DNA from: Escherichia phage vB_EcoM_WFbE185
DNA: 64,000 bases
Sequence record: MK373778.1
Reading direction: 5' to 3' (one strand)
Of this stretch, positions 1 to 64,000 are shown one piece after another; positions within the stretch are counted from its first letter, which is position 1, and every line of letters begins with the position of its first letter. Both the position numbers and the translations under genes were made by a program. The notes beneath the pieces were generated by a model. It was not told where the DNA came from. It ran no database searches and worked only from the letters and a program-made list of their open reading frames with translations.

Positions 1-214
1 TTTTCTTTTCGACAGCATTCAAAGGCTTGGCCTGTTTACCTTCATTAGCGCCAGGAAGAGCGAGAATACGCTCTTTGTCAATATAAAGGCTTACAAGTTT
101 CTTACGGTCTTTATCGGACAAATCATGAAATGAATGGGCTTTTTTATTTATAGCGGCTTCTAATTTACCTGCACTCACTCGCGCTTCAGTAATAAATTCT
201 TGATATGTTTTCAT
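1..214 (-). CDS. internal head protein-like (IPI/IPIII-like); N-terminal part only, ORF runs off left window edge
   Basis: ATG at 212-214 on minus strand, not in ORF track because no stop in window; N-terminus MKTYQEFITEARVSAGKLEAAINKKAHSFHDL matches T4 internal-protein capsid targeting leader. Confidence 0.6.
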   Translation of the reverse strand, partial: MKTYQEFITEARVSAGKLEAAINKKAHSFHDLSDKDRKKLVSLYIDKERILALPGANEGKQAKPLNAVEKK

Positions 215-244
215 TTTTTGTTTCCTTGTTTGTTTGATAGAGTA

Positions 245-274
245 ATTATACCATATTAATACTTAAGCGTAAAC
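245..274 (-). promoter_or_regulatory. early sigma70-type promoter (-35 GTTTAC, 18 nt, -10 TATAAT)
   Basis: minus-strand reading GTTTACgcttaagtattaatatggTATAAT about 30 nt upstream of the ATG at 214. Confidence 0.5.
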
Positions 275-277
275 AAT

Positions 278-538
278 TTAAGCTTTACCGCCAGAAATAA
301 TTCCGAAGTTGTTAAAATCGTATCCAATATCGTCAACATCTACTTTAGGACTTGCTACAACATAAGCAATTTCACTACGTTTTGCGTAGGTGTTGATTTC
401 TTTACCATCGCCACCTAAGAAAGAATACCCATTACGTTTTAATGAGCCAAAATCTTCCGCATCACCAATGAAAGCTTTAACTTTAAATTTAGGACCTTTG
501 GCATCTGCTTCAGCGATAAATTCTTGATACATTTTCAT
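278..538 (-). CDS. internal head protein-like, capsid targeting leader MKMYQEFIAE
   Basis: ORF track 86 aa; N-terminal leader of T4 IP type ending in E. Confidence 0.7.
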   Translation of the reverse strand: MKMYQEFIAEADAKGPKFKVKAFIGDAEDFGSLKRNGYSFLGGDGKEINTYAKRSEIAYVVASPKVDVDDIGYDFNNFGIISGGKA

Positions 539-544
539 TTTTCC

Positions 545-958
545 TTAGTAAATTGATTTACCATAGTATTTGTACCAAGTAGGACGTTGAGCAATTTTTT
601 CGTCTAAGCGTGCTTGACTTATCGCAATGGACGCTTCGGACGGGACGTAATTATTACGAAATTCGGCAGGGATGTCGGAAATATCCTGGACTGTTGTGTC
701 CTTGATTTTGAAACCACGTTTCAAACATTCGGCGATTAGCTCGATTTGACGTAAACGTAAAAATTCGAGTTTGTCGTAAAAGAATGTTACGTGACCTGTG
801 CCTAAGATAAATGTTGGAGAGATTTTAAAATCCTTTACACGTTTACCGTTTTGAACATGTTTACGGACTGCACCAAATACGCGTGGTAATTCACGATACT
901 CAGCCATAAGATGTTGGTCGGTCAGTTCAGAAACAAGTGTTAAATTGATACGAGTCAT
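545..958 (-). CDS. denV: endonuclease V, pyrimidine dimer DNA glycosylase
   Basis: [12 protein letters not shown]...[10 protein letters not shown] near-identical to T4 DenV as remembered; start moved to ATG at 958 (ORF track 970 is an upstream extension). Confidence 0.9.
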
Positions 959-985
959 AATTTCCTCCAAGTAGTTGATGAATGT

Positions 986-1015
986 ATAGTATCAAAGTCC
1001 TTGGAGGAAGTAAAC
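986..1015 (-). promoter_or_regulatory. early promoter (-35 GTTTAC, -10 TACTAT) for denV
   Basis: minus-strand GTTTACttcctccaaggactttgaTACTAT then leader with GGAGG before denV ATG. Confidence 0.5.
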
Positions 1016-1016
1016 A

Positions 1017-1298
1017 CTATTTTTCTGAAGCGCCTGAAATATATTTTTCAAGACGTTGTTTCATTAGCGAGCCGTTCTTAGCGATTTCTTCCGGTTTATC
1101 GCACATACGTAACAAGGCTTCAAGCTTAGCGATATCGCTGGTACGTTCAAATTTGCGAGTATCTATCTTACTAGCAAGTTCAGAAATACGTGCTAATAGA
1201 CTTTCGGCTTCAACCAAAGCTGCACCTAGCTTAGTTGCAAATGTGTCGGTAGCTTCGTTAAGAATAGATTCTGATAAAAATTCACTATATGTTTTCAT
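1017..1298 (-). CDS. internal head protein-like, leader [10 protein letters not shown]
   Basis: ORF track 1017..1313; likely start at in-frame ATG 1298 giving [10 protein letters not shown]; ATGA overlap with lysozyme stop. Confidence 0.65.
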
Positions 1299-1783
1299 AT
1301 ATACGCTTTCCAAGTTCCTGTTTTAAATGTTGAGATTACGCGTTTCGCGCGATTAGGTGTCTGACGATACCATTTAGATTGGGCTAAATTTACTGCCGCT
1401 TCGTCCCAACGTTTCTGTTGAAGCATACGAAGAGAATTAGTAAAACCGGAGACGCCTGCTACACCCATTTGGAAGACCATATTGACCAATGCACATCGAC
1501 GAACCGCATCTAAAGAATCGTATACCGGTTTAAGTTTAGCATTACCCAAGATTCCGCGAACGGCTTTATCAACGTCTTCATTAAATAGCTTTTCAGCCTC
1601 ATCAAGGGTAATTGTACCGTTGCATTTACGTCCGATCATTCTGTCAAGTTCAGCTTTAGCTACGGCTAAAGACGGGTTCTTTGTTACTAAATGGCCTATG
1701 CCAATAGTCCAAAAGCCTTCGGTGTCTTTGTATAAAGTCAGTCTAAGACCTTCGTCATTACGAAGCATTTCAAATATATTCAT
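1295..1783 (-). CDS. e: lysozyme (endolysin, T4 lysozyme family)
   Basis: [15 protein letters not shown]...TGTWKAYI about 85 percent identical to T4 lysozyme as remembered; GGGAGG SD before ATG 1783. Confidence 0.95.
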
Positions 1784-1817
1784 AATACCTCCCACGTTTA
1801 TAGGAGGTATTTATTAC

Positions 1818-2276
1818 TTATAGGAGTGTAGTGAGCACCTTATATAATGATTTGCCCATTACATATTCCCATTGAGAAGGTTTAATTAAAGCGAATGCAT
1901 CAAATTCAGGAATCTGTCGTCCTTCTGGGAATGTATGATAGGAATTACAAACACTGTTTCTGAATTGCTCGTGCTCTACAGGGATGGTATATAGGAACAG
2001 ATGAATATTCTTATTGTCTGAGTAATGATGTTCACCTAGGTCTTTCAGGAAGGCAGGGTCATATTGTGTAAACCCAGTTTCTTCTTCGCATTCACGAATA
2101 GCGGCTTCAATAGGAGATTCACCCGGCTCGACACGTCCTTTAGGAATATCCCACCGATGAGCTAAAGAACCTTTAGGACGAGAACCAGTTACACGCCCCA
2201 TGAATAATTCTTTATCTTCGGTAAGGAAAATAATACCGGCTGATAGTTCTTTCACTTTATTTTTCTTACTCATCAT
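1818..2276 (-). CDS. nudE: Nudix hydrolase
   Basis: Nudix box G-x5-E-x7-REC-EE-TG in ORF; position next to e as T4 e.1. Confidence 0.85.
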   Translation of the reverse strand: MMSKKNKVKELSAGIIFLTEDKELFMGRVTGSRPKGSLAHRWDIPKGRVEPGESPIEAAIRECEEETGFTQYDPAFLKDLGEHHYSDNKNIHLFLYTIPVEHEQFRNSVCNSYHTFPEGRQIPEFDAFALIKPSQWEYVMGKSLYKVLTTLL

Positions 2277-2517
2277 CTCGGTCCCATGATTTGGCCATTA
2301 ATTCGGACATAAATTCTTCAATGCGCGTTTCTTTAGATGGACTTTCACTATTAGAGACCGCAAGTTTGTAATCTGCAATAGGACAGAACATATCAAGGTC
2401 CATATTAAGGTCGTCTTTGATTTTTTCTTCTGACACATCTTTATCGTATGTGTACAGATAACTATCACATGATTCTGATTTAATGTAAATTGCTATACTC
2501 ATCTCAAATTCCTGCAT
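2266..2517 (-). CDS. hypothetical protein
   Basis: ORF track 83 aa; overlaps upstream ORF end, consistent with translational coupling. Confidence 0.6.
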   Translation of the reverse strand: MQEFEMSIAIYIKSESCDSYLYTYDKDVSEEKIKDDLNMDLDMFCPIADYKLAVSNSESPSKETRIEEFMSELMAKSWDRDDE

Positions 2518-2990
2518 TCGGTAATAAAACGTTCAACTTCATTATTCTTGGCCTTTATCTTGTCTTTACGTTCCTGTAAACTACTTTTAACAAGATTAAT
2601 AATGATGCCTACAGTACCTCCACCAATAATACCACCAATAATACTTACGATAGTAGATGCTAATAAGATAGCAATAATATCAACAAAACCGAAAGAACTC
2701 ACCTTAGTACTAAAAAACCATACCGACGGTACAAATATAATCCATCCTGTTATCCATTGGCACTTATTGAAAAACTTTTCAAGCTCAGCTTGAGTTGTTC
2801 GTATTACTTCATCGATAGGTTGATATCCGTTAATGTATCTGTTCACGATAATACCTGCTGGCTGGTCGATTTTAAATTCTTGGCAAATACGTTTAACTAA
2901 GTAGGATGGACATCCTGTCCAATCTACTGAATAGTATGAAATACCTTCGTTGCCATCGTCTATATTAGACCAATATGTTTTGTTAATCAT
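2499..2990 (-). CDS. hypothetical membrane protein (two predicted TM helices), C-terminal FITECR
   Basis: ORF track 163 aa; hydrophobic stretches WIIFVPSVWFF and IIAILLASTIVSIIGGIIGGG. Confidence 0.65.
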   Translation of the reverse strand: MINKTYWSNIDDGNEGISYYSVDWTGCPSYLVKRICQEFKIDQPAGIIVNRYINGYQPIDEVIRTTQAELEKFFNKCQWITGWIIFVPSVWFFSTKVSSFGFVDIIAILLASTIVSIIGGIIGGGTVGIIINLVKSSLQERKDKIKAKNNEVERFITECRNLR

Positions 2991-3676
2991 TACCAGCCTT
3001 CCATAGGGAATTCCAGATAAACTTGAGCATTGACACGAATTTCATTGGTAATCTTTTTAACTCGGTCTGTATTACGAGATACACGTCCGAACCAACGCCA
3101 TCCGTTACTAATTGCACGAGAACCAGTGTGCCATGTTTGCCAATCAAACTGAAGAAGAGTACGATCTGGAGCTTCCCATTTCTCTAGTTCACCTTTTTCA
3201 ATTTTTTCGAGGACTTCTTTGTGCCACTGGCGATAGATAAGTTCGCCATCAGGAATCTGACTGAACTCTGCAGTTCCTGTTGCAAAATGAGTAGGACACA
3301 CGTCAGCGTTAACAAGACCAAGAATGTGTTCAGACAAATAGCGAGGATTGTCATAATCAGGTTGTCCTGCAGTAATAAAGTGTTGACCTACCGGAATATC
3401 CGGGCGTGGTACATCGTCATGGTGATAACCTGGGATAGCAGGGTACCAACCAGGCATCAGCATGTGGACTCGTGAATCAAATACAACCTGATCGGTGTTC
3501 CAATCATCTGGCAAGTTCATGATGAAGCTGCGAGTAATAGGACCGCCGTTATTATAAGCAAATTCTAAACTACAGTTGAAGAACATAGGCTCGTTTTTAA
3601 TCTGCTCGTTTTTAATCGCATGAGCAAAACCACCTACTGCACGAGCTTGACTATTAAACACTTTAGAACTATTCAT
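2990..3676 (-). CDS. hypothetical protein
   Basis: ORF track 228 aa; ATG preceded by GAGGA. Confidence 0.7.
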   Translation of the reverse strand: MNSSKVFNSQARAVGGFAHAIKNEQIKNEPMFFNCSLEFAYNNGGPITRSFIMNLPDDWNTDQVVFDSRVHMLMPGWYPAIPGYHHDDVPRPDIPVGQHFITAGQPDYDNPRYLSEHILGLVNADVCPTHFATGTAEFSQIPDGELIYRQWHKEVLEKIEKGELEKWEAPDRTLLQFDWQTWHTGSRAISNGWRWFGRVSRNTDRVKKITNEIRVNAQVYLEFPMEGW

Positions 3677-3677
3677 A

Positions 3678-3983
3678 TTATTTTCCTCGACATTCTTTAA
3701 TGAAATTTTCTAGATTGGTAGATTCAATAGCTTTTTTACGAGCTTCTGCGTGTTCTTCTTCAGACAATTTACGTTTATAATTGACCCAGACATTATGGTC
3801 TAAACCGGTCGTGGCATATAATATCAAAGCTCCGACGAATAATAAAAACGGTGATAAAAATATACAACCAGGAACACCATCCATACTGTAAGCCTTTTGT
3901 AATACTGCAACAGAAAGAGCTGCGTAAAAAAGTGATGCAAATATTGTAAAAAGACCAATTCGGTTGGTTTCGCCTAATTTCAT
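3678..3983 (-). CDS. hypothetical small membrane protein, C-terminal FIKECR
   Basis: ORF track 101 aa; two hydrophobic helices; own early promoter. Confidence 0.7.
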   Translation of the reverse strand: MKLGETNRIGLFTIFASLFYAALSVAVLQKAYSMDGVPGCIFLSPFLLFVGALILYATTGLDHNVWVNYKRKLSEEEHAEARKKAIESTNLENFIKECRGK

Positions 3984-4011
3984 AATATTCTCCTCATGTT
4001 TTAATAGGACT

Positions 4012-4041
4012 ACTATAACATAGCCCTATAATTGTGTAAAC
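4012..4041 (-). promoter_or_regulatory. early promoter cassette (-35 GTTTAC, -10 TATAGT inside ataggact/agtcctat palindrome)
   Basis: minus GTTTACacaattatagggctatgtTATAGT, leader with GAGGAG before ATG 3983. Confidence 0.55.
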
Positions 4042-4053
4042 AGTTTTGTGAAG

Positions 4054-5010
4054 TTATTTGAAAGGTTTTACCATATGGAAATTTTGTTTGAAACGTTTTA
4101 CGTAATCGTCATGTCCTAAGCTTTGGTACATACTTACAACTTTGCTGTAGTTTTCCCAGGCGTATTCACGGAACCAACCGGAGGTGATGCTTGTGCAGAC
4201 TTTTTCTAATGCCATCATGAAACTGGCTTCAGGGTTAATTTTAAAGTCATTAGGAATCTGAGAACGTTCTAATGCTAGTACACATGATTCTTCATATACA
4301 CCGGCCAATTTGACCATTTCTGGTAACGATTCGAACTTCTCGCGTGAGGTCATGACTTCAGAACCGTCTTTCATATAAAATGTATACGCTGGGCGGTCTG
4401 TTAGCGCAATGGCTTCGTGAATAGTGTCATGGTCATATGTATAGATGTCATCTTTAAAGAACGCACTTTTAGAAGTGTCAAGAACTGGGTGAGCATAGTT
4501 CAAGGTTTCTTTCTGGCGTTTCAGCATAATTTCAGTAAGTTCATCGTTCAGTGTAACACCTTTACCACGAAGATACTGAATATGGTTCATAGTCTTTAAA
4601 AAGAATGGATTATTTTTCTTGAAACGATGAGACATCTTAATTGCAAGGCACATCTCAGGAGTCGCCCAGTAAAACCCGTTCAAACGGTCTTTAGACAAAT
4701 TTTTCTTGGCGTATTTTAAAAGGTCATAAGAAGACGTGAAATCTTCAGGAGTGAGTTCACCTACTAATTCACGGACATTAGTGATTGCCGGAACAATATA
4801 TGCTTCAAAATGAGTTTCGCGTCCATTATGGAAGCATTTGAAAACTTGGACATCAGGGTTATCTTGGTGAACATATACACCCATCATTTGATTTTTGAAT
4901 GCATTCCAAGAACATTGGTCCGCAATAAAGTCCCAATCACTATTTTTGATAGCGCTAGAATCAATAAGACCGTGATAGTGAAGTGCACGAGAACCAATAA
5001 CTAACATCAT
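4054..5010 (-). CDS. hypothetical protein, possible nucleotidyltransferase fold
   Basis: ORF track 318 aa; N-terminal IGSRALHYHGL...SDWDFIAD resembles GS...DxD of Pol-beta-type NTases (weak). Confidence 0.7.
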   Translation of the reverse strand: MMLVIGSRALHYHGLIDSSAIKNSDWDFIADQCSWNAFKNQMMGVYVHQDNPDVQVFKCFHNGRETHFEAYIVPAITNVRELVGELTPEDFTSSYDLLKYAKKNLSKDRLNGFYWATPEMCLAIKMSHRFKKNNPFFLKTMNHIQYLRGKGVTLNDELTEIMLKRQKETLNYAHPVLDTSKSAFFKDDIYTYDHDTIHEAIALTDRPAYTFYMKDGSEVMTSREKFESLPEMVKLAGVYEESCVLALERSQIPNDFKINPEASFMMALEKVCTSITSGWFREYAWENYSKVVSMYQSLGHDDYVKRFKQNFHMVKPFK

Positions 5011-5038
5011 AATATTTTCCTCGGATTAATTCATTAAC

Positions 5039-5278
5039 TTAAATTTCACGACATGCGATATTATATTCATCCCAGAGGTCAACATGTGAAGCCTCTACCA
5101 ATGGAACGATTGTACCGTTTATGTCTTCATTATAAGGGCAAATTGTACAGTGCGCATCTTCGAATCGGATGCCTTTATGTTCAGATTTTTTATAACGCAT
5201 ATCGAATATCTTTGCAAACTTTTCACGACTAATAGTTTTAGCAACTACTTCAGTTCCGATACTTTCGTAATAAATCAT
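5039..5278 (-). CDS. hypothetical protein
   Basis: ORF track 5039..5290; second ATG (MIYYES) has GGAG SD, first does not. Confidence 0.6.
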   Translation of the reverse strand: MIYYESIGTEVVAKTISREKFAKIFDMRYKKSEHKGIRFEDAHCTICPYNEDINGTIVPLVEASHVDLWDEYNIACREI

Positions 5279-5306
5279 TGTGGACTCCATTTAATTTGAT
5301 AGGACT

Positions 5307-5336
5307 ACTATAACATAGCCCTATCTTGTTGTAAAC
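5307..5336 (-). promoter_or_regulatory. early promoter cassette (GTTTAC / TATAGT in palindrome)
   Basis: same gataggactactataacatagccctatc cassette as at 4000. Confidence 0.55.
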
Positions 5337-5340
5337 TGTT

Positions 5341-5538
5341 TTAGCAAGAATAACTAGATGATACCCAGCCTTGAACAGTAATACTATTGTGGGATAATGA
5401 GATCGCGTCCTGGAGATTCAGACCTGCGTTATCTTCAATCCATAATGTAACTTCTTCGCGTTCTTCTGTTGCAATCTGGAACAGGTTTTCCAGAGCAGCT
5501 ACTGCGGTACGCACAGCACAATCTAATTCACGAGACAT
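5341..5538 (-). CDS. hypothetical protein, paralog family member (C-terminal GWVSSSYSC)
   Basis: ORF track 65 aa. Confidence 0.6.
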   Translation of the reverse strand: MSRELDCAVRTAVAALENLFQIATEEREEVTLWIEDNAGLNLQDAISLSHNSITVQGWVSSSYSC

Positions 5539-5547
5539 ATTGTTTCC

Positions 5548-5820
5548 TTAACAAGTGTGAGAAGATGCGACCCAACCACCAGTTTCGAGGCTCAAGTTGT
5601 AGTCGTATTGGTAAACGTCAGCCCATTCAGCATAGCCGTTTTTTGTACAACGTTCAAGATCAGCTTTAAGATGTCCGGGTGAATGATAGGTTCCACCCAT
5701 ACCATAAGCTGGGTACAAGTTGAATGTTGTGTTTTGTTTATCGGCAATTTCTTTGGCAGCCTCAATAGCTGCATAGATTTTTGCTACAGCTTCAGCCAGT
5801 TCGGTTTGTTCTTTAGACAT
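5548..5820 (-). CDS. hypothetical protein, paralog family member (C-terminal GWVASSHTC)
   Basis: ORF track 90 aa. Confidence 0.65.
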   Translation of the reverse strand: MSKEQTELAEAVAKIYAAIEAAKEIADKQNTTFNLYPAYGMGGTYHSPGHLKADLERCTKNGYAEWADVYQYDYNLSLETGGWVASSHTC

Positions 5821-5829
5821 AATGATTCC

Positions 5830-6135
5830 TTAGCACAACGCAGAAGACGAAACCCAAGCACCTTCAGTAATAACGTAACCATTACCTTCACGCTTAACAT
5901 CGCCACCATTATTTTCAATTTCATCTTTCATCCACTGGGATACGATTTCACCCTTAGGATAATAAGTACGACCGCTACCATAATCACCTACAGAAAATGA
6001 TACGGCATATTGGTCTGCGATCTTTGTTGCTTCTTCTTCGATACGTTCAGCTTGATTCAGAAGTTTATAAATTGCATCTGAAGCGGATTTGGCATCATTA
6101 AACTCTGGTACTTTAATTTCAATAATCTTACTCAT
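5830..6135 (-). CDS. hypothetical protein, paralog family member (C-terminal AWVSSSALC)
   Basis: ORF track 101 aa. Confidence 0.65.
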   Translation of the reverse strand: MSKIIEIKVPEFNDAKSASDAIYKLLNQAERIEEEATKIADQYAVSFSVGDYGSGRTYYPKGEIVSQWMKDEIENNGGDVKREGNGYVITEGAWVSSSALC

Positions 6136-6205
6136 TTTCTACATTCCTTAATAAAGTTTTCGATTGTTTCATTTTCACGTTTAGCTAGGAGTTCATTATA
6201 ACTAT

Positions 6206-6490
6206 TCATTTGAGAAGCGTAAACCCTTTTATTTTCTTGTTATGGTTTATAAAATCGTAGTAAAAATAGACTACAGTACAAAATGATGCGATTGATGCAA
6301 AGGCTTGAGTATATCGTAAGTCCTGCCACTGGTCTGTGAATCCACCAGTGTTCCCTATAAATCCTAACACAACGCCGTCAATAAGAAATCCAACTAATCC
6401 AAAGGCAAATCCCATGCCAATACTCATAATAAAAATTAGAATGTTCTCACCAAGAGAAGGCCATACGGTTAAGAGTTGAGGCTTTTGCAT
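6206..6490 (-). CDS. hypothetical small membrane protein
   Basis: ORF track 94 aa; hydrophobic core ILIFIMSIGMGFAFGLVGFLIDGVVLGFIG; start overlaps upstream ORF. Confidence 0.6.
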   Translation of the reverse strand: MQKPQLLTVWPSLGENILIFIMSIGMGFAFGLVGFLIDGVVLGFIGNTGGFTDQWQDLRYTQAFASIASFCTVVYFYYDFINHNKKIKGFTLLK

Positions 6491-6864
6491 CTTATTTCCT
6501 TAACGAATTCCATAGCTTCTTCATATTCATACTTTTTAACAGCTTCATCATACTGAGCTTGGGCTTTTGCGCACTGAACTTTCCATTCTCTTAATCGGGC
6601 TCTGTGATGACGGCCTTGGTGCCAATATCCTGCCCAATTAATAGGCATTAATAAAAATGGTACAATAAGTGGGGCGACGAACATTAATGAAAATGCTGCA
6701 TCAGACGATATAACTTTACTAGAATCTAAAACAGCTCCTATAATCATAAAGATTAAAAATGCTAAAGCTAAAATAGGGCCAAATAGTACTTCGTTTGGGA
6801 TTAATTTACGTTTGTATTCGTATGCCCAGGGCTTAATTGGCATGTACAGGGTTGGCTTTGACAT
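6469..6864 (-). CDS. hypothetical membrane protein, C-terminal EFVKEIRC
   Basis: ORF track 6469..6894 begins with TTG; first ATG at 6864 (MSKPTLY); two hydrophobic helices. Confidence 0.6.
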   Translation of the reverse strand: MSKPTLYMPIKPWAYEYKRKLIPNEVLFGPILALAFLIFMIIGAVLDSSKVISSDAAFSLMFVAPLIVPFLLMPINWAGYWHQGRHHRARLREWKVQCAKAQAQYDEAVKKYEYEEAMEFVKEIRCKSLNS

Positions 6865-7435
6865 ATTCTCTACATTCCATAATAAATTGCTCAAGGATTA
6901 AATTGTTAGTGAAATTAGGACTAACAACCATAGTTTCATAAAGCGCATCAATAGCACTTAAAGCATCAACTCTTTTAAGCAAAGGCTTGCCTTCATACAT
7001 AGTTTCAGAATCAACGATTAACGTAAAGTAATATTTTTTATTATCGACTAGAACTTCTGTGTCGATATAAAACATATTAGACCTCAGAAGCTTATCTCTA
7101 AAACCATAATAATCTTCTGAACGTTCGCTGATATATTCCCATTCAGTGTTTAAACAACAAACAGACCACGTAGGAGAAACGAAATCAGTGAATCTAATAT
7201 CATGGTCTGCAACTAGTTTAGCAATAGCTCCGATATCATGAATCATAATACCTGGGGCTAATAAAGATTTTCTGCTATGGCTAGCCGTTTTCTCAGTGGT
7301 CTCATAAGAAGCTGACCAGTACCATTTACGTCCGGTTGCAACATATCGTAATGAATCAACTAAAGACGTAGGTGGATTTACCTTATCTCGGAACTCTTCG
7401 AACATTGAGTCAATATCATTATTTTGGTTTCGCAT
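6833..7435 (-). CDS. hypothetical protein, C-terminal FIMECR
   Basis: ORF track 6833..7456 begins with TTG; ATG at 7435 preceded by AAAGGAG. Confidence 0.7.
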   Translation of the reverse strand: MRNQNNDIDSMFEEFRDKVNPPTSLVDSLRYVATGRKWYWSASYETTEKTASHSRKSLLAPGIMIHDIGAIAKLVADHDIRFTDFVSPTWSVCCLNTEWEYISERSEDYYGFRDKLLRSNMFYIDTEVLVDNKKYYFTLIVDSETMYEGKPLLKRVDALSAIDALYETMVVSPNFTNNLILEQFIMECREYVKANPVHAN

Positions 7436-7458
7436 GTTAACTCCTTTATTATCCAAAA

Positions 7459-7476
7459 GGAGGACCGGAGTCCTCC
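7459..7476 (-). terminator. intrinsic terminator hairpin after ORF 7485..8078
   Basis: ggaggaccggagtcctcc stem-loop followed by T-run on minus strand. Confidence 0.5.
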
Positions 7477-7484
7477 GTATTATT

Positions 7485-8078
7485 TTATTTCAAAGAGTTA
7501 ATATATTCTTGTACATCAGCAGAAGTGGTTTCGACACCGGCTAGAGTGCCATTAAACGTTTCAACACGAGTCAGAGTGTCTTCGATATCAACCTTAGTCA
7601 GTGCAGCGATTTCAATTACATCATCGGCTGTAGAGATACCAAGGGCATTGGCTGCTCGAGTTTCACGAATGTATTCGAGTTTGATTGCCAGGTTCTGACG
7701 AGCATCGTCAAGTTCAACCACCTTACGAGCAATTTCAATTCGCATAGCGGCATACCCGTCAGCTTTTGTATTAAGTTGTTCGGCAGTTCGACGATACAGA
7801 AGACCAAGCTTAGCATGCATGGTAACATCTTGTCCTTCGGCCAAGAGCTTACGAATTTCACGTTCCTTAGAAGCGGCTTGCTTATTCTTTTCAATAACAA
7901 GTTCGCGAATACGTTTTTCTTCATTAATAGATTTAACAGAGGCCGTTTTTAGTTCTTTGATTTGGGTAATCAACTTATCTGCAGCTGCGTTATACTGTTC
8001 TTCGACAGTCAGATTTTTAGCCATAGCAGTACCCAGTTTAGTGCGGATGAATTCAACAAGTTTCTTCAGTGTGTTCAT
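7485..8078 (-). CDS. hypothetical coiled-coil protein
   Basis: ORF track 7485..8120; ATG at 8078 (MNTLKKL); charged heptad-like sequence throughout. Confidence 0.7.
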
Positions 8079-8147
8079 ATTATTACCTTTCAATTGGTGG
8101 TTTATTATCCATGAGAGCATTATACTCTGCTCTCAAGAGTTTGTAAA

Positions 8148-8375
8148 TTATTTTTTAATCAAATTGACATAAAACTCTGCGTCTTCGGGGTGCATGCCTT
8201 CGCAGTATTCTTCAACCATGAACTTCTTAACGGCTTCATAAGGACCACTCAGATTAAGCTCAGTTGTCCAGAACTTGGAATCTTGTACTGAATCGATACG
8301 AACTTCAGGGTGACGGTTGCGAATAACTTCTTCTGTGTATTCATAATCAACGACATCAATACTAACTTTAGCCAT
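8148..8375 (-). CDS. hypothetical protein
   Basis: ORF track 75 aa; early promoter cassette and GAGGA upstream. Confidence 0.65.
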   Translation of the reverse strand: MAKVSIDVVDYEYTEEVIRNRHPEVRIDSVQDSKFWTTELNLSGPYEAVKKFMVEEYCEGMHPEDAEFYVNLIKK

Positions 8376-8403
8376 TTTGTTTTCCTCTTGATTTGATAGG
8401 ACT

Positions 8404-8433
8404 ACTATAACATAAACTTACTTAGATGTAAAT
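8404..8433 (-). promoter_or_regulatory. early promoter cassette (ATTTAC / TATAGT in palindrome)
   Basis: gataggactactataacat motif upstream of ORF 8148..8375. Confidence 0.45.
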
Positions 8434-8586
8434 TATTTCAACGTCACCTTTAGCTGCTTTATAACCTTCAGCCCAAGATACAACAGAGTTTTTATCTGAG
8501 GATTCAAATTCAGGCATTGGACTTTCACCAATATTCACACAGTATGTTTCTTCATTTTCATCGAACCAAATAATTAAAGTAGTCAT
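8422..8586 (-). CDS. hypothetical small protein (54 aa), not in ORF track
   Basis: hand translation MTTLIIWFDENEETYCVNIGESPMPEFESSDKNSVVSWAEGYKAAKGDVEIIYI; GAGGAG SD and early promoter upstream. Confidence 0.45.
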   Translation of the reverse strand: MTTLIIWFDENEETYCVNIGESPMPEFESSDKNSVVSWAEGYKAAKGDVEIIYI

Positions 8587-8616
8587 TTTGTTTACTCCTC
8601 TGTAGTTGATAAGTCT

Positions 8617-8646
8617 ATAGTATCACCATCCTTGGTGCTTGTACAT
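8617..8646 (-). promoter_or_regulatory. early promoter (-10 TACTAT, weak -35) with conserved leader agacttatcaactacagagga
   Basis: leader shared with the cassettes at 8989 and 45058. Confidence 0.4.
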
Positions 8647-8654
8647 CGTTATTT

Positions 8655-8960
8655 TTAATTTTTCCAACTTAACAACTTGTAGTGTCCTTCATTCGTACGA
8701 GGTTTATCCCAAGAAATACTAATATATGATTCGCTATCAATAGAAGTCGCCGGGTTTTTCTCTACCGTAAGACCTTCACTTTCCAGCCATTCAATAGTAT
8801 TTGCGCATAAATCTGAAGAACACCTCATCGGAAACCGGCAAGATTTTTCACCTTTAGCTGCAGTGTTATACATCTTTTCTAAAATACGCTTTTGCACGTT
8901 TTTAAAAATAGTTTCAGCAGATTCTTCAGATTTTTTATTCAGTTCAGTGTAAAGACTCAT
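8655..8960 (-). CDS. hypothetical protein
   Basis: ORF track 101 aa; early promoter upstream. Confidence 0.65.
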   Translation of the reverse strand: MSLYTELNKKSEESAETIFKNVQKRILEKMYNTAAKGEKSCRFPMRCSSDLCANTIEWLESEGLTVEKNPATSIDSESYISISWDKPRTNEGHYKLLSWKN

Positions 8961-8988
8961 AATATTTTCCTCTGTAGTTGATAAGTCT

Positions 8989-9017
8989 ATAATATCATGC
9001 CCTTAGAAGAAGTAAAC
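8989..9017 (-). promoter_or_regulatory. early promoter (-35 GTTTAC, 17 nt, -10 TATTAT)
   Basis: minus GTTTACttcttctaagggcatgaTATTAT then conserved leader. Confidence 0.5.
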
Positions 9018-9055
9018 ATCTTTATGAAATATTTTTATGCCCTAGATACCAAAAA

Positions 9056-9077
9056 GCCCCAACCGTAAGGAAGGGGC
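9056..9077 (-). terminator. intrinsic terminator after IP-like gene
   Basis: gccccaaccgtaaggaaggggc hairpin then T-run on minus strand. Confidence 0.6.
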
Positions 9078-9085
9078 ATTCTATA

Positions 9086-9550
9086 TTATTTAATTTGTTT
9101 AGCAGACCAGATACGGTCTTTAATAAGTTTTTGGATATCTTCAACATACTCAAGGCTATGAGCGTGAGGATTATCTTTGAAGCTATGTGCTCGAGCGAGT
9201 TTCTGACCTTCAGTTTTGATTACCAAAAGTTCTTTAAGAATTGCTTCATACTTAGAAATAATTCCTTTGGCGATATTTTTTTCTTGAGCTGCTTTAGGGT
9301 CCGCTTTTGGTGATGGTGCTTTACCTGTAGCTTTCTGGAACAATTCACCTGATGCAGCTAGGCTTTTAAAAACTCGACTAACAGTATTAGCATTAGTAAA
9401 TCCTTCAGCTTTAAAATCTCTAATAAAACGGAAACGTTCTTCATCAGAGGCGTCTTTATAAGAATATTTACCTGCTTGAATTGCTGCAATTGCTGCGGCT
9501 TTTACATCTGAACTAGATTGTTCAGTCAAAAATTCTGCATATGATTTCAT
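9086..9550 (-). CDS. internal head protein-like, leader MKSYAEFLTE
   Basis: ORF track 154 aa; capsid targeting leader; flanked by near-identical hairpins. Confidence 0.7.
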   Translation of the reverse strand: MKSYAEFLTEQSSSDVKAAAIAAIQAGKYSYKDASDEERFRFIRDFKAEGFTNANTVSRVFKSLAASGELFQKATGKAPSPKADPKAAQEKNIAKGIISKYEAILKELLVIKTEGQKLARAHSFKDNPHAHSLEYVEDIQKLIKDRIWSAKQIK

Positions 9551-9594
9551 GTTACTTTTCCTAAGTTAATTAACTTATCTATTTATTATTATGC

Positions 9595-9622
9595 AAAAAA
9601 GCCCCAACCTTTCGGAAGGGGC
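9595..9622 (-). terminator. intrinsic terminator ending the tRNA-region transcript
   Basis: gccccaacctttcggaaggggc hairpin then TTTTTT on minus strand. Confidence 0.55.
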
Positions 9623-9654
9623 TATATACCTTGTCGGGGTCCCACCTGCTAAGG

Positions 9655-9700
9655 CAAGTGTTTGTACGAAACGCCGGGATTCGAACCCGGTTATTAAGCA
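9655..9700 (-). other. tRNA-like 3' element (T-arm plus acceptor-like stem), possible small stable RNA or tRNA remnant
   Basis: minus-strand ccgggTTCGAATcccgg followed by cgtttcg that can pair with cggaacg about 60 nt upstream; no full cloverleaf. Confidence 0.25.
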
Positions 9701-9925
9701 GTTGACGCTACTCAATATTTTTAAAAGGCCATATCTCGTCCATATCCGAACGTTCCGTCAAAAACGCTACTCGGCTTACGGCAAAGATATTTCCTCGAAT
9801 CGATAATTCTGTGCGCCGTTTCTGCTGTGATGTGAGGGGATATTAACAAATCGTAAAGATTTGTTAAGACCAGTCCTTACTCAGGGAACATCAGTCCGAC
9901 GTCTTGCCGGTAGCGACCCGGCTTC

Positions 9926-10270
9926 TTATTTTGGCATATCATCAATTTGCTCTCGACGCCGACGCCATAGATTAATCGCTTCATAGGCACATTCTGCGTT
10001 TGGTATATGACGGCAATAATATAATGATTCGCGTTTCTGGAACCGATGTTGCAACGGGATTTCGTTTAAAAGGTCTTTACGGTCAAAGTATTCAAAACTA
10101 GTTAACCCGGAACGGTTTTTAAGAAACTTCCAATGTCCGAATTCATTTTTAAAATAAACATAATCAGCATGTTGATATAATGAATTAATTAACCTATCGG
10201 AAATAACTGTTTCACGTTCGTTAAAATAAAACGTTAAATCATGAACTACCAGATACACATTGCCTTTCAT
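9926..10270 (-). CDS. hypothetical protein immediately downstream of tRNA-Arg
   Basis: ORF track 9926..10318 extension overlaps the tRNA; ATG at 10270 with GAGGA SD. Confidence 0.55.
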   Translation of the reverse strand: MKGNVYLVVHDLTFYFNERETVISDRLINSLYQHADYVYFKNEFGHWKFLKNRSGLTSFEYFDRKDLLNEIPLQHRFQKRESLYYCRHIPNAECAYEAINLWRRRREQIDDMPK

Positions 10271-10288
10271 ATTTTCCTCACTTGAAGT

Positions 10289-10365
<77 letters not shown>

Positions 10366-10371
10366 AATATA

Positions 10372-10445
10372 TGACCCAGACCAGATTCGAACTGGTAACC
10401 TTTCCCTTATGAGGGGACTGCTGCTAACCATTGAGCTACAGGGCC
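10372..10445 (-). tRNA. tRNA with anticodon CAU (Met or Ile2 type)
   Basis: T-arm ACCAG-TTCGAAT-CTGGT, acceptor GGCCCTG/CTGGGTC with one mismatch, anticodon loop CTCATAA; D and anticodon stems imperfect. Confidence 0.5.
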
Positions 10446-10524
10446 TAAATAACTTTCTATTATGAAAGGCACTTTAGAGCACCTTTGGTAATAGAGGGTA
10501 TGAATTAATAATAACACATAATTC

Positions 10525-11040
10525 TTAAAGCAAATCAATCATTTTAACAGTCGGCAAAACGATTTCTTCTTCAATATAAGCAAATTCAACACATTCAACT
10601 ACACGCAAGAAATCATAATCATAATATTCAGAAGCATGGCCAAGAATATCAATGAGACCTTCTGATACTAAATATCCATTCTCATGGAACAGGTCAAATA
10701 CACGCGATTCGTCTTCTTCAGATTTATTACCAAGGTCGACTTCAATATCAAAGACCTTTTTAATGAATTCTGGATAAAGCTGGTCCGAGAACAATCCTTC
10801 AACCAAGTATTCATAGATTAAAAGCGAGCAATCACTGAATAGTGTATTACCACAGTAACGTTCAGCTTTAGTGCTAGAATGACGACTCTTAAATTTCTTC
10901 AAAAGATATTTAAACTGTTGGAGCTCATGCTCTTCCACACCAAATAATGTTTTGGTTTTATAGTTGTCGCCGTCATTTTCCCAAGTAGTGACATCAATTA
11001 CGTAACCCTTAGGAATTGTACTGCCTAAACAAATATTCAT
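10525..11040 (-). CDS. hypothetical protein
   Basis: ORF track 171 aa. Confidence 0.65.
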   Translation of the reverse strand: MNICLGSTIPKGYVIDVTTWENDGDNYKTKTLFGVEEHELQQFKYLLKKFKSRHSSTKAERYCGNTLFSDCSLLIYEYLVEGLFSDQLYPEFIKKVFDIEVDLGNKSEEDESRVFDLFHENGYLVSEGLIDILGHASEYYDYDFLRVVECVEFAYIEEEIVLPTVKMIDLL

Positions 11041-11044
11041 TTAC

Positions 11045-11335
11045 TCACCGTACCATATTAATGTAATTATATTCAATGCAACGTAATTTCAAAGGATTTT
11101 TGAAAATATCATATTCAAGAGGACCTTTTTCTGTTTCAATAAAGAAATCAAAGTTCACTGTATTAAATTTACGGTCTTCCCATAGTAATTTGACCTGTGA
11201 AGACGAACGGTCGATATAAACCTTTTCAACCTCAAAGTTAGTCAGAATACCGTAGTCGTCAACTAGTGCTTTAGCTGCACGTTGATCGCTTTCATATCCG
11301 TTCTCAATAGATGACACTTTAGCATAAAGAATCAT
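11045..11335 (-). CDS. hypothetical protein
   Basis: ORF track 96 aa; ATGA overlap with upstream ORF. Confidence 0.65.
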   Translation of the reverse strand: MILYAKVSSIENGYESDQRAAKALVDDYGILTNFEVEKVYIDRSSSQVKLLWEDRKFNTVNFDFFIETEKGPLEYDIFKNPLKLRCIEYNYINMVR

Positions 11336-11694
11336 GAATGTTCCACCACTTCAAAGGTGTGAGCATCAACAATATGATACCAGTCAAAATTTTCTTCTGC
11401 GTTTTTATAAATTTCGCGAAGAGCCTCAACGGTTTTTCCTGTAGCAACAAGGTCGTCAATACCACCAAGAGGATAACAGTCGTAACCAGCAAACAGAAGG
11501 AAATTAATAGTTTCTGTAGGTTCTGGATGCAGTGTACCATTGTCATCGACTACTTCAAAGAACATATAACCAGGCGATTTAGATTTAATCCAAGCCCATG
11601 CTTGAGCTGCTGAATCAAATGGTTTGCGTATCAAACGACAATCAGGGTCTTTAGAAGGATTTGCTTCAAAATCCGCATATACGTGATATTTCAT
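11332..11694 (-). CDS. hypothetical protein
   Basis: ORF track 11332..11727; ATG at 11694 (MKYHVY) has AGGTGA SD. Confidence 0.65.
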   Translation of the reverse strand: MKYHVYADFEANPSKDPDCRLIRKPFDSAAQAWAWIKSKSPGYMFFEVVDDNGTLHPEPTETINFLLFAGYDCYPLGGIDDLVATGKTVEALREIYKNAEENFDWYHIVDAHTFEVVEHS

Positions 11695-11695
11695 T

Positions 11696-11902
11696 TTACT
11701 CACCTTTTGCAATTTTATCCATAACAATAGCGATTAAACCGATTAGAAATGCTACTACCAATGAGATAGAATTTTCAGTTGTTGTCAGTAGTCCGCAAAT
11801 GAATCCTACAAACATCGAAAAACTAAAAGCCATTGAAGCAATTACTACAGCAACATTACGAATCAGTTCAGCGCGTTTCATTTTATTTCTCCGTTTACTC
11901 AT
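11696..11902 (-). CDS. hypothetical small membrane protein
   Basis: ORF track 68 aa; hydrophobic stretches; real start may be second ATG at 11881. Confidence 0.55.
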   Translation of the reverse strand: MSKRRNKMKRAELIRNVAVVIASMAFSFSMFVGFICGLLTTTENSISLVVAFLIGLIAIVMDKIAKGE

Positions 11903-11918
11903 TTGTTTTGATAGGACT

Positions 11919-11948
11919 ACTATAACATAGTCCTATCATCATGTAAAC
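11919..11948 (-). promoter_or_regulatory. early promoter cassette (GTTTAC / TATAGT in palindrome)
   Basis: gataggactactataacatagtcctatc. Confidence 0.55.
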
Positions 11949-11950
11949 TA

Positions 11951-12214
11951 TTAAATTCCAGCTTCGCGTTTAACATAATCAACATAAGCTTCGATAGCTT
12001 TCTTGCTGGTAATTTTTACCTGGCCACGTCCATTGCCTTCTTTAGAGTTTTTCTTAACAACTACATTACCATCTTTAACACCCCATACATGGACATAAGT
12101 ACCGATGTTTCGGTCGTAGAACATTGCATGGTCGTTGTTGTAAGAGAATGATTCGTAGTTCTCCGACAGAGTAGAAGATTGAGATTCAGCGATAAATTCT
12201 TTATACGTTTTCAT
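11951..12214 (-). CDS. internal head protein-like, leader MKTYKEFIAE
   Basis: ORF track 87 aa. Confidence 0.7.
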   Translation of the reverse strand: MKTYKEFIAESQSSTLSENYESFSYNNDHAMFYDRNIGTYVHVWGVKDGNVVVKKNSKEGNGRGQVKITSKKAIEAYVDYVKREAGI

Positions 12215-12249
12215 TTGTTTTTCCGTTTGGTTGTTGATTTGATAGGACT

Positions 12250-12279
12250 ACTATAACATAGTCCTATCGGCATGTAAAC
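12250..12279 (-). promoter_or_regulatory. early promoter cassette (GTTTAC / TATAGT in palindrome)
   Basis: gataggactactataacatagtcctatc. Confidence 0.55.
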
Positions 12280-12282
12280 TAC

Positions 12283-12570
12283 TTACAGAAGAGTTTTTGC
12301 AATAATTTTAAGCTGAGCTACAGAAATATGCTTAGCTTTAAACAGTGCAGTCTCTTCGGCCGGAGAGATAACAATAGTAGCGCCGTCTTTCTTAGCAGAC
12401 CATCCGTCCCCTAAGTAAACAGTACCTTTTACTTCTTCACCGTCAACCAGACTAATCATTGGTTTACCCTCACGTCCTTTATTTGCTTTAATAACTTCGG
12501 AAGTAAGGGTTGCTTCGGTTAGAGTAGAAACGTTAGCATCAGGTGATATAAATTCTTTATAGGTTTTCAT
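12283..12570 (-). CDS. internal head protein-like, leader MKTYKEFIS...TLTE
   Basis: ORF track 95 aa. Confidence 0.65.
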   Translation of the reverse strand: MKTYKEFISPDANVSTLTEATLTSEVIKANKGREGKPMISLVDGEEVKGTVYLGDGWSAKKDGATIVISPAEETALFKAKHISVAQLKIIAKTLL

Positions 12571-12604
12571 TTTATTTCCTTGAGGTCGTTTATTTGATAG
12601 AATG

Positions 12605-12634
12605 ATAGTAACACACCATCATCCTTATGTAAAC
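12605..12634 (-). promoter_or_regulatory. early promoter (-35 GTTTAC, -10 TACTAT)
   Basis: minus GTTTACataaggatgatggtgtgtTACTAT. Confidence 0.5.
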
Positions 12635-12647
12635 TGTTTTGTGAAAA

Positions 12648-13333
<686 letters not shown>

Positions 13334-13337
13334 TTTA

Positions 13338-14072
13338 TTACCTTAAGATTGTTTCAATTTTAGAATAAAGCTCTTCTAAAGAGCCGTCGTTTGTAATAAC
13401 TAAATCGCCTTCTTCAATAGGCAACCCAGCTTCTGTAATATGTTTATCGGTGGATTCCGTACCAGAGCGAACCACATGAATAACTGTAGCACCCATCGCT
13501 CTAGCGGTTTCCATTTCATGGACTTGGCGTGTATCGGTTACAACATAGTAATCGAAATCACTTCCAATATAATCCATATAGTTTAATGCAAAAAGCTTAA
13601 CCCAATACATACGGTCAAATAAATTAACGACAACATCCGTACCGAGGGCTTGCATAAGACGGCGGATTGACCATGTGTCGTTGGTATTATTTATAGCTTC
13701 ACGCAGGGCTTCGTATGGTTTAATATCTAGATATGAATACCCACCTTCTAATGATGATAATACTTTAACATTATTAATTGGTAAATATTGACTTTGTAAA
13801 TAAATTAGCGCTTCTTCCATTAATTCAAGAACATCCAACTTATTGATATTTAATGGTGTTTCACGGTCGTATCCAACACCTTCAAAGTATTCATATTTCA
13901 ACTCAGTGAATACATCAGGGTTTTCAGCATGTTTACGTCCCCAGGCTATTGCTAGAGCGTCTTTAATCGGATATGCCAATTGGTATTTTACGGATTTAAA
14001 GTTTGAATTGATGTAATCAGCAGTGGTGTCTTTACCACTACGTTTGATGCCGCTTAAAAAGATTAGCTCCAT
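13338..14072 (-). CDS. 1: deoxynucleoside monophosphate kinase
   Basis: MELIFLSGIKRSGKDTTADY P-loop N-terminus matches T4 gp1; synteny. Confidence 0.9.
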   Translation of the reverse strand: MELIFLSGIKRSGKDTTADYINSNFKSVKYQLAYPIKDALAIAWGRKHAENPDVFTELKYEYFEGVGYDRETPLNINKLDVLELMEEALIYLQSQYLPINNVKVLSSLEGGYSYLDIKPYEALREAINNTNDTWSIRRLMQALGTDVVVNLFDRMYWVKLFALNYMDYIGSDFDYYVVTDTRQVHEMETARAMGATVIHVVRSGTESTDKHITEAGLPIEEGDLVITNDGSLEELYSKIETILR

Positions 14073-14125
14073 AGGTTTTCCTCATATAATTTATGAGTGA
14101 TTATAACATACGGAGCTAGAAGCGA

Positions 14126-14710
14126 TTAACGCAAGGAAGGGTGTCTAGAAATGGATTTAGATTCGGCTGCCTGACGTGGTTGTTGAGATACAATGACTTC
14201 GCCATCCTTTTCTATCGTCATATACGCGTAGTGAATAGTTGCTACGCACGTAACGGCAGGGTCAGAGTCTTCAGTGTAACTAAATTCAATTTCACTCAAA
14301 TCAGAAATCCATGGTTTATAGAAATTTGCCGTCAAAACGACTTCAGTCTTATTGTTGTTTAAAATGTGCAAAGTAACAAACTCAGGACCATCGGAGTGGG
14401 CCGTATTATGTCCGGTTATATAGTTATTAGTGCTGAGCATCCATTTATACATGTTCATCCAGGACGTCATGTCTTCATCAACTATAAATCGTACAACAAA
14501 AGGGTCATATTCAAATGTGGTGCCTGCACGCATTGCACGTCCTAACCCCATTGTGCCTGTCACAGTTTCAACAACAGGAATTCTCACACCTGGCAATGGA
14601 GCCGTTTGGGCATTGAGCACAAAACCCGAAGTTCGTGTACTATCTGGGATATCCACAACAAAGTTTGTTATATTTGTTTGGTTAAAAATCTGTCTCGCTG
14701 GACGAGTCAT
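14126..14710 (-). CDS. 3: gp3 tail completion / sheath stabiliser
   Basis: synteny between genes 1 and 2; ATG at 14710 with GAGGTG SD (ORF track starts 6 nt upstream at GTG). Confidence 0.75.
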   Translation of the reverse strand: MTRPARQIFNQTNITNFVVDIPDSTRTSGFVLNAQTAPLPGVRIPVVETVTGTMGLGRAMRAGTTFEYDPFVVRFIVDEDMTSWMNMYKWMLSTNNYITGHNTAHSDGPEFVTLHILNNNKTEVVLTANFYKPWISDLSEIEFSYTEDSDPAVTCVATIHYAYMTIEKDGEVIVSQQPRQAAESKSISRHPSLR

Positions 14711-14812
14711 AAGCACCTCAAAAACGCTTTAATAAAAATGCAGTATAATGGTTTTAGGTCTCTTCCATTAATCTGGTTCAACAGAATATCAGAAGAACGG
14801 AAGAGAATAGAA

Positions 14813-15634
14813 TTAAGATTTCCAAACAGTATTCGCAGAGAAACGTTTTCCTTTTGACATAAACTGCTGAGTAGGTAACATGATTATGTTAGCCCAGTCT
14901 TTAGGAGCTATTTCTGTTATTGTTCCTCTAATGTGGCCTGGCAGATATGCTTTAATCATTTTGTCAGCACCTTGAAATCCTTTCACCTTGCTCCAGTCTA
15001 TCTTCAACTTTGTGTTATTAGTAATAGTAGTTGTGCTAGCATATTGCTTCAGCAATTCTTCAAGAAACTGTTGACGTGCTTTAGGTGGGATATAGTGCAA
15101 GTTTAATCCATACATCAAATTATGTTTACCTAATCCTAAATAAATAATCAAAGGATATCTGTCCCAATACGGCAGAGTATCTTTATGTTTAGCATCATAC
15201 ACGTAAGTATAAATTTTGCCTGGCGTAGGCTTGACTACTTTATGACCTTTTACACTTTTCTTAATTGTTTCAACAAACCACTTAGATGATTTGTTGTTTA
15301 CTGCTGCGCCTTCATTTCTAATCTTTTCTCGTATTGAACTGCGAAACGAGTTTATCATCAGAAGTTGACGTTCTTGCTTATTGAGTTTATTTTTAGGTTT
15401 AGATTCAAGCGTTTCAATTTTCTGTGCGGTCTTAATAGATGATGCATATCTAGACATTGCAGATGTAAACGACGAGTATTTTATTCCTTTTGATTCTGCA
15501 AATGCTTTTGCAGTGATTCCTTTCTCTTTAGCTTTCTTGTATTCTAATCCTATCTCAATCCATTTTCTTTCATTCATAGACTGAGCAATCTTAGGGGCTT
15601 GTACGCCTTCAGATATAATTTGGAATATGCTCAT
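14813..15634 (-). CDS. 2: gp2 DNA end protector
   Basis: 273 aa, synteny and size as T4 gp2. Confidence 0.85.
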
Positions 15635-15636
15635 AA

Positions 15637-16086
15637 TTACCCCTTGTATCCGAGTTTTCTAAGACCATCTTCGGTTAGAACTCGAAATTTTATATTTCTC
15701 TTTTCTGCGACAGCAGAAGCAGCTTTCCATTTGTCGCAGTTCACAGACCAGGTGTATATTTCATTCATATAACGTTTCTTTGCTGCGGTAGTAAGATTTG
15801 CAGGCTTAATAGGTGGTTGAGTTTCTTTCTTTGGTTTTATTTCTACAAAGAACTCTTGACCTGATGCATCTTTCATCCATATGTCCATATAGTATCGACG
15901 TTTCTTACCTTCAGCATTACAAAAATATGGAATTACTGCTGTTTCACTACCCCATGCAATAATTTCCGGATTTTTATCCAACCATTCGAAAAAGAATTTT
16001 TCCCAGTTTGAACGATACGTTATTTTGGTATGGTCTCCACGGTATTTTTTTAAATTTTTTGGGACCCATTTACCAGAGTAGGCCAT
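15637..16086 (-). CDS. 4: gp4 head completion protein
   Basis: [11 protein letters not shown]... matches T4 gp4; ORF-track N-terminal extension to 16230 crosses the promoter region and is rejected. Confidence 0.9.
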
Positions 16087-16097
16087 GTTGTCCTCCT

Positions 16098-16105
16098 TAT
16101 AAATA
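16098..16105 (+). promoter_or_regulatory. late promoter TATAAATA for gene 53
   Basis: exact TATAAATA about 43 nt upstream of gene 53 start. Confidence 0.6.
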
Positions 16106-16112
16106 GTATTAT

Positions 16113-16120
16113 TATTTATA
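16113..16120 (-). promoter_or_regulatory. late promoter TATAAATA (minus strand) for gene 4
   Basis: TATTTATA on plus strand about 27 nt upstream of gp4 ATG. Confidence 0.55.
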
Positions 16121-16147
16121 CCAATTTCATATTGGAAGGAGACTATC

Positions 16148-16723
16148 TTGTTATTTACATTCTTCGACCCAATAGGATATAGTGCTAAAACAGTTAATAA
16201 GAATGCACCTACTATTCCTATGACAGACATATTTCGTAACTATAAAGAGTACTTTAAGCGTGTGGCTGCCAATTATAGATTACGTTCTTATTATATTAAA
16301 GGCTCTCCACGTCCTGAAGAACTAGCTAATATCATTTATGGCAACCCGCAATTATACTGGGTTCTTTTGATGTGCAACGATAACTACGACCCGTATTATG
16401 GTTGGATTACATCTCAGGAAGCAGCGTATCAAGCTTCTATTCAGAAATATGCAAATGCTGGTGGAGACCAAATTCTTTACCATATTAATGAGAACCGTGA
16501 GAAATTTTACAATTTAGTTTCATATCCAGACGAGCCTTTAGTGTGGTACGATAAAGGTGATGAAGCTCGTAAGTATCCGCAATATAAAGGACCTTTAGCT
16601 GCAGTAGATACTTATGAAGCGGCAGTATTAGATAACGAAAAACTTCGTAAAATAAAAATTGTTGCAAAAGAAGATATAAACTCGTTTATTACAGATTTGA
16701 TTCGTGAGATGGAGATTGCATAA
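16148..16723 (+). CDS. 53: gp53 baseplate wedge protein; TTG start codon
   Basis: MLFTFFDPIGY... matches T4 gp53; first codon reads ttg with AGGAG 6 nt upstream. Confidence 0.9.
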   Translation: MLFTFFDPIGYSAKTVNKNAPTIPMTDIFRNYKEYFKRVAANYRLRSYYIKGSPRPEELANIIYGNPQLYWVLLMCNDNYDPYYGWITSQEAAYQASIQKYANAGGDQILYHINENREKFYNLVSYPDEPLVWYDKGDEARKYPQYKGPLAAVDTYEAAVLDNEKLRKIKIVAKEDINSFITDLIREMEIA

Positions 16724-18456
16724 TGGAAATGATTAGCAGTAGCCTTAATTGGTTCGTGGGTGTTGTCGAGGACAGAATGGACCCATTAAAACAAGGGCGA
16801 GTTCGAGTGCGAGTAGTTGGACTTCATCCAGCACAGAGAGTACAAGGCGATGTGCAGGGTATTCCTACAGAAAAACTTCCATGGATGACTGTTATTCAAC
16901 CTATTACGTCTGCATCAATGTCAGGTATTGGTGGTTCTGTTACAGGTCCTGTTGAAGGAACTCGAGTATATGGTCATTTCTTAGACAAATGGAAAACAAA
17001 CGGGATTGTACTTGGCACATACGGCGGAATCGTACGTGAAAAGCCTAATAGACTTGAAGGTTTTTCAGACCCGACAGGCCAGTATCCGCGACGTTTAGGT
17101 AATGATACGAACGTATTAAACCAAGGTGGTGAAGCTGGTTATTATTCGAACTCTAACGTAATTCAAGATAACAACTTGGATTATGGTATAAACCCAGATG
17201 ATACAGATTTAGCAAATATTCCAGAAGATGATGACCCTAATTTTACAATAACAGAAATGTTACGTCGTGACGAAGGTCTTCGTGATAAAGTGTATTGGGA
17301 CCATCTCGGGTATCCTACAGTAGGTATTGGACACCTTATCGTAATGGAAAAGACCCGAGATATGTCTCGAATTAATAAATTGTTATCTGATCAAGTAGGG
17401 CGTGAAGTAACAGGAAATCCGGGAACTATTACATTAGAAGAAGCAACAGCGTTATTTGAGAAGGACCTTGCTAAGATGCAGAAAGACATTCGTTCTAATT
17501 CTAAAGTAGGTCCTGTTTATGCTAAAATGAACAGATCTCGCCAAATGGCATTAGAAAACATGTGCTTCCAAATGGGCGTTGGTGGTGTAGCAAAATTCAA
17601 TACTATGCTTAAAGCAATGGCCGAAGGTGATTGGAAAACTGCATACAAATCTGGGCGTGATTCATTATGGTTCCAACAGACTAAAGGACGCGCTTCACGT
17701 GTAACAACAATTATTTTAACCGGTAACATGGAATCATACGGTGTTCCTGTTAAAACACCGCCTTCACCAGGAGTTGGTGCCGATTTAGTTACTAGAAATA
17801 CCGATTCAGAAGACCCGGCAGGTCCTCCTGTTCCATTAGATTCACGCATCCTTTTTAAAGAACCGGAATCAAGTTATCGTGGTGAGTACCCATATGTTCA
17901 TGCTATGGAAACAGAAAGTGGCCATATCCAAGAATTTGACGATACTCCAGGTAATGAACGTTATCGCTTAGTTCATCCAACAGGGTCATATGAGGAAGTT
18001 TCTCCATCAGGCCGTCGTACTCGTAAAACTGTAGAAGACCTTTTTGACATCACTAATGGTGACGGGAACTTCTTGATTTCTGGCGATAAGCTTGTTAACG
18101 TTGGTGCTAATGAAATATATTATAACATGGCAGACCGCCTCCATCAAATAGACGGCAATGACACAATCTTTATTCGTGGTAACCAATCTAAAACTGTTGA
18201 AGGCGATGGAACTCTTTACGTTAAGGGTAATATCAAAATAGTTGTTGACGGAAATGCAGATATTCTTGTTAAAGGTGATGCTAAAACTCAGGTAGAAGGG
18301 AATCATGATTACACCGTCAACGGAAACGTTAAATGGACTGTTAATGGTAATGTTGATATGACTGTTGCCGGGGATTGGGCAGAAACAATGTCTACAATGA
18401 GCTCAGTAGCTTCAGGACAATACACTGTTGACGGATCTCGTATTGATATTGGGTAA
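16723..18456 (+). CDS. 5: gp5 baseplate hub and tail lysozyme with C-terminal beta-helix
   Basis: 577 aa; lysozyme motif DEGLRDKVYWDHLGYPTVGIGHL; VxGxxxxxV repeats at C-terminus. Confidence 0.95.
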   Translation: MEMISSSLNWFVGVVEDRMDPLKQGRVRVRVVGLHPAQRVQGDVQGIPTEKLPWMTVIQPITSASMSGIGGSVTGPVEGTRVYGHFLDKWKTNGIVLGTYGGIVREKPNRLEGFSDPTGQYPRRLGNDTNVLNQGGEAGYYSNSNVIQDNNLDYGINPDDTDLANIPEDDDPNFTITEMLRRDEGLRDKVYWDHLGYPTVGIGHLIVMEKTRDMSRINKLLSDQVGREVTGNPGTITLEEATALFEKDLAKMQKDIRSNSKVGPVYAKMNRSRQMALENMCFQMGVGGVAKFNTMLKAMAEGDWKTAYKSGRDSLWFQQTKGRASRVTTIILTGNMESYGVPVKTPPSPGVGADLVTRNTDSEDPAGPPVPLDSRILFKEPESSYRGEYPYVHAMETESGHIQEFDDTPGNERYRLVHPTGSYEEVSPSGRRTRKTVEDLFDITNGDGNFLISGDKLVNVGANEIYYNMADRLHQIDGNDTIFIRGNQSKTVEGDGTLYVKGNIKIVVDGNADILVKGDAKTQVEGNHDYTVNGNVKWTVNGNVDMTVAGDWAETMSTMSSVASGQYTVDGSRIDIG

Positions 18457-18459
18457 TAT

Positions 18460-18975
18460 ATGGCACAAATACTTCCTTTAAATACCGACTTAGGAGAAGA
18501 CATGGAAGGGGTGTCTATTGACGTCCTTTTTACTCCACAGTTAGAAACAACCGAAACTTTAGTGTCAATAAATATAACAGATTATGAACCGACACAAGGC
18601 ATTACGGTAGATGGTAATCGTTTATATGGAACATATGAAAGTGTGTTTAGCTTTTCTTCGGATGCATTGAAATACCGATTAAATGATGATTTTGAAACCG
18701 CATCTTCATGGGATGATTTACCAAAAGATGAATCAACACAGTTATATTTGTGGAGAGCTCCTCAGAATCTTCGTAAAGTGTTTAGTTATACGGTTGAAAT
18801 GATTTATAACCACCAAGAAGAAAGTTCATCAGGCGGTTCTAGAAGTGACTCTGGTACAGAACCTCCACCGGCCCCAGTACAAAAAACTCTTACTAAGGTT
18901 TATACAAAAACCATAGTAGGAAATTGGAGCAAATGGGCTCATCAATTACGAAACTATGTTTATGTGAGGCCGTGA
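18460..18975 (+). CDS. 5.1: gp5.1
   Basis: 171 aa ORF between 5 and 5.4. Confidence 0.8.
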
Positions 18976-18977
18976 AA

Positions 18978-19271
18978 ATGTCTGGCTTAAGTTACGACAA
19001 GTGCGTTACAACAGGTCATGAAGCATGGCCTCCTACTGTAATAAATGCTTCCCAATCTAAAGTATTCACCGGCGGTATTCCTGTTCTTGTGGCAGGAGAC
19101 CAAATAACACCTCATACAGAAATTAAAAAACCATACGAGACTCATGGAGGTGTTACTGAACCTCGTACATCTAAAGTATACGTCACCGGTAAAAAGGCCG
19201 TTCAAATGGCTGACCCAATTTCATGCGGGGATACTGTTTCTCAGGCCTCGTCAAAAGTCTTTATCAAATAG
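18978..19271 (+). CDS. 5.4: gp5.4 PAAR-repeat spike tip protein
   Basis: 97 aa from internal ATG; [11 protein letters not shown]...SKVFIK near-identical to T4 gp5.4. Confidence 0.9.
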
Positions 19272-19279
19272 GAATTAAA

Positions 19280-21253
19280 ATGGCAAACACTCCTGTAAAT
19301 TATCAATTAACCCGAACAGCGAATGCTATTCCCGAGATTTTTATCGGGGGCACATTTGCCGAAATCAAACAGAACATTATCGAATGGCTCAATGGGCAGA
19401 ATGAATTTCTTGATTATGATTTTGAAGGTTCGCGTTTAAACGTATTGTGTGACCTTTTAGCATATAACACTCTTTACATCCAACAGTTCAGTAATAGTGC
19501 AGTGTATGAAAGTTTTATGCGTACTGCAAACTTGCGTAGTTCTGTTGTACAAGCGGCTCAAGATAACGGATATCTGCCTTCATCTAAATCAGCAGCACAA
19601 ACAGAAATTATGCTCACATGTACAGATGCATTAAATAGAAACTATATCACCATTCCACGTGGCACTCGTTTCTTAGCATACGCTAAAGATACTTCTGTTA
19701 ACCCATATAACTTTGTTTCTACTGAAGATGTCATTGTAGTTAAAGACAAAAATAACCAATATTTTCCACGTCTTCGATTAGCTCAAGGACGTATTGTTCG
19801 CACTGAATTAACATTTGATAGATTAAAACCTATCATTATTCGTGATAAGAATATTGACCGTAATTTGGTTAAGTTGTATGTTGACGGAGCAGAATGGATT
19901 AACTGGACTCGTAAGTCGATGGTTCACGCTGGTTCTACGTCAACAATCTATTATATGCGTGAAACAGTTGATGGGAACACCGAATTTTATTTTGGTGAAG
20001 GCGAAATCTCTATTAACACGTCAGAAGGTGCGTTAACATCTAACTATATTGGTGGCCTTAAACCTGTTCAGGGTTCTAAAATCGTAATTGAGTATATTTC
20101 TACTAATGGCGCAGACGCTAACGGTGCCGTAGGATTTTCTTATGCTGATACATTAGCTAATATCACGGTGATCGATATTAACGAGAACCCTAGCAATAAC
20201 CCAGACTTTGTTGGGGCTGACGGCGGTGGTGACCCTGAAGATATTGAACGTATCCGCGAATTAGGCACAATTAAACGCGAAACTCAACAACGTTGTGTAA
20301 CCGCTTCCGACTATGACACATTCGTTTCTGAGCGGTTTGGTTCTATTATTCAAGCGGTTCAAACATTCACAGATTCATCTAAACCAGGGTACGCATATAT
20401 TGCTGCTAAGCCTAAATCTGGATTGTATTTGACTTCTGTTCAACGCGACGACATCAAAAACTATTTAAATGATTATAACTTAGGGACTATTACACCTGTT
20501 GTTATTTCGCCCGACTATTTGTTTATCAAAATGAATATCAAAGTTACATACGCGTTGAATAAACTTCAAGAATCAGAGCAATACCTTGAAGGACAGATTA
20601 TTAATAAGATAGACCGTTATTATATTGAAGATGTAGAAATTTTTAACTCATCGTTTGCAAAATCTAAAATGCTAACTTATGTCGATGATGCAGATATTTC
20701 TATTATTGGTTCTTCAGCTACTATTCAAATGGTTCGCGAAGTACAAAACTTCTATAAAACGCCTGAGGCCGGTATTAAATACAATAATCAGATTAAAGAT
20801 AGATCGATGGAATCTAATATATTCTCGTTTGATTCGCACAGACCTAATCCAGAAAATGCAAACGAAACTATTAAATATGGTGTTCGCATAGTATCTTCTG
20901 ACCGTAATGACCGTGGCATAGGTCAAGTTATTATTGGCCCATTTGCAGACGGCGATGTTGTTGAAAACGAAAATATACAACCTTATACAGGTAATGATTT
21001 TAATAAACTTACTGTTACTGACGGACGAAACAAATACTATTCAATTGGTGAAGTGAATTATCCTGCCGATTCGATTTATTGGAACATTGCTAAAATTGAC
21101 CTCACTTCAGACCGTTTTGAAGTTCAAACAATTGAACTTTATTCCGACCCTGCGGATGATATTATTTTTACAAAGGATGGTTCTTTAATCGTATTCGAAA
21201 ATGACTTACGTCCTCAGTACTTAACTATAGATTTGGAGCCTATTTCACAATGA
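19280..21253 (+). CDS. 6: gp6 baseplate wedge protein
   Basis: start at MANTPVNYQ; about 658 aa as T4 gp6. Confidence 0.95.
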   Translation: MANTPVNYQLTRTANAIPEIFIGGTFAEIKQNIIEWLNGQNEFLDYDFEGSRLNVLCDLLAYNTLYIQQFSNSAVYESFMRTANLRSSVVQAAQDNGYLPSSKSAAQTEIMLTCTDALNRNYITIPRGTRFLAYAKDTSVNPYNFVSTEDVIVVKDKNNQYFPRLRLAQGRIVRTELTFDRLKPIIIRDKNIDRNLVKLYVDGAEWINWTRKSMVHAGSTSTIYYMRETVDGNTEFYFGEGEISINTSEGALTSNYIGGLKPVQGSKIVIEYISTNGADANGAVGFSYADTLANITVIDINENPSNNPDFVGADGGGDPEDIERIRELGTIKRETQQRCVTASDYDTFVSERFGSIIQAVQTFTDSSKPGYAYIAAKPKSGLYLTSVQRDDIKNYLNDYNLGTITPVVISPDYLFIKMNIKVTYALNKLQESEQYLEGQIINKIDRYYIEDVEIFNSSFAKSKMLTYVDDADISIIGSSATIQMVREVQNFYKTPEAGIKYNNQIKDRSMESNIFSFDSHRPNPENANETIKYGVRIVSSDRNDRGIGQVIIGPFADGDVVENENIQPYTGNDFNKLTVTDGRNKYYSIGEVNYPADSIYWNIAKIDLTSDRFEVQTIELYSDPADDIIFTKDGSLIVFENDLRPQYLTIDLEPISQ

Positions 21254-24200
21254 CAGTAAAAGCGCCAGCAGTCACAAGTCTCAGAATATCCAAGTTGTCC
21301 GCTAACCAAGTTCAAATACGCTGGGATGACGTTGGTGCTAATTTCTACTATTTCGTAGAAATCGCTGAGACTAAAACGGCAGACGGGGAAATAATTCCCC
21401 CTGCCAGCTACAGATGGATAAATTTAGGATATACTCCTAATAGCAACTGGTTCGAAAGTAGCTTAGACCCATTAACTTCTTATATTATTCGTGTATCAAC
21501 TGCAGCCGAAGGCTTCGAGAGATCTGATTGGGTATATACCGAAATATTTGAATCATTTCAGACTAACGCGTATACATTTCAACATATGATTGAAATGCAA
21601 TTGGCTAACACTTTTATTAGAGAAAAATTTACAAATAATAACATGGCTTATGTCGATTTTAATAACGACACTATAATGGCAGCTCTAATGAATGAATCGT
21701 TCCAATTTAGCCCTGCTTATGCGGATATTTCATCTATTAAAAATTTCATTATTGGCGAAAATGAGTATCATGAAATTCAAGGTTCGATTCAACAGGTGTG
21801 TCATGATATAAACCGTGTTTATTTGATGGAATCCGAAGGAATTCTTTATTTGTTTGAACGGTATCAGCCTGTGGTTAAAGTCTCTAATGATAAGGGACAA
21901 ACCTGGAAATCGGTTAAATTGTTTAATGACCGTGTAGGGTACCCTGTATCAAGAACAGTGTATTACCAGACAGGTTATACCACGTATGTTCTTGGGTACG
22001 ATAAATTATTTTACGGTCGTAAATCAACAGACGTTCGTTGGTCTGCTGATGACGTGAGATTTAGTTCCCAAGATATAACATTTGCTAAAATTGGTGACCA
22101 GTTAAATTTAGGATATGATGTAGAAATATTTGGTAACTACGCATCATTACCTGCTAACGTATCACGTATTGCAGAAGCTATCGTTTGCAACGACGATTAT
22201 GTATACGTTGCTGCTCGAGATAAAGTTCGTTTTATTAAAACTAGTAATGCCCCTATTGATTCAGACCCGTTATCTCCGACATATTCCGAACGTTTGTTTG
22301 AACAAGAAACATTTAACATCACAGGTAACCCTAAGGCAGTTTGCTATAAAATGGATTCTGTTGGTGGTAAAATATTTGCACTGATTATCGGTGAAGTTGT
22401 TAATCTTAACGATGACCCGAGGACCACTCCTATTGTTGATTCTGCTGATAAGGGTGTTTACGTTCTAGACCATGACGCTGGCACATTTAAACGTGTGTTT
22501 GGTAATACTGAAGAAGAACGTCGCCGTATTGAACCAGGGTACACTAGTATGTCTACCGATGGTGTTGAGTTATCTATTTCATCTAGTAATTTTAAATTTC
22601 TAGAATCTGATATTGTTGATGACCCAAAAACACAAATCAAGTACGGTTTAATCGGTGCTGTTAAATATGAGTATCCTCGTGAATGGCTGGCTGATAAACA
22701 TTATCATATGATGGCATTTATTTCAACTGAAGACTCTCAATGGGAATCGTTCACTCCTCAACCGATGGAATACTATGCCGAGCCATTCTTTAGTTATTCT
22801 AGAAAGTCTGGTACTCGTTGTTGGATTAATAACTCAGACAAGGCCGTTGTAATTTATTCTGATTTACTTTACACTAAGGTTATTGAGAATCATCCACTTA
22901 GTTCTTCAGACCGTGAAGTTCATGAATATTGGAAGGACGGTGACTGTACAATAGTGATGCCTAACGTAGATTTCACCGGATTTAAAAAATATGCATCCGG
23001 CATGATTTTCTATAAATCATCAGGTGAGATTATTTCTTATTATGATTTTAGTTATCGTGTTAGAGATAATGTTTCTATAATTTGGAAGCCTACTAATATA
23101 TTCTTAACAGCATCATTACAAAACCAAGAAAAAGATACCACATGGACTCCTGTAGAAGAGAACGGTATTGCAGACCCAGATTTACGACCATTGCTCACTA
23201 CAATGATGCCGGAGTCTTATCTTTTAGATAATACAAACTTCGAAGCATTCTGCGAGGCTTATATTCAGTATCTTTCTGACGGTTATGGGACCCATTATAA
23301 CAACCTTTTAAATCTTATTAAAAATCAATATCCGCGCGAAGAACATGCGTGGGAATATTTATGGTCTGAGATTTATAAACGAAACATTTACTTAAACGCA
23401 GAAAAACGCGATTTAGTGTCTCGTTTCTTTGAATCAAGAAGTTATGACTTCTATTCAACTAAAGGAACTGAAGCATCATATAAATTCTTGTTTAAAGTGC
23501 TTTATAACGAAGATGTTGAAATTGAAATTGAATCTAGTTCCGGGACCGAATATGATATCATCGTTGAATCTGATTCGTTGACAGAAGATTTGGTCGGACA
23601 AACCATATACACCGCGACAGGACGTTGTAATGTGACGTATATCGAGAGAAGTTACTCTAAAGGTAAATTACAATGGACTGTAACAATTCACAACCTCTTA
23701 GGTCGTTTAATCCAAGGACAGGAAGTTAAAGCTGAAAGACTCCCTGGTTTTGAAGGTGAAATTGTTCGTGGTATTAAAGGTAAAGAGCTTTCTCAGAACA
23801 ACATCGATTACATAAATCGTGGTAGAGCATACTACGTAATGAAGATTAAATCTAAACTTCCATCATCTCGTTGGAAATCAGACGTATTACGTTTTGTTCA
23901 TCCGGTTGGATTTGGATTTATCGCAATTACCCTTCTCACAATGTTTATTAACACCGGATTAACACTTAAACATGTTGAAACCGTTATTAATAAATACAAA
24001 AACTATAAGTGGGATTCTGGATTACCGACTAAATATGCAGACCGAGTGGCTAAATTAGACCCACAAGGAAATGTTGAGTTTGACCCTATTACAGGTAAAG
24101 CGATATATGAAATAGGCCCTATGGCTGGTCAAGATTATCCATTACCTGAAGATTATAACGCTGAAAACAATAACTCCATATTTCAAGGTCAACTTCCATC

Positions 24201-24348
24201 GGAACGACGTAAACTGATGAGCCCATTATTTGATGCGTCCGGAACAACATTCTCTAAATTTAGAGATTTGGTTGAACAGCGGTTAATCGATAATGTAGGA
24301 AATCCAAGAGACCCCGTGAATCCACCACAGGTTAAATTAGATGAATGA
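21250..24348 (+). CDS. 7: gp7 baseplate wedge protein
   Basis: 1032 aa, synteny. Confidence 0.95.
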   Translation: MTVKAPAVTSLRISKLSANQVQIRWDDVGANFYYFVEIAETKTADGEIIPPASYRWINLGYTPNSNWFESSLDPLTSYIIRVSTAAEGFERSDWVYTEIFESFQTNAYTFQHMIEMQLANTFIREKFTNNNMAYVDFNNDTIMAALMNESFQFSPAYADISSIKNFIIGENEYHEIQGSIQQVCHDINRVYLMESEGILYLFERYQPVVKVSNDKGQTWKSVKLFNDRVGYPVSRTVYYQTGYTTYVLGYDKLFYGRKSTDVRWSADDVRFSSQDITFAKIGDQLNLGYDVEIFGNYASLPANVSRIAEAIVCNDDYVYVAARDKVRFIKTSNAPIDSDPLSPTYSERLFEQETFNITGNPKAVCYKMDSVGGKIFALIIGEVVNLNDDPRTTPIVDSADKGVYVLDHDAGTFKRVFGNTEEERRRIEPGYTSMSTDGVELSISSSNFKFLESDIVDDPKTQIKYGLIGAVKYEYPREWLADKHYHMMAFISTEDSQWESFTPQPMEYYAEPFFSYSRKSGTRCWINNSDKAVVIYSDLLYTKVIENHPLSSSDREVHEYWKDGDCTIVMPNVDFTGFKKYASGMIFYKSSGEIISYYDFSYRVRDNVSIIWKPTNIFLTASLQNQEKDTTWTPVEENGIADPDLRPLLTTMMPESYLLDNTNFEAFCEAYIQYLSDGYGTHYNNLLNLIKNQYPREEHAWEYLWSEIYKRNIYLNAEKRDLVSRFFESRSYDFYSTKGTEASYKFLFKVLYNEDVEIEIESSSGTEYDIIVESDSLTEDLVGQTIYTATGRCNVTYIERSYSKGKLQWTVTIHNLLGRLIQGQEVKAERLPGFEGEIVRGIKGKELSQNNIDYINRGRAYYVMKIKSKLPSSRWKSDVLRFVHPVGFGFIAITLLTMFINTGLTLKHVETVINKYKNYKWDSGLPTKYADRVAKLDPQGNVEFDPITGKAIYEIGPMAGQDYPLPEDYNAENNNSIFQGQLPSERRKLMSPLFDASGTTFSKFRDLVEQRLIDNVGNPRDPVNPPQVKLDE

Positions 24349-25345
24349 TTCAAGTGTTATCTATCGTGCAATAGTTACATCAAAATTTAGAACAGAGAAA
24401 ATGCTGAATTTTTATAATTCAGTTGGGGATGGAGATGATAAGAACTCCATTTATATTACGTTTGGACGTTCAGAGCCTTGGGCGTCAAATGAAAATGAGG
24501 TGGGCTTCGCCCCACCTTATCCTACAGATTCTGTTCTTGGTGTTACTGATATGTGGACCCATATGATGGGTACCGTTAAAGTTTTACCTTCAATGTTAGA
24601 TTCTGTTATTCCTAGACGTGATTGGGGAGATGTGCGATATCCAGACCCTTACACGTTTAGAATTAACGATATAGTCGCATGTAATACTGCTCCGTACAAC
24701 GCGACAGAAGTTGGAGCCGGTTGGTTAATTTACCGTTGTTTAGACGTCCCTGACGTAGGGCTCTGTTCAATAGAATCTTTAGATAATAAAGACGAATGTC
24801 TTAAATTAGGTGGTAAATGGACTCCGTCTGTTCGTTCTATGTCTCCTCCTGAAGGCAGAGGCGATGCTAATGGGGTTATCGAAACCGGTGATGGATATAT
24901 TTGGGAATATCTTTATGAGATCCCTGCCGATGTGTCAATTAACCGTTGCACTAATGAATATCTTGTAGTTCCATGGCCGGAAGAAATTAAAGAAGACCCC
25001 ACCCGTTGGGGATATGAAAATAACTTAACTTGGCAACAAGACGACTACGGCTTGATTTATCGTGTTAAAGCTAATACAATGCGGTTTAAAGCATATTTTG
25101 ATTCTGTTTATTTCCCTGAGGCAGCTTTGCCAGGTAACAAGGGTTTTAGACAGATATCAATTATCGCAAACCCATTAGAAGCTAAGAAAAATCCAAATGA
25201 CCCTAATGTTAAAGCAGAAAAGGATTATTACGACCCTAGAGACCTGCAACGTCATTCTGGTGAAATGATTTATATGGAAAACCGACCACCTGTTATTATG
25301 GCAATGGACCAAACAGAAGAAATTAACATTTTGTTTATGTTTTAA
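24341..25345 (+). CDS. 8: gp8 baseplate wedge protein
   Basis: 334 aa, synteny. Confidence 0.95.
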   Translation: MNDSSVIYRAIVTSKFRTEKMLNFYNSVGDGDDKNSIYITFGRSEPWASNENEVGFAPPYPTDSVLGVTDMWTHMMGTVKVLPSMLDSVIPRRDWGDVRYPDPYTFRINDIVACNTAPYNATEVGAGWLIYRCLDVPDVGLCSIESLDNKDECLKLGGKWTPSVRSMSPPEGRGDANGVIETGDGYIWEYLYEIPADVSINRCTNEYLVVPWPEEIKEDPTRWGYENNLTWQQDDYGLIYRVKANTMRFKAYFDSVYFPEAALPGNKGFRQISIIANPLEAKKNPNDPNVKAEKDYYDPRDLQRHSGEMIYMENRPPVIMAMDQTEEINILFMF

Positions 25346-25347
25346 TT

Positions 25348-25371
25348 AGGGAGCCTTCGGGCTCCCATTTT
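25348..25371 (+). terminator. intrinsic terminator after gene 8
   Basis: gggagccttcgggctccc then ATTTTT. Confidence 0.65.
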
Positions 25372-25376
25372 TGTAT

Positions 25377-25384
25377 CTATAAAT
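25377..25384 (+). promoter_or_regulatory. late promoter TATAAATA for gene 9
   Basis: exact TATAAATA about 35 nt upstream of gene 9. Confidence 0.65.
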
Positions 25385-25417
25385 AGAATATAATATCGGA
25401 CAACAAAAGGCAGAATT

Positions 25418-26290
25418 ATGGCATTTTTTAAGCAAACTCCTAAACAATTAATCGATACCGGCGAAATTGGTAATGCCTCAACAGGTGATATCTTATTCGA
25501 CGGTGGTAATAAAATAAATGACGATATCAACGCTATTTACAATGCATTTGGCGATCAACGTAAAATGGCCGTAGCAGATGGAACCGGACCTACAGGTCAA
25601 ACTATTCATGCCACAGGTTATTATCAAAAAGGAAAGGCGGTCGATTATCAAACTCCTATTAAACCAGGCACTATGCATGATATTGATGCTTCTGATGGTG
25701 GTGTGATTGTTATTATTGACCGTCCTGAATTAGGTGACTCTGTAGAATTCATAAACTCTAATGGGTCTATTTCTGTTAACAATCCTTTAAGTATCCAAGT
25801 AACTGATGGTTCAATTAAAGGTGTTCTTAATAATCTTGTTATTTCCACCCCTTATACCCATGTTGTTCTTCGTTGTGTTGAAATTAATGGGCCGACTTCA
25901 GTATGGAATTATTCTACTGATAGCATGTTTGGGCAGAAAGAATCTCCTGTCGATGGGACTTGGAGTCTTACAGGAAACACAGTTTCTATTCCTCTGTTTT
26001 ATCGCACAGATTATAACATGGCTAAATTGCTTGTTACATGTCAATCCGCTGACGGCAGAAAAATAAAAACATGTGAAATAAATATTCTAATAGATACAAT
26101 TAACTCAGAAGTTCTTTCTACCGAATTTGCAGTAATGCGAGTTGGTAATGTAGATGAAACCGACGAGATTGCTAATATTAGCTTTAGTATTATTAACAAC
26201 TTTGCTACTATGACGATTACATCCGATATTATTGGATTACGTTCGGCAGTTAAAATTATCTCAACTCAGAAAATTGGGGTCGCTCAATAA
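25418..26290 (+). CDS. 9: gp9 baseplate wedge, long tail fibre socket
   Basis: 290 aa; PKQLIDTGEIGNASTGDILFDGGNKIN conserved with T4 gp9. Confidence 0.95.
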   Translation: MAFFKQTPKQLIDTGEIGNASTGDILFDGGNKINDDINAIYNAFGDQRKMAVADGTGPTGQTIHATGYYQKGKAVDYQTPIKPGTMHDIDASDGGVIVIIDRPELGDSVEFINSNGSISVNNPLSIQVTDGSIKGVLNNLVISTPYTHVVLRCVEINGPTSVWNYSTDSMFGQKESPVDGTWSLTGNTVSIPLFYRTDYNMAKLLVTCQSADGRKIKTCEINILIDTINSEVLSTEFAVMRVGNVDETDEIANISFSIINNFATMTITSDIIGLRSAVKIISTQKIGVAQ

Positions 26291-28095
26291 TGAAACAAAA
26301 TATTAAAATTGGTAACGTCGTTGATGACGGACAAGGCGATTACCTTCGTCGAGGTGGTGAAAAAATAAATGAGAACTTTGACGAAATCTATTATGAATTA
26401 GGTGATGGTGAAGTTCCTTATGCCGCTGGTGCATGGAAGACTTATGATGCGGCTGATGGTCTTAATCTTAAGGCTGCTTGGGGTAAATCTTATGCAATTA
26501 ATACTACTTCTGGACGAGTTTCGGTAAATCTTCCTAAAGGGACAATTGCAGACTATAATAAAGTTATTCGTGCTCGTGACGTATTTGCAACTTGGAACAT
26601 TAACCCTGTTACTTTAATTCCGGCAAACGGAGACACGATTAAAGGTTCTTCATCTCCGGTGGAAATTAACGTTCAGTTCTCTGATTTAGAATTAGTTTAT
26701 TGTGCTCCTGGACGTTGGGAATACATCAAGAACAAACAAATTGACAAAATAGTTAGCTCTGACATTAGTAACGTTGCTCGTAGAGAATATCTGGTTGAAA
26801 CCCAAGGTCAGACCGATTTCATGGATGTTTTTAACGGGACCTCTTATAATGTTAACAACATTCGCGTAAAACATCGTGGCAACGAATTGTACTATGGTGA
26901 TGTATTCAGTGATAATAGTGATTTTGGTTCTCCAGGCGCTAATCCTGGTGAACTGGTTGCACTCGATGGATTTAATATTAGATTACGCCAACCATGTAAT
27001 GTTGGCGACACTGTACAAATTGAGACATTCTTAGATGGTGTTTCTCAGTGGCGTAGTTCATATACTCGTCGCCAAGTTCGCATTTTAGATAGTAAATTGA
27101 CTGCTAAAAAGTCTATTGATGGAAGTATTTACGTCACTGATTTGAGTACGTTCCGGTCTATTCCATTTACAGCATTTGGTATTAATCCTACGGAACCACC
27201 TAACCCTAATTCGTTAGAAGTTCGCTTCAATGGTATTCTCCAAGAATTAGCTGGTACTGTTGGAACTCCTATTTTCCGTTGTGAAGGTGTGGATGCTGAT
27301 TCTGAAGAGTCATGCGCTAATCTCGGTGGGACGTGGACTCAATCGTATACAGATTATGCGATTGAATATACTGATAATATCCCTAGCGCAATTCTGTTTG
27401 ACCGTCAATTTGAAGACCAAGACATTATTACCATCACATGGTTTAATAACGATTTAGGAACTCTTCTTGAAATGGAAGAAATCCTTGATGTCGCTGATGA
27501 GAAATATGTTTCTCAAGGGTCTAACATTGAAATTACTGGTGACGTTGCATTAACCGATTTCGATAAAATTGGATGGCCTAATGTAGAACCTGTTCCTAAG
27601 TATGAACGTGAATTCTCGACTATCTCAGCAATATTTGATACAATTTATCCTGTCGGGACTATTTACGAAAATGCGGTTAACCCTAATAATCCGGCAACTT
27701 ATTTAGGTTTTGGTTTGTGGAAAATTTGGGGACAAGGCAAAGTATTAGCAGGTTGGAATGACGACGCATCCGATCCTAATTTTGCATTAAATAATAATGA
27801 CCTTGACGTCAATGGTAACCCTACTCATACCGCAGGTGGTACCGTTGGTGTAACAACCATCACATTAGAAAATGCTGATTTACCAGCTACACAAACCGAT
27901 GAAAAGGTTCTTATTTCTGATGATAATGGTACAGTAATTATAGGCGGTTGCCAATATGACCCGGATGAAGAAGGTCCTATTTACACTAAATATCGTGAAG
28001 ACCATGCAAAGACTAATGGATCTCATGTTCCAGCGCGTTCTATAACTAATATTCAGCCATCTATAACTGTATACCGTTGGGTAAGGATTGCATAA
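26290..28095 (+). CDS. 10: gp10 baseplate wedge / short tail fibre attachment
   Basis: 601 aa, synteny. Confidence 0.95.
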
Positions 28096-28754
28096 TGACT
28101 GTACTTAATACAAAGGCGGGAGTTATTTCCCGTCATGCTGATTTTTTGAATTACAGAAAAAATCCAGCTCAAATTGATGTTTTAAACAACCAAGCTGTAG
28201 GTTCCGTGACTATTTCTCAGTTAGCTCGCGGTTTTTATGATGCTAACGTAGAATCTGCAATAAATGATGTCCATAATATGGCACGAGCTGATATTGGTAC
28301 TGTTGTCACAAACACTTCAGGCGTATCGCCTGAAGGTACAGCACAAGTTGATTATTGGACTTTTTCTGGTGATGTTCTCGACGATACTTTGACCACTGGA
28401 ACGCCAGTCGTTATTAACGTATTTGGACTTGCTGTTAAAGCAACAATCGGTATGACTGATAACGAATTAACGGCACAAGTTCGTATAGCTTTACAAGAAG
28501 CCATTGCTAATCAAATCGCTATTTCTTCTTATAAAGACCATCCATCCGAAGGTAATAAACTTCAGGTGACATATTTAGATAACCAACGTCATGTGTTGCC
28601 AACATATGCTTCGTTTGGTGTAACAATTTCGCAAGAAATTTTGTCTGAAGCAAAATCCGGATACGGAACATGGAATTTATTAGGTGCCCAAACGGTTACT
28701 CTTGATAACCATGATACTCCTACCGTTTTCTACCACTTTGTGAGAGCCTCATGA
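28095..28754 (+). CDS. 11: gp11 baseplate wedge
   Basis: starts at [13 protein letters not shown] (TAATG overlap with gene 10); 219 aa. Confidence 0.95.
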
Positions 28755-30334
28755 GTAATAACAATACATACCAACACGTTTCAAATGAATCTATTTACGT
28801 TGAATTTGACCCTACTGGGTCGAATTTTCCAGATACAGTCACTAATGTCCAAGCCGCATTAGCTGCTATTTCTCCTTCAGGTGTTAATGGCGTACCGGAA
28901 GCAACAACTACTACACCTGGAATTATTCAAATAGCCACTCCACAAGAAGTTATTGATGGATTAGATAATAGTAAAGCTGTTACTCCGGCATCACTGAATG
29001 CTCGTCTACAATATCCTAATGCAACCGAAATTCAATATGGTTTAACTCGTTATGCTACTGAAGATGAAGCAGTAGCCGGAGCTATTGACGATGCATCAAT
29101 TACTCCGCTTAAATTGAATCAAAAAATAGACAATGTATTCCAGACAAAAGTATCAACAGAAGCAACAAATGGTGTAATTAAAATTTCAACTTCTGCTGCG
29201 GCATTAGCTGGTTCTGACGATACAACGGCAATGACCCCGTTAAAAACACAACAATTAGCAATTAAACTTATTTCACAAATTGCTCCAAATAATAGCGACG
29301 CCACCGAATCTATTACAGGTGTTGTTCGTTTAGCTACAGTTGCACAAGCACAACAAGGCACCCTGCGTGAAGGCTATGCAATTTCACCTTATACCTTTAT
29401 GAATTCAGTAGCATCAGAAACTAATAAAGGTGTCGTTAAACTAGGGACACAGACTGAAGTAAATAGTAACAACTCTTCAGTTGTAGTGACCGGCGCAACA
29501 TTAAACGGACGTGGTGCTACAACTTCTTTACGTGGAGTTGTTCGTTTAACTACACAAGCGGGTAGCCAATCAGGTGGTGATGGTTCTTCTGTCCTTGCTT
29601 GGAATGCTGATGTTATCCACCAACGAGGCGGACAAACTATTAATGGCACTCTTCGCATTAATAATACGTTGACGGTTGGTTCTGGTGGCGCTAATATAAC
29701 GGGTAATGTCAATATGACCGGTGGTTATATTCAAGGCAATCGTATTGTGACTCAAAATGAATTAGACCGAATTCTTCCAGTTGGCGCTATTACAATGTGG
29801 GCTGCAGATAGTTTACCGAGTTCTGACTGGCGCTTCTGTCACGGTGGGACCGTTTCTGCTTCAGAATGTCCGGTATATGCTTCCAGAATTGGGACACGAT
29901 ATGGTGGTAGTTCTTCTAACCCAGGCTTGCCTGATATGCGTGGATTATTTGTTCGTGGCTCAGGTCGTGGCTCTCACTTAACAAATCCAAATGTTAATGG
30001 TAATGACCAGTTTGGTAAGCCTAGATTAGGTGTAGGTTGTACTGGTGGATATGTTGGTGAAGTACAGAAACAACAGATGTCTTATCATAAACACGCTGGC
30101 GGATTTGGTGAGCATGATGATTCTGGAGCATTCGGTAATACCCGTAGATCAAATTTTGTTGGTACACGTAAAGGACTTGACTGGGATAACCGTTCATACT
30201 TCACCAATGACGGATATGAAATTGACCCGGCATCACAACGAAATTCCAAATATACATTAAATCGTCCTGAATTAATTGGAAATGAAACACGTCCATGGAA
30301 CATTTCTTTAAACTATATCATTAAGGTAAAATAA
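28751..30334 (+). CDS. 12: gp12 short tail fibre
   Basis: 527 aa, synteny. Confidence 0.95.
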
Positions 30335-31782
30335 TGGCTGATATAACTCTGGTAGATTTACCATATGTTGACGGCCCGCCAGACGCGGGTCAGAGTCGTA
30401 TTGAATGGATTAAAAACGATGAAGAAATAACAGGTGCTGACACAAAATACGGTTCTGAAGGTGTAATGAACCGTCCTATTGTTGAAGTTCAACGTAACGT
30501 AGAAGCGTTAGATGTTAATATTAAAACTATAGCATCTTCTTTGAATACGGCCAACGAAGATATCAAAGTTATTCAAGGTATTTTAGATGTTTCTGGGGAT
30601 GTTGATGCTCTTGCACAGATAGGCCAGAACACCCAAGATATTGATGTCATTAAAGTCACAGTTCAAACCCATGCTAGTGAATTGAATGATTTGAATGAAC
30701 ATATTGATGCGAATACTGATGATATTGGTGTTTATAATCAGGAAACAGATTCAGTTTATAGAACGGTTCGTAACGACCTGCTTTGGATTAAAAATGAATT
30801 AGGACAATATACTGGTCAAGATATTAATGGGGTTCCTACTCCAGGAAATGATAGCACTGGTATGAAACGCCGTATTATGACTAATAGCTCCGTAATTGTT
30901 GACCACGGTGTTCGATTAACTGATTTAGAAACTAAATTTGCTGATTCTGACGTCGGCTCTTTAACTATTGAAGTCGAACACTTGCGCGAAGAAATGGGAC
31001 CTCGCACTTCTTTCACTACTCCAGTGTTTAGTCGTCTTTCCAGTATTGATTTAACTTTGTCGCGTCAAAATGCTGACTTGGATGGCATTAAACAGTCTAT
31101 TGGGTATCCTAATACGACTTCTATTATTACTACCACTAATGCAAATAGTTCAGCAATAAACGACATTAATCTTGAGCTCAATCAATCAGGTGGTATTAAA
31201 CCTCGTTTGACTACAGTAGAAACTGCCATTGGCGCTGATGATTTGCCTACTACAATCCAAGGACGTATTAAACTCAATACTGATGCTATCAGAGCATTGA
31301 ACACTGTTGTCGGCTCTGGTTCTTCGTCAGGACTGCGTTTTAATGTGTCATGGTTAAATAACGTAGTCGGTGTTGACGCTTCAGGTGGGAAACCGGAACC
31401 AGACGGCTCTTTGCTTTATCGTACTCGAGAGCTTGAAGGAACTATCGGTGGGATGAGTAATGACATTCAGAACATTCAAACTGATGTTGGGACTAATTCC
31501 ACAGGAATTAAGGGATCTGTAATCACATTAAATACTCTTATAAACGGCACCAACCCAAATGGTTCAACTGTTGAAGAACGCGGTATATTGCCTACAGTTA
31601 AAAGTCATGATACGACAATTAATGGTTTAACTTCTAGAATTGCTACTCTTGAAACTGATTTGGCCGCTGCAGAAGCCGAAATCCAAACTCTTAAGGACGC
31701 TGGATATATTGAAGATGCTCCTTCAGACGGTAAATTCTATGTTCGCAAAGATGGTTCATGGGTTGAACTTCCTACAGCTTAA
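30334..31782 (+). CDS. wac: fibritin (whisker) with C-terminal foldon
   Basis: C-terminus GYIEDAPSDGKFYVRKDGSWVELPTA is foldon-like. Confidence 0.95.
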   Translation: MADITLVDLPYVDGPPDAGQSRIEWIKNDEEITGADTKYGSEGVMNRPIVEVQRNVEALDVNIKTIASSLNTANEDIKVIQGILDVSGDVDALAQIGQNTQDIDVIKVTVQTHASELNDLNEHIDANTDDIGVYNQETDSVYRTVRNDLLWIKNELGQYTGQDINGVPTPGNDSTGMKRRIMTNSSVIVDHGVRLTDLETKFADSDVGSLTIEVEHLREEMGPRTSFTTPVFSRLSSIDLTLSRQNADLDGIKQSIGYPNTTSIITTTNANSSAINDINLELNQSGGIKPRLTTVETAIGADDLPTTIQGRIKLNTDAIRALNTVVGSGSSSGLRFNVSWLNNVVGVDASGGKPEPDGSLLYRTRELEGTIGGMSNDIQNIQTDVGTNSTGIKGSVITLNTLINGTNPNGSTVEERGILPTVKSHDTTINGLTSRIATLETDLAAAEAEIQTLKDAGYIEDAPSDGKFYVRKDGSWVELPTA

Positions 31783-31787
31783 TGAAA

Positions 31788-31803
31788 AGGGCCTTCGGGC
31801 CCT
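31788..31803 (+). other. GC stem-loop after wac (no T-run)
   Basis: agggccttcgggccct. Confidence 0.4.
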
Positions 31804-31814
31804 AAAGGATTTAT

Positions 31815-32741
31815 ATGTCAGGTTATAATGCACAAAACCCTAAAGAATTAAAGGATGTAATATTACGTCGTTTAGGCGCTCCTATTGTAAATGTTGAATT
31901 AACTACAGACCAAATTTATGATTGTATTTCACGAGCGTTAGAACTTTATGGCGAATACCATTTTGACGGGTTGAATAAAGGTTTCCATGTATTTTTTGTT
32001 GATGACGAAGAAAAATACCGTCACGGCGTATTTGATATGCGTGGTTCTAACGTATTTGCCGTAACAAGAATTATAAGAACAAATGTTGGCTCTATTACTT
32101 CAATGGATGGTAATGCAACTTATCCATGGTTCACTGATTTCCTTTTAGGAATGGCTGGTGTTTCAGGTGGTATGGGTAGTAATTGTGGTAAATTCTACGG
32201 TCCGAACGCTTTTGGCGCTGACCTCGGGTATTATTCTCAATTAGTATCTTATATGGGTATGCTTCAAGATATGATTGCTCCTCTTCCAGATTTTTGGTTT
32301 AACTCTGCAAACGAGCAATTAAAAGTAATGGGTAACTTTAGACAGAAAGATGTCATTATCGTTGAATCGTATGTTCGCTCTTATATCGAGACCCATAAGA
32401 TGGTAGGAAATACAGTAGGGTACGGTCAGGTCGGTCCTCGTGATTCATGGTCTATTTCTGAACGTTATGATAATCCAGACCATAATTTGGTCGGACGTCG
32501 AGTTGGTGAAGATCCTGCAACTAAACAAGGCGCATATAACAACCGATGGGTTAAAGATTATGCAACTGCATTAGCTAAAGAGCTTAATGGACAAATTCTT
32601 GCTAAACATCAAGGTATGATGTTACCGGGTGGCGTCACTGTTGATGGTGTTCGATTAATTGAAGAAGCTCGTTTAGAGAAAGAAGCTTTACGAGAAGAGT
32701 TATATTTACTGGACCCTCCTGCAGGTATTTTGGTAGGTTAA
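31815..32741 (+). CDS. 13: gp13 neck protein
   Basis: 308 aa, synteny. Confidence 0.95.
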
Positions 32742-32742
32742 T

Positions 32743-33507
32743 ATGGCAACTTATGATAAAAATCTTTTCGCCAAGCTAGAAAATCGTGGTGGGTATTCTC
32801 AGACAAATGAGACTGAAATCCTCAATCCATTTGTCAATTTTAATAATTATGAGAATAGTCAGACATTAGCCGACGTTCTAGTGGCAGAAAGCATACAGAT
32901 GCGCGGTATTGAATGTTTTTATGTTCCACGTGAATATGTTGCCGTGGACCTTATCTTTGGTGAGGACCTTAAAAATAAATTTACTAAAGCATGGAAATTT
33001 GCTGCATATCTGAACTCTTTTGAAGGTTATGAAGGAGCGAAATCGTTCTTCAGCAACTTCGGAATGCAAGTTCAAGACGAAGTTACATTATCTATTAACC
33101 CGGGTCTTTTCAAACACCAGGTCAACAATCAGGAGCCTAAGGAAGGTGATTTAATATACTTCCCAATGGACAACAGTTTGTTTGAGATTAACTGGGTTGA
33201 ACCATATGACCCATTCTATCAAGTAGGTAAAAATGCGATTCGTAAAATTACCGCAGGCAAGTTTATTTACTCTGGCGAAGAAATCAATCCGGTGCTTCAG
33301 AAAAATGAAGGTATCAATATACCTGAATTTAGTGACTTGGAACTTAACCCTGTTAGAAATCTTGACGGTATCCATGACATTAATATCGATGAGTATTCTG
33401 AAGTTGAGCAAATCAATTCAGAGGCAAGTGAATACGTTGAGCCGTATGTAGTAGTTAACAACCGTGGTAGACAAAATTCACCATTTGACGATGGGTTTAT
33501 GAATTAA
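32743..33507 (+). CDS. 14: gp14 neck protein
   Basis: 254 aa, synteny. Confidence 0.95.
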
Positions 33508-33556
33508 TAAATAGATAAGATAAAGCAAACACCGGTCGAAAGGCCGGTTAGGAGAA

Positions 33557-34381
33557 ATGATGTTTGGTTATTTTTACAACTCGTCGTTCAGGCGATATAT
33601 CACAATGATGGGCGATTTGTTTTCAAATATCCAAGTTAACCGTCAATTGTCTACAGGCAATAAATTAATTAGAGTTCCTATTACGTATGCATCTAAAGAG
33701 CACTTTATGATGAAACTTAATAAATGGACCTCTATAAACTCACAAGAAGATGTGGCTAAAGTCGAAACTATTCTACCACGTATAAATCTCCAAATGGTAG
33801 ATTTCGTTTATAACCCAACGTTTAAAACGAATATATTGAATAACTCTCTTTTGAGTAAATCGACTAAGGATATTGTAGACCAATACAACCCATCACCAAT
33901 TAAAATGATTTTTGAACTGAGCATCTTTACTCGTTATGAAGATGATATGTTCCAAATCGTTGAGCAAATTATTCCATATTTTCAGCCGCATTTTAATACG
34001 ACTATGATTGAGCAATATGGGCAGGATATTCCATTTGAAAGGGATATTAAAGTCGTATGGATGGCAGCAGCAATGGATGAACAAATAGACGGTGATAATT
34101 TATCTCGTCGACGTTTAGAGTGGTCATTAACATTTGAAGTAAATGGATGGATGTATCCTCCGGTAGGCGCAGCTGAAGGCCTTATTAAAACGACTTATCT
34201 TGATTTTCATGCTAATGAACGAGACCTTCAAACAGCCGCCAGTGTTTTTGAATCAGTTGATACAGAAATTAAACCGAGAGACGTTGAAGCACAAGATTGG
34301 AATGGCGAAGTTGAACAAACTTATACTCATGATATTCCAATCCCGACTCCACCAACCCCTCCTGGTCCTAGAAAACAATAA
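33557..34381 (+). CDS. 15: gp15 tail sheath stabiliser / tail terminator
   Basis: MFGYFYNSSFRRY conserved; start may be the second ATG at 33560. Confidence 0.95.
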   Translation: MMFGYFYNSSFRRYITMMGDLFSNIQVNRQLSTGNKLIRVPITYASKEHFMMKLNKWTSINSQEDVAKVETILPRINLQMVDFVYNPTFKTNILNNSLLSKSTKDIVDQYNPSPIKMIFELSIFTRYEDDMFQIVEQIIPYFQPHFNTTMIEQYGQDIPFERDIKVVWMAAAMDEQIDGDNLSRRRLEWSLTFEVNGWMYPPVGAAEGLIKTTYLDFHANERDLQTAASVFESVDTEIKPRDVEAQDWNGEVEQTYTHDIPIPTPPTPPGPRKQ

Positions 34382-36707
<2,326 letters not shown>

Positions 36708-36734
36708 AAATAAAGCAAATTAAGAGGAATTAAA

Positions 36735-38717
36735 ATGTCACTTCTCTCTCCGGGCGTTGAGCTCAAAGAAACTACCGTACAGAGTACTGTAGTTAATAAC
36801 TCCACTGGTACTGCTGCCCTGGCTGGAAAATTCCAATGGGGACCTGCATTCCAGATTAAACAAATCACTGATGAAGTTGCATTAGTTGATATGTTTGGTA
36901 CTCCTAATACGGATACAGCAGATTATTTCATGTCTGCTATGAACTTCCTTCAATATGGTAATGACCTTCGTGTTGTACGCGCAGTTGACCGTGATACTGC
37001 TAAGAACTCATCTCCTGTAGCAGGCAATATTGAATTCACAATCTCTGCTGCTGGTAGTAACTATGCAGTTGGTGATAAAATTATCGTTAAGTATTTGACC
37101 GAAACTGTTGAAGCAGATGGTTATGTCACTTCGGTTGATGTCGATGGTAAAATTCTTAACATTTATATCCCAACCGGTAAAATTATTGCTCGTGCAAAAG
37201 AAATTAATGAATATCCGGCATTGGGTTCTAACTGGACCGCCGAAGTTGCCAGTTCTTCTTCTGGTCTCTCTGGCGTTATTACAATTGGTTCTATCGTAAC
37301 CGATTCGGGTATTCTGTTAACTGAAGTTGAAACTTCTGAAGAAGCTATTACTTCTCTAACTTTCCAAGAATCTATTAAAAAATATGGTGTCCCAGGTGTA
37401 GTTGCTCTTTATCCTGGTGAACTTGGCGACCAGCTCGAAATTGAAATCGTATCTAAAGCGGACTATGACAAAGGTGCTTCAGCCCAGTTAAAAATTTATC
37501 CTGATGGTGGTACTCGTGCATCTACTGCTAAAGCAATCTTTGGGTATGGCCCACAAACTGATGACCAATATGCAATTATCGTTCGTCGTAACGATGCTGT
37601 AGTTCAGAGCGTAATTCTTTCTACTAAACGCGGTGAACGCGATATTTATGGTAGTAATATCTTTATTGATGATTTCTTTGCTAAAGGCGCAAGCAATTAT
37701 ATTTTCGCTACTGCACAAGGTTGGCCAAAAGGTTTCTCTGGCGTAATCAAACTGGGTGGTGGCTTATCATCCAATGAAACGGTTGACGCTGGTGATTTAA
37801 TGGAAGCTTGGGATTTGTTTGCCGACCGCGAATCTGTTAATGCGCAGTTGTTTATTGCCGGTTCTTGTGCAGGTGAATCTTTAGAAGTTGCTTCTACAGT
37901 TCAGAAACATGTTGTAGCAATTGGTGATTCTCGCCAAGATTGCTTGGTTCTTTGCTCACCGCCACGTGCAACTATAGTTGGTATTCCTGTTAATCGTGCA
38001 GTTGATAATCTGGTTGATTGGCGTACTGCGTCAGGAACTTACACTGATAATAACTTTAATGTAAGTTCTACTTACGCGGCTATTGACGGTAACTATAAAT
38101 ATCAATATGACAAATATAATGATGTGAATCGTTGGGTTCCATTAGCTGCTGATATTGCTGGTCTTTGTGCTCGCACAGACAATATTTCTCAGCCTTGGAT
38201 GTCTCCTGCTGGTTATAACCGTGGACAAATTCTTAACGTTATTAAGCTTGCAATTGAAACTCGTCAACCACAGCGTGATCGTTTGTATCAGGAAGCTATT
38301 AACCCTGTTACTGGTACCGGTGGTGATGGGTATGTTCTGTACGGTGATAAAACTGCCACTTCTGTTCCTTCACCATTTGACCGTATTAACGTTCGTCGTT
38401 TGTTCAATATGGTTAAAACGAACATTGGTTCAGCATCCAAATATCGCCTGTTTGAATTGAACAACGCATTCACCCGTTCTTCTTTCCGTACAGAGACTTC
38501 TCAATATCTACAGGGTATTAAAGCTCTCGGTGGTGTATATAACTTTAAAGTTGTTTGTGATACTACCAATAACACCCCAGCAGTTATCGACCGTAATGAA
38601 TTTGTAGCTACTTTCTACTTACAACCTGCCCGCTCGATAAATTATATTACGTTGAACTTTGTAGCAACAGCAACTGGTGCCGATTTCGACGAACTAATTG
38701 GTGCTGTAGGTGGCTAA
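36735..38717 (+). CDS. 18: tail sheath protein
   Basis: 660 aa, synteny. Confidence 0.97.
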   Translation: MSLLSPGVELKETTVQSTVVNNSTGTAALAGKFQWGPAFQIKQITDEVALVDMFGTPNTDTADYFMSAMNFLQYGNDLRVVRAVDRDTAKNSSPVAGNIEFTISAAGSNYAVGDKIIVKYLTETVEADGYVTSVDVDGKILNIYIPTGKIIARAKEINEYPALGSNWTAEVASSSSGLSGVITIGSIVTDSGILLTEVETSEEAITSLTFQESIKKYGVPGVVALYPGELGDQLEIEIVSKADYDKGASAQLKIYPDGGTRASTAKAIFGYGPQTDDQYAIIVRRNDAVVQSVILSTKRGERDIYGSNIFIDDFFAKGASNYIFATAQGWPKGFSGVIKLGGGLSSNETVDAGDLMEAWDLFADRESVNAQLFIAGSCAGESLEVASTVQKHVVAIGDSRQDCLVLCSPPRATIVGIPVNRAVDNLVDWRTASGTYTDNNFNVSSTYAAIDGNYKYQYDKYNDVNRWVPLAADIAGLCARTDNISQPWMSPAGYNRGQILNVIKLAIETRQPQRDRLYQEAINPVTGTGGDGYVLYGDKTATSVPSPFDRINVRRLFNMVKTNIGSASKYRLFELNNAFTRSSFRTETSQYLQGIKALGGVYNFKVVCDTTNNTPAVIDRNEFVATFYLQPARSINYITLNFVATATGADFDELIGAVGG

Positions 38718-38749
38718 TAAGACGCCTGATGGGCTATTTCGGTAGCCCA

Positions 38750-38757
38750 TATAAATA
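38750..38757 (+). promoter_or_regulatory. late promoter TATAAATA for gene 19, preceded by hairpin
   Basis: atgggctatttcggtagcccat hairpin then TATAAATA. Confidence 0.6.
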
Positions 38758-38829
38758 TATTATATCGTTTAAAAATTAATTCTATGGGCATCAGGTTAAT
38801 CCTAAGCCCATATTACTACAGAGGCTAAT

Positions 38830-39321
38830 ATGTTTGTAGATGACGTAACTCGTGCCTTCGAATCAGGTGATTTCGCTCGCCCTAACCTGTTCGAAGTAGA
38901 AATCTCTTATCTTGGGCAAAACTTTAGCTTCCAGTGTCGTGCTACGGCTCTTCCTGCTGCGATCGTTGAAAAGGTTCCTGTTTCTTATATGAACCGTAAA
39001 ATTAACGTGGCCGGTGATCGTACATTCGATGATTGGACTATTACAGTAATGAACGATGATGCTCATAGCATTCGTCAGAAATTTGTTGATTGGCAAGGTA
39101 TTGCAGCAGGACAAGGTAATGAAATTACCGGTGGTAAACCTGCTGAATATAAAAAGTCTGCTATCGTTCGTCAATTTGCTCGTGATGCTAAAACGGTCAC
39201 TAAAGAAGTTGAAATTGTCGGCTTGTGGCCTACTAACGTTGGTGAAGTATCTCTTGATTGGGATTCGAATAACGAGATTGAAACGTTCGAAGTAACTCTT
39301 GCTCTTGATTGGTGGGAATAA
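38830..39321 (+). CDS. 19: tail tube protein
   Basis: 163 aa, synteny. Confidence 0.97.
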   Translation: MFVDDVTRAFESGDFARPNLFEVEISYLGQNFSFQCRATALPAAIVEKVPVSYMNRKINVAGDRTFDDWTITVMNDDAHSIRQKFVDWQGIAAGQGNEITGGKPAEYKKSAIVRQFARDAKTVTKEVEIVGLWPTNVGEVSLDWDSNNEIETFEVTLALDWWE

Positions 39322-39369
39322 TCTGGTTGGGGAGAAATCCCCAGCTTCCCGTGATGACGGAGAAGTCCA

Positions 39370-39377
39370 TATAAATA
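39370..39377 (+). promoter_or_regulatory. late promoter TATAAATA for gene 20
   Basis: exact octamer 29 nt upstream of ATG. Confidence 0.65.
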
Positions 39378-39405
39378 TAACTATAATTCCCATTCGGAGA
39401 ATACA

Positions 39406-40977
39406 ATGAAATTTAATATCTTAAGTTTGTTTGCTCCATGGGCAAAAATGGACGAACGTGATTACAAAGACCAAGAAAAAGAAAATTTAGAATCGATCAC
39501 CACACCAAAATTAGACGACGGCGCTAAAGAATACGAAGTATCTGAAAATGAAGCACAGCAAACATATAATGCTATGTTTCAGAGAATGTTCGGTAGCCAA
39601 GAACCAGGGCTCAAATCAACGCGTGAATTAATCGATACGTATCGAAATTTGATGACGAACTATGAAGTGGATAATGCAGTCTCTGAAATAGTTTCGGATG
39701 CTATCGTATATGAAGATGATACAGAAGTCGTTTCTATAAATTTAGACAACACAAAATTTAGTCCAAATATCAAATCAATGATGTTGGATGAATTTAACGA
39801 AGTGTTAAATCATTTATCTTTCCAACGTAAAGGTTCAGATCATTTTAGACGTTGGTATGTGGATTCTCGAATTTTCTTCCATAAAATTATTGACCCTAAA
39901 CGCCCTAAAGAAGGTATTAAAGAGCTTCGTCGTTTAGACCCACGTCAAGTTCAATATGTCCGTGAAGTTATTACAACCACTGAAGCTGGTGTTAAAATAG
40001 TCAAGGGTTATAAAGAATATTTCATTTATGACACATCACACGAATCTTATGCTTGTGATGGTCGCATATATGAAGCGGGCACAAAAATAAAAATCCCTAA
40101 AGCCGCGATTGTTTACGCCCATTCTGGTTTAGTTGATTGTTGTGGTAAAAATATCATTGGTTATTTGCATCGGGCTATTAAGCCAGCGAACCAATTAAAA
40201 CTTCTTGAAGATGCCGTCGTAATTTATCGTATTACTCGTGCTCCCGATCGTCGTGTATGGTACGTTGATACAGGTAATATGCCTTCAAGAAAAGCAGCAG
40301 AACATATGCAACATGTTATGAATACGATGAAAAACCGTATTGCATATGATGCTACTACAGGCAAGATTAAAAACCAACAGCATATTATGTCGATGACCGA
40401 AGATTATTGGTTACAACGACGTGATGGTAAAGCAGTAACAGAAGTTGATACATTACCAGGTGCAGATAATACCGGAAATATGGAAGATGTACGTTGGTTC
40501 CGTAATGCGCTTTATATGGCTTTACGTATTCCTATTACCCGTATTCCAAGTGACCAAGGTGGTATACAGTTTGATGCTGGTACTTCTATTACACGAGATG
40601 AATTATCATTTGGTAAATTTATTCGTGAGCTGCAACATAAATTTGAAGAGATATTCCTAGACCCGCTTAAAACTAATTTAATTCTTAAAGGAATTATTAC
40701 AGAAGATGAGTGGAATGATGAAATAAATAATATTAAGATAAAATTTCATCGGGATAGTTATTTCTCGGAATTAAAGGATGCTGAGATTCTGGAGCGTCGC
40801 ATTAATATGCTTCAGATGGCCGAACCATTTATTGGTAAATATATTTCTCACAGAACAGCTATGAAAGATATTCTTCAGATGTCTGATGAGGAAATTGAAC
40901 AAGAGGCTAAGCAAATTGAAGAAGAGTCGAAAGAGGCTCGTTTCCAAGACCCCGACCAAGAACAAGAGGATTTTTAA
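39406..40977 (+). CDS. 20: portal vertex protein
   Basis: 523 aa, synteny. Confidence 0.97.
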
Positions 40978-41207
40978 TGGACGATTTAATTCAAGCTATT
41001 AAATCAAACGACCTCGTTGCTACTCGAAAGTTTTTTGAAAGTGCAATGGCAGAAAAAACGGTTCGTTTGATTGAAGCACGCAAAGCAGAAATCGCTTCTC
41101 AATTTTTGATTGAAGGCGAAGAACCTGAAGAAGAAAAGAAAGCTTCGGAAGACGACGCTGATGAAGGCGATGACGACGAAGACGAAGATGATGAGGACGA
41201 TGAATAA
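40977..41207 (+). CDS. 67: prohead core protein gp67 (acidic C-terminus)
   Basis: 76 aa, D/E-rich tail. Confidence 0.9.
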
Positions 41208-41632
41208 TGTATCTTATCCCTGAATCTTATGAATTGGTACTCGAAAATGTCGAAGCACTTATTCCTGAAGCACAGGGCCGAATCGATGCATTGTCTTCTG
41301 CTCTCGATATTGACGATATAAATACTATTATCGAGAACATGCTTGAAACTGAAACGGATTTAGCTGTTGCAATGGCTTCCATTATTAATGAAGAACAGTT
41401 AAATGAGTTTATCGTTAAACATGTTTCTTCTCGTGGTGAAGTCACCCGCACTAAAGACCGTAAAACTCGTGAACGTAACGCGTTCCAAACAACCGGTCTT
41501 TCTAAAGCAAAACGTAGACAAATCGCTCGTAAGGTCGTTAAAGCTAAAAAAGCTAACCCTTCAGGCCAAGTTAAAGGCCTGCGTAAGCGTAAAAAGGCTC
41601 TTAAACGTCGTAAAGCATTAGGATTAAGCTAA
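41207..41632 (+). CDS. 68: prohead core protein gp68
   Basis: 141 aa, synteny. Confidence 0.9.
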
Positions 41633-42273
41633 TGAATAAACCCGAGTTACTTATTGAAACTTGGGGTCAACCCGGTGAGATTATTGATGGCGTTCCAATG
41701 TTGGAATCTCATGATGGAAAAGATTCTGGCTTAAAACCAGGGCTTTATATAGAAGGTATTTTTCTTCAGGCAGAGGTTGTTAACCGAAATAAACGTTTAT
41801 ATCCTAAACGCGTTTTGGAAAAAGCAGTAAGTGACTATATTAAAGAACAAGTCGCAACCAAACAAGCCCTTGGAGAATTAAACCATCCACCTCGTGCAAA
41901 TGTTGACCCTATGCAAGCCGCTATCATTATTGAAGATATGTGGTGGAAAGGAAACGATGTATATGGACGTGCTAGAATTATTGAAGGCGACCATGGTCCC
42001 GGTGATAAATTAGCTGCTAATATACGAGCTGGTTGGATTCCAGGTGTTTCCTCTCGTGGTCTTGGTTCTTTAACCGACACCAATAAAGGGTACCGTATCG
42101 TGAACGAAGGATTTAAATTAACCGTCGGTGTAGATGCCGTATGGGGACCTTCTGCTCCAGATGCTTGGGTTACTCCTAAACAAATATCAGAATCAGAAAA
42201 TTCGGTGGAAACCACCAAAAACAGTGCTGATGAAGCATTTAAAGCTCTCGCAGAGAGTTTAAAAGCATTATAA
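41632..42273 (+). CDS. 21: prohead core protease
   Basis: 213 aa, synteny. Confidence 0.95.
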   Translation: MNKPELLIETWGQPGEIIDGVPMLESHDGKDSGLKPGLYIEGIFLQAEVVNRNKRLYPKRVLEKAVSDYIKEQVATKQALGELNHPPRANVDPMQAAIIIEDMWWKGNDVYGRARIIEGDHGPGDKLAANIRAGWIPGVSSRGLGSLTDTNKGYRIVNEGFKLTVGVDAVWGPSAPDAWVTPKQISESENSVETTKNSADEAFKALAESLKAL

Positions 42274-42276
42274 ATA
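42269..42276 (+). promoter_or_regulatory. late promoter TATAAATA for gene 22
   Basis: exact octamer overlapping gene 21 stop. Confidence 0.65.
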
Positions 42277-42306
42277 ATAATGTAATCTAAACCACAGGAC
42301 ACTAAA

Positions 42307-43119
42307 ATGATCAAAGAACAACTTTTGAAAGAAGCTCAGAACATCGAGACTTCAGTTGCTCTTAATAGTGTTTTCGAATCAGTAGAACTGTCTCCGGACG
42401 TTAAAGCTAATTTCAGCACTGTATTCGAAGCCACCGTTAAGCAGGAAGCAGTCAAACTGGCTGAATCTCATATCAAAGCCATCGCCGAAAAAGCCGAAGA
42501 AGAAGTTGAAAAGGCTAAAGAAGATGCTGAAGAGAAAGCTGATAAAAAATTGGCTGAACAAGCTTCTAAATTCCTAGACCATCTTGCAAAAGAATGGCTC
42601 GCAGAAAACCAAATCGCAGTTGATAAAGGCATTAAAGCTGATTTGTTCGAATCCATGCTTGGTGGTCTGAAAGAACTGTTTGTTGAACATAACGTTGTTG
42701 TTCCAGAAGAATCTGTAGATGTTGTAGCAGAAATGGAAGAAGAGCTGGCCGAACATAAAGAAGAAACCGCTCGTTTGTTCGAAGAAGTTACCAAACGTGA
42801 TGCATATATCAATTACGTTCAGCGTGAAACCGCTATTAATGAAAGCGTAAAAGACCTGACTGAATCTCAGAAAGAAAAAGTTATTGGCCTGGTTGAAGGT
42901 ATGGATTATTCTGACGCATTTGGTACTAAGTTAACTGCTATTGTAGAAATGGTTAAAGGTTCTACTAAAGAAGAAGCCGCTATTACCGAAAGTATAAATA
43001 CAGTTGACAATGACGCTGCCGGTCTTAATTTTGTTGCCGAAGCAGTTGACACTACCACAACTCAGGTAGAACAGAATTCTAATGTAAGTTTATATGCGAA
43101 AGTCGCATCTCGTTTCTAA
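42307..43119 (+). CDS. 22: prohead core scaffold protein
   Basis: 270 aa, E/K-rich coiled coil. Confidence 0.95.
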   Translation: MIKEQLLKEAQNIETSVALNSVFESVELSPDVKANFSTVFEATVKQEAVKLAESHIKAIAEKAEEEVEKAKEDAEEKADKKLAEQASKFLDHLAKEWLAENQIAVDKGIKADLFESMLGGLKELFVEHNVVVPEESVDVVAEMEEELAEHKEETARLFEEVTKRDAYINYVQRETAINESVKDLTESQKEKVIGLVEGMDYSDAFGTKLTAIVEMVKGSTKEEAAITESINTVDNDAAGLNFVAEAVDTTTTQVEQNSNVSLYAKVASRF

Positions 43120-43136
43120 TTTAAAGGTTAACACAA

Positions 43137-44705
43137 ATGACTACTATCAAAACTAAAGCTCAGCTCGTAGACAAATGGAAAGAACTGCTGGAAGGTGAAG
43201 GCCTGCCGGAAATCGCTAATAGCAAGCAGGCTATTATCGCTAAAATCTTCGAAAACCAGGAAAAAGATTTCGAAGTATCCCCTGAATATAAAGACGAGAA
43301 AATCGCTCAGGCATTTGGTTCTTTCTTGACCGAAGCTGAAATTGGTGGTGACCATGGTTATAATGCTCAGAACATCGCAGCAGGTCAAACCTCTGGTGCA
43401 GTAACCCAAATTGGGCCGGCAGTTATGGGTATGGTTCGTCGTGCTATTCCTAATCTGATCGCTTTTGATATTTGTGGTGTTCAGCCTATGAACAGCCCTA
43501 CCGGTCAGGTATTTGCTCTCCGTGCAGTATATGGTAAAGACCCTATCGCTGCTGGCGCTAAAGAAGCTTTCCATCCGATGTATGCCCCAGACGCGATGTT
43601 CTCTGGTCAGGGTGCTGCTAAGAAATTCCCAGCTCTGGCTGCTGACACTACTACTGTTGTAGGTGATATCTATACTCACTTCTTCCAAGAAACTGGTACT
43701 GTATATCTGCAAGCTTCTGCTGTCGTAACACTTGATTCTGGTGCAACTGATGCAGCTAAATTAGATGCAGAAGTTAAGAAACAAATGGAAGCTGGTGCAC
43801 TGGTAGAAATCGCTGAAGGTATGGCTACTTCTATCGCTGAACTTCAGGAAGGTTTCAACGGTTCTACCGATAACCCATGGAATGAAATGGGCTTCCGTAT
43901 CGATAAACAAGTTATCGAAGCTAAATCTCGCCAGCTGAAAGCTGCTTACTCTATCGAATTAGCACAAGACCTCCGTGCAGTACACGGTATGGATGCTGAT
44001 GCTGAACTGAGCGGTATTCTGGCTACAGAAATTATGCTAGAAATCAACCGTGAAGTTGTTGATTGGATTAACTACTCAGCACAGGTTGGTAAATCTGGTA
44101 TGACCCTGACTCCTGGTTCTAAAGCTGGTGTATTTGACTTCCAGGACCCGATTGATATCCGTGGTGCTCGTTGGGCCGGTGAAAGCTTTAAATCTCTGTT
44201 GTTCCAGATTGATAAAGAAGCAGTTGAAATTGCTCGTCAAACCGGACGTGGTGAAGGTAACTTCATTATCGCTTCCCGTAACGTAGTTAACGTACTGGCT
44301 TCAGTTGATACTGGTATTTCTTACGCTGCACAGGGTCTGGCTTCTGGTTTTAATACCGACACTACTAAGTCTGTATTTGCCGGTGTACTTGGTGGTAAAT
44401 ACCGCGTATACATCGACCAGTATGCTAAACAGGATTACTTCACCGTTGGTTACAAAGGTGCTAACGAAATGGATGCAGGTATTTACTATGCTCCTTACGT
44501 TGCACTTACCCCACTGCGTGGTTCCGATCCTAAGAACTTCCAGCCGGTAATGGGCTTTAAAACTCGTTACGGTATCGGTGTTAACCCGTTTGCTGAAAGT
44601 TCCCTGCAGGCTCCAGGTGCTCGCATCCAGTCCGGTATGCCGTCTATCCTGAACAGCCTTGGTAAGAACGCTTACTTCCGCCGTGTATATGTAAAAGGCA
44701 TCTAA
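43137..44705 (+). CDS. 23: major capsid protein
   Basis: 522 aa, over 95 percent identical to T4 gp23 as remembered. Confidence 0.98.
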   Translation: MTTIKTKAQLVDKWKELLEGEGLPEIANSKQAIIAKIFENQEKDFEVSPEYKDEKIAQAFGSFLTEAEIGGDHGYNAQNIAAGQTSGAVTQIGPAVMGMVRRAIPNLIAFDICGVQPMNSPTGQVFALRAVYGKDPIAAGAKEAFHPMYAPDAMFSGQGAAKKFPALAADTTTVVGDIYTHFFQETGTVYLQASAVVTLDSGATDAAKLDAEVKKQMEAGALVEIAEGMATSIAELQEGFNGSTDNPWNEMGFRIDKQVIEAKSRQLKAAYSIELAQDLRAVHGMDADAELSGILATEIMLEINREVVDWINYSAQVGKSGMTLTPGSKAGVFDFQDPIDIRGARWAGESFKSLLFQIDKEAVEIARQTGRGEGNFIIASRNVVNVLASVDTGISYAAQGLASGFNTDTTKSVFAGVLGGKYRVYIDQYAKQDYFTVGYKGANEMDAGIYYAPYVALTPLRGSDPKNFQPVMGFKTRYGIGVNPFAESSLQAPGARIQSGMPSILNSLGKNAYFRRVYVKGI

Positions 44706-44729
44706 TCTTAATTGATTAAATCTTATTTT

Positions 44730-44754
44730 GGGAGACTTCGGTCTCCCATTTTTG
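44730..44754 (+). terminator. intrinsic terminator after gene 23
   Basis: gggagacttcggtctccc then ATTTTTGGTTTT. Confidence 0.8.
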
Positions 44755-44757
44755 GTT

Positions 44758-45027
44758 TTATTTCTGTGCAATTTTGATGTAAGTTTTCAAAATATTTTGC
44801 CAATTAGGCATACCTTCTTGGACATATGCCGGAGAACCATCTTTGTTTTTGAATGATGCAAGTTTATCAGTGGCCCAATAACCTTTAGCTCGAGCTTCAG
44901 AATCAACTTTCATCCATACTTTGTTGAAGGCATTACCATTAACTTTTGCACCATATTTTTCTACTAACTTAACTGCTTCAGCTTCCAGAACTTTTAAAGT
45001 ATCTCGTAAGAAACGTGCTTTAGTCAT
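44758..45027 (-). CDS. hypothetical early protein antisense to the late cluster, at the position of T4 segD
   Basis: ORF track 89 aa; own early promoter and GGAG SD; no endonuclease motifs recognised. Confidence 0.65.
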   Translation of the reverse strand: MTKARFLRDTLKVLEAEAVKLVEKYGAKVNGNAFNKVWMKVDSEARAKGYWATDKLASFKNKDGSPAYVQEGMPNWQNILKTYIKIAQK

Positions 45028-45057
45028 TTTGTTTACTCCTCTGTAGTTGATAAGTCT

Positions 45058-45087
45058 ATAGTATCACATATCAAATACGTTGTAAAC
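45058..45087 (-). promoter_or_regulatory. early promoter (-35 GTTTAC, -10 TACTAT) with conserved leader
   Basis: GTTTACaacgtatttgatatgtgaTACTATagacttatcaactacagagga. Confidence 0.55.
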
Positions 45088-45093
45088 AATCTT

Positions 45094-45101
45094 TATAAAT
45101 A
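45094..45101 (+). promoter_or_regulatory. late promoter TATAAATA for gene 24
   Basis: exact octamer 28 nt upstream of ATG. Confidence 0.65.
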
Positions 45102-45128
45102 ATCTATATCACATAAGGAAAAAATGCA

Positions 45129-46412
45129 ATGAGTAAAATCCAAAAATTATTGCGTGAATCTACAACGTCTACTAGCAACTCAATTGGTCGCCCAAATCTC
45201 GTTGCTTTGACTCGCGCTACGACTAAATTAATATATTCTGACATTGTAGCAACACAAAGAACTAATCAACCTGTTGCTGCTTTTTATGGTATCAAATATC
45301 TTAACCCAGATAACGAATTCACATTTAAAACCGGTGCTACTTATGCTGGCGAAGTTGGATATGTAGACCGAGAAAAAATTACCGAGCTCACAGAAGAATC
45401 AAAAGTCACACTAAATAAAGGCGATTTTTTCAAATATAATAATATCGTTTATAAAGTATTAGAAGATACACCGTTTGCAGATATTCAGGAAAGTGATCTA
45501 GAATTAGCTCTTCAGATTGCGGTCGTTCATTTAAAGGTACGGTTGTTTTCAGATGCAGCGGTAACAAGCAAATTTGAAAGCTCTGGTAGCGAAATTTCTG
45601 ATGCAAGATTCCAGATTAATAAATGGCAAACCGCTGTTAAATCTCGTAAACTTAAAACTGGCCTAACGGTTGAATTAGCGCAAGATTTGGAAGCGAATGG
45701 ATTTGATGCCCCTAACTTCTTAGAAGATTTACTTGCTACTGAAATGGCTGATGAAATTAATAAAGATATTCTTCAGTCTTTAATTACTGTATCGAAACGT
45801 TATAAAGTTACTGGAATTACTGACACCGGATTTATTGACTTGAGCTATGCGTCTGCTCCAGAAGCAGGTCGTTCATTATATCGAATGGTGTGTGAAATGG
45901 TATCACACATTCAAAAAGAGTCAACTTATACCGCAACGTTTTGCGTAGCTTCAGCTCGTGCAGCCGCTATTCTTGCTGCTTCAGGTTGGTTAAAACATAA
46001 GCCGGAAGATGATAAGTATCTTTCACAAAATGCTTATGGATTCTTGGCAAATGGATTACCTCTTTACTGCGATACTAACAGCCCGTTAGATTATGTTATT
46101 GTGGGTGTTGTAGAAAATATCGGCGAAAAAGAAATTGTAGGGTCCATCTTTTATGCTCCATACACTGAAGGAGTAGATTTAGATGACCCGGAACATGTTG
46201 GTGCATTTAAAGTTGTAGTTGATCCAGAAAGCTTGCAACCGTCTATCGGATTATTGGTTAGATATGCTTTATCAGCAAATCCTTACACAGTAGCAAAAGA
46301 CGAAAAAGAAGCGAGAATAATTGATGGTGGGGACATGGATAAAATGGCAGGACGTTCAGACTTGTCTGTTTTACTCGGTGTTAAATTGCCTAAAATTATT
46401 ATAGATGAATAA
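45129..46412 (+). CDS. 24: capsid vertex protein
   Basis: 427 aa, synteny. Confidence 0.95.
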   Translation: MSKIQKLLRESTTSTSNSIGRPNLVALTRATTKLIYSDIVATQRTNQPVAAFYGIKYLNPDNEFTFKTGATYAGEVGYVDREKITELTEESKVTLNKGDFFKYNNIVYKVLEDTPFADIQESDLELALQIAVVHLKVRLFSDAAVTSKFESSGSEISDARFQINKWQTAVKSRKLKTGLTVELAQDLEANGFDAPNFLEDLLATEMADEINKDILQSLITVSKRYKVTGITDTGFIDLSYASAPEAGRSLYRMVCEMVSHIQKESTYTATFCVASARAAAILAASGWLKHKPEDDKYLSQNAYGFLANGLPLYCDTNSPLDYVIVGVVENIGEKEIVGSIFYAPYTEGVDLDDPEHVGAFKVVVDPESLQPSIGLLVRYALSANPYTVAKDEKEARIIDGGDMDKMAGRSDLSVLLGVKLPKIIIDE

Positions 46413-46415
46413 ACG

Positions 46416-46441
46416 AAAAAGGGACCGTACGGTCCCTTTTT
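46416..46441. terminator. bidirectional terminator between gene 24 and rnlB
   Basis: aaaaagggaccgtacggtcccttttt. Confidence 0.75.
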
Positions 46442-46443
46442 CG

Positions 46444-47442
46444 TTATGATACTAATTCAATCCATGCAGGACGCAGAACATCTTGCACCATTCGGACTAA
46501 TTCTTTCTTAACAAGATTCGGATTATCGGATGATGTTAATACAATACCTTCACGAGAAGTTTCTTCCAGAATATCTTGAACAGTCAATCCCATCACTTTG
46601 CCAAAATCTTTTGGCGTTACAGTCCCAATCTTAGAAATCACATTATTAACACGGTTTAATGTAACATAACAAGCTAGGACATCAAGCAAGTTTTTGTCAA
46701 TTTCGGTTAATGGAACCTGAGTTTTAATAGGCTTATCAGACTTTTTCTTTTCACTGAATTTAGAGTTCTTGCACTTAATAGCTACACGAGTACCGTTTGG
46801 CAGCCATTTAGGGAAACAAGGCTTCAGAACATAACCTTCTGCTGTATTATCGCCAATAACATTAGCATCAAATACACAATTATTTGCTTCTACAAGGTCT
46901 TCTGACGCAGTAGCATTATAAGCGGCTAAGACGGAATCAAGGTCATTTGGAATCGCGATAAGAGCATCGAATGTTCCACGACCGAGCATTGGTGCCATTT
47001 TAAAACCGAATTCATTACAGAAATCTTGCATTTCGTAATCGGTCAAATACGTATTATCACCACTTTCTGTATTGATAAGGATATCGAACACATAAAAATC
47101 TTTTTCACCGTAGTCAACACCTTTCTGGATTCCACCACCAGCGAATTCACCAAAGACCTGATATGATACAGCTCGAGAACTACCCATTACTTCTTGAACG
47201 TTTTTAATAGCCTTATCATACTTCTTGAGTACAATTTCATAACCATAAAAATCTTCTGCTGGAAGAATAGGGCCTGTGCGCTTGGCGCATGTGACGTTGT
47301 CACGTTCAATTATTAACGAGAAGTTAGTCCCATGGATTTTCTCACGTGCTACCCAAACACCAGTAGTCAAACCATTAGTGTAGAGTTTTTCAATAAACTT
47401 AGAGTTGTAGTGGTTTTCAAGACTGCTGTATTTCTTAAACAT
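46444..47442 (-). CDS. rnlB: RNA ligase 2
   Basis: [21 protein letters not shown]...EKIHGTNFS near-identical to T4 Rnl2 with ligase motif KxHGxN. Confidence 0.95.
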
Positions 47443-47561
47443 AAATCACCATTATAAATAATAATATCAAAATAATTAGCAGAGACTCTATCTCTGACCG
47501 GATGTTTAATTTGAATGGATAGAACCTAGATTCATTATACCATCAAAAATTGTAAAGCATA

Positions 47562-47813
47562 TTAGAACTTGATTTCTATCCAATGACCATCACGCTGGTC
47601 GTGATTAATTTTGTACTGAAAGCCGTTATCACGAAGCCATTGACCGACTTGTTCAGTTATAGTTAAATCATTCTTTGACGGATAGTATGTAAATTGTGTC
47701 TGGCCTTTGTCAGCGGCTTTCTCTGCCATCGCAGAGAAGTTAGTAATAAAATCACTCAACAAATTAGCTTTAGTGGCCAGAGCCCTTTCTCTTAATTCCT
47801 GTGCAAAACTCAT
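47562..47813 (-). CDS. hypothetical protein (position of T4 24.2)
   Basis: ORF track 83 aa. Confidence 0.65.
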   Translation of the reverse strand: MSFAQELRERALATKANLLSDFITNFSAMAEKAADKGQTQFTYYPSKNDLTITEQVGQWLRDNGFQYKINHDQRDGHWIEIKF

Positions 47814-48004
47814 TTCTTCACCTTTTTGTTAATCAAACGTTTACGGTATACAACTTTTTCTTTTGCTTTAAACTTTGACCGAGCTGTCTCGGCTTTAGTC
47901 CATAGTAATCCAACTTCTTTAGGTTGTAAACCGATTTTTTGAGCAATTTCTACGAATGAAAATCCCGCCTCATGTAATGTATAAACTTCAACTTCAGCTC
48001 TCAT
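47810..48004 (-). CDS. small helix-turn-helix protein (position of T4 24.3)
   Basis: LHEAGFSFVEIAQKIGLQPKEV resembles an HTH motif; ATG at 48004 (ORF track begins at TTG 48010). Confidence 0.6.
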   Translation of the reverse strand: MRAEVEVYTLHEAGFSFVEIAQKIGLQPKEVGLLWTKAETARSKFKAKEKVVYRKRLINKKVKK

Positions 48005-48072
48005 AATCAATCCCGTATTATTTGGTTTGTGCCATTATATACATCAATCTCAAGTTGTGTTTTGTATGCTTT

Positions 48073-48099
48073 AAAAACGAAGAAAGGGGCCGAAGCCCC
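48073..48099 (-). terminator. intrinsic terminator after hoc
   Basis: ggggccgaagcccc then T-rich tract on minus strand. Confidence 0.65.
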
Positions 48100-48105
48100 T
48101 TACGA

Positions 48106-49524
48106 TTATGGATATGTATAGATGATACCAGTTTCCAAAGCAGTTTTATGGATGACGTATCCATTACGTGATTCTTGAACATCAACTTCTGGATAGTCTT
48201 TCATCATCTTCTGAAGAGTGTAACGATGCAGGTAGTATTTACTATCTGCATCTTCAGTTTTCCAATCTTTACCTTCTTCAGTCATTTTTTGTATTTCATC
48301 CATAACCCACCAACCGCACCAGATGTAAGCTGAAGTACGATGTGGAAGAGGATGAACATAAGGTAATTCACCTTCTGGTTCTGGAGCAACTTTATCGGTT
48401 ACCTGAACTTGTCCTTCTGCTGTAATAGTTTTGCTATCATAATCAGTAGCAGTAACGACGGCAGTCACTTCAATAGTTTGACTTCCAATAGATGAGGTAT
48501 CAACGGTATATACATTAGTTGACCCTTCTACAGGAGAAGAATCTTTCTTCCATGAATAAGCAATTTGTGCTTCTTCTGGTGCACCAGTAACATTAGCTGT
48601 AAATGTAGCCGAAGCATCTTGTTGAACATTAATAGAAGGAGGAGTCAATGTAACCTGTGGATTCATTGTCTTCTTATTAACCGTTAATGATACTTCATTC
48701 GAAGTAACTTCCTTTGCATCATAATCTGTCGCAGTTACTTGGGCTACACATTTAATTCTTTTTACTCCACTTGTAGTTGGAGTATAGCTAAATGTAGAGT
48801 TAGTTTCTCCACCAATCTGTGAATCATCTACATACCACTGATACGTAGCAGACGCTCCAACCGGTTGAGAAGCTAAGGCGGCAGTAAATTGAACTGGGGT
48901 TCCAATTACTCCGGCTGAAGGACTATTGGGAGTTACTGCCAACGTAGTTGTCTGCGTCTTTTTATTAACAGTCAGTGACACTTCATTAGAAGTAACGCTT
49001 AGTGCGTCATAATCTGTTGCGGTTACTTGAGCCACACACTTAATTCTTTTTACCCCGCTTTCGGCAGGAGTGTAATTGAATGTAGCGTTAGTTGCTTCGC
49101 CAACAGGAGAATCATCTACATACCATTGATAAGTAGCGTTTGCGCCTGATGGCTGCGAAGCTAAAGCGGCAGTAAATTCAATAGCTGTTCCGATTACTCC
49201 AGCGTCAGGGCTATTAGGAGTTACAGCTAAGGTAGTCGTTTGTGTCTTATTTTGAACTGTGATAGTTGTAGAAGCTTCTGCTGTTTCAGCTTCAGCTTCT
49301 GGAACTGTATTTGTTGCAACTACTTTAATAGACTTTTGACCTGCAGGTCCTTTTAACACATAATCAAAAGTTGCTTCAGCTCCATCTTGCGAAACATCAT
49401 CTACAGTCCAAGCATATGTAATAGTTCCACCTCCAGTTTCACCACTGGGAGTAGCAGTAAACTGCTGAGTCTGATCTATAACTCCAGTAGGTGTTTTAGG
49501 AGTTATATCAACTGTAAAAGCCAT
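48106..49524 (-). CDS. hoc: Hoc outer capsid decoration protein, four Ig-like domains
   Basis: 472 aa; Ig-like repeats plus C-terminal capsid-binding region; synteny hoc-inh. Confidence 0.9.
   Translation of the reverse strand: MAFTVDITPKTPTGVIDQTQQFTATPSGETGGGTITYAWTVDDVSQDGAEATFDYVLKGPAGQKSIKVVATNTVPEAEAETAEASTTITVQNKTQTTTLAVTPNSPDAGVIGTAIEFTAALASQPSGANATYQWYVDDSPVGEATNATFNYTPAESGVKRIKCVAQVTATDYDALSVTSNEVSLTVNKKTQTTTLAVTPNSPSAGVIGTPVQFTAALASQPVGASATYQWYVDDSQIGGETNSTFSYTPTTSGVKRIKCVAQVTATDYDAKEVTSNEVSLTVNKKTMNPQVTLTPPSINVQQDASATFTANVTGAPEEAQIAYSWKKDSSPVEGSTNVYTVDTSSIGSQTIEVTAVVTATDYDSKTITAEGQVQVTDKVAPEPEGELPYVHPLPHRTSAYIWCGWWVMDEIQKMTEEGKDWKTEDADSKYYLHRYTLQKMMKDYPEVDVQESRNGYVIHKTALETGIIYTYP
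48670..49245 (-). repeat. tandem in-frame duplication (2 x 288 bp) inside hoc
   Basis: two consecutive 96-aa units about 85 percent identical. Confidence 0.85.
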
Positions 49525-49533
49525 AAGTTATCC

Positions 49534-50202
49534 TTATTTTAATGTTACGAAAGAAGAATTACGAGTTTCACGAATTAGAACTGATCCATCGCGATTAATA
49601 TAATAAATTAAGCTAAATAATGTTTGGTGAGCAGAAGCGTGCACAAAACTGGTTGGGCGAGATTTCCAATCTGGGGTTTCGTCTATCCATTGATAAATCC
49701 ACCAAGGAACAGTAACATATCCTGGGCCTTTGCCTAATTTAATGAGTGTAGGACTAAAATTTTCAGGCAGAACAAATTTTACTTCTTTATTTACCTCTGG
49801 CTCAGGCTCTTTTTCAGATTCAACAACCTGAGTAATTGCTTCTTCGAATTTATCATGGTCGAATTCTTTTTCTTGTTCGACAACTTCTAATACTTCAACT
49901 TGTTCTGTTGGAGAATCAAACAACAGAATAGCTTCTTCTTTAACTTCTTCGTTGGTGAAATTAACACCGTCCACATCATCTGCGGCAGTAATTAAATCGG
50001 TGATAGATAATCCATCAGTTTCAGGTAATGGTTCATCAGCCAGTGCGTTAAGAGCTTCTTCGATATCAATAACAATATTATCGAATGATTTTGTTTTCTT
50101 AACACTAATGCCAAATTGTTCCGCATATTCAAACAGTTTAGCTTTGGCTTCCTTTTTATCAGAAAGAGCACGTAACTCTTCAATATAGTCTTTATCGATC
50201 AT
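49534..50202 (-). CDS. inh: inhibitor of prohead protease
   Basis: 222 aa, synteny. Confidence 0.8.
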   Translation of the reverse strand: MIDKDYIEELRALSDKKEAKAKLFEYAEQFGISVKKTKSFDNIVIDIEEALNALADEPLPETDGLSITDLITAADDVDGVNFTNEEVKEEAILLFDSPTEQVEVLEVVEQEKEFDHDKFEEAITQVVESEKEPEPEVNKEVKFVLPENFSPTLIKLGKGPGYVTVPWWIYQWIDETPDWKSRPTSFVHASAHQTLFSLIYYINRDGSVLIRETRNSSFVTLK

Positions 50203-50215
50203 GATATTTCCTCAT

Positions 50216-50223
50216 TATAAATA
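50216..50223 (+). promoter_or_regulatory. late promoter TATAAATA for uvsW
   Basis: exact octamer 30 nt upstream of uvsW ATG. Confidence 0.65.
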
Positions 50224-50252
50224 TAACTATATTTATTACATGGTAATTTGAC

Positions 50253-51767
50253 ATGACTGACATTAAAGTACATTTTCATGATTTTAGTCACGTGCGCATT
50301 GAATGCGACGAAAGTACGTTTTACGAACTTCGTGACTTTTTTAGCTTTGAAGCTGACGGGTATAAATTTAACCCAAAATATCGCTATGGGCAATGGGATG
50401 GTAGAATTCGACTTTTAGATTACAATCGTTTGTTACCATATGGACTTGTAGGACAAATAAAAAAGTTCTGTAACAATATGAGTTATTCTGTATGGATTGA
50501 CCATAAAATCTTTGAGACCGAAGACCTTACCAGGGAAGATTTTGACGCATGGCTTTCTAAACAAGAAATTTATTCAGGCAACGCCAAAATCGAACCGCAT
50601 TGGTATCAAAAAGATGCAGTATATGAAGGACTAGTTAATCGTCGTCGAATTTTAAACCTTCCGACATCAGCAGGTAAATCACTAATCCAAGCACTTTTAG
50701 CTCGGTATTATCTAGAGAACTATGAAGGTAAAATTCTCATTATCGTCCCTACAACAGCATTGACAACCCAGATGGCTAATGATTTTGTTGATTATCGCTT
50801 GTTTAGTCATTCGATGATTAAGAAAATTGGCGGTGGCGCTGATAAAGCGGACAAATCTAAAAATGACGCTCCAATTATTGTTGGCACATGGCAAACTGTA
50901 GTTAAGCAGCCTAAAGAATGGTTCTCTCAGTTCGGTATGATGATGAATGATGAATGCCACTTAGCAACAGGCAAAAGTATTTCTTCAATCATCTCAGGAT
51001 TAAATAATTGCATGTTTAAATTCGGTTTATCTGGCTCATTAAGAGACGGAAAAGCCAATGTAATGCAGTACGTAGGTATGTTCGGTGAAATCTTCCGTCC
51101 TGTTAGCACGTCTAAATTAATGGAAGATGGACAGGTAACTGAGCTTAAGATTAATAGTATTTTCCTTCGTTATCCGGACGAATTCACCACCAAATTAAAA
51201 GGTAAAACATACCAAGAAGAAGTTAAAATTATTACCGGACTAAAACGTCGTACAAAGTGGATTGCTCAACTTTCAGTAAAATTGGCTAAGAAAGACGAGA
51301 ACGCCTTTGTAATGTTTAAACACGTTACACACGGTAAAGAAATATTTGAAGCTATTAAAGAGCTTGGATACGAAAAAGTTTATTACGTATCAGGTGAAGT
51401 TGATACTGAAACACGTAACGCGCTTAAAGTCATGGCAGAAAATGGTAAAGGCATTATTATTGTTGCATCATATGGAGTATTCTCTACTGGTATTTCAGTC
51501 AAGAATCTTCATCATGTTATTTTTGCCCATGGTGTTAAATCAAAAATTATCGTACTTCAAACCGTAGGTCGCGTGCTTCGTAAGCATGGTTCTAAAGCTG
51601 TTGCTACAGTTTGGGATCTCATCGACGATGCAGGTGTAAAACCTAAATCATTAAATACTAAAAAGAAGTATACTCATCTTAATTACTTGTTAAAACACGG
51701 TATTGATCGTATCCAACGTTACGCTGATGAGAAATTTAACTATGTAATGAAAACAATTAATTTATAA
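50253..51767 (+). CDS. uvsW: UvsW DNA/RNA helicase (SF2)
   Basis: 504 aa; Walker A PTSAGKS, DECH box; near-identical to T4 UvsW. Confidence 0.97.
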   Translation: MTDIKVHFHDFSHVRIECDESTFYELRDFFSFEADGYKFNPKYRYGQWDGRIRLLDYNRLLPYGLVGQIKKFCNNMSYSVWIDHKIFETEDLTREDFDAWLSKQEIYSGNAKIEPHWYQKDAVYEGLVNRRRILNLPTSAGKSLIQALLARYYLENYEGKILIIVPTTALTTQMANDFVDYRLFSHSMIKKIGGGADKADKSKNDAPIIVGTWQTVVKQPKEWFSQFGMMMNDECHLATGKSISSIISGLNNCMFKFGLSGSLRDGKANVMQYVGMFGEIFRPVSTSKLMEDGQVTELKINSIFLRYPDEFTTKLKGKTYQEEVKIITGLKRRTKWIAQLSVKLAKKDENAFVMFKHVTHGKEIFEAIKELGYEKVYYVSGEVDTETRNALKVMAENGKGIIIVASYGVFSTGISVKNLHHVIFAHGVKSKIIVLQTVGRVLRKHGSKAVATVWDLIDDAGVKPKSLNTKKKYTHLNYLLKHGIDRIQRYADEKFNYVMKTINL

Positions 51768-51792
51768 GGGCTTCGGCCCTTAGGAGATAAAA

Positions 51793-52026
51793 ATGGTACT
51801 TGAATTTAAACAATTTTTATACGAAGCATCTATTGACGAATTCATGGGTAAAATTGCTAGTTGTCATACCTTAGAAGGGCTTGAAGAATTGGAAGCTTAT
51901 TATAAGAAACGTATAAAAGAAACGGAATTAAAAGATACAGATGATATTTCTGTCAGGGATGCCTTAGCAGGTAAGCGTGCCGAACTTGAAGGCGACGATG
52001 ATGAGGATGTGGAAGAAGACTTCTAA
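51793..52026 (+). CDS. uvsW.1: UvsW.1 acidic C-terminal protein
   Basis: 77 aa, synteny. Confidence 0.85.
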   Translation: MVLEFKQFLYEASIDEFMGKIASCHTLEGLEELEAYYKKRIKETELKDTDDISVRDALAGKRAELEGDDDEDVEEDF

Positions 52027-52029
52027 TTA

Positions 52030-52062
52030 AAAAAAGGCCCGACCTTTTTGGAAGGGCCAAAA
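52030..52062 (-). terminator. terminator-like hairpin, mainly for minus strand
   Basis: ggccc...gggcc stem flanked by A-run on plus and T-run on minus. Confidence 0.45.
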
Positions 52063-52084
52063 ACCATAGGCAAAAAAGGTAACA

Positions 52085-52252
52085 CTATAGTAAAAGTTGG
52101 GTTTCATTCAATTGCTCTTCTGAACTTTCTGAAACCGGCAATTGTTGGACATAGTTATAACAAGGACCAGGGTGTGCTGGGCCTTTGTCTGTTTCAACAA
52201 CCAATGCAGAATCGATTGGAGTTTTACAGACAACACAAATCTTATCTGACAT
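52085..52252 (-). CDS. small Cys-containing protein (55 aa), position of T4 uvsY.-2; not in ORF track
   Basis: hand translation MSDKICVVCKTPIDSALVVETDKGPAHPGPCYNYVQQLPVSESSEEQLNETQLLL; CxxC...C pattern. Confidence 0.5.
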   Translation of the reverse strand: MSDKICVVCKTPIDSALVVETDKGPAHPGPCYNYVQQLPVSESSEEQLNETQLLL

Positions 52253-52284
52253 GATTGCCTCCTAAGTTGAAATTACATATCTAT

Positions 52285-52509
52285 TTATACAACTCTCATA
52301 TGCATATCAATGCCCATATCTTTAGAATAAAAATATTCATCAAGATATCCGGCAAACTTCCCTTTAATATAAAGGACGTCTTCGCCACAAGGATGGTCTG
52401 CCAGGATACGAATATCCTGACGACGTAGACGATACTTTTCCATTAAGAATTTAATTTCAGTTTCAAATTCTTCATCATTATTAAAGGCATCTTCAATTGA
52501 ATAACGCAT
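52285..52509 (-). CDS. hypothetical protein (position of T4 uvsY.-1)
   Basis: ORF track 74 aa; ATGA overlap with uvsY stop. Confidence 0.7.
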   Translation of the reverse strand: MRYSIEDAFNNDEEFETEIKFLMEKYRLRRQDIRILADHPCGEDVLYIKGKFAGYLDEYFYSKDMGIDMHMRVV

Positions 52510-52922
52510 TATTGCCCCGCTTCAAATTCTCGCATATCCTGGATATGTTTAAGTGCAAAACTACGAGATTTAACTGCGTCAAGTGCACCACTACAGAACT
52601 CAAGTAAAATTCCCCAGTATTGTAAAGTAGTCTCTATTTTAAGCACATCTTTATCTGCAGCCAGGACAGTTTTCATTTCAGATTTCTCGTATCGGTCCAT
52701 ACTGAATTCATCACCGTCACCTCGTCCTGAGTAGTAGTCTAATCTTGCTTTTAGAGCAGTTTTCTTCTGAGTCTCTATACGCAACATTTCTTTACGAATA
52801 AATGAGTGCTTACGTAGCCATTTGCTGTATAACTTAACATTATTCGCTGTCTCATATTGCAACTTTGTCGTATCAATAGCTAAGTCTGCGTCTAACTCTT
52901 CCTGTAAATCTTCCAGCTTCAT
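52509..52922 (-). CDS. uvsY: UvsY recombination mediator
   Basis: starts at MKLEDLQEEL; about 138 aa; near-identical to T4 UvsY. Confidence 0.95.
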   Translation of the reverse strand: MKLEDLQEELDADLAIDTTKLQYETANNVKLYSKWLRKHSFIRKEMLRIETQKKTALKARLDYYSGRGDGDEFSMDRYEKSEMKTVLAADKDVLKIETTLQYWGILLEFCSGALDAVKSRSFALKHIQDMREFEAGQ

Positions 52923-52977
52923 AATATTCTCTCTTTTAACTAATAATCTCCCGGCTGTATCGGAAGGACCTAAAACC

Positions 52978-53002
52978 ATTATACATAGGTTGTCTTGAAG
53001 CA
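52978..53002 (-). promoter_or_regulatory. middle (MotA-dependent) promoter for uvsY
   Basis: minus-strand aaTGCTTca, 12 nt, TATAAT. Confidence 0.6.
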
Positions 53003-53401
53003 TTACACTCTATTGCTTGATGCTAACTGAAGTTTGATTTGTTCGATATCATCAGGGTTATCTACGACCGAAAATCTAATCTCTACTATAACTGTATAGT
53101 CATCATATACTGGCGTTACACTTACAGAAAGTTTGTCGATGCGCGGCTCATAGTTACGGACGGCTGCCTGGATATTACGCTCAATCGTATCGGCTGTAAG
53201 TGGTGTCATGTTCTCGAAAAGTTCATCAACCAAATCGCATCCAAATTCAGGGTCGAAGGGGCGTGAGCCTTTTCTAGTTGTCACTATGCCAAGAAGACTA
53301 TTTTTAATAGAACGAAGTCCTACAGAACGAGCAACGTCCTTGTTCCAATCCATACGCATTTCTGGATCGATATCTGAATAAAGTTTATTGATATTAGACA
53401 T
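53003..53401 (-). CDS. 25: gp25 baseplate wedge protein
   Basis: 132 aa near-identical to T4 gp25. Confidence 0.97.
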   Translation of the reverse strand: MSNINKLYSDIDPEMRMDWNKDVARSVGLRSIKNSLLGIVTTRKGSRPFDPEFGCDLVDELFENMTPLTADTIERNIQAAVRNYEPRIDKLSVSVTPVYDDYTVIVEIRFSVVDNPDDIEQIKLQLASSNRV

Positions 53402-54027
53402 TATAGTAACTCAAAGAATTCTTTGAGGCCTCGTATTGTGTGAACGTGTGATGCCCCACATTTGGGACATTTAATAGGGGTTGCCAGATAAATTGATGGC
53501 GATACCAAAAGATTTTTAATATTGATCATGTCATCTTCTGTTATAAGGCCGTAAAGGTCGTTTATTTCTGCTTCAGTTAAATCTTCAACAGGGATGGACT
53601 CTCCATTGACAAAAACGGCCTCAATACATGAAGCAATCATTAATGCGATATTTTTATCGTCAAATAATTTAGGTTGACGGAACTTAATTTTAATACCACT
53701 GAACGAATACCAGGGATCGGCCTGTTCATCTAATTGAGTGTGCAATAAATTCATATAGACTTGAAATGAATGCCCACAGGAACAATTCCAGGTGTGTTCT
53801 TGATTCACTTCACCTAATGAATGTGCCCACAGATTTACCAACAATAACTCGGCTTCTTGTTTAGTCAAGTTTTTAGCATTAGAGCAATTAGTGATAATAT
53901 TGTTCACTGCGGATTCAATAGTATCGGTAGCCCGCGCACCTATGAGTCCTAAATATTCTTTTAAAGTAAAGGCTCTACAATTCACTTCTTTATCGCCTAA
54001 ACGTACGGTAAACGTATATTTGTACAT
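53401..54027 (-). CDS. 26: gp26 baseplate hub protein
   Basis: 208 aa, synteny. Confidence 0.9.
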   Translation of the reverse strand: MYKYTFTVRLGDKEVNCRAFTLKEYLGLIGARATDTIESAVNNIITNCSNAKNLTKQEAELLLVNLWAHSLGEVNQEHTWNCSCGHSFQVYMNLLHTQLDEQADPWYSFSGIKIKFRQPKLFDDKNIALMIASCIEAVFVNGESIPVEDLTEAEINDLYGLITEDDMINIKNLLVSPSIYLATPIKCPKCGASHVHTIRGLKEFFELL

Positions 54028-54045
54028 GTTAACTCCTTTATTGTG

Positions 54046-54053
54046 TATTTATA
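54046..54053 (-). promoter_or_regulatory. late promoter TATAAATA (minus) for genes 26-25
   Basis: TATTTATA on plus strand, overlapping the plus-strand octamer. Confidence 0.6.
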
Positions 54054-54057
54054 AATA
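54050..54057 (+). promoter_or_regulatory. late promoter TATAAATA for gene 51
   Basis: exact octamer 18 nt upstream of ATG. Confidence 0.6.
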
Positions 54058-54074
54058 ATAGAAAAGGAGTAATT

Positions 54075-54827
54075 ATGGCTAATATAATTCGTTGTAAATT
54101 ACCGGATGGTGTTCATCGTTTTAAGCCGTTCACTGTGGCGGATTATAGAGACTTTTTACTAGTTAGAAATGATATCGAACATCGTTCGCCGCAAGAACAA
54201 AAAGAAATAATTGCCGATCTGATTGATGATTATTTTGGCGAGTACCCTAAAACATGGCAACCATTTATATTCCTGCAAGTTTTTGCAGGCTCTATAGGCA
54301 AAACAAAAGTTCCCGTTATTTTCACTTGCCCTAAATGCTCTAAAGAAAAAACTGCACCATTTGAGATATATCAAAAAGAACTAGTCGAACCTGAACTTGA
54401 TGTTGCTGGTATAAAAATACGTTTTTCTTTCCCTGAAAAGTTTTATGACAACAAGGCATTAATGATAAGTGAAAACATAAAAGAAATATATTATAATGAC
54501 AAATGGTACCCATGGAATGATTTGACTGAAGAGAACCAAATCCAAGTAATAGAAGCAATAGACATTGACTCGCTCGAGAAGGTTATTGCTTCTATGAACC
54601 CTATTAATTTGACCCTTAGATTAGGCTGTTGTGAACGACATGTTAAAACATATACTGATATCTTAGAGGTTTTTAAATTGTTAGTTAACCCTGATGAGAT
54701 TTTTACATTCTATCAGATAAACCATTCACTGGTAAAGAGTCAATACACATTGGATTCTATTATGCAAATGATTCCTGTTGAACGTGGTATTGCTTTAACA
54801 TTAGTAGAAAAGGACCATAAAAAATGA
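54075..54827 (+). CDS. 51: gp51 baseplate hub assembly protein
   Basis: 250 aa, synteny. Confidence 0.9.
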
Positions 54828-55996
54828 AAGTATTCCAACGTCCAGGATATCCTAACTTAAGCGTTAAATTATACCAAGATTATTCGGCTTGGCAAGAAAA
54901 TAGATACGTTGAACTCGCGGCAACAATAACAACTTTAACCATGCGAGATTCGCTATATGGAAGAAATGAAGGGATTCTTCAATTTTATGACACTAAAAAC
55001 ATCCACACTAAAATGGACGGTAGACAGATAGTTCAAATCTCTGTTTCAAATTCAAACACACCTCTCCAAGTTAGAACTCGAATTTATGGATGCAAACATT
55101 ATTCTGTGTCTGTGGACTCAAAAGGTGACAATATTATTGCAATTGAGCTTGGAACAATACATTCTATAGAGAACCTTAAATTTGGGCGACCATTCTTCCC
55201 AGACGCAGGCGAATCTATACGTGAAATGTTAGGTGTCATATACAAAGACCGTGCGTTAATTACTCCGCCAATAAACACTATTAATGCTTATGTTCCTGAT
55301 ATCCCTTGGACAAGCACATTTGATGATTATTTGGCATATGTCAGAGAATTAGGACTTGCTACAGCGAGTGATAAGTTCGTATTCGTATGGCAAGATATTT
55401 TAGGCGTAAACATGATTGACTACGATACTCTTATTGGTCAGGAAGGCATTAAGATGATTGTAGGCGAGCCAAATACTGTAGGTCAGTATATTCAAGAGCT
55501 TGAGTATCCATTAGTATGGGATTTTACCTGGATGACTAAAGCTAACCAGTTTACAAGAGACCCTATTAAAAACGCCACGATATTCGCCCATTCATTTTTA
55601 GATACATCTATTCCGGTTATTGTTACAGGCGATGGTGATAATGCTATTGTTGTGTCAAGATCCGGTGGATATTCCGAAATGACCTATCGTAATGGATTTG
55701 AAGAAGCAAGTCGTCTTCAGACAATGGCTCAATATGACGGATATGCTAAATGCACTACTACAGGCAATTTTAACATAACTCCTGCTACTAAAATTATATT
55801 TGTTGACCAAAAGAACCAATTCAAATCCGAATTTTACGTCGATGAAGTTATTCATGAGTTATCAAATAACAACTCACAAACTCATCTGTACATGTTTACC
55901 AACTCAATGGTGTTAGAACCTGTTAACCCAGTTAAGGTTAAAAATGAACTTAAATCTGATTCTACCTCTAAAGAAAATAATTCTACCACAGTCTAA
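54824..55996 (+). CDS. 27: gp27 baseplate hub protein
   Basis: 390 aa, synteny. Confidence 0.95.
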
Positions 55997-56477
55997 TAAA
56001 AAGGTAATGATTCCTAAATTAGGGCTCAAACATTATAATCTTTTAAAGGACGTTAAAGGTCCTGATGAAAACATGAAAATCTTAGCTGATTCTATTTGTA
56101 AAAATATGAGCCCAGCAGATTTTGATTTTGCATGTCTACACATATTGGAATTTAATAACAAACTTAAGTCTGAAGTTGAAAAAGACGGATTCACATATAA
56201 ACTAGATGACGTCTATGTATGCCAACGAACAGAATTCCAATTCCAAGGCAATACCTTTTATTTTAGACCTCCAGGCAAATTTGAACAATTCGCTACAATC
56301 AGTGAAATGCTATCAAATTGCTTAATAAAAGTTAATGACGAAGAGAAAGAAATTTCTTTCCTTGAGATGCCTGCTTTTGTAATCAAATGGGCAGAAGACC
56401 TTTCGACAACTATTGCTATTCCAGGCCCTAATGGCCCTATTAAGGGTATAGCAGAAATTATTGGATTGCTTGAATGA
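55944..56477 (+). CDS. 28: gp28 baseplate hub distal subunit
   Basis: 177 aa, overlaps gene 27 end. Confidence 0.9.
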
Positions 56478-58246
56478 AACCTGAAGAAATGAAATCCATG
56501 CGTAGAAATAAGGTCATTGCCGATAATAAACCACAAAAAGTAGCTGCAACAGCAGCTACCGATTCATTAGAAGCATTGAATGACATTTCATCAAAACTAG
56601 ACGATGTCCAAGCCGCGTCTGAACTCACATCACAAAGTGTAGAAGATAAAGGCAATGGAATTATTGAATCAATTGGAGACTTAAAGAATTCGACAGATAA
56701 TACTGCTGAAGGCACAGAGCTTATCGCAGAAGTTATTGAAAAACAAACTGAAGTCACTAAAAGTATAAACGAAGTTTCTAGTGCAATAAGCTCTAAGTTA
56801 GACCGATTAGCTACATTATTAGAGCAAAAATTACAAACATCTACCGCTATTCAAAATACAGGAGGCACCTCTCTTGAAGTAATTGAGAACGCAATACCTG
56901 TTAAAGTGGTTGAGAATGAAACTTCTGACGAGTTGTTTAAAGCATTACCTACACCTGAAAAGATTGATAATAAGCCAGACGAAGATTTCTTCCCGGCCCC
57001 GGTTCAAGAAAGTGCTAATTCTACTTCCGATTCTAAAGGCGGAATTAGCTTTAAATTGAGTGATAAAATTGCAATGCTCACCAAAACAGTTCAAACCGGG
57101 TTTAATAAATCAATATCAATTTCAGACAGAATTGCTGGAATGCTTTTCAAATACACTATAACGGCTGCTATTGAAGCAGCAAAAATGGCCGCACTTATTC
57201 TTGGTATTGTTATCGGTATTGATTTATTGATAGTCCATTTCAAATATTGGACAGACAAGTTCACTTCTGCCTGGGATTTATTTGATGAAAACTTTACTAA
57301 ATTCTCCGATGAAGCTAAAGAGTGGGGTAAATTCTTAAGTGATATATTCACTTCTATTGACTCGATAAAACAAATGTGGGAAGCTGGAGACTGGGGTGGT
57401 TTAACCGTTGCTATTGTCAAAGGTGTAGGAACAGCATTAATGAACTTAGGTGAACTAATTCAATTAGGAATGGCTAAACTCTCCGCGTCTATATTGCGTG
57501 CTATAGGTTTTGGCGATACCGCGGACGAAATAGAAGGACGTGCTTTAGAAGGATTCCAAGAAACTACTGGGAACAAATTAAAGAAAGAAGACCAAGAGAA
57601 AGTCGCTAAATATCAAATGAAACGTGACGATGGGGAATTAGGAACCGTTTCTAAAGGTCTTGATATGTTACAACGCGGCAAAACATTCGTTACTAACTGG
57701 GTTCGTGGTAATGACAATAAAGAAGAGTTTAGTACAAGTGATGAGCGCGCTGCGGAATCAGCAAAATTAAAAGAGTTACCTGAAGAGGAACGTAAAGAGG
57801 CGTACATAAAAGCGAATGAAACTCGTGCCGCACTGGTTAGATTTGAGGATTATATCGATAAAATCGATATGACTAATCCAGAAAATGCTAAAAACGTCGA
57901 GAAGTCTTATGCTGATTTAAGTAAACTTATTAAAGACCCTGAACTTAATAAAACTCCTGTTGTTAAAAAGGAAATAGATGCTAGATTTGAAAAGCTAAAT
58001 AATAAAATGGCTGAAGCCAAAAAGGCTCAGACTACAGTTAAGCCTGAATCTTCGTCTAAATCTCCGGAAGCAAAACAAGTTCAGTCAATAGAGAAAGGAC
58101 GTGCTTCTGAATCTAAACAACAGCAACCGGTAGCGGCGATTAGTAACACAAATAATGTCGTCAAAAAGAATACCGTAGTCCAGAATATGACCCCTGTAAC
58201 AAGTACAACGGCTCCTGGAATTTTCCATGCCACCGGTGTTAATTAA
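56474..58246 (+). CDS. 29: gp29 tail length tape measure / hub protein
   Basis: 590 aa, synteny. Confidence 0.95.
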   Translation: MKPEEMKSMRRNKVIADNKPQKVAATAATDSLEALNDISSKLDDVQAASELTSQSVEDKGNGIIESIGDLKNSTDNTAEGTELIAEVIEKQTEVTKSINEVSSAISSKLDRLATLLEQKLQTSTAIQNTGGTSLEVIENAIPVKVVENETSDELFKALPTPEKIDNKPDEDFFPAPVQESANSTSDSKGGISFKLSDKIAMLTKTVQTGFNKSISISDRIAGMLFKYTITAAIEAAKMAALILGIVIGIDLLIVHFKYWTDKFTSAWDLFDENFTKFSDEAKEWGKFLSDIFTSIDSIKQMWEAGDWGGLTVAIVKGVGTALMNLGELIQLGMAKLSASILRAIGFGDTADEIEGRALEGFQETTGNKLKKEDQEKVAKYQMKRDDGELGTVSKGLDMLQRGKTFVTNWVRGNDNKEEFSTSDERAAESAKLKELPEEERKEAYIKANETRAALVRFEDYIDKIDMTNPENAKNVEKSYADLSKLIKDPELNKTPVVKKEIDARFEKLNNKMAEAKKAQTTVKPESSSKSPEAKQVQSIEKGRASESKQQQPVAAISNTNNVVKKNTVVQNMTPVTSTTAPGIFHATGVN

Positions 58247-58254
58247 GGATTATT

Positions 58255-59364
58255 ATGATTAGTGTAAAAGAAATAGTAGTAGATGCAAAGGATTTAAATA
58301 AAGCAATCCCAGTCTCAGAAAGTGCTGGGCAAAGCACTAAAACCGAAACAACTACTAAAACTTATGTTGCTCAATTTCCTACAGGAAGAGCAGCCGGAAA
58401 TGACTCCACAGGAGACTTCCAGGTAACAGACCTTTATAAGAATGGATTATTATTTACCGCGTACAATATGTCTGCACGCGATTCAGGATCCCTCAGGAAT
58501 TTACGTCCGGCATATGCCGGTACTTCATCTAATGGTATCATATCAGATTTAACCGATAATGTGAAAGATGCAGTGACTAAATTCTCTAATGGATTGCTTC
58601 CTGCCGGGGCTAATAAATCTACTATAAATAAAACTCCTGTTGCTAATATACTTTTGCCACGTTCCAAATCTGATGTCGATACAACTTCGCATCGTTTTAA
58701 TGATATCGGTGATAGCCTTATTACTAAAGGTGGAGGTACTGCTACGGGTGTTTTAAGTAACATTGCTTCTACTGCAGTCTTTGGTGCATTAGATTCTATT
58801 ACTCAAGGGCTTATGGCTGATAATAACGAACAGATTTATACGACTTCTCGTAGTATGTACGGTGGTGCTGAGAACCGTACCAAAGTCTTTACATGGGATT
58901 TAACTCCGCGTTCAACTGAAGACCTTATGGCTATTATAAACATTTACCAGTATTTTAACTATTTCTCATATGGTGAGACCGGTAAATCACAGTACGCCCA
59001 AGAGATTAAAAGTTATTTAGACGAATGGTACCGTTCAACGTTTATTGAGCCTATGACGCCAGATGATGCAGTAAAAAATAAGACATTGTTTGAAAAGATT
59101 ACTGCGTCATTAACAAATGTATTAGTTGTAAGCAACCCTACAATTTGGATGGTTAAAAACTTTGGTTATACGTCTAAATTTGATGGATTAACTGACGTAT
59201 TTGGTCCATGCCAAATTCAAAGCGTACGTTTTGATAAAACTCCAAATGGACAATTTAATGGTCTTGCTGTTGCTCCTAACTTACCATCAACATTTACGTT
59301 AGAGATAACAATGCGAGAAATTATTACATTAAACCGTTCTTCACTTTATGCGGGGACTTTCTAA
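58255..59364 (+). CDS. 48: gp48 baseplate-tail tube junction protein
   Basis: 369 aa, synteny. Confidence 0.95.
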   Translation: MISVKEIVVDAKDLNKAIPVSESAGQSTKTETTTKTYVAQFPTGRAAGNDSTGDFQVTDLYKNGLLFTAYNMSARDSGSLRNLRPAYAGTSSNGIISDLTDNVKDAVTKFSNGLLPAGANKSTINKTPVANILLPRSKSDVDTTSHRFNDIGDSLITKGGGTATGVLSNIASTAVFGALDSITQGLMADNNEQIYTTSRSMYGGAENRTKVFTWDLTPRSTEDLMAIINIYQYFNYFSYGETGKSQYAQEIKSYLDEWYRSTFIEPMTPDDAVKNKTLFEKITASLTNVLVVSNPTIWMVKNFGYTSKFDGLTDVFGPCQIQSVRFDKTPNGQFNGLAVAPNLPSTFTLEITMREIITLNRSSLYAGTF

Positions 59365-60326
59365 TGTACTCTTTAGAAGAATTTAATAACCAAGCTATAA
59401 ATGCAGATTTCCAACGAAACAATATGTTTAGTTGTGTATTTGCTACTACACCATCAACCAAATCGTCTTCACTAATTTCGTCAATTGGTAGTTTTGCTTA
59501 TAATAACTTAGGGTTGGATTCAGATTGGCTAGGATTGTCTCAAGGTGATATCAATCAGGGCGTAACAACCCTGATTACAGCAGGAACACAGAAATTAATT
59601 CGAAAATCAGGTATAAGTAAATATCTGATTGGAGCAATGAGTCAACGTACGGTACAAAGCTTGTTAGGTGAGTTCACAGTAGGAACTTATCTGATAGACT
59701 TCTTCAATATGGCATATAATAATACAGGTTTAATGATTTATTCTGTAAAAATGCCTGAGAACCGATTATCTTATGAAACGGACTTCAACTATAACTCCCC
59801 GAACATCCGAATTACCGGTCGTGAAATGGACCCGTTAGTAATAAGCTTTAGAATGGATTCCGAAGCATCTAACTTTAGAGCAATGCAAGACTGGGTAAAC
59901 TCAGTCCAAGACCCTGTAACAGGTCTTCGTGCTTTACCACAAGACGTCGAAGCAGATATTCAGGTTAATTTACACGCACGAAATGGTTTACCACATACCG
60001 CTGTCATGTTCACAGGATGTATTCCTGTTAGTGTCTCTTCTCCTGAGTTAACGTATGATGGTGATAATCAGATAACAGTTTTTGATGTAACATTTGCTTA
60101 TCGCGTTATGCAATCAGGTGCTGTAAATAGACAGGCTGCTTTAGAATGGCTGGAATCAGGACTTATTAGTAGTGTTTCAGGAATGTTTGGAAATAATCAG
60201 AATGATTCTGGGCTAGGAAGTGCAGTATCAAGACTTTCTAGATTAGGTGGGACTGCTGGTGGCGTGTCTAATATAAACACACTGACAGGTGTGGTGAATT
60301 CTGCGTCAAGAGTTTTAGGACTATAA
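59364..60326 (+). CDS. 54: gp54 baseplate tail tube initiator
   Basis: 320 aa, synteny. Confidence 0.95.
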   Translation: MYSLEEFNNQAINADFQRNNMFSCVFATTPSTKSSSLISSIGSFAYNNLGLDSDWLGLSQGDINQGVTTLITAGTQKLIRKSGISKYLIGAMSQRTVQSLLGEFTVGTYLIDFFNMAYNNTGLMIYSVKMPENRLSYETDFNYNSPNIRITGREMDPLVISFRMDSEASNFRAMQDWVNSVQDPVTGLRALPQDVEADIQVNLHARNGLPHTAVMFTGCIPVSVSSPELTYDGDNQITVFDVTFAYRVMQSGAVNRQAALEWLESGLISSVSGMFGNNQNDSGLGSAVSRLSRLGGTAGGVSNINTLTGVVNSASRVLGL

Positions 60327-60331
60327 GAAAA

Positions 60332-60350
60332 AGGGAGACAACGTCTCCCT
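60332..60350. terminator. bidirectional terminator hairpin
   Basis: agggagacaacgtctccct; T-run on minus side. Confidence 0.6.
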
Positions 60351-60358
60351 TTAGGGGT

Positions 60359-60652
60359 TTATTTACGGAATGAAAGGAATGCTGGTGCTCGGAATGGAGT
60401 ATCATCTTTAGAGTATTTAACTAATACGACCATTGGTACCTCTGTTTCTAAATGACCTGTCACTACACCGATAAAAATTTGATCAGTGTGCTCAGGGTCA
60501 CGAAAGTTTTTAAGAGGTTCCATAGCAATATGGAATGCACCTGGGAATACTCGATTCAATTCGTCAATCACAGCTTCGTTAAAAACATCATCCGCTGGGA
60601 TAGCATCTTCAACTACTAGTTCTTGACCATTAAAGCGAAGCATAGATTTCAT
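60359..60652 (-). CDS. hypothetical protein downstream of alt
   Basis: ORF track 60359..60691 (GTG); ATG at 60652 with GAGGA SD. Confidence 0.6.
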   Translation of the reverse strand: MKSMLRFNGQELVVEDAIPADDVFNEAVIDELNRVFPGAFHIAMEPLKNFRDPEHTDQIFIGVVTGHLETEVPMVVLVKYSKDDTPFRAPAFLSFRK

Positions 60653-60681
60653 AACGTTTTCCTCATGTTGTTGATGGGATG

Positions 60682-60711
60682 ATAGTATCACACATCCATG
60701 TGTTTGTAAAC
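60682..60711 (-). promoter_or_regulatory. early promoter (-35 GTTTAC, -10 TACTAT)
   Basis: GTTTACaaacacatggatgtgtgaTACTAT. Confidence 0.5.
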
Positions 60712-62798
60712 TATCCTTGGATAAATTTAAACGGAACTGATTCTAAATCCATTAAAGATGCTAACAATTTCAAACCTTTAGGTGCACTAGTTTTTTCTAC
60801 AAATGAGGCAAAAGATACCGGCTCATCTGATTCGATTTCACCCGTCATAGCAACTACCTCGCCTGTTTCCATGAGAACATCACCATCGTAAATGACAGCT
60901 TCGTCCAACTGGTCCGAGGACATGACTTCAGCTTGAATAAATTTAAGGTTGGATTCTAAACCTGCACCAGTGTCAGATGACGCATCTGTAATTTTATTTA
61001 TCTGCAAGAGAATGCCTCTAGGCAAAATAATTTCTTGCTCATTAGGGTGATTACTCAACTGACCCGGATAAATCACGTTAACTTTATGGGCGCCATCAAT
61101 AGCCCATCCAACGTTAACACGGATTTGTTCTGGTGCATGCATAGCTGTTCTTACTTGACTAGGAGAAATAGTAACACCTTCGTCGTTATTGTCAATGTTA
61201 AGCTCTTTGCGAACTTCTTCAGGAGCAAGTCCAAGGGCAACGTTCTCTTTAAACCCACCGAAAATAATAGGAGCTAGTGAAGTGGAAACATAGTTTCTGA
61301 AATAGAATACCTTATTTTTAACCATTGCTTCGTAAATAGGCATTCTGATAGACTGAGCTCTATATAACGTTAGTCCTTCAGGTAAACGGTCTCCATTTAA
61401 AAACGCCGAATCAAGACCATCAATAGCGCGTTTAACTTCATCTTCATCCGCAACATCGTAAAAATCTGGTTTATAACGACCTAACAACATATTATTGATA
61501 TCTGTATATGCAGAAGAGGCATATTCACGAATAGCTCGTTTTTCAGAAACAGAGTATTGTTTAGGGTCCCGATTCATTGTTATATTAAAGGTGCCTCTAG
61601 CCGATTCTCGGGCATAAGTATACATCACATTAGACAAGAACGCTGATTTACGTTGTTTCCAAGTTCTTTCAGATACTTCAGCTAAAACGTCGTCAGGCAG
61701 TTGGAAATTATCACGTCTAAAATCTTCAAACCATTCGTCTTTAATAGAGTCTGCAATTTCATTTGCAGCTTCAACAAAAGCAGCTAATGCTTTAACAGAT
61801 GTTGTTTTTTCGGTTTTAATTTTCTTAGCAAACTTTTCTAAAGTCGGCTTAATAACACCACCATAAGAAACTTCATCAGCAAATTTAAAGGATTCATCAA
61901 TACGATTATAAATCTTATTTTCGATATCAGCAACTAAAGTGCCTTTTGCTGTGGACGACGCTTGGGCTAGTACTATTTCATATGCTTCAGGAAGTAATTC
62001 GGCTGTAGCTGGGCCACTAACTTCTTTAGCAGAATTTTCATATTTCTGGAATAACTCACCTTCTTGTCGGTCCGCTTCTAAAGATTGACTTGCTGCAATA
62101 GCACGACGAGAAATTTTAGTACGAGCAATAACAGGCTTATCTTTACGTTTTTCTTCTACAGCAGCAATAGAACCAGCGATAGCCGTTTCTTTGGTGACCT
62201 TTTCGCCGGTCTTTTTACTAACATAAACTTCGCCAACATCAGAATCTACTTTCGTGTACAACTCTGTGTTAATGTTAGGGATGCCTTTAATATCTTCAAT
62301 GTTGGCATTTTTACGAACCATCATCACATAGGTGTGTTTACCTGTGAATTGATACATTGCCGACAATACTTTAAAACGACCACCGGTTTTAGTAGAAACT
62401 AAACGAGCAAGAAGAGTTTGAAGCTGTTGTCCACGTCCTTTCAATTTCTTGGTAGGGAATCGGAACAGAACTGCATCCATACGAAGAGCTTTAACTTGTT
62501 CATATACTGTATTGAAAATGGTGTTGATTGCATCAATAGGAGCAGGACCAAGGCCATTTTTCAATTCAGCGAGATTACCCTTTTCAGACAGACTCATAAT
62601 AACAACATGAGCGTATTTATCGCCGAGTTTAACTTGTTTTACAGCATCGCCTTCGGAAAGGTAAGAGAATAAACGAACTACAATATTTGTATCGATATCA
62701 CCAATTTTCCAGACTTGTGGAACTTTAGCTTTAGGGTTCAAATTGACGACAGGAAGACTGCCTTCAGATTCAAACACTTCATTTAATTGTTCAGACAT
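60711..62798 (-). CDS. alt: Alt, packaged ADP-ribosyltransferase
   Basis: 695 aa; position between 54 and DNA ligase; size as T4 Alt. Confidence 0.9.
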   Translation of the reverse strand: MSEQLNEVFESEGSLPVVNLNPKAKVPQVWKIGDIDTNIVVRLFSYLSEGDAVKQVKLGDKYAHVVIMSLSEKGNLAELKNGLGPAPIDAINTIFNTVYEQVKALRMDAVLFRFPTKKLKGRGQQLQTLLARLVSTKTGGRFKVLSAMYQFTGKHTYVMMVRKNANIEDIKGIPNINTELYTKVDSDVGEVYVSKKTGEKVTKETAIAGSIAAVEEKRKDKPVIARTKISRRAIAASQSLEADRQEGELFQKYENSAKEVSGPATAELLPEAYEIVLAQASSTAKGTLVADIENKIYNRIDESFKFADEVSYGGVIKPTLEKFAKKIKTEKTTSVKALAAFVEAANEIADSIKDEWFEDFRRDNFQLPDDVLAEVSERTWKQRKSAFLSNVMYTYARESARGTFNITMNRDPKQYSVSEKRAIREYASSAYTDINNMLLGRYKPDFYDVADEDEVKRAIDGLDSAFLNGDRLPEGLTLYRAQSIRMPIYEAMVKNKVFYFRNYVSTSLAPIIFGGFKENVALGLAPEEVRKELNIDNNDEGVTISPSQVRTAMHAPEQIRVNVGWAIDGAHKVNVIYPGQLSNHPNEQEIILPRGILLQINKITDASSDTGAGLESNLKFIQAEVMSSDQLDEAVIYDGDVLMETGEVVAMTGEIESDEPVSFASFVEKTSAPKGLKLLASLMDLESVPFKFIQG

Positions 62799-62837
62799 AG
62801 TGTTTTCCTTTTAGTAATAATTTATATTTATGCCAAA

Positions 62838-62855
62838 AAGAGCCCGAAGGCTCTT
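62838..62855 (-). terminator. intrinsic terminator upstream of alt
   Basis: aagagcccgaaggctctt then T-run on minus strand. Confidence 0.55.
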
Positions 62856-63042
62856 AATCCACAATCGGAAGCAAAGTACGATAAACTTCAAAATTAGAGC
62901 CTTTTTCGTACTTATCGAAATTGTCCATAAAAATATGATAGGAATCGTTATTAGGAAAATCTAATATAATCTGAGAGCAAGAGGTGGAAACATCTCCACC
63001 ATCCTTCTTAGCTACAATAACTGTTTCTAAATAAGCTTTCAT
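62854..63042 (-). CDS. hypothetical small protein between DNA ligase and alt
   Basis: ORF track 62854..63063; ATG at 63042 forms TAATG overlap with ligase stop. Confidence 0.55.
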   Translation of the reverse strand: MKAYLETVIVAKKDGGDVSTSCSQIILDFPNNDSYHIFMDNFDKYEKGSNFEVYRTLLPIVD

Positions 63043-64000
63043 TATAAACCTGTCTGGGACCACGGTCCAAATACGTCTTCAAACGAATCCGCTTCTGTTT
63101 TATCAAAACGGAACCCTTTAATAATTGGAAGGAAAATACCTACAGTACCTTCACGGCCTTTAGAATGAACCCAACCATTACATTCACAATCAGCGATACG
63201 TCCAATTAATTTACCTTCACGAGCTTCGGTCATTAATCGTTCACGGTCTAAATCATGACGCTCGTCTAAAGGAATAAGAACCTTTACACCGTCAACTGTT
63301 TTATGAGTTGTATCTTTAAAACCTGAACCACAATCGGTTGTAATACGACGACAACGTGATACGAGTTCGACACCACCTAATTTGTTAGGGTCTTTAGAGT
63401 GTTCATAGTATCCTACAACTTCTAAAGCGATATCAATAACTTCTTTAAATTTAATTAGGTTCTTAGAGCGTTTGTTTTCCCAATATGAATCACGGTTTTT
63501 AAGAATAATACCTTCAAGACCTTGGTCAACATATTTTTTATAAACCACTTTAGCTTCGTCAAGATTACGAACTAACTGATTTTCAATTGGCTCAATTCGC
63601 TTAAAGCCTTCAGCCATATTTTCAAGAGCAGCAAAACGAACATCGTATTTCTGACCTTTAATTTTGCCATCAGAATAGACTTCATCTAAAGGAACATAGT
63701 CCCAGGCTTGAAGAACAATACCTTCAGCTTCTTTAGGAGAAATAGTCCCTTGAAGAGATTTATTTGCTAAACCGTTTGAAGTGCTACGGTCCGCAACTTG
63801 TACTTCTTCGGATTCTTCATTATCACCAAATAAGAACGACAGGTCATTTCCTGAGCTCACAGCCTTTTTAATATCAAATGAATGGTAAACTAATTCACCG
63901 TCGATTAAAACCCCATTAGGGTGTCTTTCACGAGCTTCTTTAGTCATTTCCATTAGTTCATCCGCTAATAGAGTAAGACCATGATATTCGTTGCCGGCAC
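63042..64000 (-). CDS. 30: DNA ligase, C-terminal part (5' end outside window)
   Basis: frame open to window edge; LMEMTKEARERHPNGVLIDGELVYH ... ECNGW matches T4 ligase as remembered. Confidence 0.9.
   Translation of the reverse strand, partial: AGNEYHGLTLLADELMEMTKEARERHPNGVLIDGELVYHSFDIKKAVSSGNDLSFLFGDNEESEEVQVADRSTSNGLANKSLQGTISPKEAEGIVLQAWDYVPLDEVYSDGKIKGQKYDVRFAALENMAEGFKRIEPIENQLVRNLDEAKVVYKKYVDQGLEGIILKNRDSYWENKRSKNLIKFKEVIDIALEVVGYYEHSKDPNKLGGVELVSRCRRITTDCGSGFKDTTHKTVDGVKVLIPLDERHDLDRERLMTEAREGKLIGRIADCECNGWVHSKGREGTVGIFLPIIKGFRFDKTEADSFEDVFGPWSQTGL

What the first reader, a model, noticed from the sequence alone, without database searches (positions are those of the whole stretch)
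1..12570. Six genes carry a capsid-targeting leader: a dispersed set of injected internal proteins
Seen: six minus-strand ORFs begin MK[TSM]Y.EF[IL].E (1..214, 278..538, 1017..1298, 9086..9550, 11951..12214, 12283..12570) and share nothing recognisable after the leader. Established: T4 internal proteins IPI/IPII/IPIII carry an N-terminal capsid targeting sequence of this type that is removed by the gp21 prohead protease, and IPI protects injected DNA from a type IV restriction enzyme. Inference: these six are head-packaged, co-injected effectors, and their diversity makes them anti-defence candidates with unknown targets.
Basis: partly seen in the sequence, partly recalled or inferred. Interest (0 to 1): 0.75.

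Follow-up and report, generated by a model that had tools for sequence, protein, structure and literature searches.

The report
Known T-even phage internal proteins
Six small genes of an RB69-like T-even phage start with the well-known signal that loads T4 "internal proteins" into the phage head for injection; two match proven restriction-enzyme inhibitors, two are already labelled internal head proteins, and two are unannotated new members of this long-known class.

Summary
Six minus-strand ORFs share the leader; the exact regex fits 5 of 6, with 0 hits in 200 shuffles. The window is a Mosigvirus (RB69-like T-even phage).

- **12283..12570** is the IpI orthologue (Pfam IPI_T4, E 1e-50).
- **1..214** is the 5' part of the IpII orthologue (93% identical to T4). 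T4 Ip1 and Ip2 are published inhibitors of GmrSD type IV restriction enzymes.
- **278..538 and 1017..1298** fall in PHROG families already labelled "internal head protein".
- **9086..9550 (154 aa) and 11951..12214 (87 aa)** are "hypothetical" in every record seen. They are new members.

Other support:
- The window encodes the gp21 prohead protease and the scaffold core.
- All six have an [L/I]-x-E site within 19 residues.
- In a complete relative the leader occurs only in this 12.5-kb region.
- The repertoire differs between close relatives, with slots bounded by promoter/stem-loop (PeSL) repeats.
- The 154-aa gene is a terminator-bracketed unit with a late-promoter-like box.
- The 87-aa domain has a leaderless homologue elsewhere.

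[quoted passage not shown] is established literature (Repoila 1994; Rao and Black 2010; Silas 2025). I found no virion proteomics for the four uncharacterised proteins. Low novelty.

The parts
1..214 (-). 5' part (71 of 100 codons) of the IpII orthologue. The leader is MKTYQEFITE|A. The ORF is cut by the window edge.
   Evidence: 93% identical to T4 IpII and 100% to the Shf125875 'IpII' over 71 aa. PHROG 7857 'internal virion protein', E 5e-38.
233..274 (-). Early-promoter cassette of PeSL type (GTTTAC-N18-TATAAT...CTATCAAA) upstream of ipII.
   Evidence: T4 ipI, ipII and ipIII have the same arrangement. The hairpin here is weak (-2.6 kcal/mol).
278..538 (-). 86-aa Ip of the RB69ORF125c type. 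The leader is MKMYQEFIAE|A. It lies directly downstream of the denV stop, with no promoter of its own.
   Evidence: PHROG 2667 'internal head protein', E 7e-21 over the full length. Named 'internal head protein' in SHSML-52-1 but hypothetical in most records. PhAPEC2 carries a 38-aa in-frame deletion derivative.
545..970 (-). denV (endonuclease V). This is a context gene that splits the left Ip cluster. In T4, denV lies outside the ipII-ipIII pair.
   Evidence: Annotation of relatives and of T4.
1017..1298 (-). 93-aa Ip of the RB69ORF127c type. The leader is [10 protein letters not shown]|SILNE|A, with two candidate gp21 sites. Its ATG overlaps the stop of the e lysozyme gene (ATGA).
   Evidence: PHROG 3499 'internal head protein', E 2e-46. 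'Internal head protein' in UniRef, phage moha and RefSeq PhAPEC2. Sites; overlap.
9051..9077 (-). Terminator hairpin just downstream of the 154-aa gene. It is a near-copy of the upstream terminator.
   Evidence: Folds at -14.2 kcal/mol followed by a T-run. A terminator is annotated at the equivalent place in PhAPEC2.
9086..9550 (-). 154-aa leader-bearing protein (MKSYAEFLTE|Q), homologous to PhAPEC2_134 and RB32ORF132c. It is never annotated as an Ip and is a candidate new internal protein.
   Evidence: Strict motif. PHROG 2280 'unknown function'. Homologues in 511 phage records; every record listed is 'hypothetical' or has no annotated feature. Absent from T4. Distant homologues keep a CTS-like leader. 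AF2 pLDDT 74, helical, with a disordered leader.
9574..9590 (-). Late-promoter-like box (AATAAATA) between the terminator and the RBS of the 154-aa gene.
   Evidence: Aligned Tequatrovirus relatives have a perfect T4 late promoter TATAAATA at this exact position.
9595..9622 (-). Terminator hairpin upstream of the 154-aa gene, following rnaC.
   Evidence: Folds at -15.6 kcal/mol followed by a T-run. Annotated as a terminator in PhAPEC2.
11907..11948 (-). PeSL (early promoter plus stem-loop) downstream of the 87-aa gene and upstream of trna.4. It is a direct repeat of the copy at 12238..12279.
11951..12214 (-). 87-aa leader-bearing protein (MKTYKEFIAE|SQSSTLSE|N). It occupies the variable slot next to ipI, is never annotated as an Ip, and is a candidate new internal protein.
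   Evidence: Strict motif. PHROG 13302 'unknown', whose profile starts at residue 16. Found in 35 phage records, none annotating it with a function. In the same slot Shf125875 has Ip7 and PhAPEC2 has nothing. A leaderless Dhakavirus homologue exists.
12238..12279 (-). PeSL upstream of the 87-aa gene.
   Evidence: GTTTAC-N-TATAGT with an 11-bp stem at -16.6 kcal/mol.
12283..12570 (-). IpI orthologue. The 19-residue propeptide is MKTYKEFISPDANVSTLTE|A and the mature IPI* is 76 aa.
   Evidence: Pfam PF11634 IPI_T4, E 1.4e-50, with residues 20-95 covering the whole 76-position model. 88% identical to T4 IpI. RB69 IPI is reported to prevent GmrSD restriction.
12593..12634 (-). PeSL (early promoter) upstream of ipI.
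   Evidence: -12.5 kcal/mol hairpin. It is homologous to the T4 ipI upstream region.
40977..41632 (+). Genes 67 and 68, prohead core proteins.
   Evidence: Pfam GP67, E 2e-20. PHROG 1049 'head scaffolding protein', E 4e-68.
41632..42273 (+). gp21 prohead serine protease, the enzyme expected to remove the leaders.
   Evidence: Pfam Peptidase_S77, E 2.8e-107.
42307..43119 (+). gp22 scaffolding core protein, the structure to which CTS-bearing proteins are targeted.
   Evidence: Pfam T4_CASP, E 1.5e-89.

Best explanation
The six ORFs are the internal-protein (Ip) repertoire of an RB69-like T-even phage.

**Mechanism, established in T4 and inferred here.** The ~10-residue N-terminal capsid targeting sequence binds the protein to the gp22/gp67/gp68 scaffolding core while the prohead assembles. 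The gp21 protease then cuts after Glu of an [L/I]-x-E motif. This happens at residue 10 in five proteins, at residue 19 in IpI, and possibly at a second site in the 127c-type and 87-aa proteins. The small mature protein stays with the packaged DNA and is injected with it.

**Function.** Once inside the host, the Ips act before any phage gene is expressed, chiefly by inhibiting type IV restriction enzymes that attack hmC-modified DNA. IpI and IpII are orthologues of the T4 inhibitors of GmrSD(CT596) and GmrSD(ECOR21)/BrxU. The other four most likely block other variants of modification-dependent nucleases such as GmrSD or McrBC.

**Evolution.** The repertoire turns over by cassette exchange at promoter/stem-loop (PeSL) repeats. 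The leader itself is a portable module.

**Shown here:** sequence identity and family membership, the cleavage motifs, the presence of the protease and scaffold core, the expression signals, the locus polymorphism and the leaderless homologue.

**Inferred:** packaging, cleavage, injection and the targets of the four uncharacterised proteins.
For: - **Specificity of the leader.** 0 of 200 shuffles matched. There were no extra hits in six frames of a complete 169-kb relative.
- **Orthology.** IpI: Pfam IPI_T4 E 1.4e-50 with the mature part starting at residue 20, and 88% identity to T4. IpII: 93% identity to T4.
- **Existing labels.** The 125c-type and 127c-type ORFs fall in PHROGs labelled 'internal head protein' and carry that name in some records.
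- **Required machinery.** gp21 protease (E 3e-107), gp22, gp67 and gp68 are encoded in the window.
- **Protein properties.** All six have an [L/I]xE site within 19 residues. The mature parts are 7.9-16 kDa, with pI 8.1-9.7 for five of them, like T4 IPs.
- **Promoters.** Three genes sit behind the same GTTTAC early-promoter/stem-loop cassette as T4 ipI, ipII and ipIII.
- **The 154-aa gene** is a terminator-bracketed unit. Relatives have a perfect late promoter TATAAATA where the window has AATAAATA. Its distant homologues, down to 48% identity, retain a CTS-like leader.
- **Slot polymorphism.** IpII here versus IpIII in PhAPEC2. The 87-aa protein here versus Ip7 in Shf125875 versus an empty slot in PhAPEC2, with PeSL repeats at the junctions. 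mar005p1 carries two other Ips.
- **The peptide, not the DNA, is conserved.** 96 leader-bearing proteins use 74 distinct 30-nt leader DNAs, with synonymous variation.
- **Literature.**
  - CTS and gp21 processing.
  - Diverse Ips as counter-defence proteins.
  - Ip1, Ip2 and Ip3 each inhibit a distinct GmrSD.
  - A further CTS protein at the ipI locus inhibits McrBC.
  - PeSL-mediated shuffling and Ip differences between close phages.
Against: - There is no direct evidence that the four uncharacterised proteins are in virions or are cleaved. I found no proteomics.
[quoted passage not shown] The targets may therefore not be GmrSD.
- The 154-aa protein is unusually conserved for an Ip (about 70% identity across genera, 511 records). 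It also lies outside the two recognised Ip loci.
- Its promoter box in this window differs from the late consensus at one base.
- Structure and profile searches gave no functional hint.
- The 87-aa domain also exists without a leader, so its activity does not strictly need injection.
Confidence: 0.82

Rival explanations
1. Some of these proteins are packaged but are not anti-defence effectors. The conserved 154-aa protein is the main candidate. It could be a structural or DNA-associated head-core component (charge neutralisation, DNA organisation or ejection) that merely uses the same loading signal.
For: - It is far more conserved than typical Ips: about 70% identity between Mosigvirus and Tequatrovirus, in 511 records.
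- It is basic (pI 9.6), helical, and has a Lys/Pro/Ala-rich linker.
- It is transcribed from a late-type promoter like structural genes.
- T4 IPs were historically regarded as basic DNA-associated head proteins.
Against: - It is absent from T4 itself and from mar005p1, so it is dispensable for head assembly.
- It sits in a terminator-bounded accessory cassette.
- Ip2 and Ip3 of T4 are also basic. They were long without known function and turned out to be GmrSD inhibitors.
Confidence: 0.12
2. In the four uncharacterised ORFs the shared N-terminus is a passenger of recombination. The promoter/RBS/first-codons cassette is copied as DNA, and the leader has no targeting role. These would then be ordinary cytoplasmic early accessory proteins.
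For: - Three genes share a whole upstream DNA cassette, and PeSL repeats bound the variable slot.
- The 87-aa domain exists leaderless in Dhakavirus as an ordinary early-region gene.
- Three of the six have early rather than late promoters.
Against: - The 125c-type, 127c-type and 154-aa genes carry the leader without the upstream cassette.
- Leader DNA varies at synonymous and free positions (74 DNA versions for 96 proteins) while the peptide and the small residue after Glu10 are kept.
- Homologues of the 154-aa protein at 48% identity still keep an x-EF-L-x-E leader.
- The genuine T4 ip genes also use early promoters.
- Ten residues are sufficient for packaging in T4.
Confidence: 0.05
3. One or more of the ORFs are not real genes. 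They would be chance ORFs in an AT-rich hyperplastic region.
For: They are short (86-154 aa), and two have no functional annotation anywhere.
Against: - All are conserved as intact ORFs in tens to hundreds of phage genomes.
- All have GGA-type ribosome-binding sites at the correct spacing.
- All belong to PHROG families.
- The motif never occurs by chance.
Confidence: 0.01

Closest known systems
T4 internal protein I (IPI / IPI*, Pfam PF11634), inhibitor of GmrSD(CT596)
   Same: ORF 12283..12570 is its orthologue. It is 88% identical, has the same 95-aa length, the same 19-residue propeptide ending [L/I]TE|A, the same position next to 57B, and the same promoter cassette. RB69 IPI is reported to protect against GmrSD.
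   Different: There are a few substitutions in the mature part. The phage's DNA is probably arabinosyl-hmC rather than glucosyl-hmC: relatives carry the RB69-type ara genes.
T4 internal protein II (Ip2), inhibitor of GmrSD(ECOR21)/BrxU
   Same: ORF 1..214 is 93% identical over the 71 codons present, with the same leader and cleavage site.
   Different: It is truncated by the window edge. Gene order also differs: here it runs e, 127c, denV, 125c, ipII, whereas in T4 it runs e, ipIII, ipII, denV. Ip3 is absent from this window, while PhAPEC2 has Ip3 in the same slot.
Polymorphic T-even Ips recognised by their leader (Ip4-Ip13 of Repoila et al. 1994, e.g. Ip7; Bas37_0260, an McrBC inhibitor)
   Same: The 125c-type, 127c-type, 87-aa and 154-aa ORFs share the defining leader, small size and variable presence. 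Five of the six genes sit at the recognised ip hotspots. The 87-aa gene occupies exactly the slot that holds Ip7 in Shf125875.
   Different: The mature sequences are unrelated to Ip1, Ip2, Ip3 or Ip7. The 154-aa and 87-aa proteins are not annotated as Ips in any record seen. The 154-aa gene lies at a third position next to rnaC, with a late-type promoter.
PeSL (promoter-early stem-loop) shuffling cassettes of T4-type phages (Arbiol 2010; Comeau 2014)
   Same: A GTTTAC -35, a -10 and an intervening stem-loop lie upstream of ipII, ipI, the 87-aa gene and trna.4. Near-identical direct repeats flank the variable slot. The empty slot in PhAPEC2 retains a single copy.
   Different: These are regulatory and recombination elements, not part of the proteins. 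Three of the six Ip genes lack one.
Other head-packaged anti-restriction proteins (phage P1 DarA/DarB/Hdf)
   Same: They follow the same strategy: proteins are loaded into the capsid during assembly and injected to protect incoming DNA from restriction (abstract).
   Different: The sequences, loading signal and phage lineage are unrelated, and Dar proteins target type I restriction-modification.

Membership tests
T-even internal proteins (CTS-bearing Ips) | N-terminal capsid targeting sequence of the MKTYQEFIAE type at the very start of the ORF | tested here: met
   Five of six match MK[TSM]Y.EF[IL].E. The sixth has the IpI-type variant MKTYKEFISP. There were 0 matches in 200 shuffles. Among 96 leader proteins from T4-like genomes the free positions follow the same preferences: T/S/M at position 3, I/L at 8, A/S at 11.
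T-even internal proteins (CTS-bearing Ips) | gp21 cleavage motif [L/I]-x-E at the end of a 10-19-residue propeptide | tested here: met
   The site ends at residue 10 in five proteins and at residue 19 in IpI. Second candidate sites occur at residue 15 (127c-type) and residue 18 (87-aa). Actual cleavage cannot be tested in silico.
T-even internal proteins (CTS-bearing Ips) | The same genome encodes the gp21 prohead protease and the gp22/67/68 scaffolding core | tested here: met
   Peptidase_S77 E 2.8e-107, T4_CASP E 1.5e-89, GP67 E 2e-20, and the gp68 PHROG E 4e-68, all at 40977..43119.
T-even internal proteins (CTS-bearing Ips) | Physical presence of the processed protein in virions, and injection with the DNA | not testable with these tools
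   My literature search found no virion proteomics for these ORFs or their homologues. This property is known for T4 IpI-III only.
T-even internal proteins (CTS-bearing Ips) | Location in the recognised ip loci (e/denV region and ipI/57B region), dispensability, and polymorphism between close relatives | tested here: met
   Five of six lie in the two loci. The repertoire differs between the window, Shf125875, PhAPEC2 and mar005p1 at about 96% overall DNA identity. The 154-aa gene is the exception: it lies about 2.4 kb from the ipI locus next to rnaC.
IPI_T4 (Pfam PF11634), for ORF 12283..12570 | Score above the Pfam gathering threshold over the full mature domain | tested here: met
   169.6 bits against a cut-off of 25. 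Residues 20-95 align to model positions 1-76 of 76.
Type IV restriction (GmrSD/McrBC) inhibitors | Demonstrated inhibition of a cognate nuclease | not testable with these tools
   This is inferred by orthology for IpI and IpII only. There is no sequence or fold similarity of the other four to any characterised inhibitor.
PeSL cassettes | Early-promoter -35/-10 boxes with an intervening or overlapping stem-loop, repeated at the borders of variable genes | tested here: met
   Elements lie at 233..274, 11907..11948, 12238..12279 and 12593..12634. Hairpins fold at -12.5 and -16.6 kcal/mol; the ipII copy is weak at -2.6. The direct repeats bound the slot.

The most novel reading that the evidence does not exclude
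Two of the six are unrecognised internal proteins that extend the picture.

1. **The 154-aa protein** would define a third Ip locus. It is late-transcribed, terminator-bracketed and next to rnaC. It is present in more than 500 T-even genomes but missing from T4, which would explain why it was overlooked. It is also unusually conserved, which suggests a target other than the fast-evolving GmrSD variants.
2. **The 87-aa protein** shares its mature domain with a leaderless early protein of Dhakavirus. This would mean Ips are recruited from, or released back into, the cytoplasmic accessory-gene pool by swapping the 5' leader segment within PeSL cassettes.
Probability: 0.45. Interest if true: 0.4.

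Novelty: new member of a known kind. Interest (0 to 1): 0.25.

Why it matters
Injected internal proteins act before any phage gene is expressed. They decide whether hmC-modified T-even phages survive type IV restriction, which affects the host range of therapeutic phages. The class, its leader, its processing and its anti-restriction role are already established, so the finding mostly rediscovers textbook T4 biology in an RB69-like genome.

The practical value is modest:
- It gives a clean list of this phage's Ip repertoire.
- It flags two proteins that every record seen leaves as 'hypothetical' (the 154-aa and 87-aa proteins) and two labelled but uncharacterised proteins (125c-type and 127c-type) as candidates to screen against GmrSD, McrBC and other modification-dependent nucleases.
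- It offers a simple, highly specific rule (leader, [L/I]xE site and a gp21-encoding genome) for annotating such genes.

Tried and rejected
- **Pfam, NCBIfam and PDB sequence searches** of the uncharacterised proteins gave nothing beyond leader-only hits.
- **AlphaFold2 of the 154-aa protein** gave a moderate model (pLDDT 74, helical). Foldseek against the PDB found nothing significant (best E 0.5), and against BFVD only uncharacterised orthologues.
- **AlphaFold2 of the 87-aa protein** failed (pLDDT 44, three-sequence alignment), so I ran no fold search.
- **Exhaustive HMMER search** with the mature 154-aa part found only 8 representatives, all phage-type, with no cellular homologue and no functional clue.
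- **Late promoters.** I first expected TATAAATA upstream of all six genes. None is present: within 1..14000 the only copies are inside ipII (145..152) and at 13688..13695. The true T4 ip genes also use early promoters, so this expectation was dropped.
- **Misidentification corrected.** I first took ORF 1..214 for IpIII. BLASTP shows it is IpII.
- **Literature.** Searches for RB69ORF125c/127c and for Mosigvirus virion proteomics found nothing specific. Repoila 1994 and the supplement of the PeSL paper are not held.
- **Rfam** found only the two tRNAs in 1..13500.

Full report
**Observation.** Listing ORFs over 1..13500 recovers all six minus-strand ORFs at the stated coordinates. It hit 0 times in 200 shuffles. 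The sixth ORF (12283..12570) begins MKTYKEFISPD, so it shares only the first eight residues. ORF 1..214 runs off the window edge. Beyond the leader the six do not align with each other. The one exception is a weak match between IpII and the 154-aa protein: 39% over 43 residues, leader included.

**Source of the window.** The first 13 kb is 95-96% identical to many Mosigvirus (RB69-like) T-even phages. The exact 154-aa and 87-aa proteins occur in phages vB_EcoM_WFbE185 and JK45. Gene order on the transcribed (minus) strand is:
- 57B, ipI, the 87-aa gene, trna.4-2, RB69ORF151c
- tRNA-Met, tRNA-Arg, RB69ORF150c, rnaD, rnaC, the 154-aa gene
- the e.x genes, nudE, e, 127c, denV, 125c, ipII

.

The prohead module lies at 39.4-46.4 kb of the window. 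It includes gp67, gp68, the gp21 protease (Peptidase_S77, E 3e-107) and the gp22 scaffold.

**Identity of each ORF.**

| ORF | Size | Identity | Evidence |
|---|---|---|---|
| 12283..12570 | 95 aa | IpI | Pfam IPI_T4 E 1.4e-50, with the 76-residue mature domain starting at residue 20; 88% identical to T4 IpI |
| 1..214 | 71 of 100 codons | IpII | 93% identical to T4 IpII |
| 278..538 | 86 aa | RB69ORF125c type | PHROG 2667 'internal head protein'; so named in a few records, hypothetical in most |
| 1017..1298 | 93 aa | RB69ORF127c type | PHROG 3499 'internal head protein'; same naming pattern |
| 9086..9550 | 154 aa | unknown | PHROG 2280 'unknown'; 511 phage records, none listed with a function |
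| 11951..12214 | 87 aa | unknown | PHROG 13302 'unknown'; 35 records, none with a function |

I first took 1..214 for IpIII; BLASTP corrected that. RB69 IPI is reported to prevent GmrSD restriction.

**Independent support for packaging.**
- *Cleavage motif.* Every protein has an [L/I]-x-E motif ending at residue 10, or at residue 19 in IpI. The 127c-type and 87-aa proteins have a second candidate site, at residues 15 and 18.
- *Mature parts.* They are 7.9-16 kDa and mostly basic, like T4 IPs.
- *Specificity.* In the complete genome of mar005p1 (169 kb), even a relaxed pattern finds only five ORFs. All lie in the homologous 12.5-kb region.
- *Breadth.* A capped IMG/VR scan with a degenerate leader pattern returned 24 complete T4-like genomes. 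They carry 86 leader-bearing ORFs, 1-6 per genome, in 26 unrelated mature-part families. Most genomes keep them within a 12-16 kb span.
- *Selection on the peptide.* 96 such proteins use 74 different 30-nt leader DNAs with synonymous changes, and the residue after Glu10 is Ala or Ser in 77 of 96.
- *Co-conservation.* Distant homologues of the 154-aa protein, down to 48% identity, still begin MLKFNEFLAE, MLEYSEFLKE or MKFKEFLIE.

**Expression.** ipII, ipI and the 87-aa gene each sit behind a GTTTAC-N17/18-TAnnnT early-type promoter whose -10 region lies in a stem-loop, followed by CTATCAAA. T4 ipI, ipII and ipIII have the same arrangement. These match the PeSL cassettes described for T4-type phages.

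The 125c-type gene directly follows denV. The ATG of the 127c-type gene overlaps the e lysozyme stop codon.

The 154-aa gene is a self-contained unit between two near-identical terminators (9595..9622 and 9051..9077). Aligned Tequatrovirus relatives have a perfect late promoter TATAAATA where the window has AATAAATA. Late transcription is what a prohead component needs.

**Turnover.**
- *Left slot.* The window and Shf125875 carry IpII, PhAPEC2 carries IpIII, and mar005p1 carries two other Ips of 109 and 104 aa.
- *Slot next to ipI.* The window has the 87-aa gene flanked by two near-identical PeSLs. Shf125875 has Ip7 there. PhAPEC2 has an empty slot with a single PeSL.
- *Leaderless homologue.* The 87-aa mature domain has a 73-aa homologue in Dhakavirus phages (65% identity). 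It lacks the leader and lies between topoisomerase gene 52 and motA, again inside PeSL-like elements. DNA homology starts only at the mature domain. The leader therefore behaves as a swappable 5' module.

**Function.** In T4 the leader targets proteins to the scaffolding core and gp21 removes it. Ten residues are enough to load foreign proteins. Ip1, Ip2 and Ip3 each inhibit a different GmrSD type IV restriction enzyme. A further leader-bearing protein at the ipI locus of Bas37 inhibits McrBC.

The best explanation is therefore that all six are packaged, processed and injected. IpI and IpII would act as GmrSD inhibitors. The other four would most probably inhibit other modification-dependent nucleases. 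Their targets are unknown.

Profile, PDB and fold searches gave no clue:
- Sequence and profile searches were negative.
- The 154-aa AF2 model (pLDDT 74) is helical with a disordered leader and has no structural neighbour.
- The 87-aa model was unusable.

Silas et al. found no new interactions for ten other ip genes against five more GmrSD systems. This leaves room for non-GmrSD targets. I found no virion proteomics for these ORFs.

[quoted passage not shown] Silas 2025 notes that many ip genes were identified by the signal sequence. The finding is therefore a correct rediscovery.

What is new is incremental:
- Two unannotated members.
- A third Ip position next to rnaC, with a late-type promoter.
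- A leaderless homologue of an Ip domain.

**Verdict.** Interest is about 0.25.

Noticed in passing
window 9665..9803 and 9811..9929 (minus strand): These are clear homologues of the T4 stable RNAs rnaC (98% identity over 139 nt) and rnaD (84%). They lie between tRNA-Arg/ORF150c and the 154-aa gene. Rfam has no model that detects them, and the mechanical ORFs listed there (9575..9715, 9721..9849 and others) are likely spurious.
   Followed up: partly
window 5341..5538, 5548..5820, 5830..6135 (minus strand): Three tandem small ORFs of 65, 90 and 101 aa (RB69ORF136c-139c types) all end in a conserved C-terminal motif G-W-V-(S/A)-S-S-x-x-C followed by the stop codon. They fall in PHROGs 4882 and 899, both 'unknown function', and have no Pfam hit above threshold. 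The function of the motif is unexplained.
   Followed up: partly
L004 1495..1716 (Dhakavirus IME341, between gene 52 and motA): This is a leaderless 73-aa homologue of the window's 87-aa Ip candidate. It is also bounded by PeSL-like elements, and DNA homology begins only at the mature domain.
   Followed up: yes
L002 6446..6562 (PhAPEC2 gp112): This 38-aa ORF is an in-frame internal deletion derivative of the 125c-type Ip. It keeps the leader and the C-terminal 21 residues, so it may be a decaying Ip gene.
   Followed up: partly
window 5296..5336, 11907..11948, 12238..12279 (minus strand): The window holds three near-identical copies of the PeSL core GATAGG(A/G)CTATGTTATAGTAGTCCTATCA. The first lies upstream of RB69ORF135c, about 6.6 kb from the ipI locus. 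They are potential substrates for deletions or rearrangements.
   Followed up: partly
IMG/VR contigs, e.g. L029 (UViG_2706795356, genome position ~17330), L055, L061, L065: A 53-54-aa leader-bearing ORF (MKTYKEFVTEMVAGDAGG...KKRKADKDAAKKK) occurs in four T4-like genomes. It lies far from the usual Ip region, 40-50 kb away.
   Followed up: no
IMG/VR metagenomic loci among L070-L129: The MK.Y.EF..E start also heads much larger ORFs (283-440, 580, 736 and 836 aa) on metagenomic viral contigs of 30-250 kb. I did not check whether these are chance matches or large cargo proteins loaded by the same signal.
   Followed up: no
Pfam PF24183 (DUF7412) versus window 1..214 and 12283..12570: Weak sub-threshold hits (E 0.01-0.03) align only the leader to positions 1-21 or 1-49 of this 158-position DUF. 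This suggests DUF7412 is itself a leader-bearing Ip family that Pfam lists as of unknown function.
   Followed up: no
L005 (Shigella phage JK45, MK962757, 27.6-30.1 kb): JK45 is filed under Tequatrovirus. Yet it is about 96% identical to the window and to Mosigvirus genomes, and it carries GlmU-like and arabinose-5-phosphate isomerase genes typical of RB69-type arabinosyl-hmC modification. The taxonomy label looks inconsistent.
   Followed up: no
protein cluster of window 278..538 (cluster 1): The 90%-identity cluster holding the 125c-type Ip also holds 137-aa DenV endonuclease V sequences and is represented by one of them. This looks like a clustering artefact, so names taken from that cluster are unreliable.
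   Followed up: no

Follow-up and report, generated by a model that had tools for sequence, protein, structure and literature searches.

Five neighbouring early genes of Escherichia phage vB_EcoM_WFbE185 (MK373778.1), an RB69-like T4-type phage, share a short peptide motif at or near the C-termini of their products, F-I-x-E-C-R or a close variant, which codon and orthologue comparisons show to be maintained by selection at the protein level and which probably serves as a common docking tag. The carriers are e.2, e.3, e.4 and e.5 (T4 names) and the homologue of RB69 ORF133c. In a six-frame translation of the 64-kb stretch of DNA that was analysed (the window), F-I-x-E-C-R occurs in four exact copies, compared with 0.031 expected (4e-8, Poisson), and the looser pattern [LIVMA]xxF[IV]x[ED]x[RK] matches only at the five motif sites among 128,000 six-frame residues. 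These five sites lie on one strand, span 4.4 kb and are each at most 12 residues from a stop codon. The motif is non-random and restricted to the e.2-e.5 block. Within 123 kb of T4, [FW][IVL]xxC[RK] near a same-strand C-terminus is likewise found only in the e.2 remnant, e.3 and e.5, one further near-C-terminal match being an unannotated frame antisense to gene 49.1. No function or published description of the shared C-terminal peptide was found.

A preliminary description of this DNA had placed the motif in four ORFs. All four sites are present on the minus strand, which also holds the genes, motif copies and Shine-Dalgarno sequences located in this and the next paragraph (RFITECRNLR and NFIKECRGK, each followed by a stop codon, QFIMECR and EFVKEIR), and three of the four ORFs do encode two hydrophobic helices; a fifth copy had been overlooked. 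The e.2 gene (RB69 annotation; 2499-2990) encodes an N-terminal soluble domain, two transmembrane (TM) helices and a C-terminal helix, with V-E-R-F-I-T-E-C-R (2511..2537) near the C-terminus. Its Arg and +1 codons contain the Shine-Dalgarno sequence CAGGAA of the following gene, a homologue of RB69 ORF130c (2266-2502; Shine-Dalgarno and ATG together at 2500..2513, ATG at 2502-2500). The PHROG match of this ORF130c homologue starts at its second Met. The ORF133c homologue (3678-3983; two TM helices and a charged helix), whose family is limited to Mosigvirus (149 near-full-length tblastn records), carries L-E-N-F-I-K-E-C-R at its C-terminus (3687..3713); the next gene starts at 3676, and its Shine-Dalgarno sequence, CGAGGA, lies within the Arg and Gly codons.

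The overlooked copy, I-E-N-F-I-K-E-C-R (6138..6164; ENFIKECRK before a stop codon, 6138-6155), belongs to e.3, which is intact in RB69, AV110 and phage 55 (119 aa) and split in the window, where an A-run near 6231-6236 has lost one base (A4 here, A5 in RB69 by alignment). The 5' part, of 94 codons, encodes two hydrophobic helices (6206..6490; phrog_2330 positions 1-91), and the motif resides in the detached 3' end, a 25-codon ORF (6132-6209; phrog_2330 positions 98-122 of 122). The gene after e.3 starts at 6135, with its Shine-Dalgarno sequence, TTAAGGAA, within the codons for I and the two variable residues, x1 and x2, of the e.3 motif. The same Shine-Dalgarno sequence, TTAAGGAA, precedes the e.3 ATG (6490-6488) within the V, K and E codons of the variant copy, A-M-E-F-V-K-E-I-R (6490..6516), near the C-terminus of e.4 (6469-6864; two TM helices). 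This variant has Ile in place of Cys, with a Cys two residues further on; T4 has S here and SP18 has V. Finally, the soluble e.5 (6833-7435) carries L-E-Q-F-I-M-E-C-R (6869..6895) 11 residues before its end, and its tail, EYVKANPVHAN, overlaps the e.4 start (ATG at 6864). Both e.4 and e.5 had been described as ending in the motif, with 14 nt between the e.5 motif and the next start; instead, six residues (CKSLNS) follow in e.4 and the eleven of the tail in e.5, where the gap is 4 nt (from the end of the Arg codon at 6869 to the ATG at 6864-6862).

Across families, the invariant core is hydrophobic-x-x-[FW]-[IV]-x-x-C-[RK], and many members have G, D, Q, M, N or R where F-I-x-E-C-R has Glu. The motif is kept in at least seven related lineages (Mosigvirus, Tequatrovirus, Gaprivervirus, Dhakavirus, Kanagawavirus, Karamvirus-like phages and uncultured T4-like contigs). 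Among orthologues of seven lineages with 20-30% overall identity, it ranks first or close to first in conservation within each family; its four core columns average a pairwise identity of 0.92 in e.2, 0.75 in e.3 and 0.86 in e.5, versus 0.26, 0.26 and 0.24 for the rest of the respective protein. Only W7, D11, G16, W24, C159 and R160 are invariant in 19 e.2 homologues (25-33% identity), and six e.5 or e.5-like proteins have invariant M1, S91, N96, F137, F184, C188, R189 and K193. As e.4-like and gp133-like proteins have I, V, L or S instead of Cys, this residue is not required in every carrier. A soluble family of 96-98 aa also ends in the motif (..FIKMCRG.., ..FIQMCRR..). In every lineage where that part was read, the gene order e.6, e.5, two-TM carrier holds and the e.5 gene overlaps or abuts the start of the two-TM carrier.

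Shine-Dalgarno sequences inside the upstream gene, together with stop/start overlaps (translational coupling), are common in T4 early gene clusters. Similarly, all five motif copies in the window abut, overlap or contain the Shine-Dalgarno sequence of the next gene, and ATGA or short overlaps are the rule at carrier-gene junctions. The string might be the initiation region of the overlapping gene, comprising its Shine-Dalgarno sequence, spacer and coupling signal, or an RNA structure, with the peptide as a by-product. Of 26 analysed copies, 24 have the next ATG 5-16 nt downstream of the first Cys-codon base, with a Shine-Dalgarno sequence within or beside the motif. Where it falls on the x1-x2 codons, these are mostly AAG GAA, GAG GAA or AAA GGA, so that the 'E' of the motif is only partly a peptide feature. 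Furthermore, the gene 3' ends are near-invariant in four Mosigvirus genomes, synonymous sites included (two synonymous sites within the last 20-27 codons of e.2, none in ORF133c), which makes an added short-range constraint on the nucleotides possible.

Nevertheless, the placement of these signals is not fixed. The next ATG follows the Cys codon at a distance of 5, 7, 8, 10, 11, 14, 16, 26 or about 43 nt, and the Shine-Dalgarno sequence shifts between the I/x1/x2 codons, the R/+1 codons and sites wholly outside the motif, as in e.5 of the uncultured contig L009 (26 nt to the ATG) and of PEi20 (~43 nt). When codons were tabulated for 38 copies (Cys is present at its motif position in 29, Arg in 34), both Cys codons (TGC 13, TGT 16) and five Arg codons from both codon families (AGA 12, CGT 8, AGG 6, CGA 6, CGC 2) were in use, and the aromatic position, usually Phe (TTT 30, TTC 7), was Trp in one copy (TGG 1), a change from TTY to TGG. 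Within the window itself, ENFIKECR of e.3 and of ORF133c differ by four synonymous and zero non-synonymous changes. Moreover, gp135 of SP18 and Bp7 (..KLFLEYCRSS.., F-L-E-Y-C-R) keeps the motif with no overlapping gene, the downstream gaps being 64 and 43 nt, respectively, and no conserved RNA structure was found at the motif (mean z = +0.34; RNAalifold consensus empty).

An initiation or coupling signal was therefore rejected as the identity of the motif: its position relative to the next ATG and Shine-Dalgarno sequence is not fixed, its amino acids are kept while its bases vary, and it is present without a downstream overlap in gp135. The motif is independent of where the ribosome-binding site of the next gene lies. 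As the sole cause of its conservation, a nucleotide-level signal is largely refuted, and we consider this explanation very improbable. The preliminary description had favoured a peptide tag, perhaps for binding a partner or for localisation, over a coupling string and had proposed aligning orthologues from T4-type lineages; in these alignments, conservation follows the peptide and synonymous changes are tolerated, the string is not kept in other reading frames, and the gp135 proteins show that the motif persists when no gene overlaps it. The coupling alternative retains part of its force, as the variable positions often serve as a Shine-Dalgarno sequence, but it explains only the bias at these two positions and at the residue after Arg, and not the conserved F/W, I/V, C and R.

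The gene-end DNA might also act as micro-homology for the shuffling of cassettes among T4-type phages, for which promoter-early-stem-loop cassettes and the boundary sequences of lambdoid phages provide a comparison. The block belongs to a variable part of the genome, where RB69, compared with T4, has ORF132c to ORF139c as an insertion between e.2 and e.3, and the T4 e.5/e.4 and e.4/e.3 junctions have 16 identical bases in common at the motif (AAATTTGTTAAGGAAT). The copies in the window, however, have identical stretches of ~10 bases at most and show synonymous differences, and across lineages amino-acid conservation is far above nucleotide conservation. The motif lies within coding sequence, not between genes, and neither a promoter nor a hairpin belongs to it; the units holding the carriers have early-type promoter-like sites, which lie away from it. 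A promoter-early-stem-loop or linker cassette was rejected as its identity on the same grounds (coding sequence, varying bases, no conserved fold, promoter-like sites elsewhere), and a recombination linker is the least probable of the explanations considered here.

To what extent the carriers are related apart from the motif was assessed by profile comparison with hhalign, with and without the last 14 residues. The families are linked via the motif only: once these residues are removed, e.3 and e.4 alone remain related (74% probability), e.4 versus ORF133c is weak (25%) and every pair with e.2 is at most 3.4%. The carriers had been called otherwise unrelated, which holds at detectable levels for e.2, e.5 and ORF133c, but e.3 and e.4 look like paralogues even without the motif. 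Except for this pair, the same short peptide is found in soluble and membrane proteins with no other detectable similarity.

These relationships bear on the view that the motif is an inherited remnant, the best-kept piece of an ancient family of small two-TM proteins (the C-terminal half of e.2, e.3, e.4 and ORF133c), retained because it meets some general structural need, for instance the capping of a membrane-proximal helix, without a shared partner. Because the 3' end of each gene holds the start region of the next, duplication or recombination of junctions would have carried the motif into e.5 and the other soluble carriers. In addition to the e.3/e.4 kinship and the weak e.4/ORF133c match, ORF133c matches the e.2 PHROG across TM2 and the tail (E = 2.8e-4), and all two-TM carriers have a single layout of two TM helices, a basic stretch, a charged helix and the motif. 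The genes following the T4 e.5/e.4 and e.4/e.3 junctions also have similar starts (ATG.CAAAGCCA), which, like the 16 shared bases, is expected from junction duplication. Against this, origin leaves maintenance unexplained, since C and R are invariant at 20-30% identity in three families while synonymous change is saturated; the soluble carriers (e.5, the 96-aa family and gp135), which lack TM helices, have no membrane helix to cap; and the C-terminal half of e.2 has no similarity to other carriers after motif removal. We regard inheritance of this kind as unlikely, though the strongest of the rivals to a docking role.

Current databases treat the carriers as separate whole-protein families with no function assigned (PF26896 for e.2, PF26876 for e.5, and PHROGs 2203, 9798, 2330, 2604 and 2607), and no indication was seen that these libraries record a C-terminal block common to the carriers. 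Precomputed matches exist for PF26896 (Phage_T4_Y06M) on e.2 homologues and for PF26876 on e.5; a local copy of Pfam reported neither for e.2 or e.5, and no family in it was matched.

Two known systems of T4 resemble the motif. The capsid targeting sequence (CTS), an N-terminal MKTYxEF[IL]xE, targets proteins to the prohead interior, where the gp21 protease removes it by cutting after Glu; examples in the window lie at 278-538, 1017-1313, 9086-9550 and 11951-12214. Like the motif, the CTS is a short terminal peptide on otherwise unrelated small proteins from variable regions of T4-type genomes, forms an amphipathic helix and even contains E-F-I-x-E. Unlike the CTS, the motif is C-terminal, occurs on membrane and cytoplasmic proteins and has an invariant Cys-Arg and no conserved Glu. 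A CTS or gp21 cleavage site was rejected as its identity owing to the C-terminal location and to the many members with another residue (G, D, Q, M, N or R) instead of the Glu that an [LI]-x-E cleavage site requires. The C-terminal tails of T4 gp43, gp55 and gp33 bind the gp45 sliding clamp through a consensus of about [ST]LDFL[FY]; in that system, unrelated proteins with one short aromatic/hydrophobic end peptide meet at a common hub, which is the model proposed for the motif. These tails differ in having no Cys-Arg and a known hub, whereas the motif carriers are mostly membrane proteins and their hub is hypothetical.

In the AlphaFold2 model of e.2, the TM2 helix continues through the motif (helix 102-161, mean pLDDT 71.6); for e.5, the pLDDT is only 40.7, and its motif copy may be either exposed or buried in the fold. 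On the predicted helix, a single 140-degree face would hold every conserved side chain (hydrophobic, F/W, I/V, C and R), with the two variable residues pointing away from it. The hydrophobic moment is significant in e.3 only, borderline in e.2 and ORF133c, and not significant in e.4 and e.5. The positive-inside rule predicts an N-in/C-in topology for the two-TM carriers, which would place the motif segment at the cytoplasmic end.

The strictly invariant Cys-Arg exceeds the needs of a hydrophobic docking face, and some chemical role may lie behind it. This pair might instead be a site of covalent modification, of metal binding or of recognition for timed proteolysis, rather than a plain docking face; examples are Arg ADP-ribosylation by Alt, ModA or ModB, a Cys metal bridge across multiple chains, and a basic degron at the C-terminus that a host AAA+ protease would recognise. 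Cys and Arg are strict where the hydrophobic positions accept F/W and I/V/L, and basic tails follow the motif (CRK, CRKIK, CRNLR, CRGK). T4 encodes Arg-specific ADP-ribosyltransferases, and NudE and the macro-domain protein Tk.4, both of which act on ADP-ribose compounds, are annotated close to the e.2-e.5 block. Conversely, some e.4-like carriers lack the Cys, the distance of 0 to 15 residues from motif to C-terminus is a poor fit to a C-terminal degron, and the carriers matched neither an anti-phage defence model in PADLOC nor a family in the local copy of Pfam. A chemical or regulatory tag seems to us somewhat less likely still than an inherited remnant.

Taken together, a shared docking or assembly helix is the reading we tentatively prefer, at a little below even odds. 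A segment predicted to be helical, with all its conserved residues on one face, suggests docking; its outward-facing positions are free, and so their codons, or those just after Arg, can be reused as the Shine-Dalgarno sequence of the overlapping gene. Disrupted genes are frequent in the block (e.2 in T4, e.3 in the window and, apparently, e.4 in AV110), which makes an obligatory complex unlikely. The motif would sit at the cytoplasmic ends of early proteins, namely the two-TM e.2, ORF133c and e.3, the soluble e.5 and the Cys-less e.4, and would tie them to one common partner. The simplest candidate for this partner is the carriers themselves, which may form a membrane-bound hetero-oligomer of translationally coupled subunits.

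The four sequences reported in the preliminary description lie where it placed them, in e.2 (2499-2990), ORF133c (3678-3983), e.4 (6469-6864) and e.5 (6833-7435), all on the minus strand and named after the RB69 annotation, and the motif is a real feature of the window: in a six-frame scan of the 64 kb, F-I-x-E-C-R was seen four times, compared to 0.031 expected (Poisson 4e-8). A looser pattern, [LIVMA]xxF[IV]x[ED]x[RK], gave five matches and no others in the window, all of them on the minus strand, spread over no more than 4.4 kb and with a stop codon at most 12 residues away. One exact copy beyond those originally listed, ENFIKECRK followed by a stop (6138-6155), lies inside a 25-codon ORF that opens at an ATGA overlap and holds little beyond the motif. 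PHROG matches identify this ORF and a 94-codon ORF (6206-6490) as the two halves of e.3 (6132-6490), split by a one-base loss where an A5 run of RB69 is A4 in the window (near 6231-6236). RB69, AV110 and phage 55 have the gene unbroken, and the split is either a homopolymer sequencing error or a genuine inactivation. A good early-promoter-like site on the minus strand (6195-6223; TTTACG, 17 nt, TATAAT) falls inside e.3, just where the frameshift lies and the 25-codon ORF begins. Two details required correction: the motif is not the very C-terminus of e.5 or e.4, where 11 and 6 residues remain after it, and the 14-nt gap claimed to follow the e.5 motif is 4 nt from the Arg codon to the e.4 start.

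RB69-like phages (Mosigvirus, Tevenvirinae) are about 96-97% identical to the window, whose first 16 kb carries its genes on the minus strand. None of the carriers, the four ORFs first reported (e.2, ORF133c, e.4 and e.5) included, had a match in the local Pfam copy or to a PADLOC anti-phage defence model, and no relatives of e.2, e.5 or e.6 were found among solved structures. PHROGs sorts the carriers into five separate families, four labelled 'unknown function' and one only 'membrane protein', with a specific function for none, and a newer Pfam release holds whole-protein families for e.2 (PF26896, Phage_T4_Y06M) and e.5 (PF26876). A literature search for the e.2-e.5 genes and for the motif found nothing.

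The motif is widely distributed among T4-like phages. In T4 it stands at or near the C-termini of e.3 (..EFVIDCRKIK), e.4 (..KFVKESRCKSQS) and e.5 (..KFVKECREYVKA..). T4 e.2 is broken by two in-frame stops, the annotated gene ending at a TAG that is followed by an in-frame TAA, and past these stops its frame continues to ..NNFITECRKLK and a stop, overlapping the nudE start; the annotated 160-nt 'intergenic' gap between nudE and e.2 (3492-3652 of the T4 locus) is the 3' part of e.2, ending ..FIEMPWRLRRQQKIFDEKKYAQNLNNFITECRKLK and a stop. In Tequatrovirus fPS-90 e.2 is intact, and the T4 remnant matches it. Judged wherever the e.2, e.3-like and e.5-like genes fell on the stretch read, the motif is present on these proteins in SP18 (Gaprivervirus), Bp7 (Dhakavirus) and PEi20 (Kanagawavirus), and likewise in a 171-kb IMG/VR contig and three metagenomic T4-like contigs. 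When e.2 served as the query of an exhaustive HMMER search, twelve true homologues were obtained, with Enterobacter and Kosakonia phages in one cluster; nine of the twelve, at 26-36% identity, end in FIKGCRK, FIKDCRK, WIEGCRK, FIEECRK, FIKGCRNGHN or WIKRCRRD. These varied ends therefore define the core as hydrophobic-x-x-[FW]-[IV]-x-x-C-[RK], and the Glu of the original motif is typical of E. coli phages only. A gp21 protease site (I-x-E) was dropped as an explanation, as this Glu is not conserved outside E. coli phages.

Conservation within the carriers is concentrated at the core. Across 19 e.2 sequences, the only invariant residues are four in the N-terminal domain and the C and R of the motif, and three of the eight invariant residues of e.5 are the motif F, C and R. 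Mean pairwise identity in the four core columns is 0.75-0.92, compared to about 0.25 in the remainder of each protein, and by conservation the motif window ranks second of 138 in e.2, second of 107 in e.3 and sixth of 184 in e.5. Further families also end in the motif: a soluble 96-98-aa protein (..FIKMCRG.., ..FIQMCRR..) and gp135 of SP18 and Bp7 (..FLEYCRSS..). In T4, 123 kb were scanned for the strict pattern, the early regions at 1-74 kb and 120-169 kb among them. Of the same-strand frames, only the e.2 remnant, e.3 and e.5 have it close to their C-termini; the single further C-terminal match falls in a frame without annotation that runs antisense to gene 49.1. A single-sequence search with e.5 against a 5.8-billion protein set found only three near-identical proteins, a profile search added only the Dhakavirus/Gaprivervirus type and one metagenomic type, and a DNA scan of IMG/VR (F-I-x-x-C-R-K-stop plus ATGA) had at least four true T4-like loci among the matches listed.

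Several look-alikes were set aside. The matches listed from the IMG/VR scan were dominated by one unrelated, highly repeated prophage sequence ending ..ETLLNQKFIQQCRK and a stop, directly 5' of a 278-aa gene (MTNRRHEENWKLRAEACRKKG..) in three prophage-like contigs (L015, L018 and L023) and at least some 55 other such IMG/VR contigs. It spans only 14 codons from the previous stop, has no start codon and probably matches by chance, its number inflated by redundancy. The window ORF at 5039-5290 (..YNIACREI and a stop) was rejected as an extra copy, its PEi20 homologue ending ..HNTYCQEI, and the thymidine kinase sequence ..YVSLCRKHW.. matches the loose pattern by coincidence, being part of the C-terminal region conserved among these enzymes. 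We make no claim for a loose 'class II' pattern, [FY]-[IVA]-x-x-[VIL]-[RK], at the ends of proteins such as e.6 and gp133: it is too permissive and occurs at about twice the rate expected by chance. The e.6 protein (7485-8120) ends ..EYINSLK, with ..EYLASLK and ..EYIESLKA in other lineages, each before a stop; both its start and its end loosely resemble the Cys-less motif and are kept in all lineages seen, and given the permissive pattern we do not claim them as relatives.

According to one alternative, the motif is purely a nucleotide-level initiation signal for the next gene, and many copies do contain that gene's Shine-Dalgarno sequence, which was located by pairing every upstream region with the 3' end of the 16S rRNA in duplex folds. 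When the ATG lies 5-10 nt past the first Cys-codon base, this sequence falls in the I/x1/x2 codons (TTAAGGAA, TTGAGGAA, AAAGGAT), x1 and x2 being the two variable positions; when the ATG lies 14-16 nt past, the Arg and +1 codons are used (CAGGAA, CGAGGA, AGAGGAA). In e.5 of an uncultured contig (L009) and, by sequence inspection, of PEi20, it is entirely outside the motif, and gp135 has no downstream gene overlap whatsoever. Among 38 copies, Cys occupies its position in 29 (TGC 13, TGT 16) and Arg in 34 (AGA 12, CGT 8, AGG 6, CGA 6, CGC 2), with Lys in the other four, while the aromatic position is Phe by TTT in 30 and TTC in 7 and Trp (TGG) once. The window's e.3 and ORF133c copies, both ENFIKECR, differ by four synonymous and no non-synonymous changes. 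RNA structure was dropped as the basis of the motif, since folding in 78-nt windows around it did not exceed that of shuffles (mean z = +0.34) and RNAalifold found no consensus fold there. The synonymous variation, the moving Shine-Dalgarno, gp135 and the lack of an RNA fold therefore place selection on the conserved positions at the protein level, upholding the peptide tag originally proposed, and the nucleotide-level signal is largely excluded. Frequently, x1, x2 and the residue after Arg are shaped by the next gene's ribosome-binding site. As e.2 and ORF133c show hardly any change in their last 20-27 codons among four Mosigvirus genomes, synonymous sites included, a short-range nucleotide constraint may act on top of the peptide constraint.

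In profile-profile comparisons, e.2 (C-terminal half), e.3, e.4 and ORF133c pair at 86-96% probability, except for e.2 with e.4 (18%); the alignments of e.2 with e.3 and of e.3 with ORF133c span only 17 columns around the motif. After removal of the last 14 residues, e.3 and e.4 still pair at 74%, e.4 and ORF133c only weakly (25%), and e.2 matches none of the other carriers. Because only the e.3-e.4 similarity survives motif removal, these two are probably tandem paralogues, and the other carriers appear unrelated at detectable levels; the view of the carriers as otherwise unrelated thus stands for e.2, e.5 and ORF133c and probably fails for e.3/e.4. At the T4 e.3/e.4 junctions, 16 bases are identical and the starts are similar. 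A rival reading takes the motif as what is left of an old family of two-TM proteins that share no partner; a further one, a recombination linker, is unsupported. Four carriers (e.2, ORF133c, e.3 and e.4) are of the two-TM kind. The others, e.5, the 96-aa family and gp135, are soluble and lack TM helices.

Hydropathy and the positive-inside rule predict that both ends of ORF133c and e.4 are cytoplasmic, and e.2 fits the same pattern; e.3 has one clear hydrophobic helix at the threshold used, and e.5 has none by hydropathy. In an AlphaFold2 model of e.2 (mean pLDDT 71.6), the TM2 helix runs unbroken through the motif, and compared to predicted viral structures this model matched its own orthologues alone; the e.5 model, from a shallow alignment, was too poor to use (pLDDT 40.7). 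A helical-wheel projection puts F (0 degrees), C (40), the hydrophobic -3 residue (60), I (100) and R (140) on one face and x1 (200) and x2 (300) on the other. The best-supported reading is that the motif acts as a portable cytoplasmic docking helix. The analysis establishes the motif itself, its distribution and the selection on its peptide, and we infer that it is helical, how the carriers are oriented in the membrane and, most of all, that it docks. Such a helix would let the early carrier proteins bind one partner in common, in the simplest case each other, at the inner membrane, and its solvent-facing positions, being unconstrained, would be taken up as Shine-Dalgarno codons. Wherever that part of the region was read, the lineages share the gene order e.6, e.5, two-TM carrier, with the e.5 gene overlapping or abutting the carrier gene start. 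The window's carriers are split between two units that have promoter-like sites of the early type, one beginning e.5-e.4-e.3 and the other ORF133c-ORF132c-e.2. Further such sites are found at 4012-4040, 5307-5335, 8119-8147 and 8404-8432, and a hairpin terminator (7459-7476) lies between e.6 and e.5.

Docking has a rival in a chemical or regulatory role of the Cys-Arg pair, and we regard it as improbable that the invariant pair forms a shared chemical site beyond the docking face, for metal or cluster assembly or as a modification target; e.4 and e.4-like two-TM proteins carry a Cys-less form, in which I, V, L or S replaces the Cys. If a metal were involved, the C-terminal helices of e.2, e.3, e.5 and lineage-specific companions would gather around an ion or cluster, held by one Cys per chain, giving an inner-membrane complex made by the phage. 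If modification were involved, the tag would be a common target of a phage or host enzyme, for example for Arg ADP-ribosylation, and the whole set of early proteins would be switched at once.

At the e.4 position of AV110, the window's closest relative, just 59 aa are annotated (4471-4650 of that locus), and e.4 seems truncated. Together with T4 e.2 and the window's e.3, genes of the block look often inactivated in sequenced isolates, which suggests a conditional role. Three adjacent small paralogues (5830-6135, 5548-5820 and 5341-5538, ending GAWVSSSALC, GGWVASSHTC and QGWVSSSYSC) share the end G-W-V-S-S-S-x-x-C before the stop, a second, distinct conserved C-terminal motif of the same region; all related phages examined have three to six such genes, ending ..SSxxC or ..PSSC. 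The ORF132c homologue (2990-3676; 228 aa, ..HMLMPGWYPAIPGYHHDDVPRPD..GQPDYDNPRY..) is very well conserved and looks enzyme-like. In Mosigvirus, Gaprivervirus, Dhakavirus, Kanagawavirus and metagenomic contigs its gene directly precedes e.2, the two meeting in an ATGA overlap; T4 lacks it, and it had no Pfam match.

The nearest T4 analogues of this shared terminal peptide tag are the capsid targeting sequence, at the N-terminus of internal proteins, and the clamp-binding tails at the C-termini of gp43, gp55 and gp33. These are likewise short terminal peptides on unrelated proteins, but both differ from the motif in sequence and carriers, and the capsid targeting sequence also in position. That sequence (MK[TMS]YxEF[IL]xE) starts four window ORFs (278-538, 1017-1313, 9086-9550 and 11951-12214) and is similar to the initial half of the C-terminal motif (EFIxE), yet is N-terminal.

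The e.2-e.5 genes are part of the many T4 early genes without assigned function, in a variable region where counter-defence and host-takeover genes are also found. The locus offers a clean example of dual coding, in which outward-facing positions of the predicted helix serve as the next gene's ribosome-binding site and inward-facing positions remain under protein-level selection. A strongly selected common tag would make the unrelated carriers, together with the lineage-specific ones, one functional set, and it provides an experimental handle: the motif peptide could be used as bait, and two point mutations, of C and R, should disable several carriers alike.

Follow-up and report, generated by a model that had tools for sequence, protein, structure and literature searches.

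A minus-strand repeat of 52–66 nt in Escherichia phage vB_EcoM_WFbE185, an RB69-like (Mosigvirus) phage, most probably represents paralogous copies of a compact T-even early-promoter-plus-stem-loop cassette of the PeSL type, each copy filling a gap of ~70 bp between two small early genes. Six copies lie in the window, the whole 64,000-nucleotide stretch analysed here (sequence record MK373778.1). Cassettes of this type are already known from T4-like phages, where recombination at them adds and removes small accessory genes; the repeat described here is real and largely ordinary.

An independent repeat search returned a 52-nt family, likewise of six members, at 3996, 5291, 8388, 11903, 12234 and 12589. 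On the plus strand, the inverted repeat GATAGGACT-N10-AGTCCTATC is exact at 11910 and 12241, with one mismatch at 5298 and three at 4003 (four matches compared to 0.01 expected from shuffles), and the 18-mer core AGGACTACTATAACATAG occurs five times, including at 8398, compared to 0.07 expected. The original prediction placed a recurrent palindrome at approximately 4000, 5300, 8395, 11910 and 12240. Four of these sites carry it (4004–4029, 5298–5325, 11909–11938 and 12241–12268). At 8395, however, the left arm is gone, leaving the 3′ arm alone, and no hairpin formed (folding z −0.24). The sixth copy has another palindrome in the same position (12599–12625). The copies and the genes they head are given below, with the starts at ATG 5278 and ATG 11881 set by RB69 gene lengths in place of the longer reading frames initially proposed.

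Copy 1, 3983..4056, minus strand: −35 GTTTAC at 4036–4041, −10 TATAGT at 4012–4017, hairpin at 4004–4029 (10 bp, one G.U; dG −15.2 kcal/mol, z −2.7), Shine-Dalgarno GAGGAG; heads the RB69ORF133c homologue, ORF 3678–3983 (ATG 3983, minus strand).
Copy 2, 5278..5351, minus strand: −35 at 5331–5336, −10 at 5307–5312, hairpin at 5298–5325 (11 bp, G.U; dG −16.0, z −6.2, 0/200 shuffles); heads the RB69ORF135c homologue, ORF 5039–5278 (ATG 5278, minus strand).
Copy 3, decayed, 8375..8448, minus strand: −35 ATTTAC at 8428–8433, −10 at 8404–8409, 3′ arm AGTCCTATC alone (8395–8403); heads the frd.3 homologue, 8148–8375 (ATG 8375, minus strand).
Copy 4, 11881..11963, minus strand: −35 at 11943–11948, −10 at 11919–11924, hairpin at 11909–11938 (12 bp; dG −17.5, z −4.6); heads the trna.4 homologue, 11696–11881 (ATG 11881, minus strand).
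Copy 5, 12214..12294, minus strand: −35 at 12274–12279, −10 at 12250–12255, hairpin at 12241–12268 (11 bp; dG −17.8, z −4.2); heads an internal-protein-type ORF, 11951–12214 (ATG 12214, minus strand, N-terminus MKTYKEFIAE).
Copy 6, with a different palindrome, 12570..12649, minus strand: −35 at 12629–12634, −10 TACTAT at 12605–12610, hairpin at 12599–12625 (GGAUGAUGGUGU/ACUAUCAUUC; dG −13.6); heads an internal virion protein gene, 12283–12570 (ATG 12570, minus strand).

The cassettes lie mainly among small, non-essential ORFs of plastic regions, and the ORFs downstream of them are either of unknown function or encode internal proteins. The relative JK45 has 10 cassette copies, all on the early-gene strand.

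Read on the minus strand, the cassette consists of GTTTAC-N18-TATAGT with TGT directly 5′ of the −10 (equivalently, TTTACA-N17-TATAGT). The sequence 5′ of the −35 is A-rich, the upstream gene ends with its stop codon 1–13 nt 5′ of the −35, and the ATG follows 28–37 nt past the −10, with GAGG, GGAG or GGA in front of it. The predicted spacing of GTTTAC 18 nt from the −10 and the minus-strand ATG with a Shine-Dalgarno sequence were present across the copies, with ATTTAC (8428–8433) in the 8395 copy. The proposed match to T4 early promoters also fits the consensus (Nolan 2006, PMC1524935), quoted in the SA79RD record as GTTTAC-N14-gtggTAttaT, and from this consensus the cassettes are predicted to be T4-type sigma-70 early promoters. 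Features common to the cassette and T4 early promoters are a UP-like A tract, the −35 GTTTAC, TGn and a −10 hexamer (Nolan 2006, PMC1524935; Hinton 2010, PMC2988021). Host sigma-70 RNA polymerase should initiate at the cassettes immediately after infection, presumably using the A-rich upstream region, the −35 GTTTAC, the 18-nt spacer with the extended −10 TGT at its end, and the −10 TATAGT. The consensus puts the predicted transcription start at the A of CCTATCAAA; RB69 early promoters prefer C at −3 to −1 (Nolan 2006, PMC1524935), in agreement with the ...AGTCCTA(+1) of the cassette.

Folding produced a full stem of 11–12 bp (UGAUAGGACUAU / GUAGUCCUAUCA, closed by a U.G pair; 10 bp at 4003) and a 6-nt loop that takes in most of the −10, rather than the 9-bp arms and 10-nt loop first described. 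The palindromic copies fold at −15.2 to −17.8 kcal/mol, and in three of them z ranged from −4.2 to −6.2, with none of 200 shuffles as good. The spacer contains the 5′ arm, the loop falls on the −10, and the 3′ arm spans approximately −8 to +4. Because the predicted start falls inside the 3′ arm, the promoter's own transcripts would lack the 5′ arm, limiting the hairpin to RNA arriving from upstream. The 8395 copy has lost its 5′ arm while its promoter core is perfect, indicating that the hairpin is dispensable at least there. Among 32 distinct copies, 89.6% of cells were paired, a level reached by 1 of 500 shuffles, and five pairs had changed on both sides (8/500 shuffles); A-U, G.U and G-C series were seen. 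As the copies are closely related paralogues, covariation within the family is modest. With the fixed closing pair excluded, G.U and A.C accounted for 23 and 16 cells, respectively, giving no clear sense-strand preference, and sense and antisense duplex energies did not differ clearly, so that selection could be acting on either the RNA or the DNA. A scan of 1–17000 with Rfam 15 reported only two tRNAs at gathering score and no match to E 1 at the cassettes.

The suggestion that these are promoter-plus-stem-loop cassettes fits the published PeSL concept, including the position of the stem-loop: PeSL stem-loops lie mostly between the −35 and −10 or overlap the −10, and include G-T pairs (Arbiol 2010, PMC2839356). 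Like the PeSLs of RB49/phi1 (PMC2839356), T4/PST and KVP40/nt-1 (PMC4122927), the cassette recurs between genes, each unit being composed of AT-rich upstream sequence, sigma-70-type early promoter, stem-loop, Shine-Dalgarno sequence and ATG. T4/PST PeSLs have TTTACW-N17-TAYWAT promoters and AGNA-loop-TCNT stems (Comeau 2014, PMC4122927), and the cassette fits both forms (AGGA...TCCT), although the description of T4/PST stems as 'just upstream' of the promoter does not literally match the cassette geometry. The cassette stem is A/U-rich and highly uniform, whereas that of RB49 is polyG/polyC. PeSL units gather among small ORFs of unknown function and match indels between close relatives, as the cassette does; it thus combines an early promoter, a stem-loop (lost in one of five), a Shine-Dalgarno/ATG with an upstream stop, repetition and coincidence with indels. 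Terminator activity, promoter activity and mini-circle formation have been demonstrated for RB49/phi1 only. In their accessible parts, PMC2839356 and PMC4122927 do not analyse the RB69-like (Mosigvirus) lineage.

The most likely role of the hairpin is to define where the upstream transcription unit ends, whether by attenuation, by pausing or by stabilising the 3′ end. It may also prevent pairing between promoter sequence and the ribosome-binding site downstream: in folds of read-through RNA from the palindromic family, the Shine-Dalgarno is open (core 0.5–0.97 unpaired). The SA79RD record (OL960576) labels homologous hairpins 'rho-independent terminator (WebGeSTer)', and an RB49 PeSL stem-loop lowered downstream lacZ expression like a strong terminator (Arbiol 2010, PMC2839356), raising the rather unlikely possibility that rho-independent termination of the upstream gene takes place at these hairpins. 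The RB49 stems, however, are G/C-rich and those of the cassette are not, and no T/U run follows the cassette stem on either strand, the tails being A-rich (AAAACAAAT, AAATCAAC and similar). In addition, none of 20 terminator-like matches in 1–17000 fell at a cassette, whereas true terminators nearby (7459–7476, 9046–9077 and 9591–9622) have U tracts. The missing U tract, together with the failure of the terminator scan to find the cassettes, makes a classical intrinsic terminator unlikely.

Sites 245, 986 and 12605, originally listed as variants of the palindrome, turned out to be other early promoters with no dyad, with spacer-Shine-Dalgarno pairing, and with a different palindrome, respectively. 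The further early promoters in the window are:

denV early promoter, 958..1030, minus strand: −35 at 1010–1015, −10 TACTAT at 986–991; duplex −18.5.
Internal-protein gene early promoter, 214..289, minus strand: −35 at 269–274, −10 TATAAT at 245–250, ATG 214; no dyad (duplex −1.8).
e.6 homologue early promoter, 8108..8163, minus strand: ATTTAC at 8143–8148, TATAAT at 8119–8124; its own, unrelated palindrome around the −10, hairpin at 8108–8138 (UGAGAGC/GCUCUCA core; dG −13.9, z −4.3).
Early promoter with a spacer anti-Shine-Dalgarno (TTCTTCT vs AGAGGAA), 8960..9032, minus strand: −35 at 9012–9017, −10 at 8989–8994, ATG 8960.

The denV spacer TTCCTCCAAG (1000–1009) complements CTTGGAGGAA (962–971), which holds the Shine-Dalgarno; the T4 denV orthologue keeps a 10-bp helix in a different sequence. 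Unlike inverted repeats occupy the same register at 8148 and 12605 in the window, at 133130, 137158 and 139284 in JK45, and at ipI, ipII, e.8 and trna.4 in T4, and RB69 early promoters also have different inverted repeats in this position. In JK45, complementarity between spacer and leader was promoter-specific (−9.65 kcal/mol matched compared to −6.99 permuted, z −7.8, 0/20000 permutations), with a median z of −4.3 after removal of redundancy; z was −5.5 in T4 and −2.9 in the window.

These comparisons bear on whether the palindrome is functionless, either a hitchhiker in a single strong promoter that was recently copied by duplication or gene conversion, or a side effect of mutation templated by quasi-palindromes. 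The copies are indeed paralogous, with up to 100% identity over 40 nt, one fits the promoter consensus without a 5′ arm, and within-family covariation is modest. We nevertheless consider this unlikely: promoter-specific complementarity survives redundancy removal and holds in T4, whose promoters each carry a dyad of their own, and promoters that are orthologous between T4 and RB69-like phages retain helices of differing sequence.

The cassette resembles T4 e, soc, 49 and I-TevI in that the promoter sits within a stem-loop whose 5′ arm is missing from the promoter's own transcripts, so that folding is confined to read-through RNA (Uzan and Miller 2010, PMC3014915). In those genes, the promoters are late and the ribosome-binding site is in the 3′ arm; the cassette has an early promoter and leaves the ribosome-binding site free. 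Translational gating of the kind found in e, soc, 49 and I-TevI does have the right architecture at other early promoters. Spacer-Shine-Dalgarno pairing occurs at the denV (986) and 9017 promoters, the only types in the window to sequester the Shine-Dalgarno as those genes do, at 12 of 49 JK45 promoters, and at T4 regB and denV, and in these sequestering promoters the Shine-Dalgarno core is ≤0.06 unpaired in read-through RNA compared to 0.35–0.7 in the promoter's own transcript. It is very unlikely, though, that the cassette hairpin gates translation: its 3′ arm stops 10–20 nt short of the Shine-Dalgarno, which is predicted to be as open as, or more open than, with shuffled upstream sequence (0.97 unpaired at JK45 77070 and 149233), and over all 49 JK45 promoters sequestration was not significant (p 0.6).

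Finally, a near-perfect dyad centred on the −10 could be an operator at which a dimeric phage or host DNA-binding protein, conceivably an early shut-off factor, binds two 9–12 bp half-sites straddling the −10 and turns these early promoters off; reviews describe the shut-off mechanism of T4 early promoters as not understood. The operator reading is highly improbable given that the promoters share no half-site (elsewhere the position is taken by unrelated palindromes or replaced by spacer-Shine-Dalgarno pairing), that arm changes are compensatory or G.U-type and conserve pairing rather than sequence, that the 8395 copy is without one half-site, and that the half-site centres, ~18–19 bp apart, would be separated by non-integral helical turns.

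Returning to the PeSL-type cassette, the original prediction called for a search for variable gene content at cassettes across relatives, and alignment joints did coincide with them. The cassettes contained 15 of 33 unique alignment ends while covering 5.8% of 17 kb (binomial 1e-10), and chimeric joints were seen there. JK45 and SA79RD have an extra 274 bp exactly at 4029/4035 (copy 1), copy 4 has a breakpoint relative to RB69 and SA79RD at 11953, copy 5 has one at 12234, and RB69 has an extra 346 bp at 12548–12574 (copy 6). At the other early promoters, SA79RD has an extra 307 bp at 185–217 (promoter at 245) and 291 bp at 8139–8153 (e.6 homologue promoter), and an RB69 replacement starts at 8969 (promoter 8960..9032). 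These alignments show recombination at the cassettes, by either deletion or insertion. The 40–66 nt of near-identity between copies, and even the common −35, provide homologous crossover points, and crossovers between copies delete, insert or swap the intervening small ORFs.

The original interpretation of the cassettes as marks of independently acquired modules was borne out in part. The joints at cassettes and the patchy distribution of ORF 11951–12214, which is flanked by two copies and found in 28 phage records compared to 207 for its neighbour, agree with it. However, the cassettes do not each mark such a module: conserved T4 orthologues are among the genes they head (several, including frd.3 and trna.4), and the T4 trna.4 promoter has a diverged form of the cassette hairpin (ATAGGGT/ACCCTAT), indicating vertical descent. 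Sites 245, 12241 and 12605 head internal-protein-type ORFs with a common capsid-targeting 5′ coding repeat, comparable to the conserved 5′ module of T-even internal-protein genes (Repoila et al. 1994, as cited in Comeau 2014), and the number of such genes varies between relatives. The cassette also heads genes of other kinds, namely RB69ORF133c, RB69ORF135c, frd.3 and trna.4.

More tentatively, the cassette may be one case of a general, selected T-even early-promoter design in which the spacer encodes a 5′ arm that pairs with a 3′ arm in the +1/leader region of the same promoter, so that the RNA fold depends on where transcription starts. The accessible portions of the T4 early-promoter reviews and logos (PMC1524935, PMC2988021) do not mention a dyad joining these regions, nor do the sources on T4 early promoters, to that extent, spell out such a design. 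It would comprise two classes. In a sequestering class, the spacer would pair with the Shine-Dalgarno and render read-through RNA translationally silent, as at regB and denV (T4 and RB69-like) and at roughly one in four JK45 early promoters. In an insulating class, to which the cassette would belong, a local hairpin around the −10 would leave the ribosome-binding site open. If true, the e/soc/49/I-TevI principle, with its four late-promoter cases, would also apply to early genes by the dozen.

The window belongs to an RB69-group, T4-like coliphage. Its 3000-13000 segment is 96.5% identical to Shigella phage JK45 and has matches in 844 phage records, and its gene order is that of RB69 (internal-protein genes, denV, e, nudE, e.2 to e.8, frd.3, two tRNAs, trna.2-4, ipI, 57B, 57A, 1, 3, 2, 4), with all of these genes on the minus strand up to ~16.2 kb. 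The original prediction held that a palindromic early-promoter cassette recurs in this region, and pattern counts bore this out: the 28-nt palindrome pattern had four matches at ≤3 mismatches against 0.01 expected, and an 18-nt core occurred five times against 0.07 expected. An independent repeat search recovered the same family as a 52-nt repeat in six copies:

About 4004, minus strand: cassette copy 1 (52-nt repeat at 3996)
About 5298, minus strand: cassette copy 2 (repeat at 5291)
About 8395, minus strand: cassette copy 3, decayed (repeat at 8388)
About 11910, minus strand: cassette copy 4 (repeat at 11903)
About 12241, minus strand: cassette copy 5 (repeat at 12234)
12605, minus strand: sixth member of the repeat family (repeat at 12589)

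On the minus strand, the order in each copy is A-rich tract, GTTTAC, an 18-nt spacer closing with TGT, the hexamer TATAGT, AGTCCTATCAAA, Shine-Dalgarno sequence and ATG. The hexamers, their spacing, the TGn element and the C-rich -3 to -1 positions agree with RB69 early promoters (Nolan et al., 2006; PMC1524935), and the promoter also agrees with the T4 early consensus as quoted in a related GenBank record. Judged by this consensus agreement, the cassette sites are T4-type early promoters, as had been claimed. Assuming the usual spacing, the predicted start is the A of CCTATCAAA (near 4005, 5300, 8397, 11912 and 12243 in copies 1 to 5), which lies within the 3' arm of the hairpin, a position that would leave the promoter's own RNA without the hairpin and allow only RNA arriving from upstream (read-through RNA) to fold it.

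RNA folding gave a stem of 11-12 bp (UGAUAGGACUAU/GUAGUCCUAUCA) closed by a 6-nt loop (GUUAUA), longer than the 9-bp arms first reported, with a free energy of -15.2 to -17.8 kcal/mol. Three copies (5298, 11910 and 12241) gave z-scores from -4.2 to -6.2, with none of 200 shuffled sequences folding as well; the 8395 copy has lost its 5' arm and did not fold. The sites at 245, 986 and 12605 had been taken for variants of the palindrome, a description that fits none of them: there is no palindrome at 245, the spacer at 986 (the denV promoter) pairs with its own Shine-Dalgarno sequence, and 12605 carries a different palindrome in the same place. The trna.4 homologue (11881-11948) has GTAAAC in its leader, immediately before the Shine-Dalgarno GGAG; this hexamer is complementary to the -35 GTTTAC of its own promoter, so that read-through RNA can enclose the hairpin in an outer helix of 6 bp. 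GTAAAT or GTGAAT takes its place in related leaders.

The arrangement recalls PeSL elements, repeated early promoters with a stem-loop found between small ORFs (Arbiol et al., 2010, PMC2839356; Comeau et al., 2014, PMC4122927). Their stems mostly lie between -35 and -10 or overlap the -10, G-T pairs are permitted, and indels and mini-circles are associated with them. T4/PST PeSLs have TTTACW-N17-TAYWAT promoters and AGNA-loop-TCNT stems (PMC4122927), and the AGGA...TCCT of the cassette fits this stem. The cassette agreed with PeSLs in every sequence-level feature that we compared, in keeping with the published concept of promoter-plus-stem-loop cassettes, and on this sequence evidence it is a PeSL element, so that the PeSL model now covers RB69-group phages too. 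Rfam returned no match at the cassettes.

Comparison with relatives located recombination joints within the cassettes. The window lacks 274 bp (a 201-bp ORF) present in JK45 and in phage SA79RD (OL960576), exactly at 4029/4035, inside copy 1. This copy is a chimera of the upstream half of one JK45 promoter and the downstream half of the next, with the crossover at or just after the -35. Likewise, 11954-12233 (one ORF and one cassette) is absent from RB69 and SA79RD; here the two alignments overlap by 52 bp, and the one cassette that these phages have is a fusion of the copy 5 upstream flank with the copy 4 leader. Further joints lie at promoters 245, 8148, 9017 and 12605. Cassettes make up 5.8% of 17 kb yet contain 15 of the 33 unique alignment ends from 16 related loci (binomial 1e-10). 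Phage records with the ORF that lies between copies 4 and 5 number 28, whereas 207 have the adjacent trna.4 region; the cassette itself was found in 208, mostly RB69-like phages. These indel joints and this patchy ORF place variable gene content at the cassettes. The further suggestion that cassettes mark independently acquired modules stood only in part: the joints identify them, at the sequence level, as recombination-prone promoter modules, but they are not simply marks of independent acquisition, because several of them precede conserved genes and a diverged version of the hairpin is present at the T4 trna.4 promoter. The window thus offers clean examples, resolved to the base, of crossovers inside promoter cassettes that removed or added gene modules. 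The modules exchanged include internal-protein genes; at least one internal protein, IPI, inhibits a host restriction system (Srikant et al., 2022).

Internal-protein-type genes carry a repeat of their own, a 30-nt sequence coding for the N-terminal capsid-targeting peptide (MKTYxEFI...). Its six copies (185-214, 509-538, 1269-1298, 9521-9550, 12185-12214 and 12541-12570) indicate six such genes in the window, and several breakpoints relative to relatives lie at these repeats.

What might the hairpin do? The stem-loop of an RB49 PeSL lowered expression of a downstream reporter (Arbiol et al., 2010, PMC2839356). By analogy, the hairpin is probably a boundary element for transcripts arriving from upstream; it could attenuate transcription, make it pause or stabilise RNA 3' ends, and would also insulate the leader. 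Hiding of the ribosome-binding site was rejected as a function of the cassette: partition-function folding of read-through RNA predicts that the family's Shine-Dalgarno core is 0.5-0.97 unpaired, equal to or above the values with shuffled upstream sequence. We also rejected a canonical terminator, as no U tract follows the hairpin on either strand and no cassette gave a terminator-like scan match. The SA79RD record labels the homologous hairpins rho-independent terminators (4496-4532, 6063-6096, 12986-13019 and 13342-13378), probably a mis-annotation, since early promoters overlap these hairpins and no U tract is present. Such sites should be annotated as early promoters rather than as the rho-independent terminators of at least one related GenBank record.

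Canonical terminators do occur nearby. Two copies, 84% identical (GCCCCTTCC..GGTTGGGGCTTTTTT, minus strand; 9046-9077 and 9591-9622), flank an internal-protein-like ORF (9086-9550), and one of the two marks the end of the segment (8969-9596) that is replaced in RB69. Upstream of a terminator, ~9630-9930 on the minus strand is non-coding and contains a T-arm resembling that of a tRNA (GGTTCGAATCCCGG). This stretch, called by neither ARAGORN nor Rfam, occupies the place of the T4 stable RNAs rnaC and rnaD, and T4 aligns to it at 91.5% identity. A G+C-rich perfect hairpin at 7459-7476 (GGAGGACCGGAGTCCTCC), between the e.5 and e.6 homologues, has T-rich tails on both strands and looks like a bidirectional terminator.

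Hairpins of this kind extend beyond the cassette family. A scan of the complete JK45 genome predicted 49 early promoters, all on the early-gene strand, and most contain an inverted repeat with its 5' arm in the spacer and its 3' arm after the -10. The repeat sequences vary between promoters, for example:

JK45 133130, early-gene strand: inverted repeat TTGGTACAGGT/ACCTGTACCAA
JK45 137158, early-gene strand: inverted repeat GGTGGAGTT/AACTCTACC
JK45 73074, early-gene strand: inverted repeat GAGAGC/GCTCTC
JK45 139284, early-gene strand: inverted repeat GGGAGC/GCTCCT

Duplexes of JK45 spacers with their own leaders averaged -9.65 kcal/mol, against -6.99 ± 0.34 with leaders of other promoters (z -7.8; 0 of 20000 permutations). 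With one representative per spacer cluster (31 clusters), the median z was -4.3 and the worst p 0.007. These clusters, formed to remove redundancy, rest on spacer sequence only; single linkage that also took in the -10 and the leader joined unrelated promoters via the common consensus, which destroyed the signal, and was dropped. Spacer/leader matching was also seen in T4 60-78 kb (11 promoters; z -5.5), the window (z -2.9) and RB69 (z -2.45). Among the T4 promoters, that of ipII has its -10 within a perfect dyad of 14 bp, the ipI, e.8 and trna.4 promoters have dyads of 7-9 bp, and the regB and denV spacers pair with Shine-Dalgarno sequences. Between orthologous promoters of T4 and RB69-like phages (denV, regB, the ipI slot and trna.4), the helix is kept with changed sequence. 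The dyad might alternatively be an operator, bound by a regulatory protein; early shut-off in T4 is, according to reviews, unexplained, but the dyads of different promoters have position rather than sequence in common, and we disfavour this reading. In a third JK45 promoter class (8880, 51910, 132045, 140690 and 141874), a short stem-loop lies entirely within the spacer, its loop often AAGGA (AACCAaggaTGGTT, ACACCaaggaaGGTGT, CCACAaggatTGTGG); among PeSLs, a subclass whose stem lies between -35 and -10 has been described (Arbiol et al., 2010, PMC2839356).

The alignment of the cassette family comprised 32 distinct copies, taken from the window, JK45, RB69, SA79RD and IMG/VR. The IMG/VR loci (six by an exact 25-mer, eight by an arm-free promoter pattern) served only to enlarge this alignment because they were too few for deep covariation analysis. 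Paired cells made up 89.6% (reached by 1 of 500 shuffles), five pairs had changed on both sides (8 of 500 shuffles), and two positions showed A-U, G.U, G-C series. Neither the counts of G.U and A.C cells (23 versus 16, outside the fixed closing pair) nor the sense and antisense duplex energies, which did not differ significantly, separated RNA-level from DNA-level selection.

[quoted passage not shown]

Window: 958-1030 (denV) and 8960-9032
JK45: 7931, 12761, 13398, 20073, 43473, 54571, 59194, 62847, 133574 and 165890
T4: 62797 (regB) and 65413 (denV)

For 12 of the 49 JK45 promoters, including denV, the Shine-Dalgarno core was ≤0.06 unpaired in read-through RNA and 0.35-0.7 unpaired in the promoter's own transcript; over all JK45 promoters occlusion was not significant, the effect being bimodal. 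These folds predict that read-through RNA from sequestering promoters is translationally closed and their own RNA open. The sequestering helix is maintained by compensatory change between T4 and RB69-like phages. The only genes that a 2010 review (PMC3014915) names for this principle are e, soc, 49, I-TevI and some homing-endonuclease genes.

Older T4 literature aside, in which the dyad may already be described (e.g., Liebig and Rüger, 1989), we consider the most interesting lead to be origin-dependent spacer/leader pairing across T-even early promoters, including the sequestration at regB and denV. The wider pattern suggested by these comparisons is a pairing set by where the transcript starts and conserved via compensatory change between T4 and RB69-like phages. 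If true, it would account for the insulation of closely packed early genes from each other.

Follow-up and report, generated by a model that had tools for sequence, protein, structure and literature searches.

A predicted two-domain nucleotidyltransferase of RB69-like and other phages, genetically linked to small acidic proteins with a conserved C-terminal tail

Gene content of the accessory locus

The window, i.e., the whole stretch of 64,000 nucleotides analysed here, derives from Escherichia phage vB_EcoM_WFbE185 (sequence record MK373778.1). It belongs to Mosigvirus, the RB69-like group of T4-type coliphages, and the 4 kb around the gene under study are 97–98% identical to many such phages. 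The gene is located on the minus strand, where a continuous ATG-to-stop frame encodes a protein of 318 amino acids with the N-terminus MMLVIGSRALHYHGLIDSSAIKNSDWDFIAD (Table 1). The plus-strand frame over the same interval is riddled with stops, and a plus-strand reading was rejected for that reason. A previous sequence-only reading had proposed a 318-residue protein at this locus without giving a strand; the open reading frame is borne out, and the two peptides quoted at the time, IGSRALHYHGL and SDWDFIAD, correspond exactly to residues 5–15 and 24–31 of the minus-strand translation. The protein, referred to below as the NTase (for nucleotidyltransferase), is 96–99% identical to its Mosigvirus orthologs, of which the RB69 protein RB69ORF134c is annotated as 'hypothetical protein' in the RB69 record.

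Four near-identical 30-nt elements of the form GTTTACA-N8-GG[G/A]CTATGTTATAGT, resembling T4 early promoters, are present in the window, where none is expected by chance. These elements appear to delimit short early transcription units within the accessory region. Since the NTase gene is situated between two of the copies, it appears to be transcribed early, jointly with the 83-residue ORF that precedes it. The immediate neighbours of the NTase gene vary with phage lineage, and the 83-residue ORF was rejected as a conserved partner or antitoxin, because its counterparts next to the gene in other lineages are unrelated to it. In RB69 the NTase gene, the genes of two small acidic proteins and four other small ORFs together form the block ORF132c–139c, which sits between e.2 and e.3 and extends over positions ~2990–6135 (minus strand) of the window and 66895–70040 of the RB69 genome (L104). 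According to the RB69 record, e.2 and e.3 resemble T4 proteins whose accession numbers are consecutive, and the block is therefore an accessory insertion relative to T4. Among the matches listed for the NTase and for the family of the small acidic proteins, none is from a Tequatrovirus.

Two tRNA genes are found in the window at a distance of 5.3 kb from the NTase gene (10289–10445, minus strand), i.e., a tRNA-Arg(TCT) with an encoded 3′ CCA and a tRNA-Met(CAT) which is followed by TAT and would need post-transcriptional CCA addition. In a close Mosigvirus contig (L018, 4381–4474) ARAGORN calls a 94-nt 'tRNA-Stop' with anticodon TTA beside the tRNA-Met/tRNA-Arg pair, and no such call is made in the window. 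In an early sample tRNA genes were observed within 6 kb in five of the first 15 loci. A linkage to tRNA genes was nevertheless rejected, as only three of 48 diverse loci contain a tRNA gene within 10 kb, none of them adjacent; where the genes do lie close together, in T4-like enterobacterial phages, this reflects conserved synteny.

Table 1. Features of the locus in the window and of short-form loci in other phages.
Feature	Position	Strand	Remarks
Promoter-like element, next copy	4012..4041	-	Directly after NTase stop codon; marks start of following unit
NTase CDS, 318 aa, RB69ORF134c ortholog	4054..5010	-	DUF7277+DUF7275, PHROG 2141; stop codon 4054-4056
All-α domain DUF7275, residues 120-305	4096..4653	-	~50 invariant residues
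Pol-β-type NTase core, residues 1-105	4696..5010	-	β1-α1-β2-α2-β3-5 plus first helices; DUF7277 spans residues 2-101
E69 codon, putative third carboxylate	4804..4806	-	E in 55/55 homologs; E/D in 77/77 distant representatives; on β strand 64-73
D25-W26-D27 codons, DxD motif (predicted metal-binding)	4930..4938	-	D25 and D27 in 55/55 homologs; distant representatives: D27 77/77, D25 74/77
G6-S7 codons, hG[GS] motif	4990..4995	-	55/55 homologs; distant representatives: G 76/77, S 73/77
NTase ribosome-binding site GAGG (Shine-Dalgarno)	5019..5022	-	8 nt 5′ of the ATG (from sequence)
83-aa ORF, PHROG 3723	5039..5290	-	No function assigned; between promoter-like element and NTase gene
T4-early-type promoter-like element GTTTACA-N8-GGGCTATGTTATAGT	5307..5336	-	Heads two-gene unit: 83-aa ORF and NTase
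Small acidic protein B, 90 aa, RB69ORF137c ortholog	5548..5820	-	PHROG 899; ends ...GGWVASSHTC-stop
Small acidic protein A, 101 aa	5830..6135	-	PHROG 899; ends ...GAWVSSSALC-stop; tandem paralog of B
Promoter-like element, further copies	11919-11948 and 12250-12279	-	Near-identical to the other two
Gordonia phage Toniann short form and ~97-aa-family partner	L005, gp16/gp17		
KVP40 short form (KVP40.0037) and partner (KVP40.0036)	L006		
Streptomyces phage Wakanda short form and partner	L007, gp195/196		
Vibrio phage R16F short form and partner	L016, gp246/247		
Limnohabitans phage DC31 short form and partner	L017, gp89/90		

The N-terminal nucleotidyltransferase domain

The predicted structure of the N-terminal domain displays the α/β fold of the Pol-β (NTP_transf clan) superfamily, with the characteristic motifs at the expected places. 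The hG[GS] motif is formed by I5-G6-S7, at the end of strand β1 and the start of helix α1, the Dx[DE] motif by D25-W-D27 on strand β2, and a third carboxylate is offered by E69 on a later β strand. A longer than typical spacing between the first two motifs had already been remarked upon, and indeed 17 residues separate S7 from D25, versus the canonical 9–13; in the family this spacing is mostly 13–19.

The GS...DxD pattern by itself provides weak-to-moderate evidence for an NTase. Its loose version, G[GS]x9-20Dx[DE], arises in 9.6% of shuffles of the NTase protein and is present in 9 of the 69 window ORFs of at least 100 residues. The strict version, hG[GS]x9-20Dh[DE]h, arises in 0.43% of the shuffles, and the NTase is the only window ORF that contains it within the first 45 residues. 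What raises the motif beyond chance is the conservation of G6, S7, D25, D27 and an acidic residue at position 69 across homologs, as analysed in 55 homologs with 46–75% identity and in 77 more distant cluster representatives (Table 1). Among the 55 homologs these positions, with E at 69, are the sole invariant residues of the N-terminal domain, the remainder of which has drifted to ~33% identity across the family. The retention of the catalytic positions in a domain that otherwise drifts points to selection on catalysis.

It could be argued that the pattern is accidental or a relic, and that the protein has a structural or binding role on a degenerate NTase scaffold. The loose motif is indeed common by chance, and the short-form homologs described below, which lack the β3–5 half and the third carboxylate, show that the C-terminal domain can be retained where the NTase core is incomplete. 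However, the five positions are invariant in all long forms despite the drift around them, and GS and DxD are kept even by the short forms, which makes a non-enzymatic protein very improbable. The nucleotidyltransferase signature proposed in the sequence-only reading is thus supported by the Pol-β fold and by the conserved GS, DxD and third carboxylate; the fold prediction, named there as a check, yields an α/β NTase fold rather than one unrelated to nucleotidyltransferases. On these grounds of motif conservation and modelled fold, the assignment of the 318-residue protein as a Pol-β-type nucleotidyltransferase is supported.

The C-terminal domain

The all-α domain DUF7275 is larger and much better conserved than the NTase core and constitutes the most conserved part of the enzyme. 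Its invariant residues include K125, H128, K139, T140, R165, H194, D195, H198, E240, E241, E248, R249, K270 and R281. The arrangement H128...H194-D195-x-x-H198 led to consideration of an HD-domain phosphohydrolase, which was rejected, since neither the HD fold nor its H...HD...D metal site is found. A sequence search against the PDB, with the single sequence as well as with a profile, reveals as sole match a 27-residue stretch of the photosystem I protein PsaB (E=0.055). The PsaB-like stretch, SGWFREYAWENYSKVVSMYQSLGHDDY, comprises NTase residues 277–303 (window 4102–4182, minus strand), and a cyanophage psaA/psaB PHROG is matched as well. The resemblance is probably due to chance or convergence.

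Family membership and distribution

The NTase is a full-length member of the family defined by DUF7277, DUF7275 and PHROG 2141, with profile matches of E=1.4e-27 (96.7 bits) for DUF7277 and E=5.4e-79 (264.9 bits) for DUF7275, at a Pfam gathering threshold of 27 for both, and of E=5e-150 for PHROG 2141. The family is already catalogued under these names, without functional annotation. Searches with the NTase of PADLOC and NCBIfam return nothing meaningful, and no characterisation of the family was found in the literature under the DUF, PHROG and RB69 ORF names or under phage NTase functions. In metagenomic protein space 2212 family matches are present at the 90% clustering level and 1583 clusters at 50%. 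A scan of prokaryotic genomes (one genome per species, ~186,000 species) yields eight family loci, all on MAG contigs, and the family is essentially phage-only. Its members are encoded by T4-like, rV5-like, Otagovirus, Acinetobacter, Aeromonas, Vibrio, Streptomyces and Gordonia phages.

This distribution bears on the possibility that the protein is a sugar-1-phosphate NTase, making NDP-arabinose for the arabinosyl-5-hydroxycytosine DNA hypermodification of RB69-type phages. RB69-like phages do need an NDP-arabinose donor, and the proposed pathway includes an NTase step (PMC13326640). That step, however, is assigned to RB69 gp52:53, a MurU-like protein of different fold encoded in the gp45–55 cluster (PMC13326640), and not to ORF134c. 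The family is moreover present in many phages that do not belong to the arabinosylating groups, among them Phapecoctavirus, Otagovirus and the Gordonia and Streptomyces phages. With the step belonging to a different gene, a role of the NTase in the arabinosyl-DNA pathway is effectively refuted.

A separate branch is formed by short-form homologs of ~250–270 residues from phages of Gordonia, Streptomyces, Vibrio and Limnohabitans. The forms of ~250 residues in Gordonia, Streptomyces and Vibrio phages keep the signature hhGSxA...[KR]DxDhF. The β3–5 half of the NTase core is missing in four of five short forms, the third carboxylate is absent, and the C-terminal domain carries motifs different from those of the long forms. 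In five unrelated phages (Table 1) the short forms adjoin a family of β-rich proteins of ~97–120 residues, ending in ...EV.P.EKTITVYE, of which paralogs are also located nearby in actinophages. A split enzyme, in which this ~97-residue neighbour would represent the missing half of the NTase core, was rejected as no profile similarity is observed; the same partner also occurs beside a nearly full-length NTase form.

Linkage to small acidic proteins with a conserved tail

Clustering of the ORFs located within 6 kb of a homolog in 80 viral contigs reveals one family only that is shared by more than three of eight lineage groups. This is a protein of ~90 residues ending in a W-x-x-S-x-x-x-C tail, to which the small acidic proteins A and B of the window belong; it occurs at 67 loci in seven of the groups, and in every case its gene precedes the NTase gene on the same strand. 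According to a profile HMM over 102 loci, 81 loci contain one to four tandem copies of the tail-tagged protein upstream; the loci fall into eight groups at ≥60% identity and are therefore not phylogenetically independent of each other. The nearest copy lies at a median distance of 539 nt and at most 1622 nt from the NTase gene, and just two copies are located elsewhere. A motif-only search plausibly adds five loci, and in ~15–20% of loci the tail-tagged protein is undetectable. In ten loci the two genes overlap or are no more than 60 nt apart; in the window they are separated by two unrelated small ORFs and a promoter. In the reverse direction, starting from the most divergent members of the tail-tagged family, a DUF7277+DUF7275 gene is encountered 33–1300 nt downstream in all five informative contigs.

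The tail-tagged proteins are soluble, acidic proteins (median pI 4.3) of 60–130 residues, in which an N-terminal helix and a YG.G.TYYP segment precede a middle region that is acidic and variable, followed by the tail. In two alignments the sole invariant residues are the tryptophan, the serine and the final cysteine of W-x-x-S-x-x-x-C-stop. No Pfam family or solved relative of these proteins was found, and no literature. Homology to Nif11, a RiPP leader, was rejected as a chance result, with one weak match among 26 sequences and none among 65 in an independent set. The tail-tagged family is absent from the short-form branch, and hhalign detects no relationship between it and the EKTITVYE-ending family.

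A natural fusion of a tail-tagged protein to the NTase (P0228, 377 residues) was also rejected, because an in-frame TAG had been read through and the sequence really represents two genes 12 nt apart. In its source, a 3.7-kb contig (L105, 107–1240), the TAG is translated as Q, reflecting either a gene-calling artefact or TAG reassignment. The tightest layout is seen in a 136-kb ENA metagenome contig (L101, 5001–6765), where the tail-tagged protein gene is followed after 33 nt by the NTase homolog, and this after 9 nt by Acb1, an anti-CBASS phosphodiesterase (PF23474), the whole being flanked by PhoH on the upstream side and, 3 kb downstream, by an RNA ligase. This neighbourhood hints at a module within an anti-defence island.

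Proposed mechanism

The whole is best explained by an early-expressed, phage-specific two-domain NTase that works on or with the tail-tagged proteins, to which we attach a probability of roughly 0.55. The tail-tagged proteins are brought in because no functional clue other than their gene linkage recurs in independent lineages. A direct relation, with these proteins most likely acting as substrates or regulators of the NTase, is favoured for three reasons: what is invariant in the small proteins is confined to a short peptide at their terminus, such as an enzyme cleft recognises; the most conserved part of the enzyme is its non-catalytic domain; and the partner family switches in the short forms, where the C-terminal domain changes.

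From the motifs and the modelled fold we infer a two-metal NMP transfer, in which G6-S7 would position the triphosphate of the NTP, while D25, D27 and E69 would hold two Mg2+ ions. The NMP would then move from the NTP to an acceptor hydroxyl with release of pyrophosphate. DUF7275 is expected to pack against the core, and we infer that it most likely supplies the acceptor-binding site as well as further NTP-binding side chains. Candidate side chains are those of K125, K139, R165, the H194-D195-x-x-H198 cluster and E240/E241/E248-R249, although the roles given to single residues of this domain are guesses. In the most likely version of the mechanism the tail would dock into DUF7275 and its serine, or the terminal cysteine, would be nucleotidylylated. 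Alternatively, the tail might plug the active site and thereby regulate the enzyme.

Several observations weigh against an enzyme acting on or with the tail-tagged proteins. The linked genes could simply travel together as one cassette, with no direct interaction of their products, the intervening ORFs and promoter in the window set the two genes apart, and the linked loci are related to each other to the extent given above. Some loci have no detectable tail-tagged protein, and the nearest structural relatives of the enzyme target RNA 3′ ends or small molecules rather than proteins.

More tentatively, the two families might form a precursor-plus-modifier system, in which DUF7275 would recognise the shared tail of a set of diversifying proteins, and the serine of the tail, or its terminal cysteine or carboxylate, would be nucleotidylylated; we regard this elaboration as possible but doubtful. 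If stable, the modification could activate the tail-tagged proteins, for instance as effectors of anti-defence or host takeover; otherwise it could produce an activated intermediate, for example for a Ser-Cys elimination or a cyclisation as in RiPP maturation. Such a system would constitute a new class of post-translational modification in phages and provide a function for two large phage protein families that are now without one.

The NTase family is a large phage family without an assigned function, and many of the phages that carry it are under consideration for therapy. An enzyme acting on or with the tail-tagged proteins would join two unannotated families into one testable hypothesis, with a defined enzyme, candidate substrates and candidate residues. 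If its target is the protein tail, the reaction would represent a new kind of phage post-translational modification.

Comparison with known systems

The closest structural relatives of the NTase core are MenT1 (Rv0078A, PDB entry 8an4), ANT(2′′)-Ia (4xje), LnuA (4wh5) and the uncharacterised proteins TM1012, JHP933 and that of PDB entry 5uvd. Those with a known substrate act on RNA 3′ ends or on small molecules.

The main rival explanation is a MenT-like NTase which adds nucleotides to the 3′ ends of tRNA or other RNA, thereby crippling host tRNAs for takeover of translation, or repairing CCA ends damaged by host defences. By analogy with MenA1, a 68-residue antitoxin whose gene precedes that of MenT1 and which obstructs the active site of the toxin, the upstream small proteins might then be inhibitors or regulators. 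Motifs I and II of MenT/AbiEii are present in the NTase, but in a form common to NTases in general; K125 is a possible equivalent of motif III, and a DxxD-type motif IV was not identified. A Ser/Thr just before the DxD, used for regulatory phosphorylation in MenT1 (T39) and MenT3 (S78), is not conserved in the phage family, where the position two before the first Asp is N/C/P in one alignment (A2) and P/T/S/A in another (A4). The cognate antitoxin AbiEi/MenA is encoded upstream in the bacterial operon, whereas the phage family has no AbiEi/MenA homolog and no PADLOC match, and the tail-tagged proteins are an unrelated family. MenT/AbiEii are chromosomal toxin-antitoxin systems in contrast to the phage-only NTase family, and MenT3 and MenT4 have no counterpart of the additional ~190-residue DUF7275 domain. 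Membership in MenT/AbiEii was rejected on the basis of the differing Ser/Thr position, the missing cognate antitoxin and the absence of any DUF1814 (AbiEii) match among 77 family members at E≤10. Together with the lack of tRNA linkage and the acidic-to-neutral pI of the NTase, these failed tests make action on RNA 3′ ends a rather unlikely alternative. With tRNA as its target, the enzyme would be the first counterpart of the MenT/AbiE toxins on the phage side; should neither tail nor tRNA be the target, it would be a routine accessory enzyme, still uncharacterised.

A small-molecule or nucleotide NTase of the ANT(2′′)/LnuA type could inactivate an anti-phage small molecule, e.g., an aminoglycoside-like compound, or its target could be a nucleotide immune signal, which it would modify or sequester by nucleotidylylation, and the NTase gene beside Acb1 in one contig would fit such a role. 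This adjacency is, however, seen in a single locus. ANT(2′′)-Ia, LnuA, TM1012, JHP933 and 5uvd are proteins of ~160–225 residues from bacteria or plasmids, with small-molecule substrates where known, and the ANT and Lnu enzymes proper are single compact modules of ~160–180 residues devoid of a DUF7275-like domain. In contrast, the NTase is a phage-encoded protein of 318 residues with a large additional conserved domain; it shows no sequence match to the resistance NTase families and none in PADLOC, and thus falls outside the ANT(2′′)/Lnu group. Since an activity of this type would also leave the conserved pairing with the tail-tagged proteins unexplained, we consider it improbable.

A class II CCA-adding enzyme or poly(A) polymerase was rejected, as a PolyA_pol head domain with RRD and EDxxR motifs is not found, and an identity with RlaP (PF10127) was rejected as well. 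RlaP and CCA-adding enzymes are Pol-β NTases with which jumbo and T4-like phages restore the 3′ ends of RNA (PMC7824862; PMC12776372). Their likeness to the NTase consists in being Pol-β NTases carried by large phages. HEPN-MNT systems and GlnE/GlnD contain Pol-β-fold enzymes by which AMP or UMP is attached to a hydroxyl of a partner protein, often the product of a neighbouring gene. They provide a precedent for the mechanism by which the NTase might act on the tail-tagged proteins. Within the Pol-β superfamily the NTase is a new variant, which combines a MenT/ANT-like core with a novel helical domain and coupled tail-tagged proteins.
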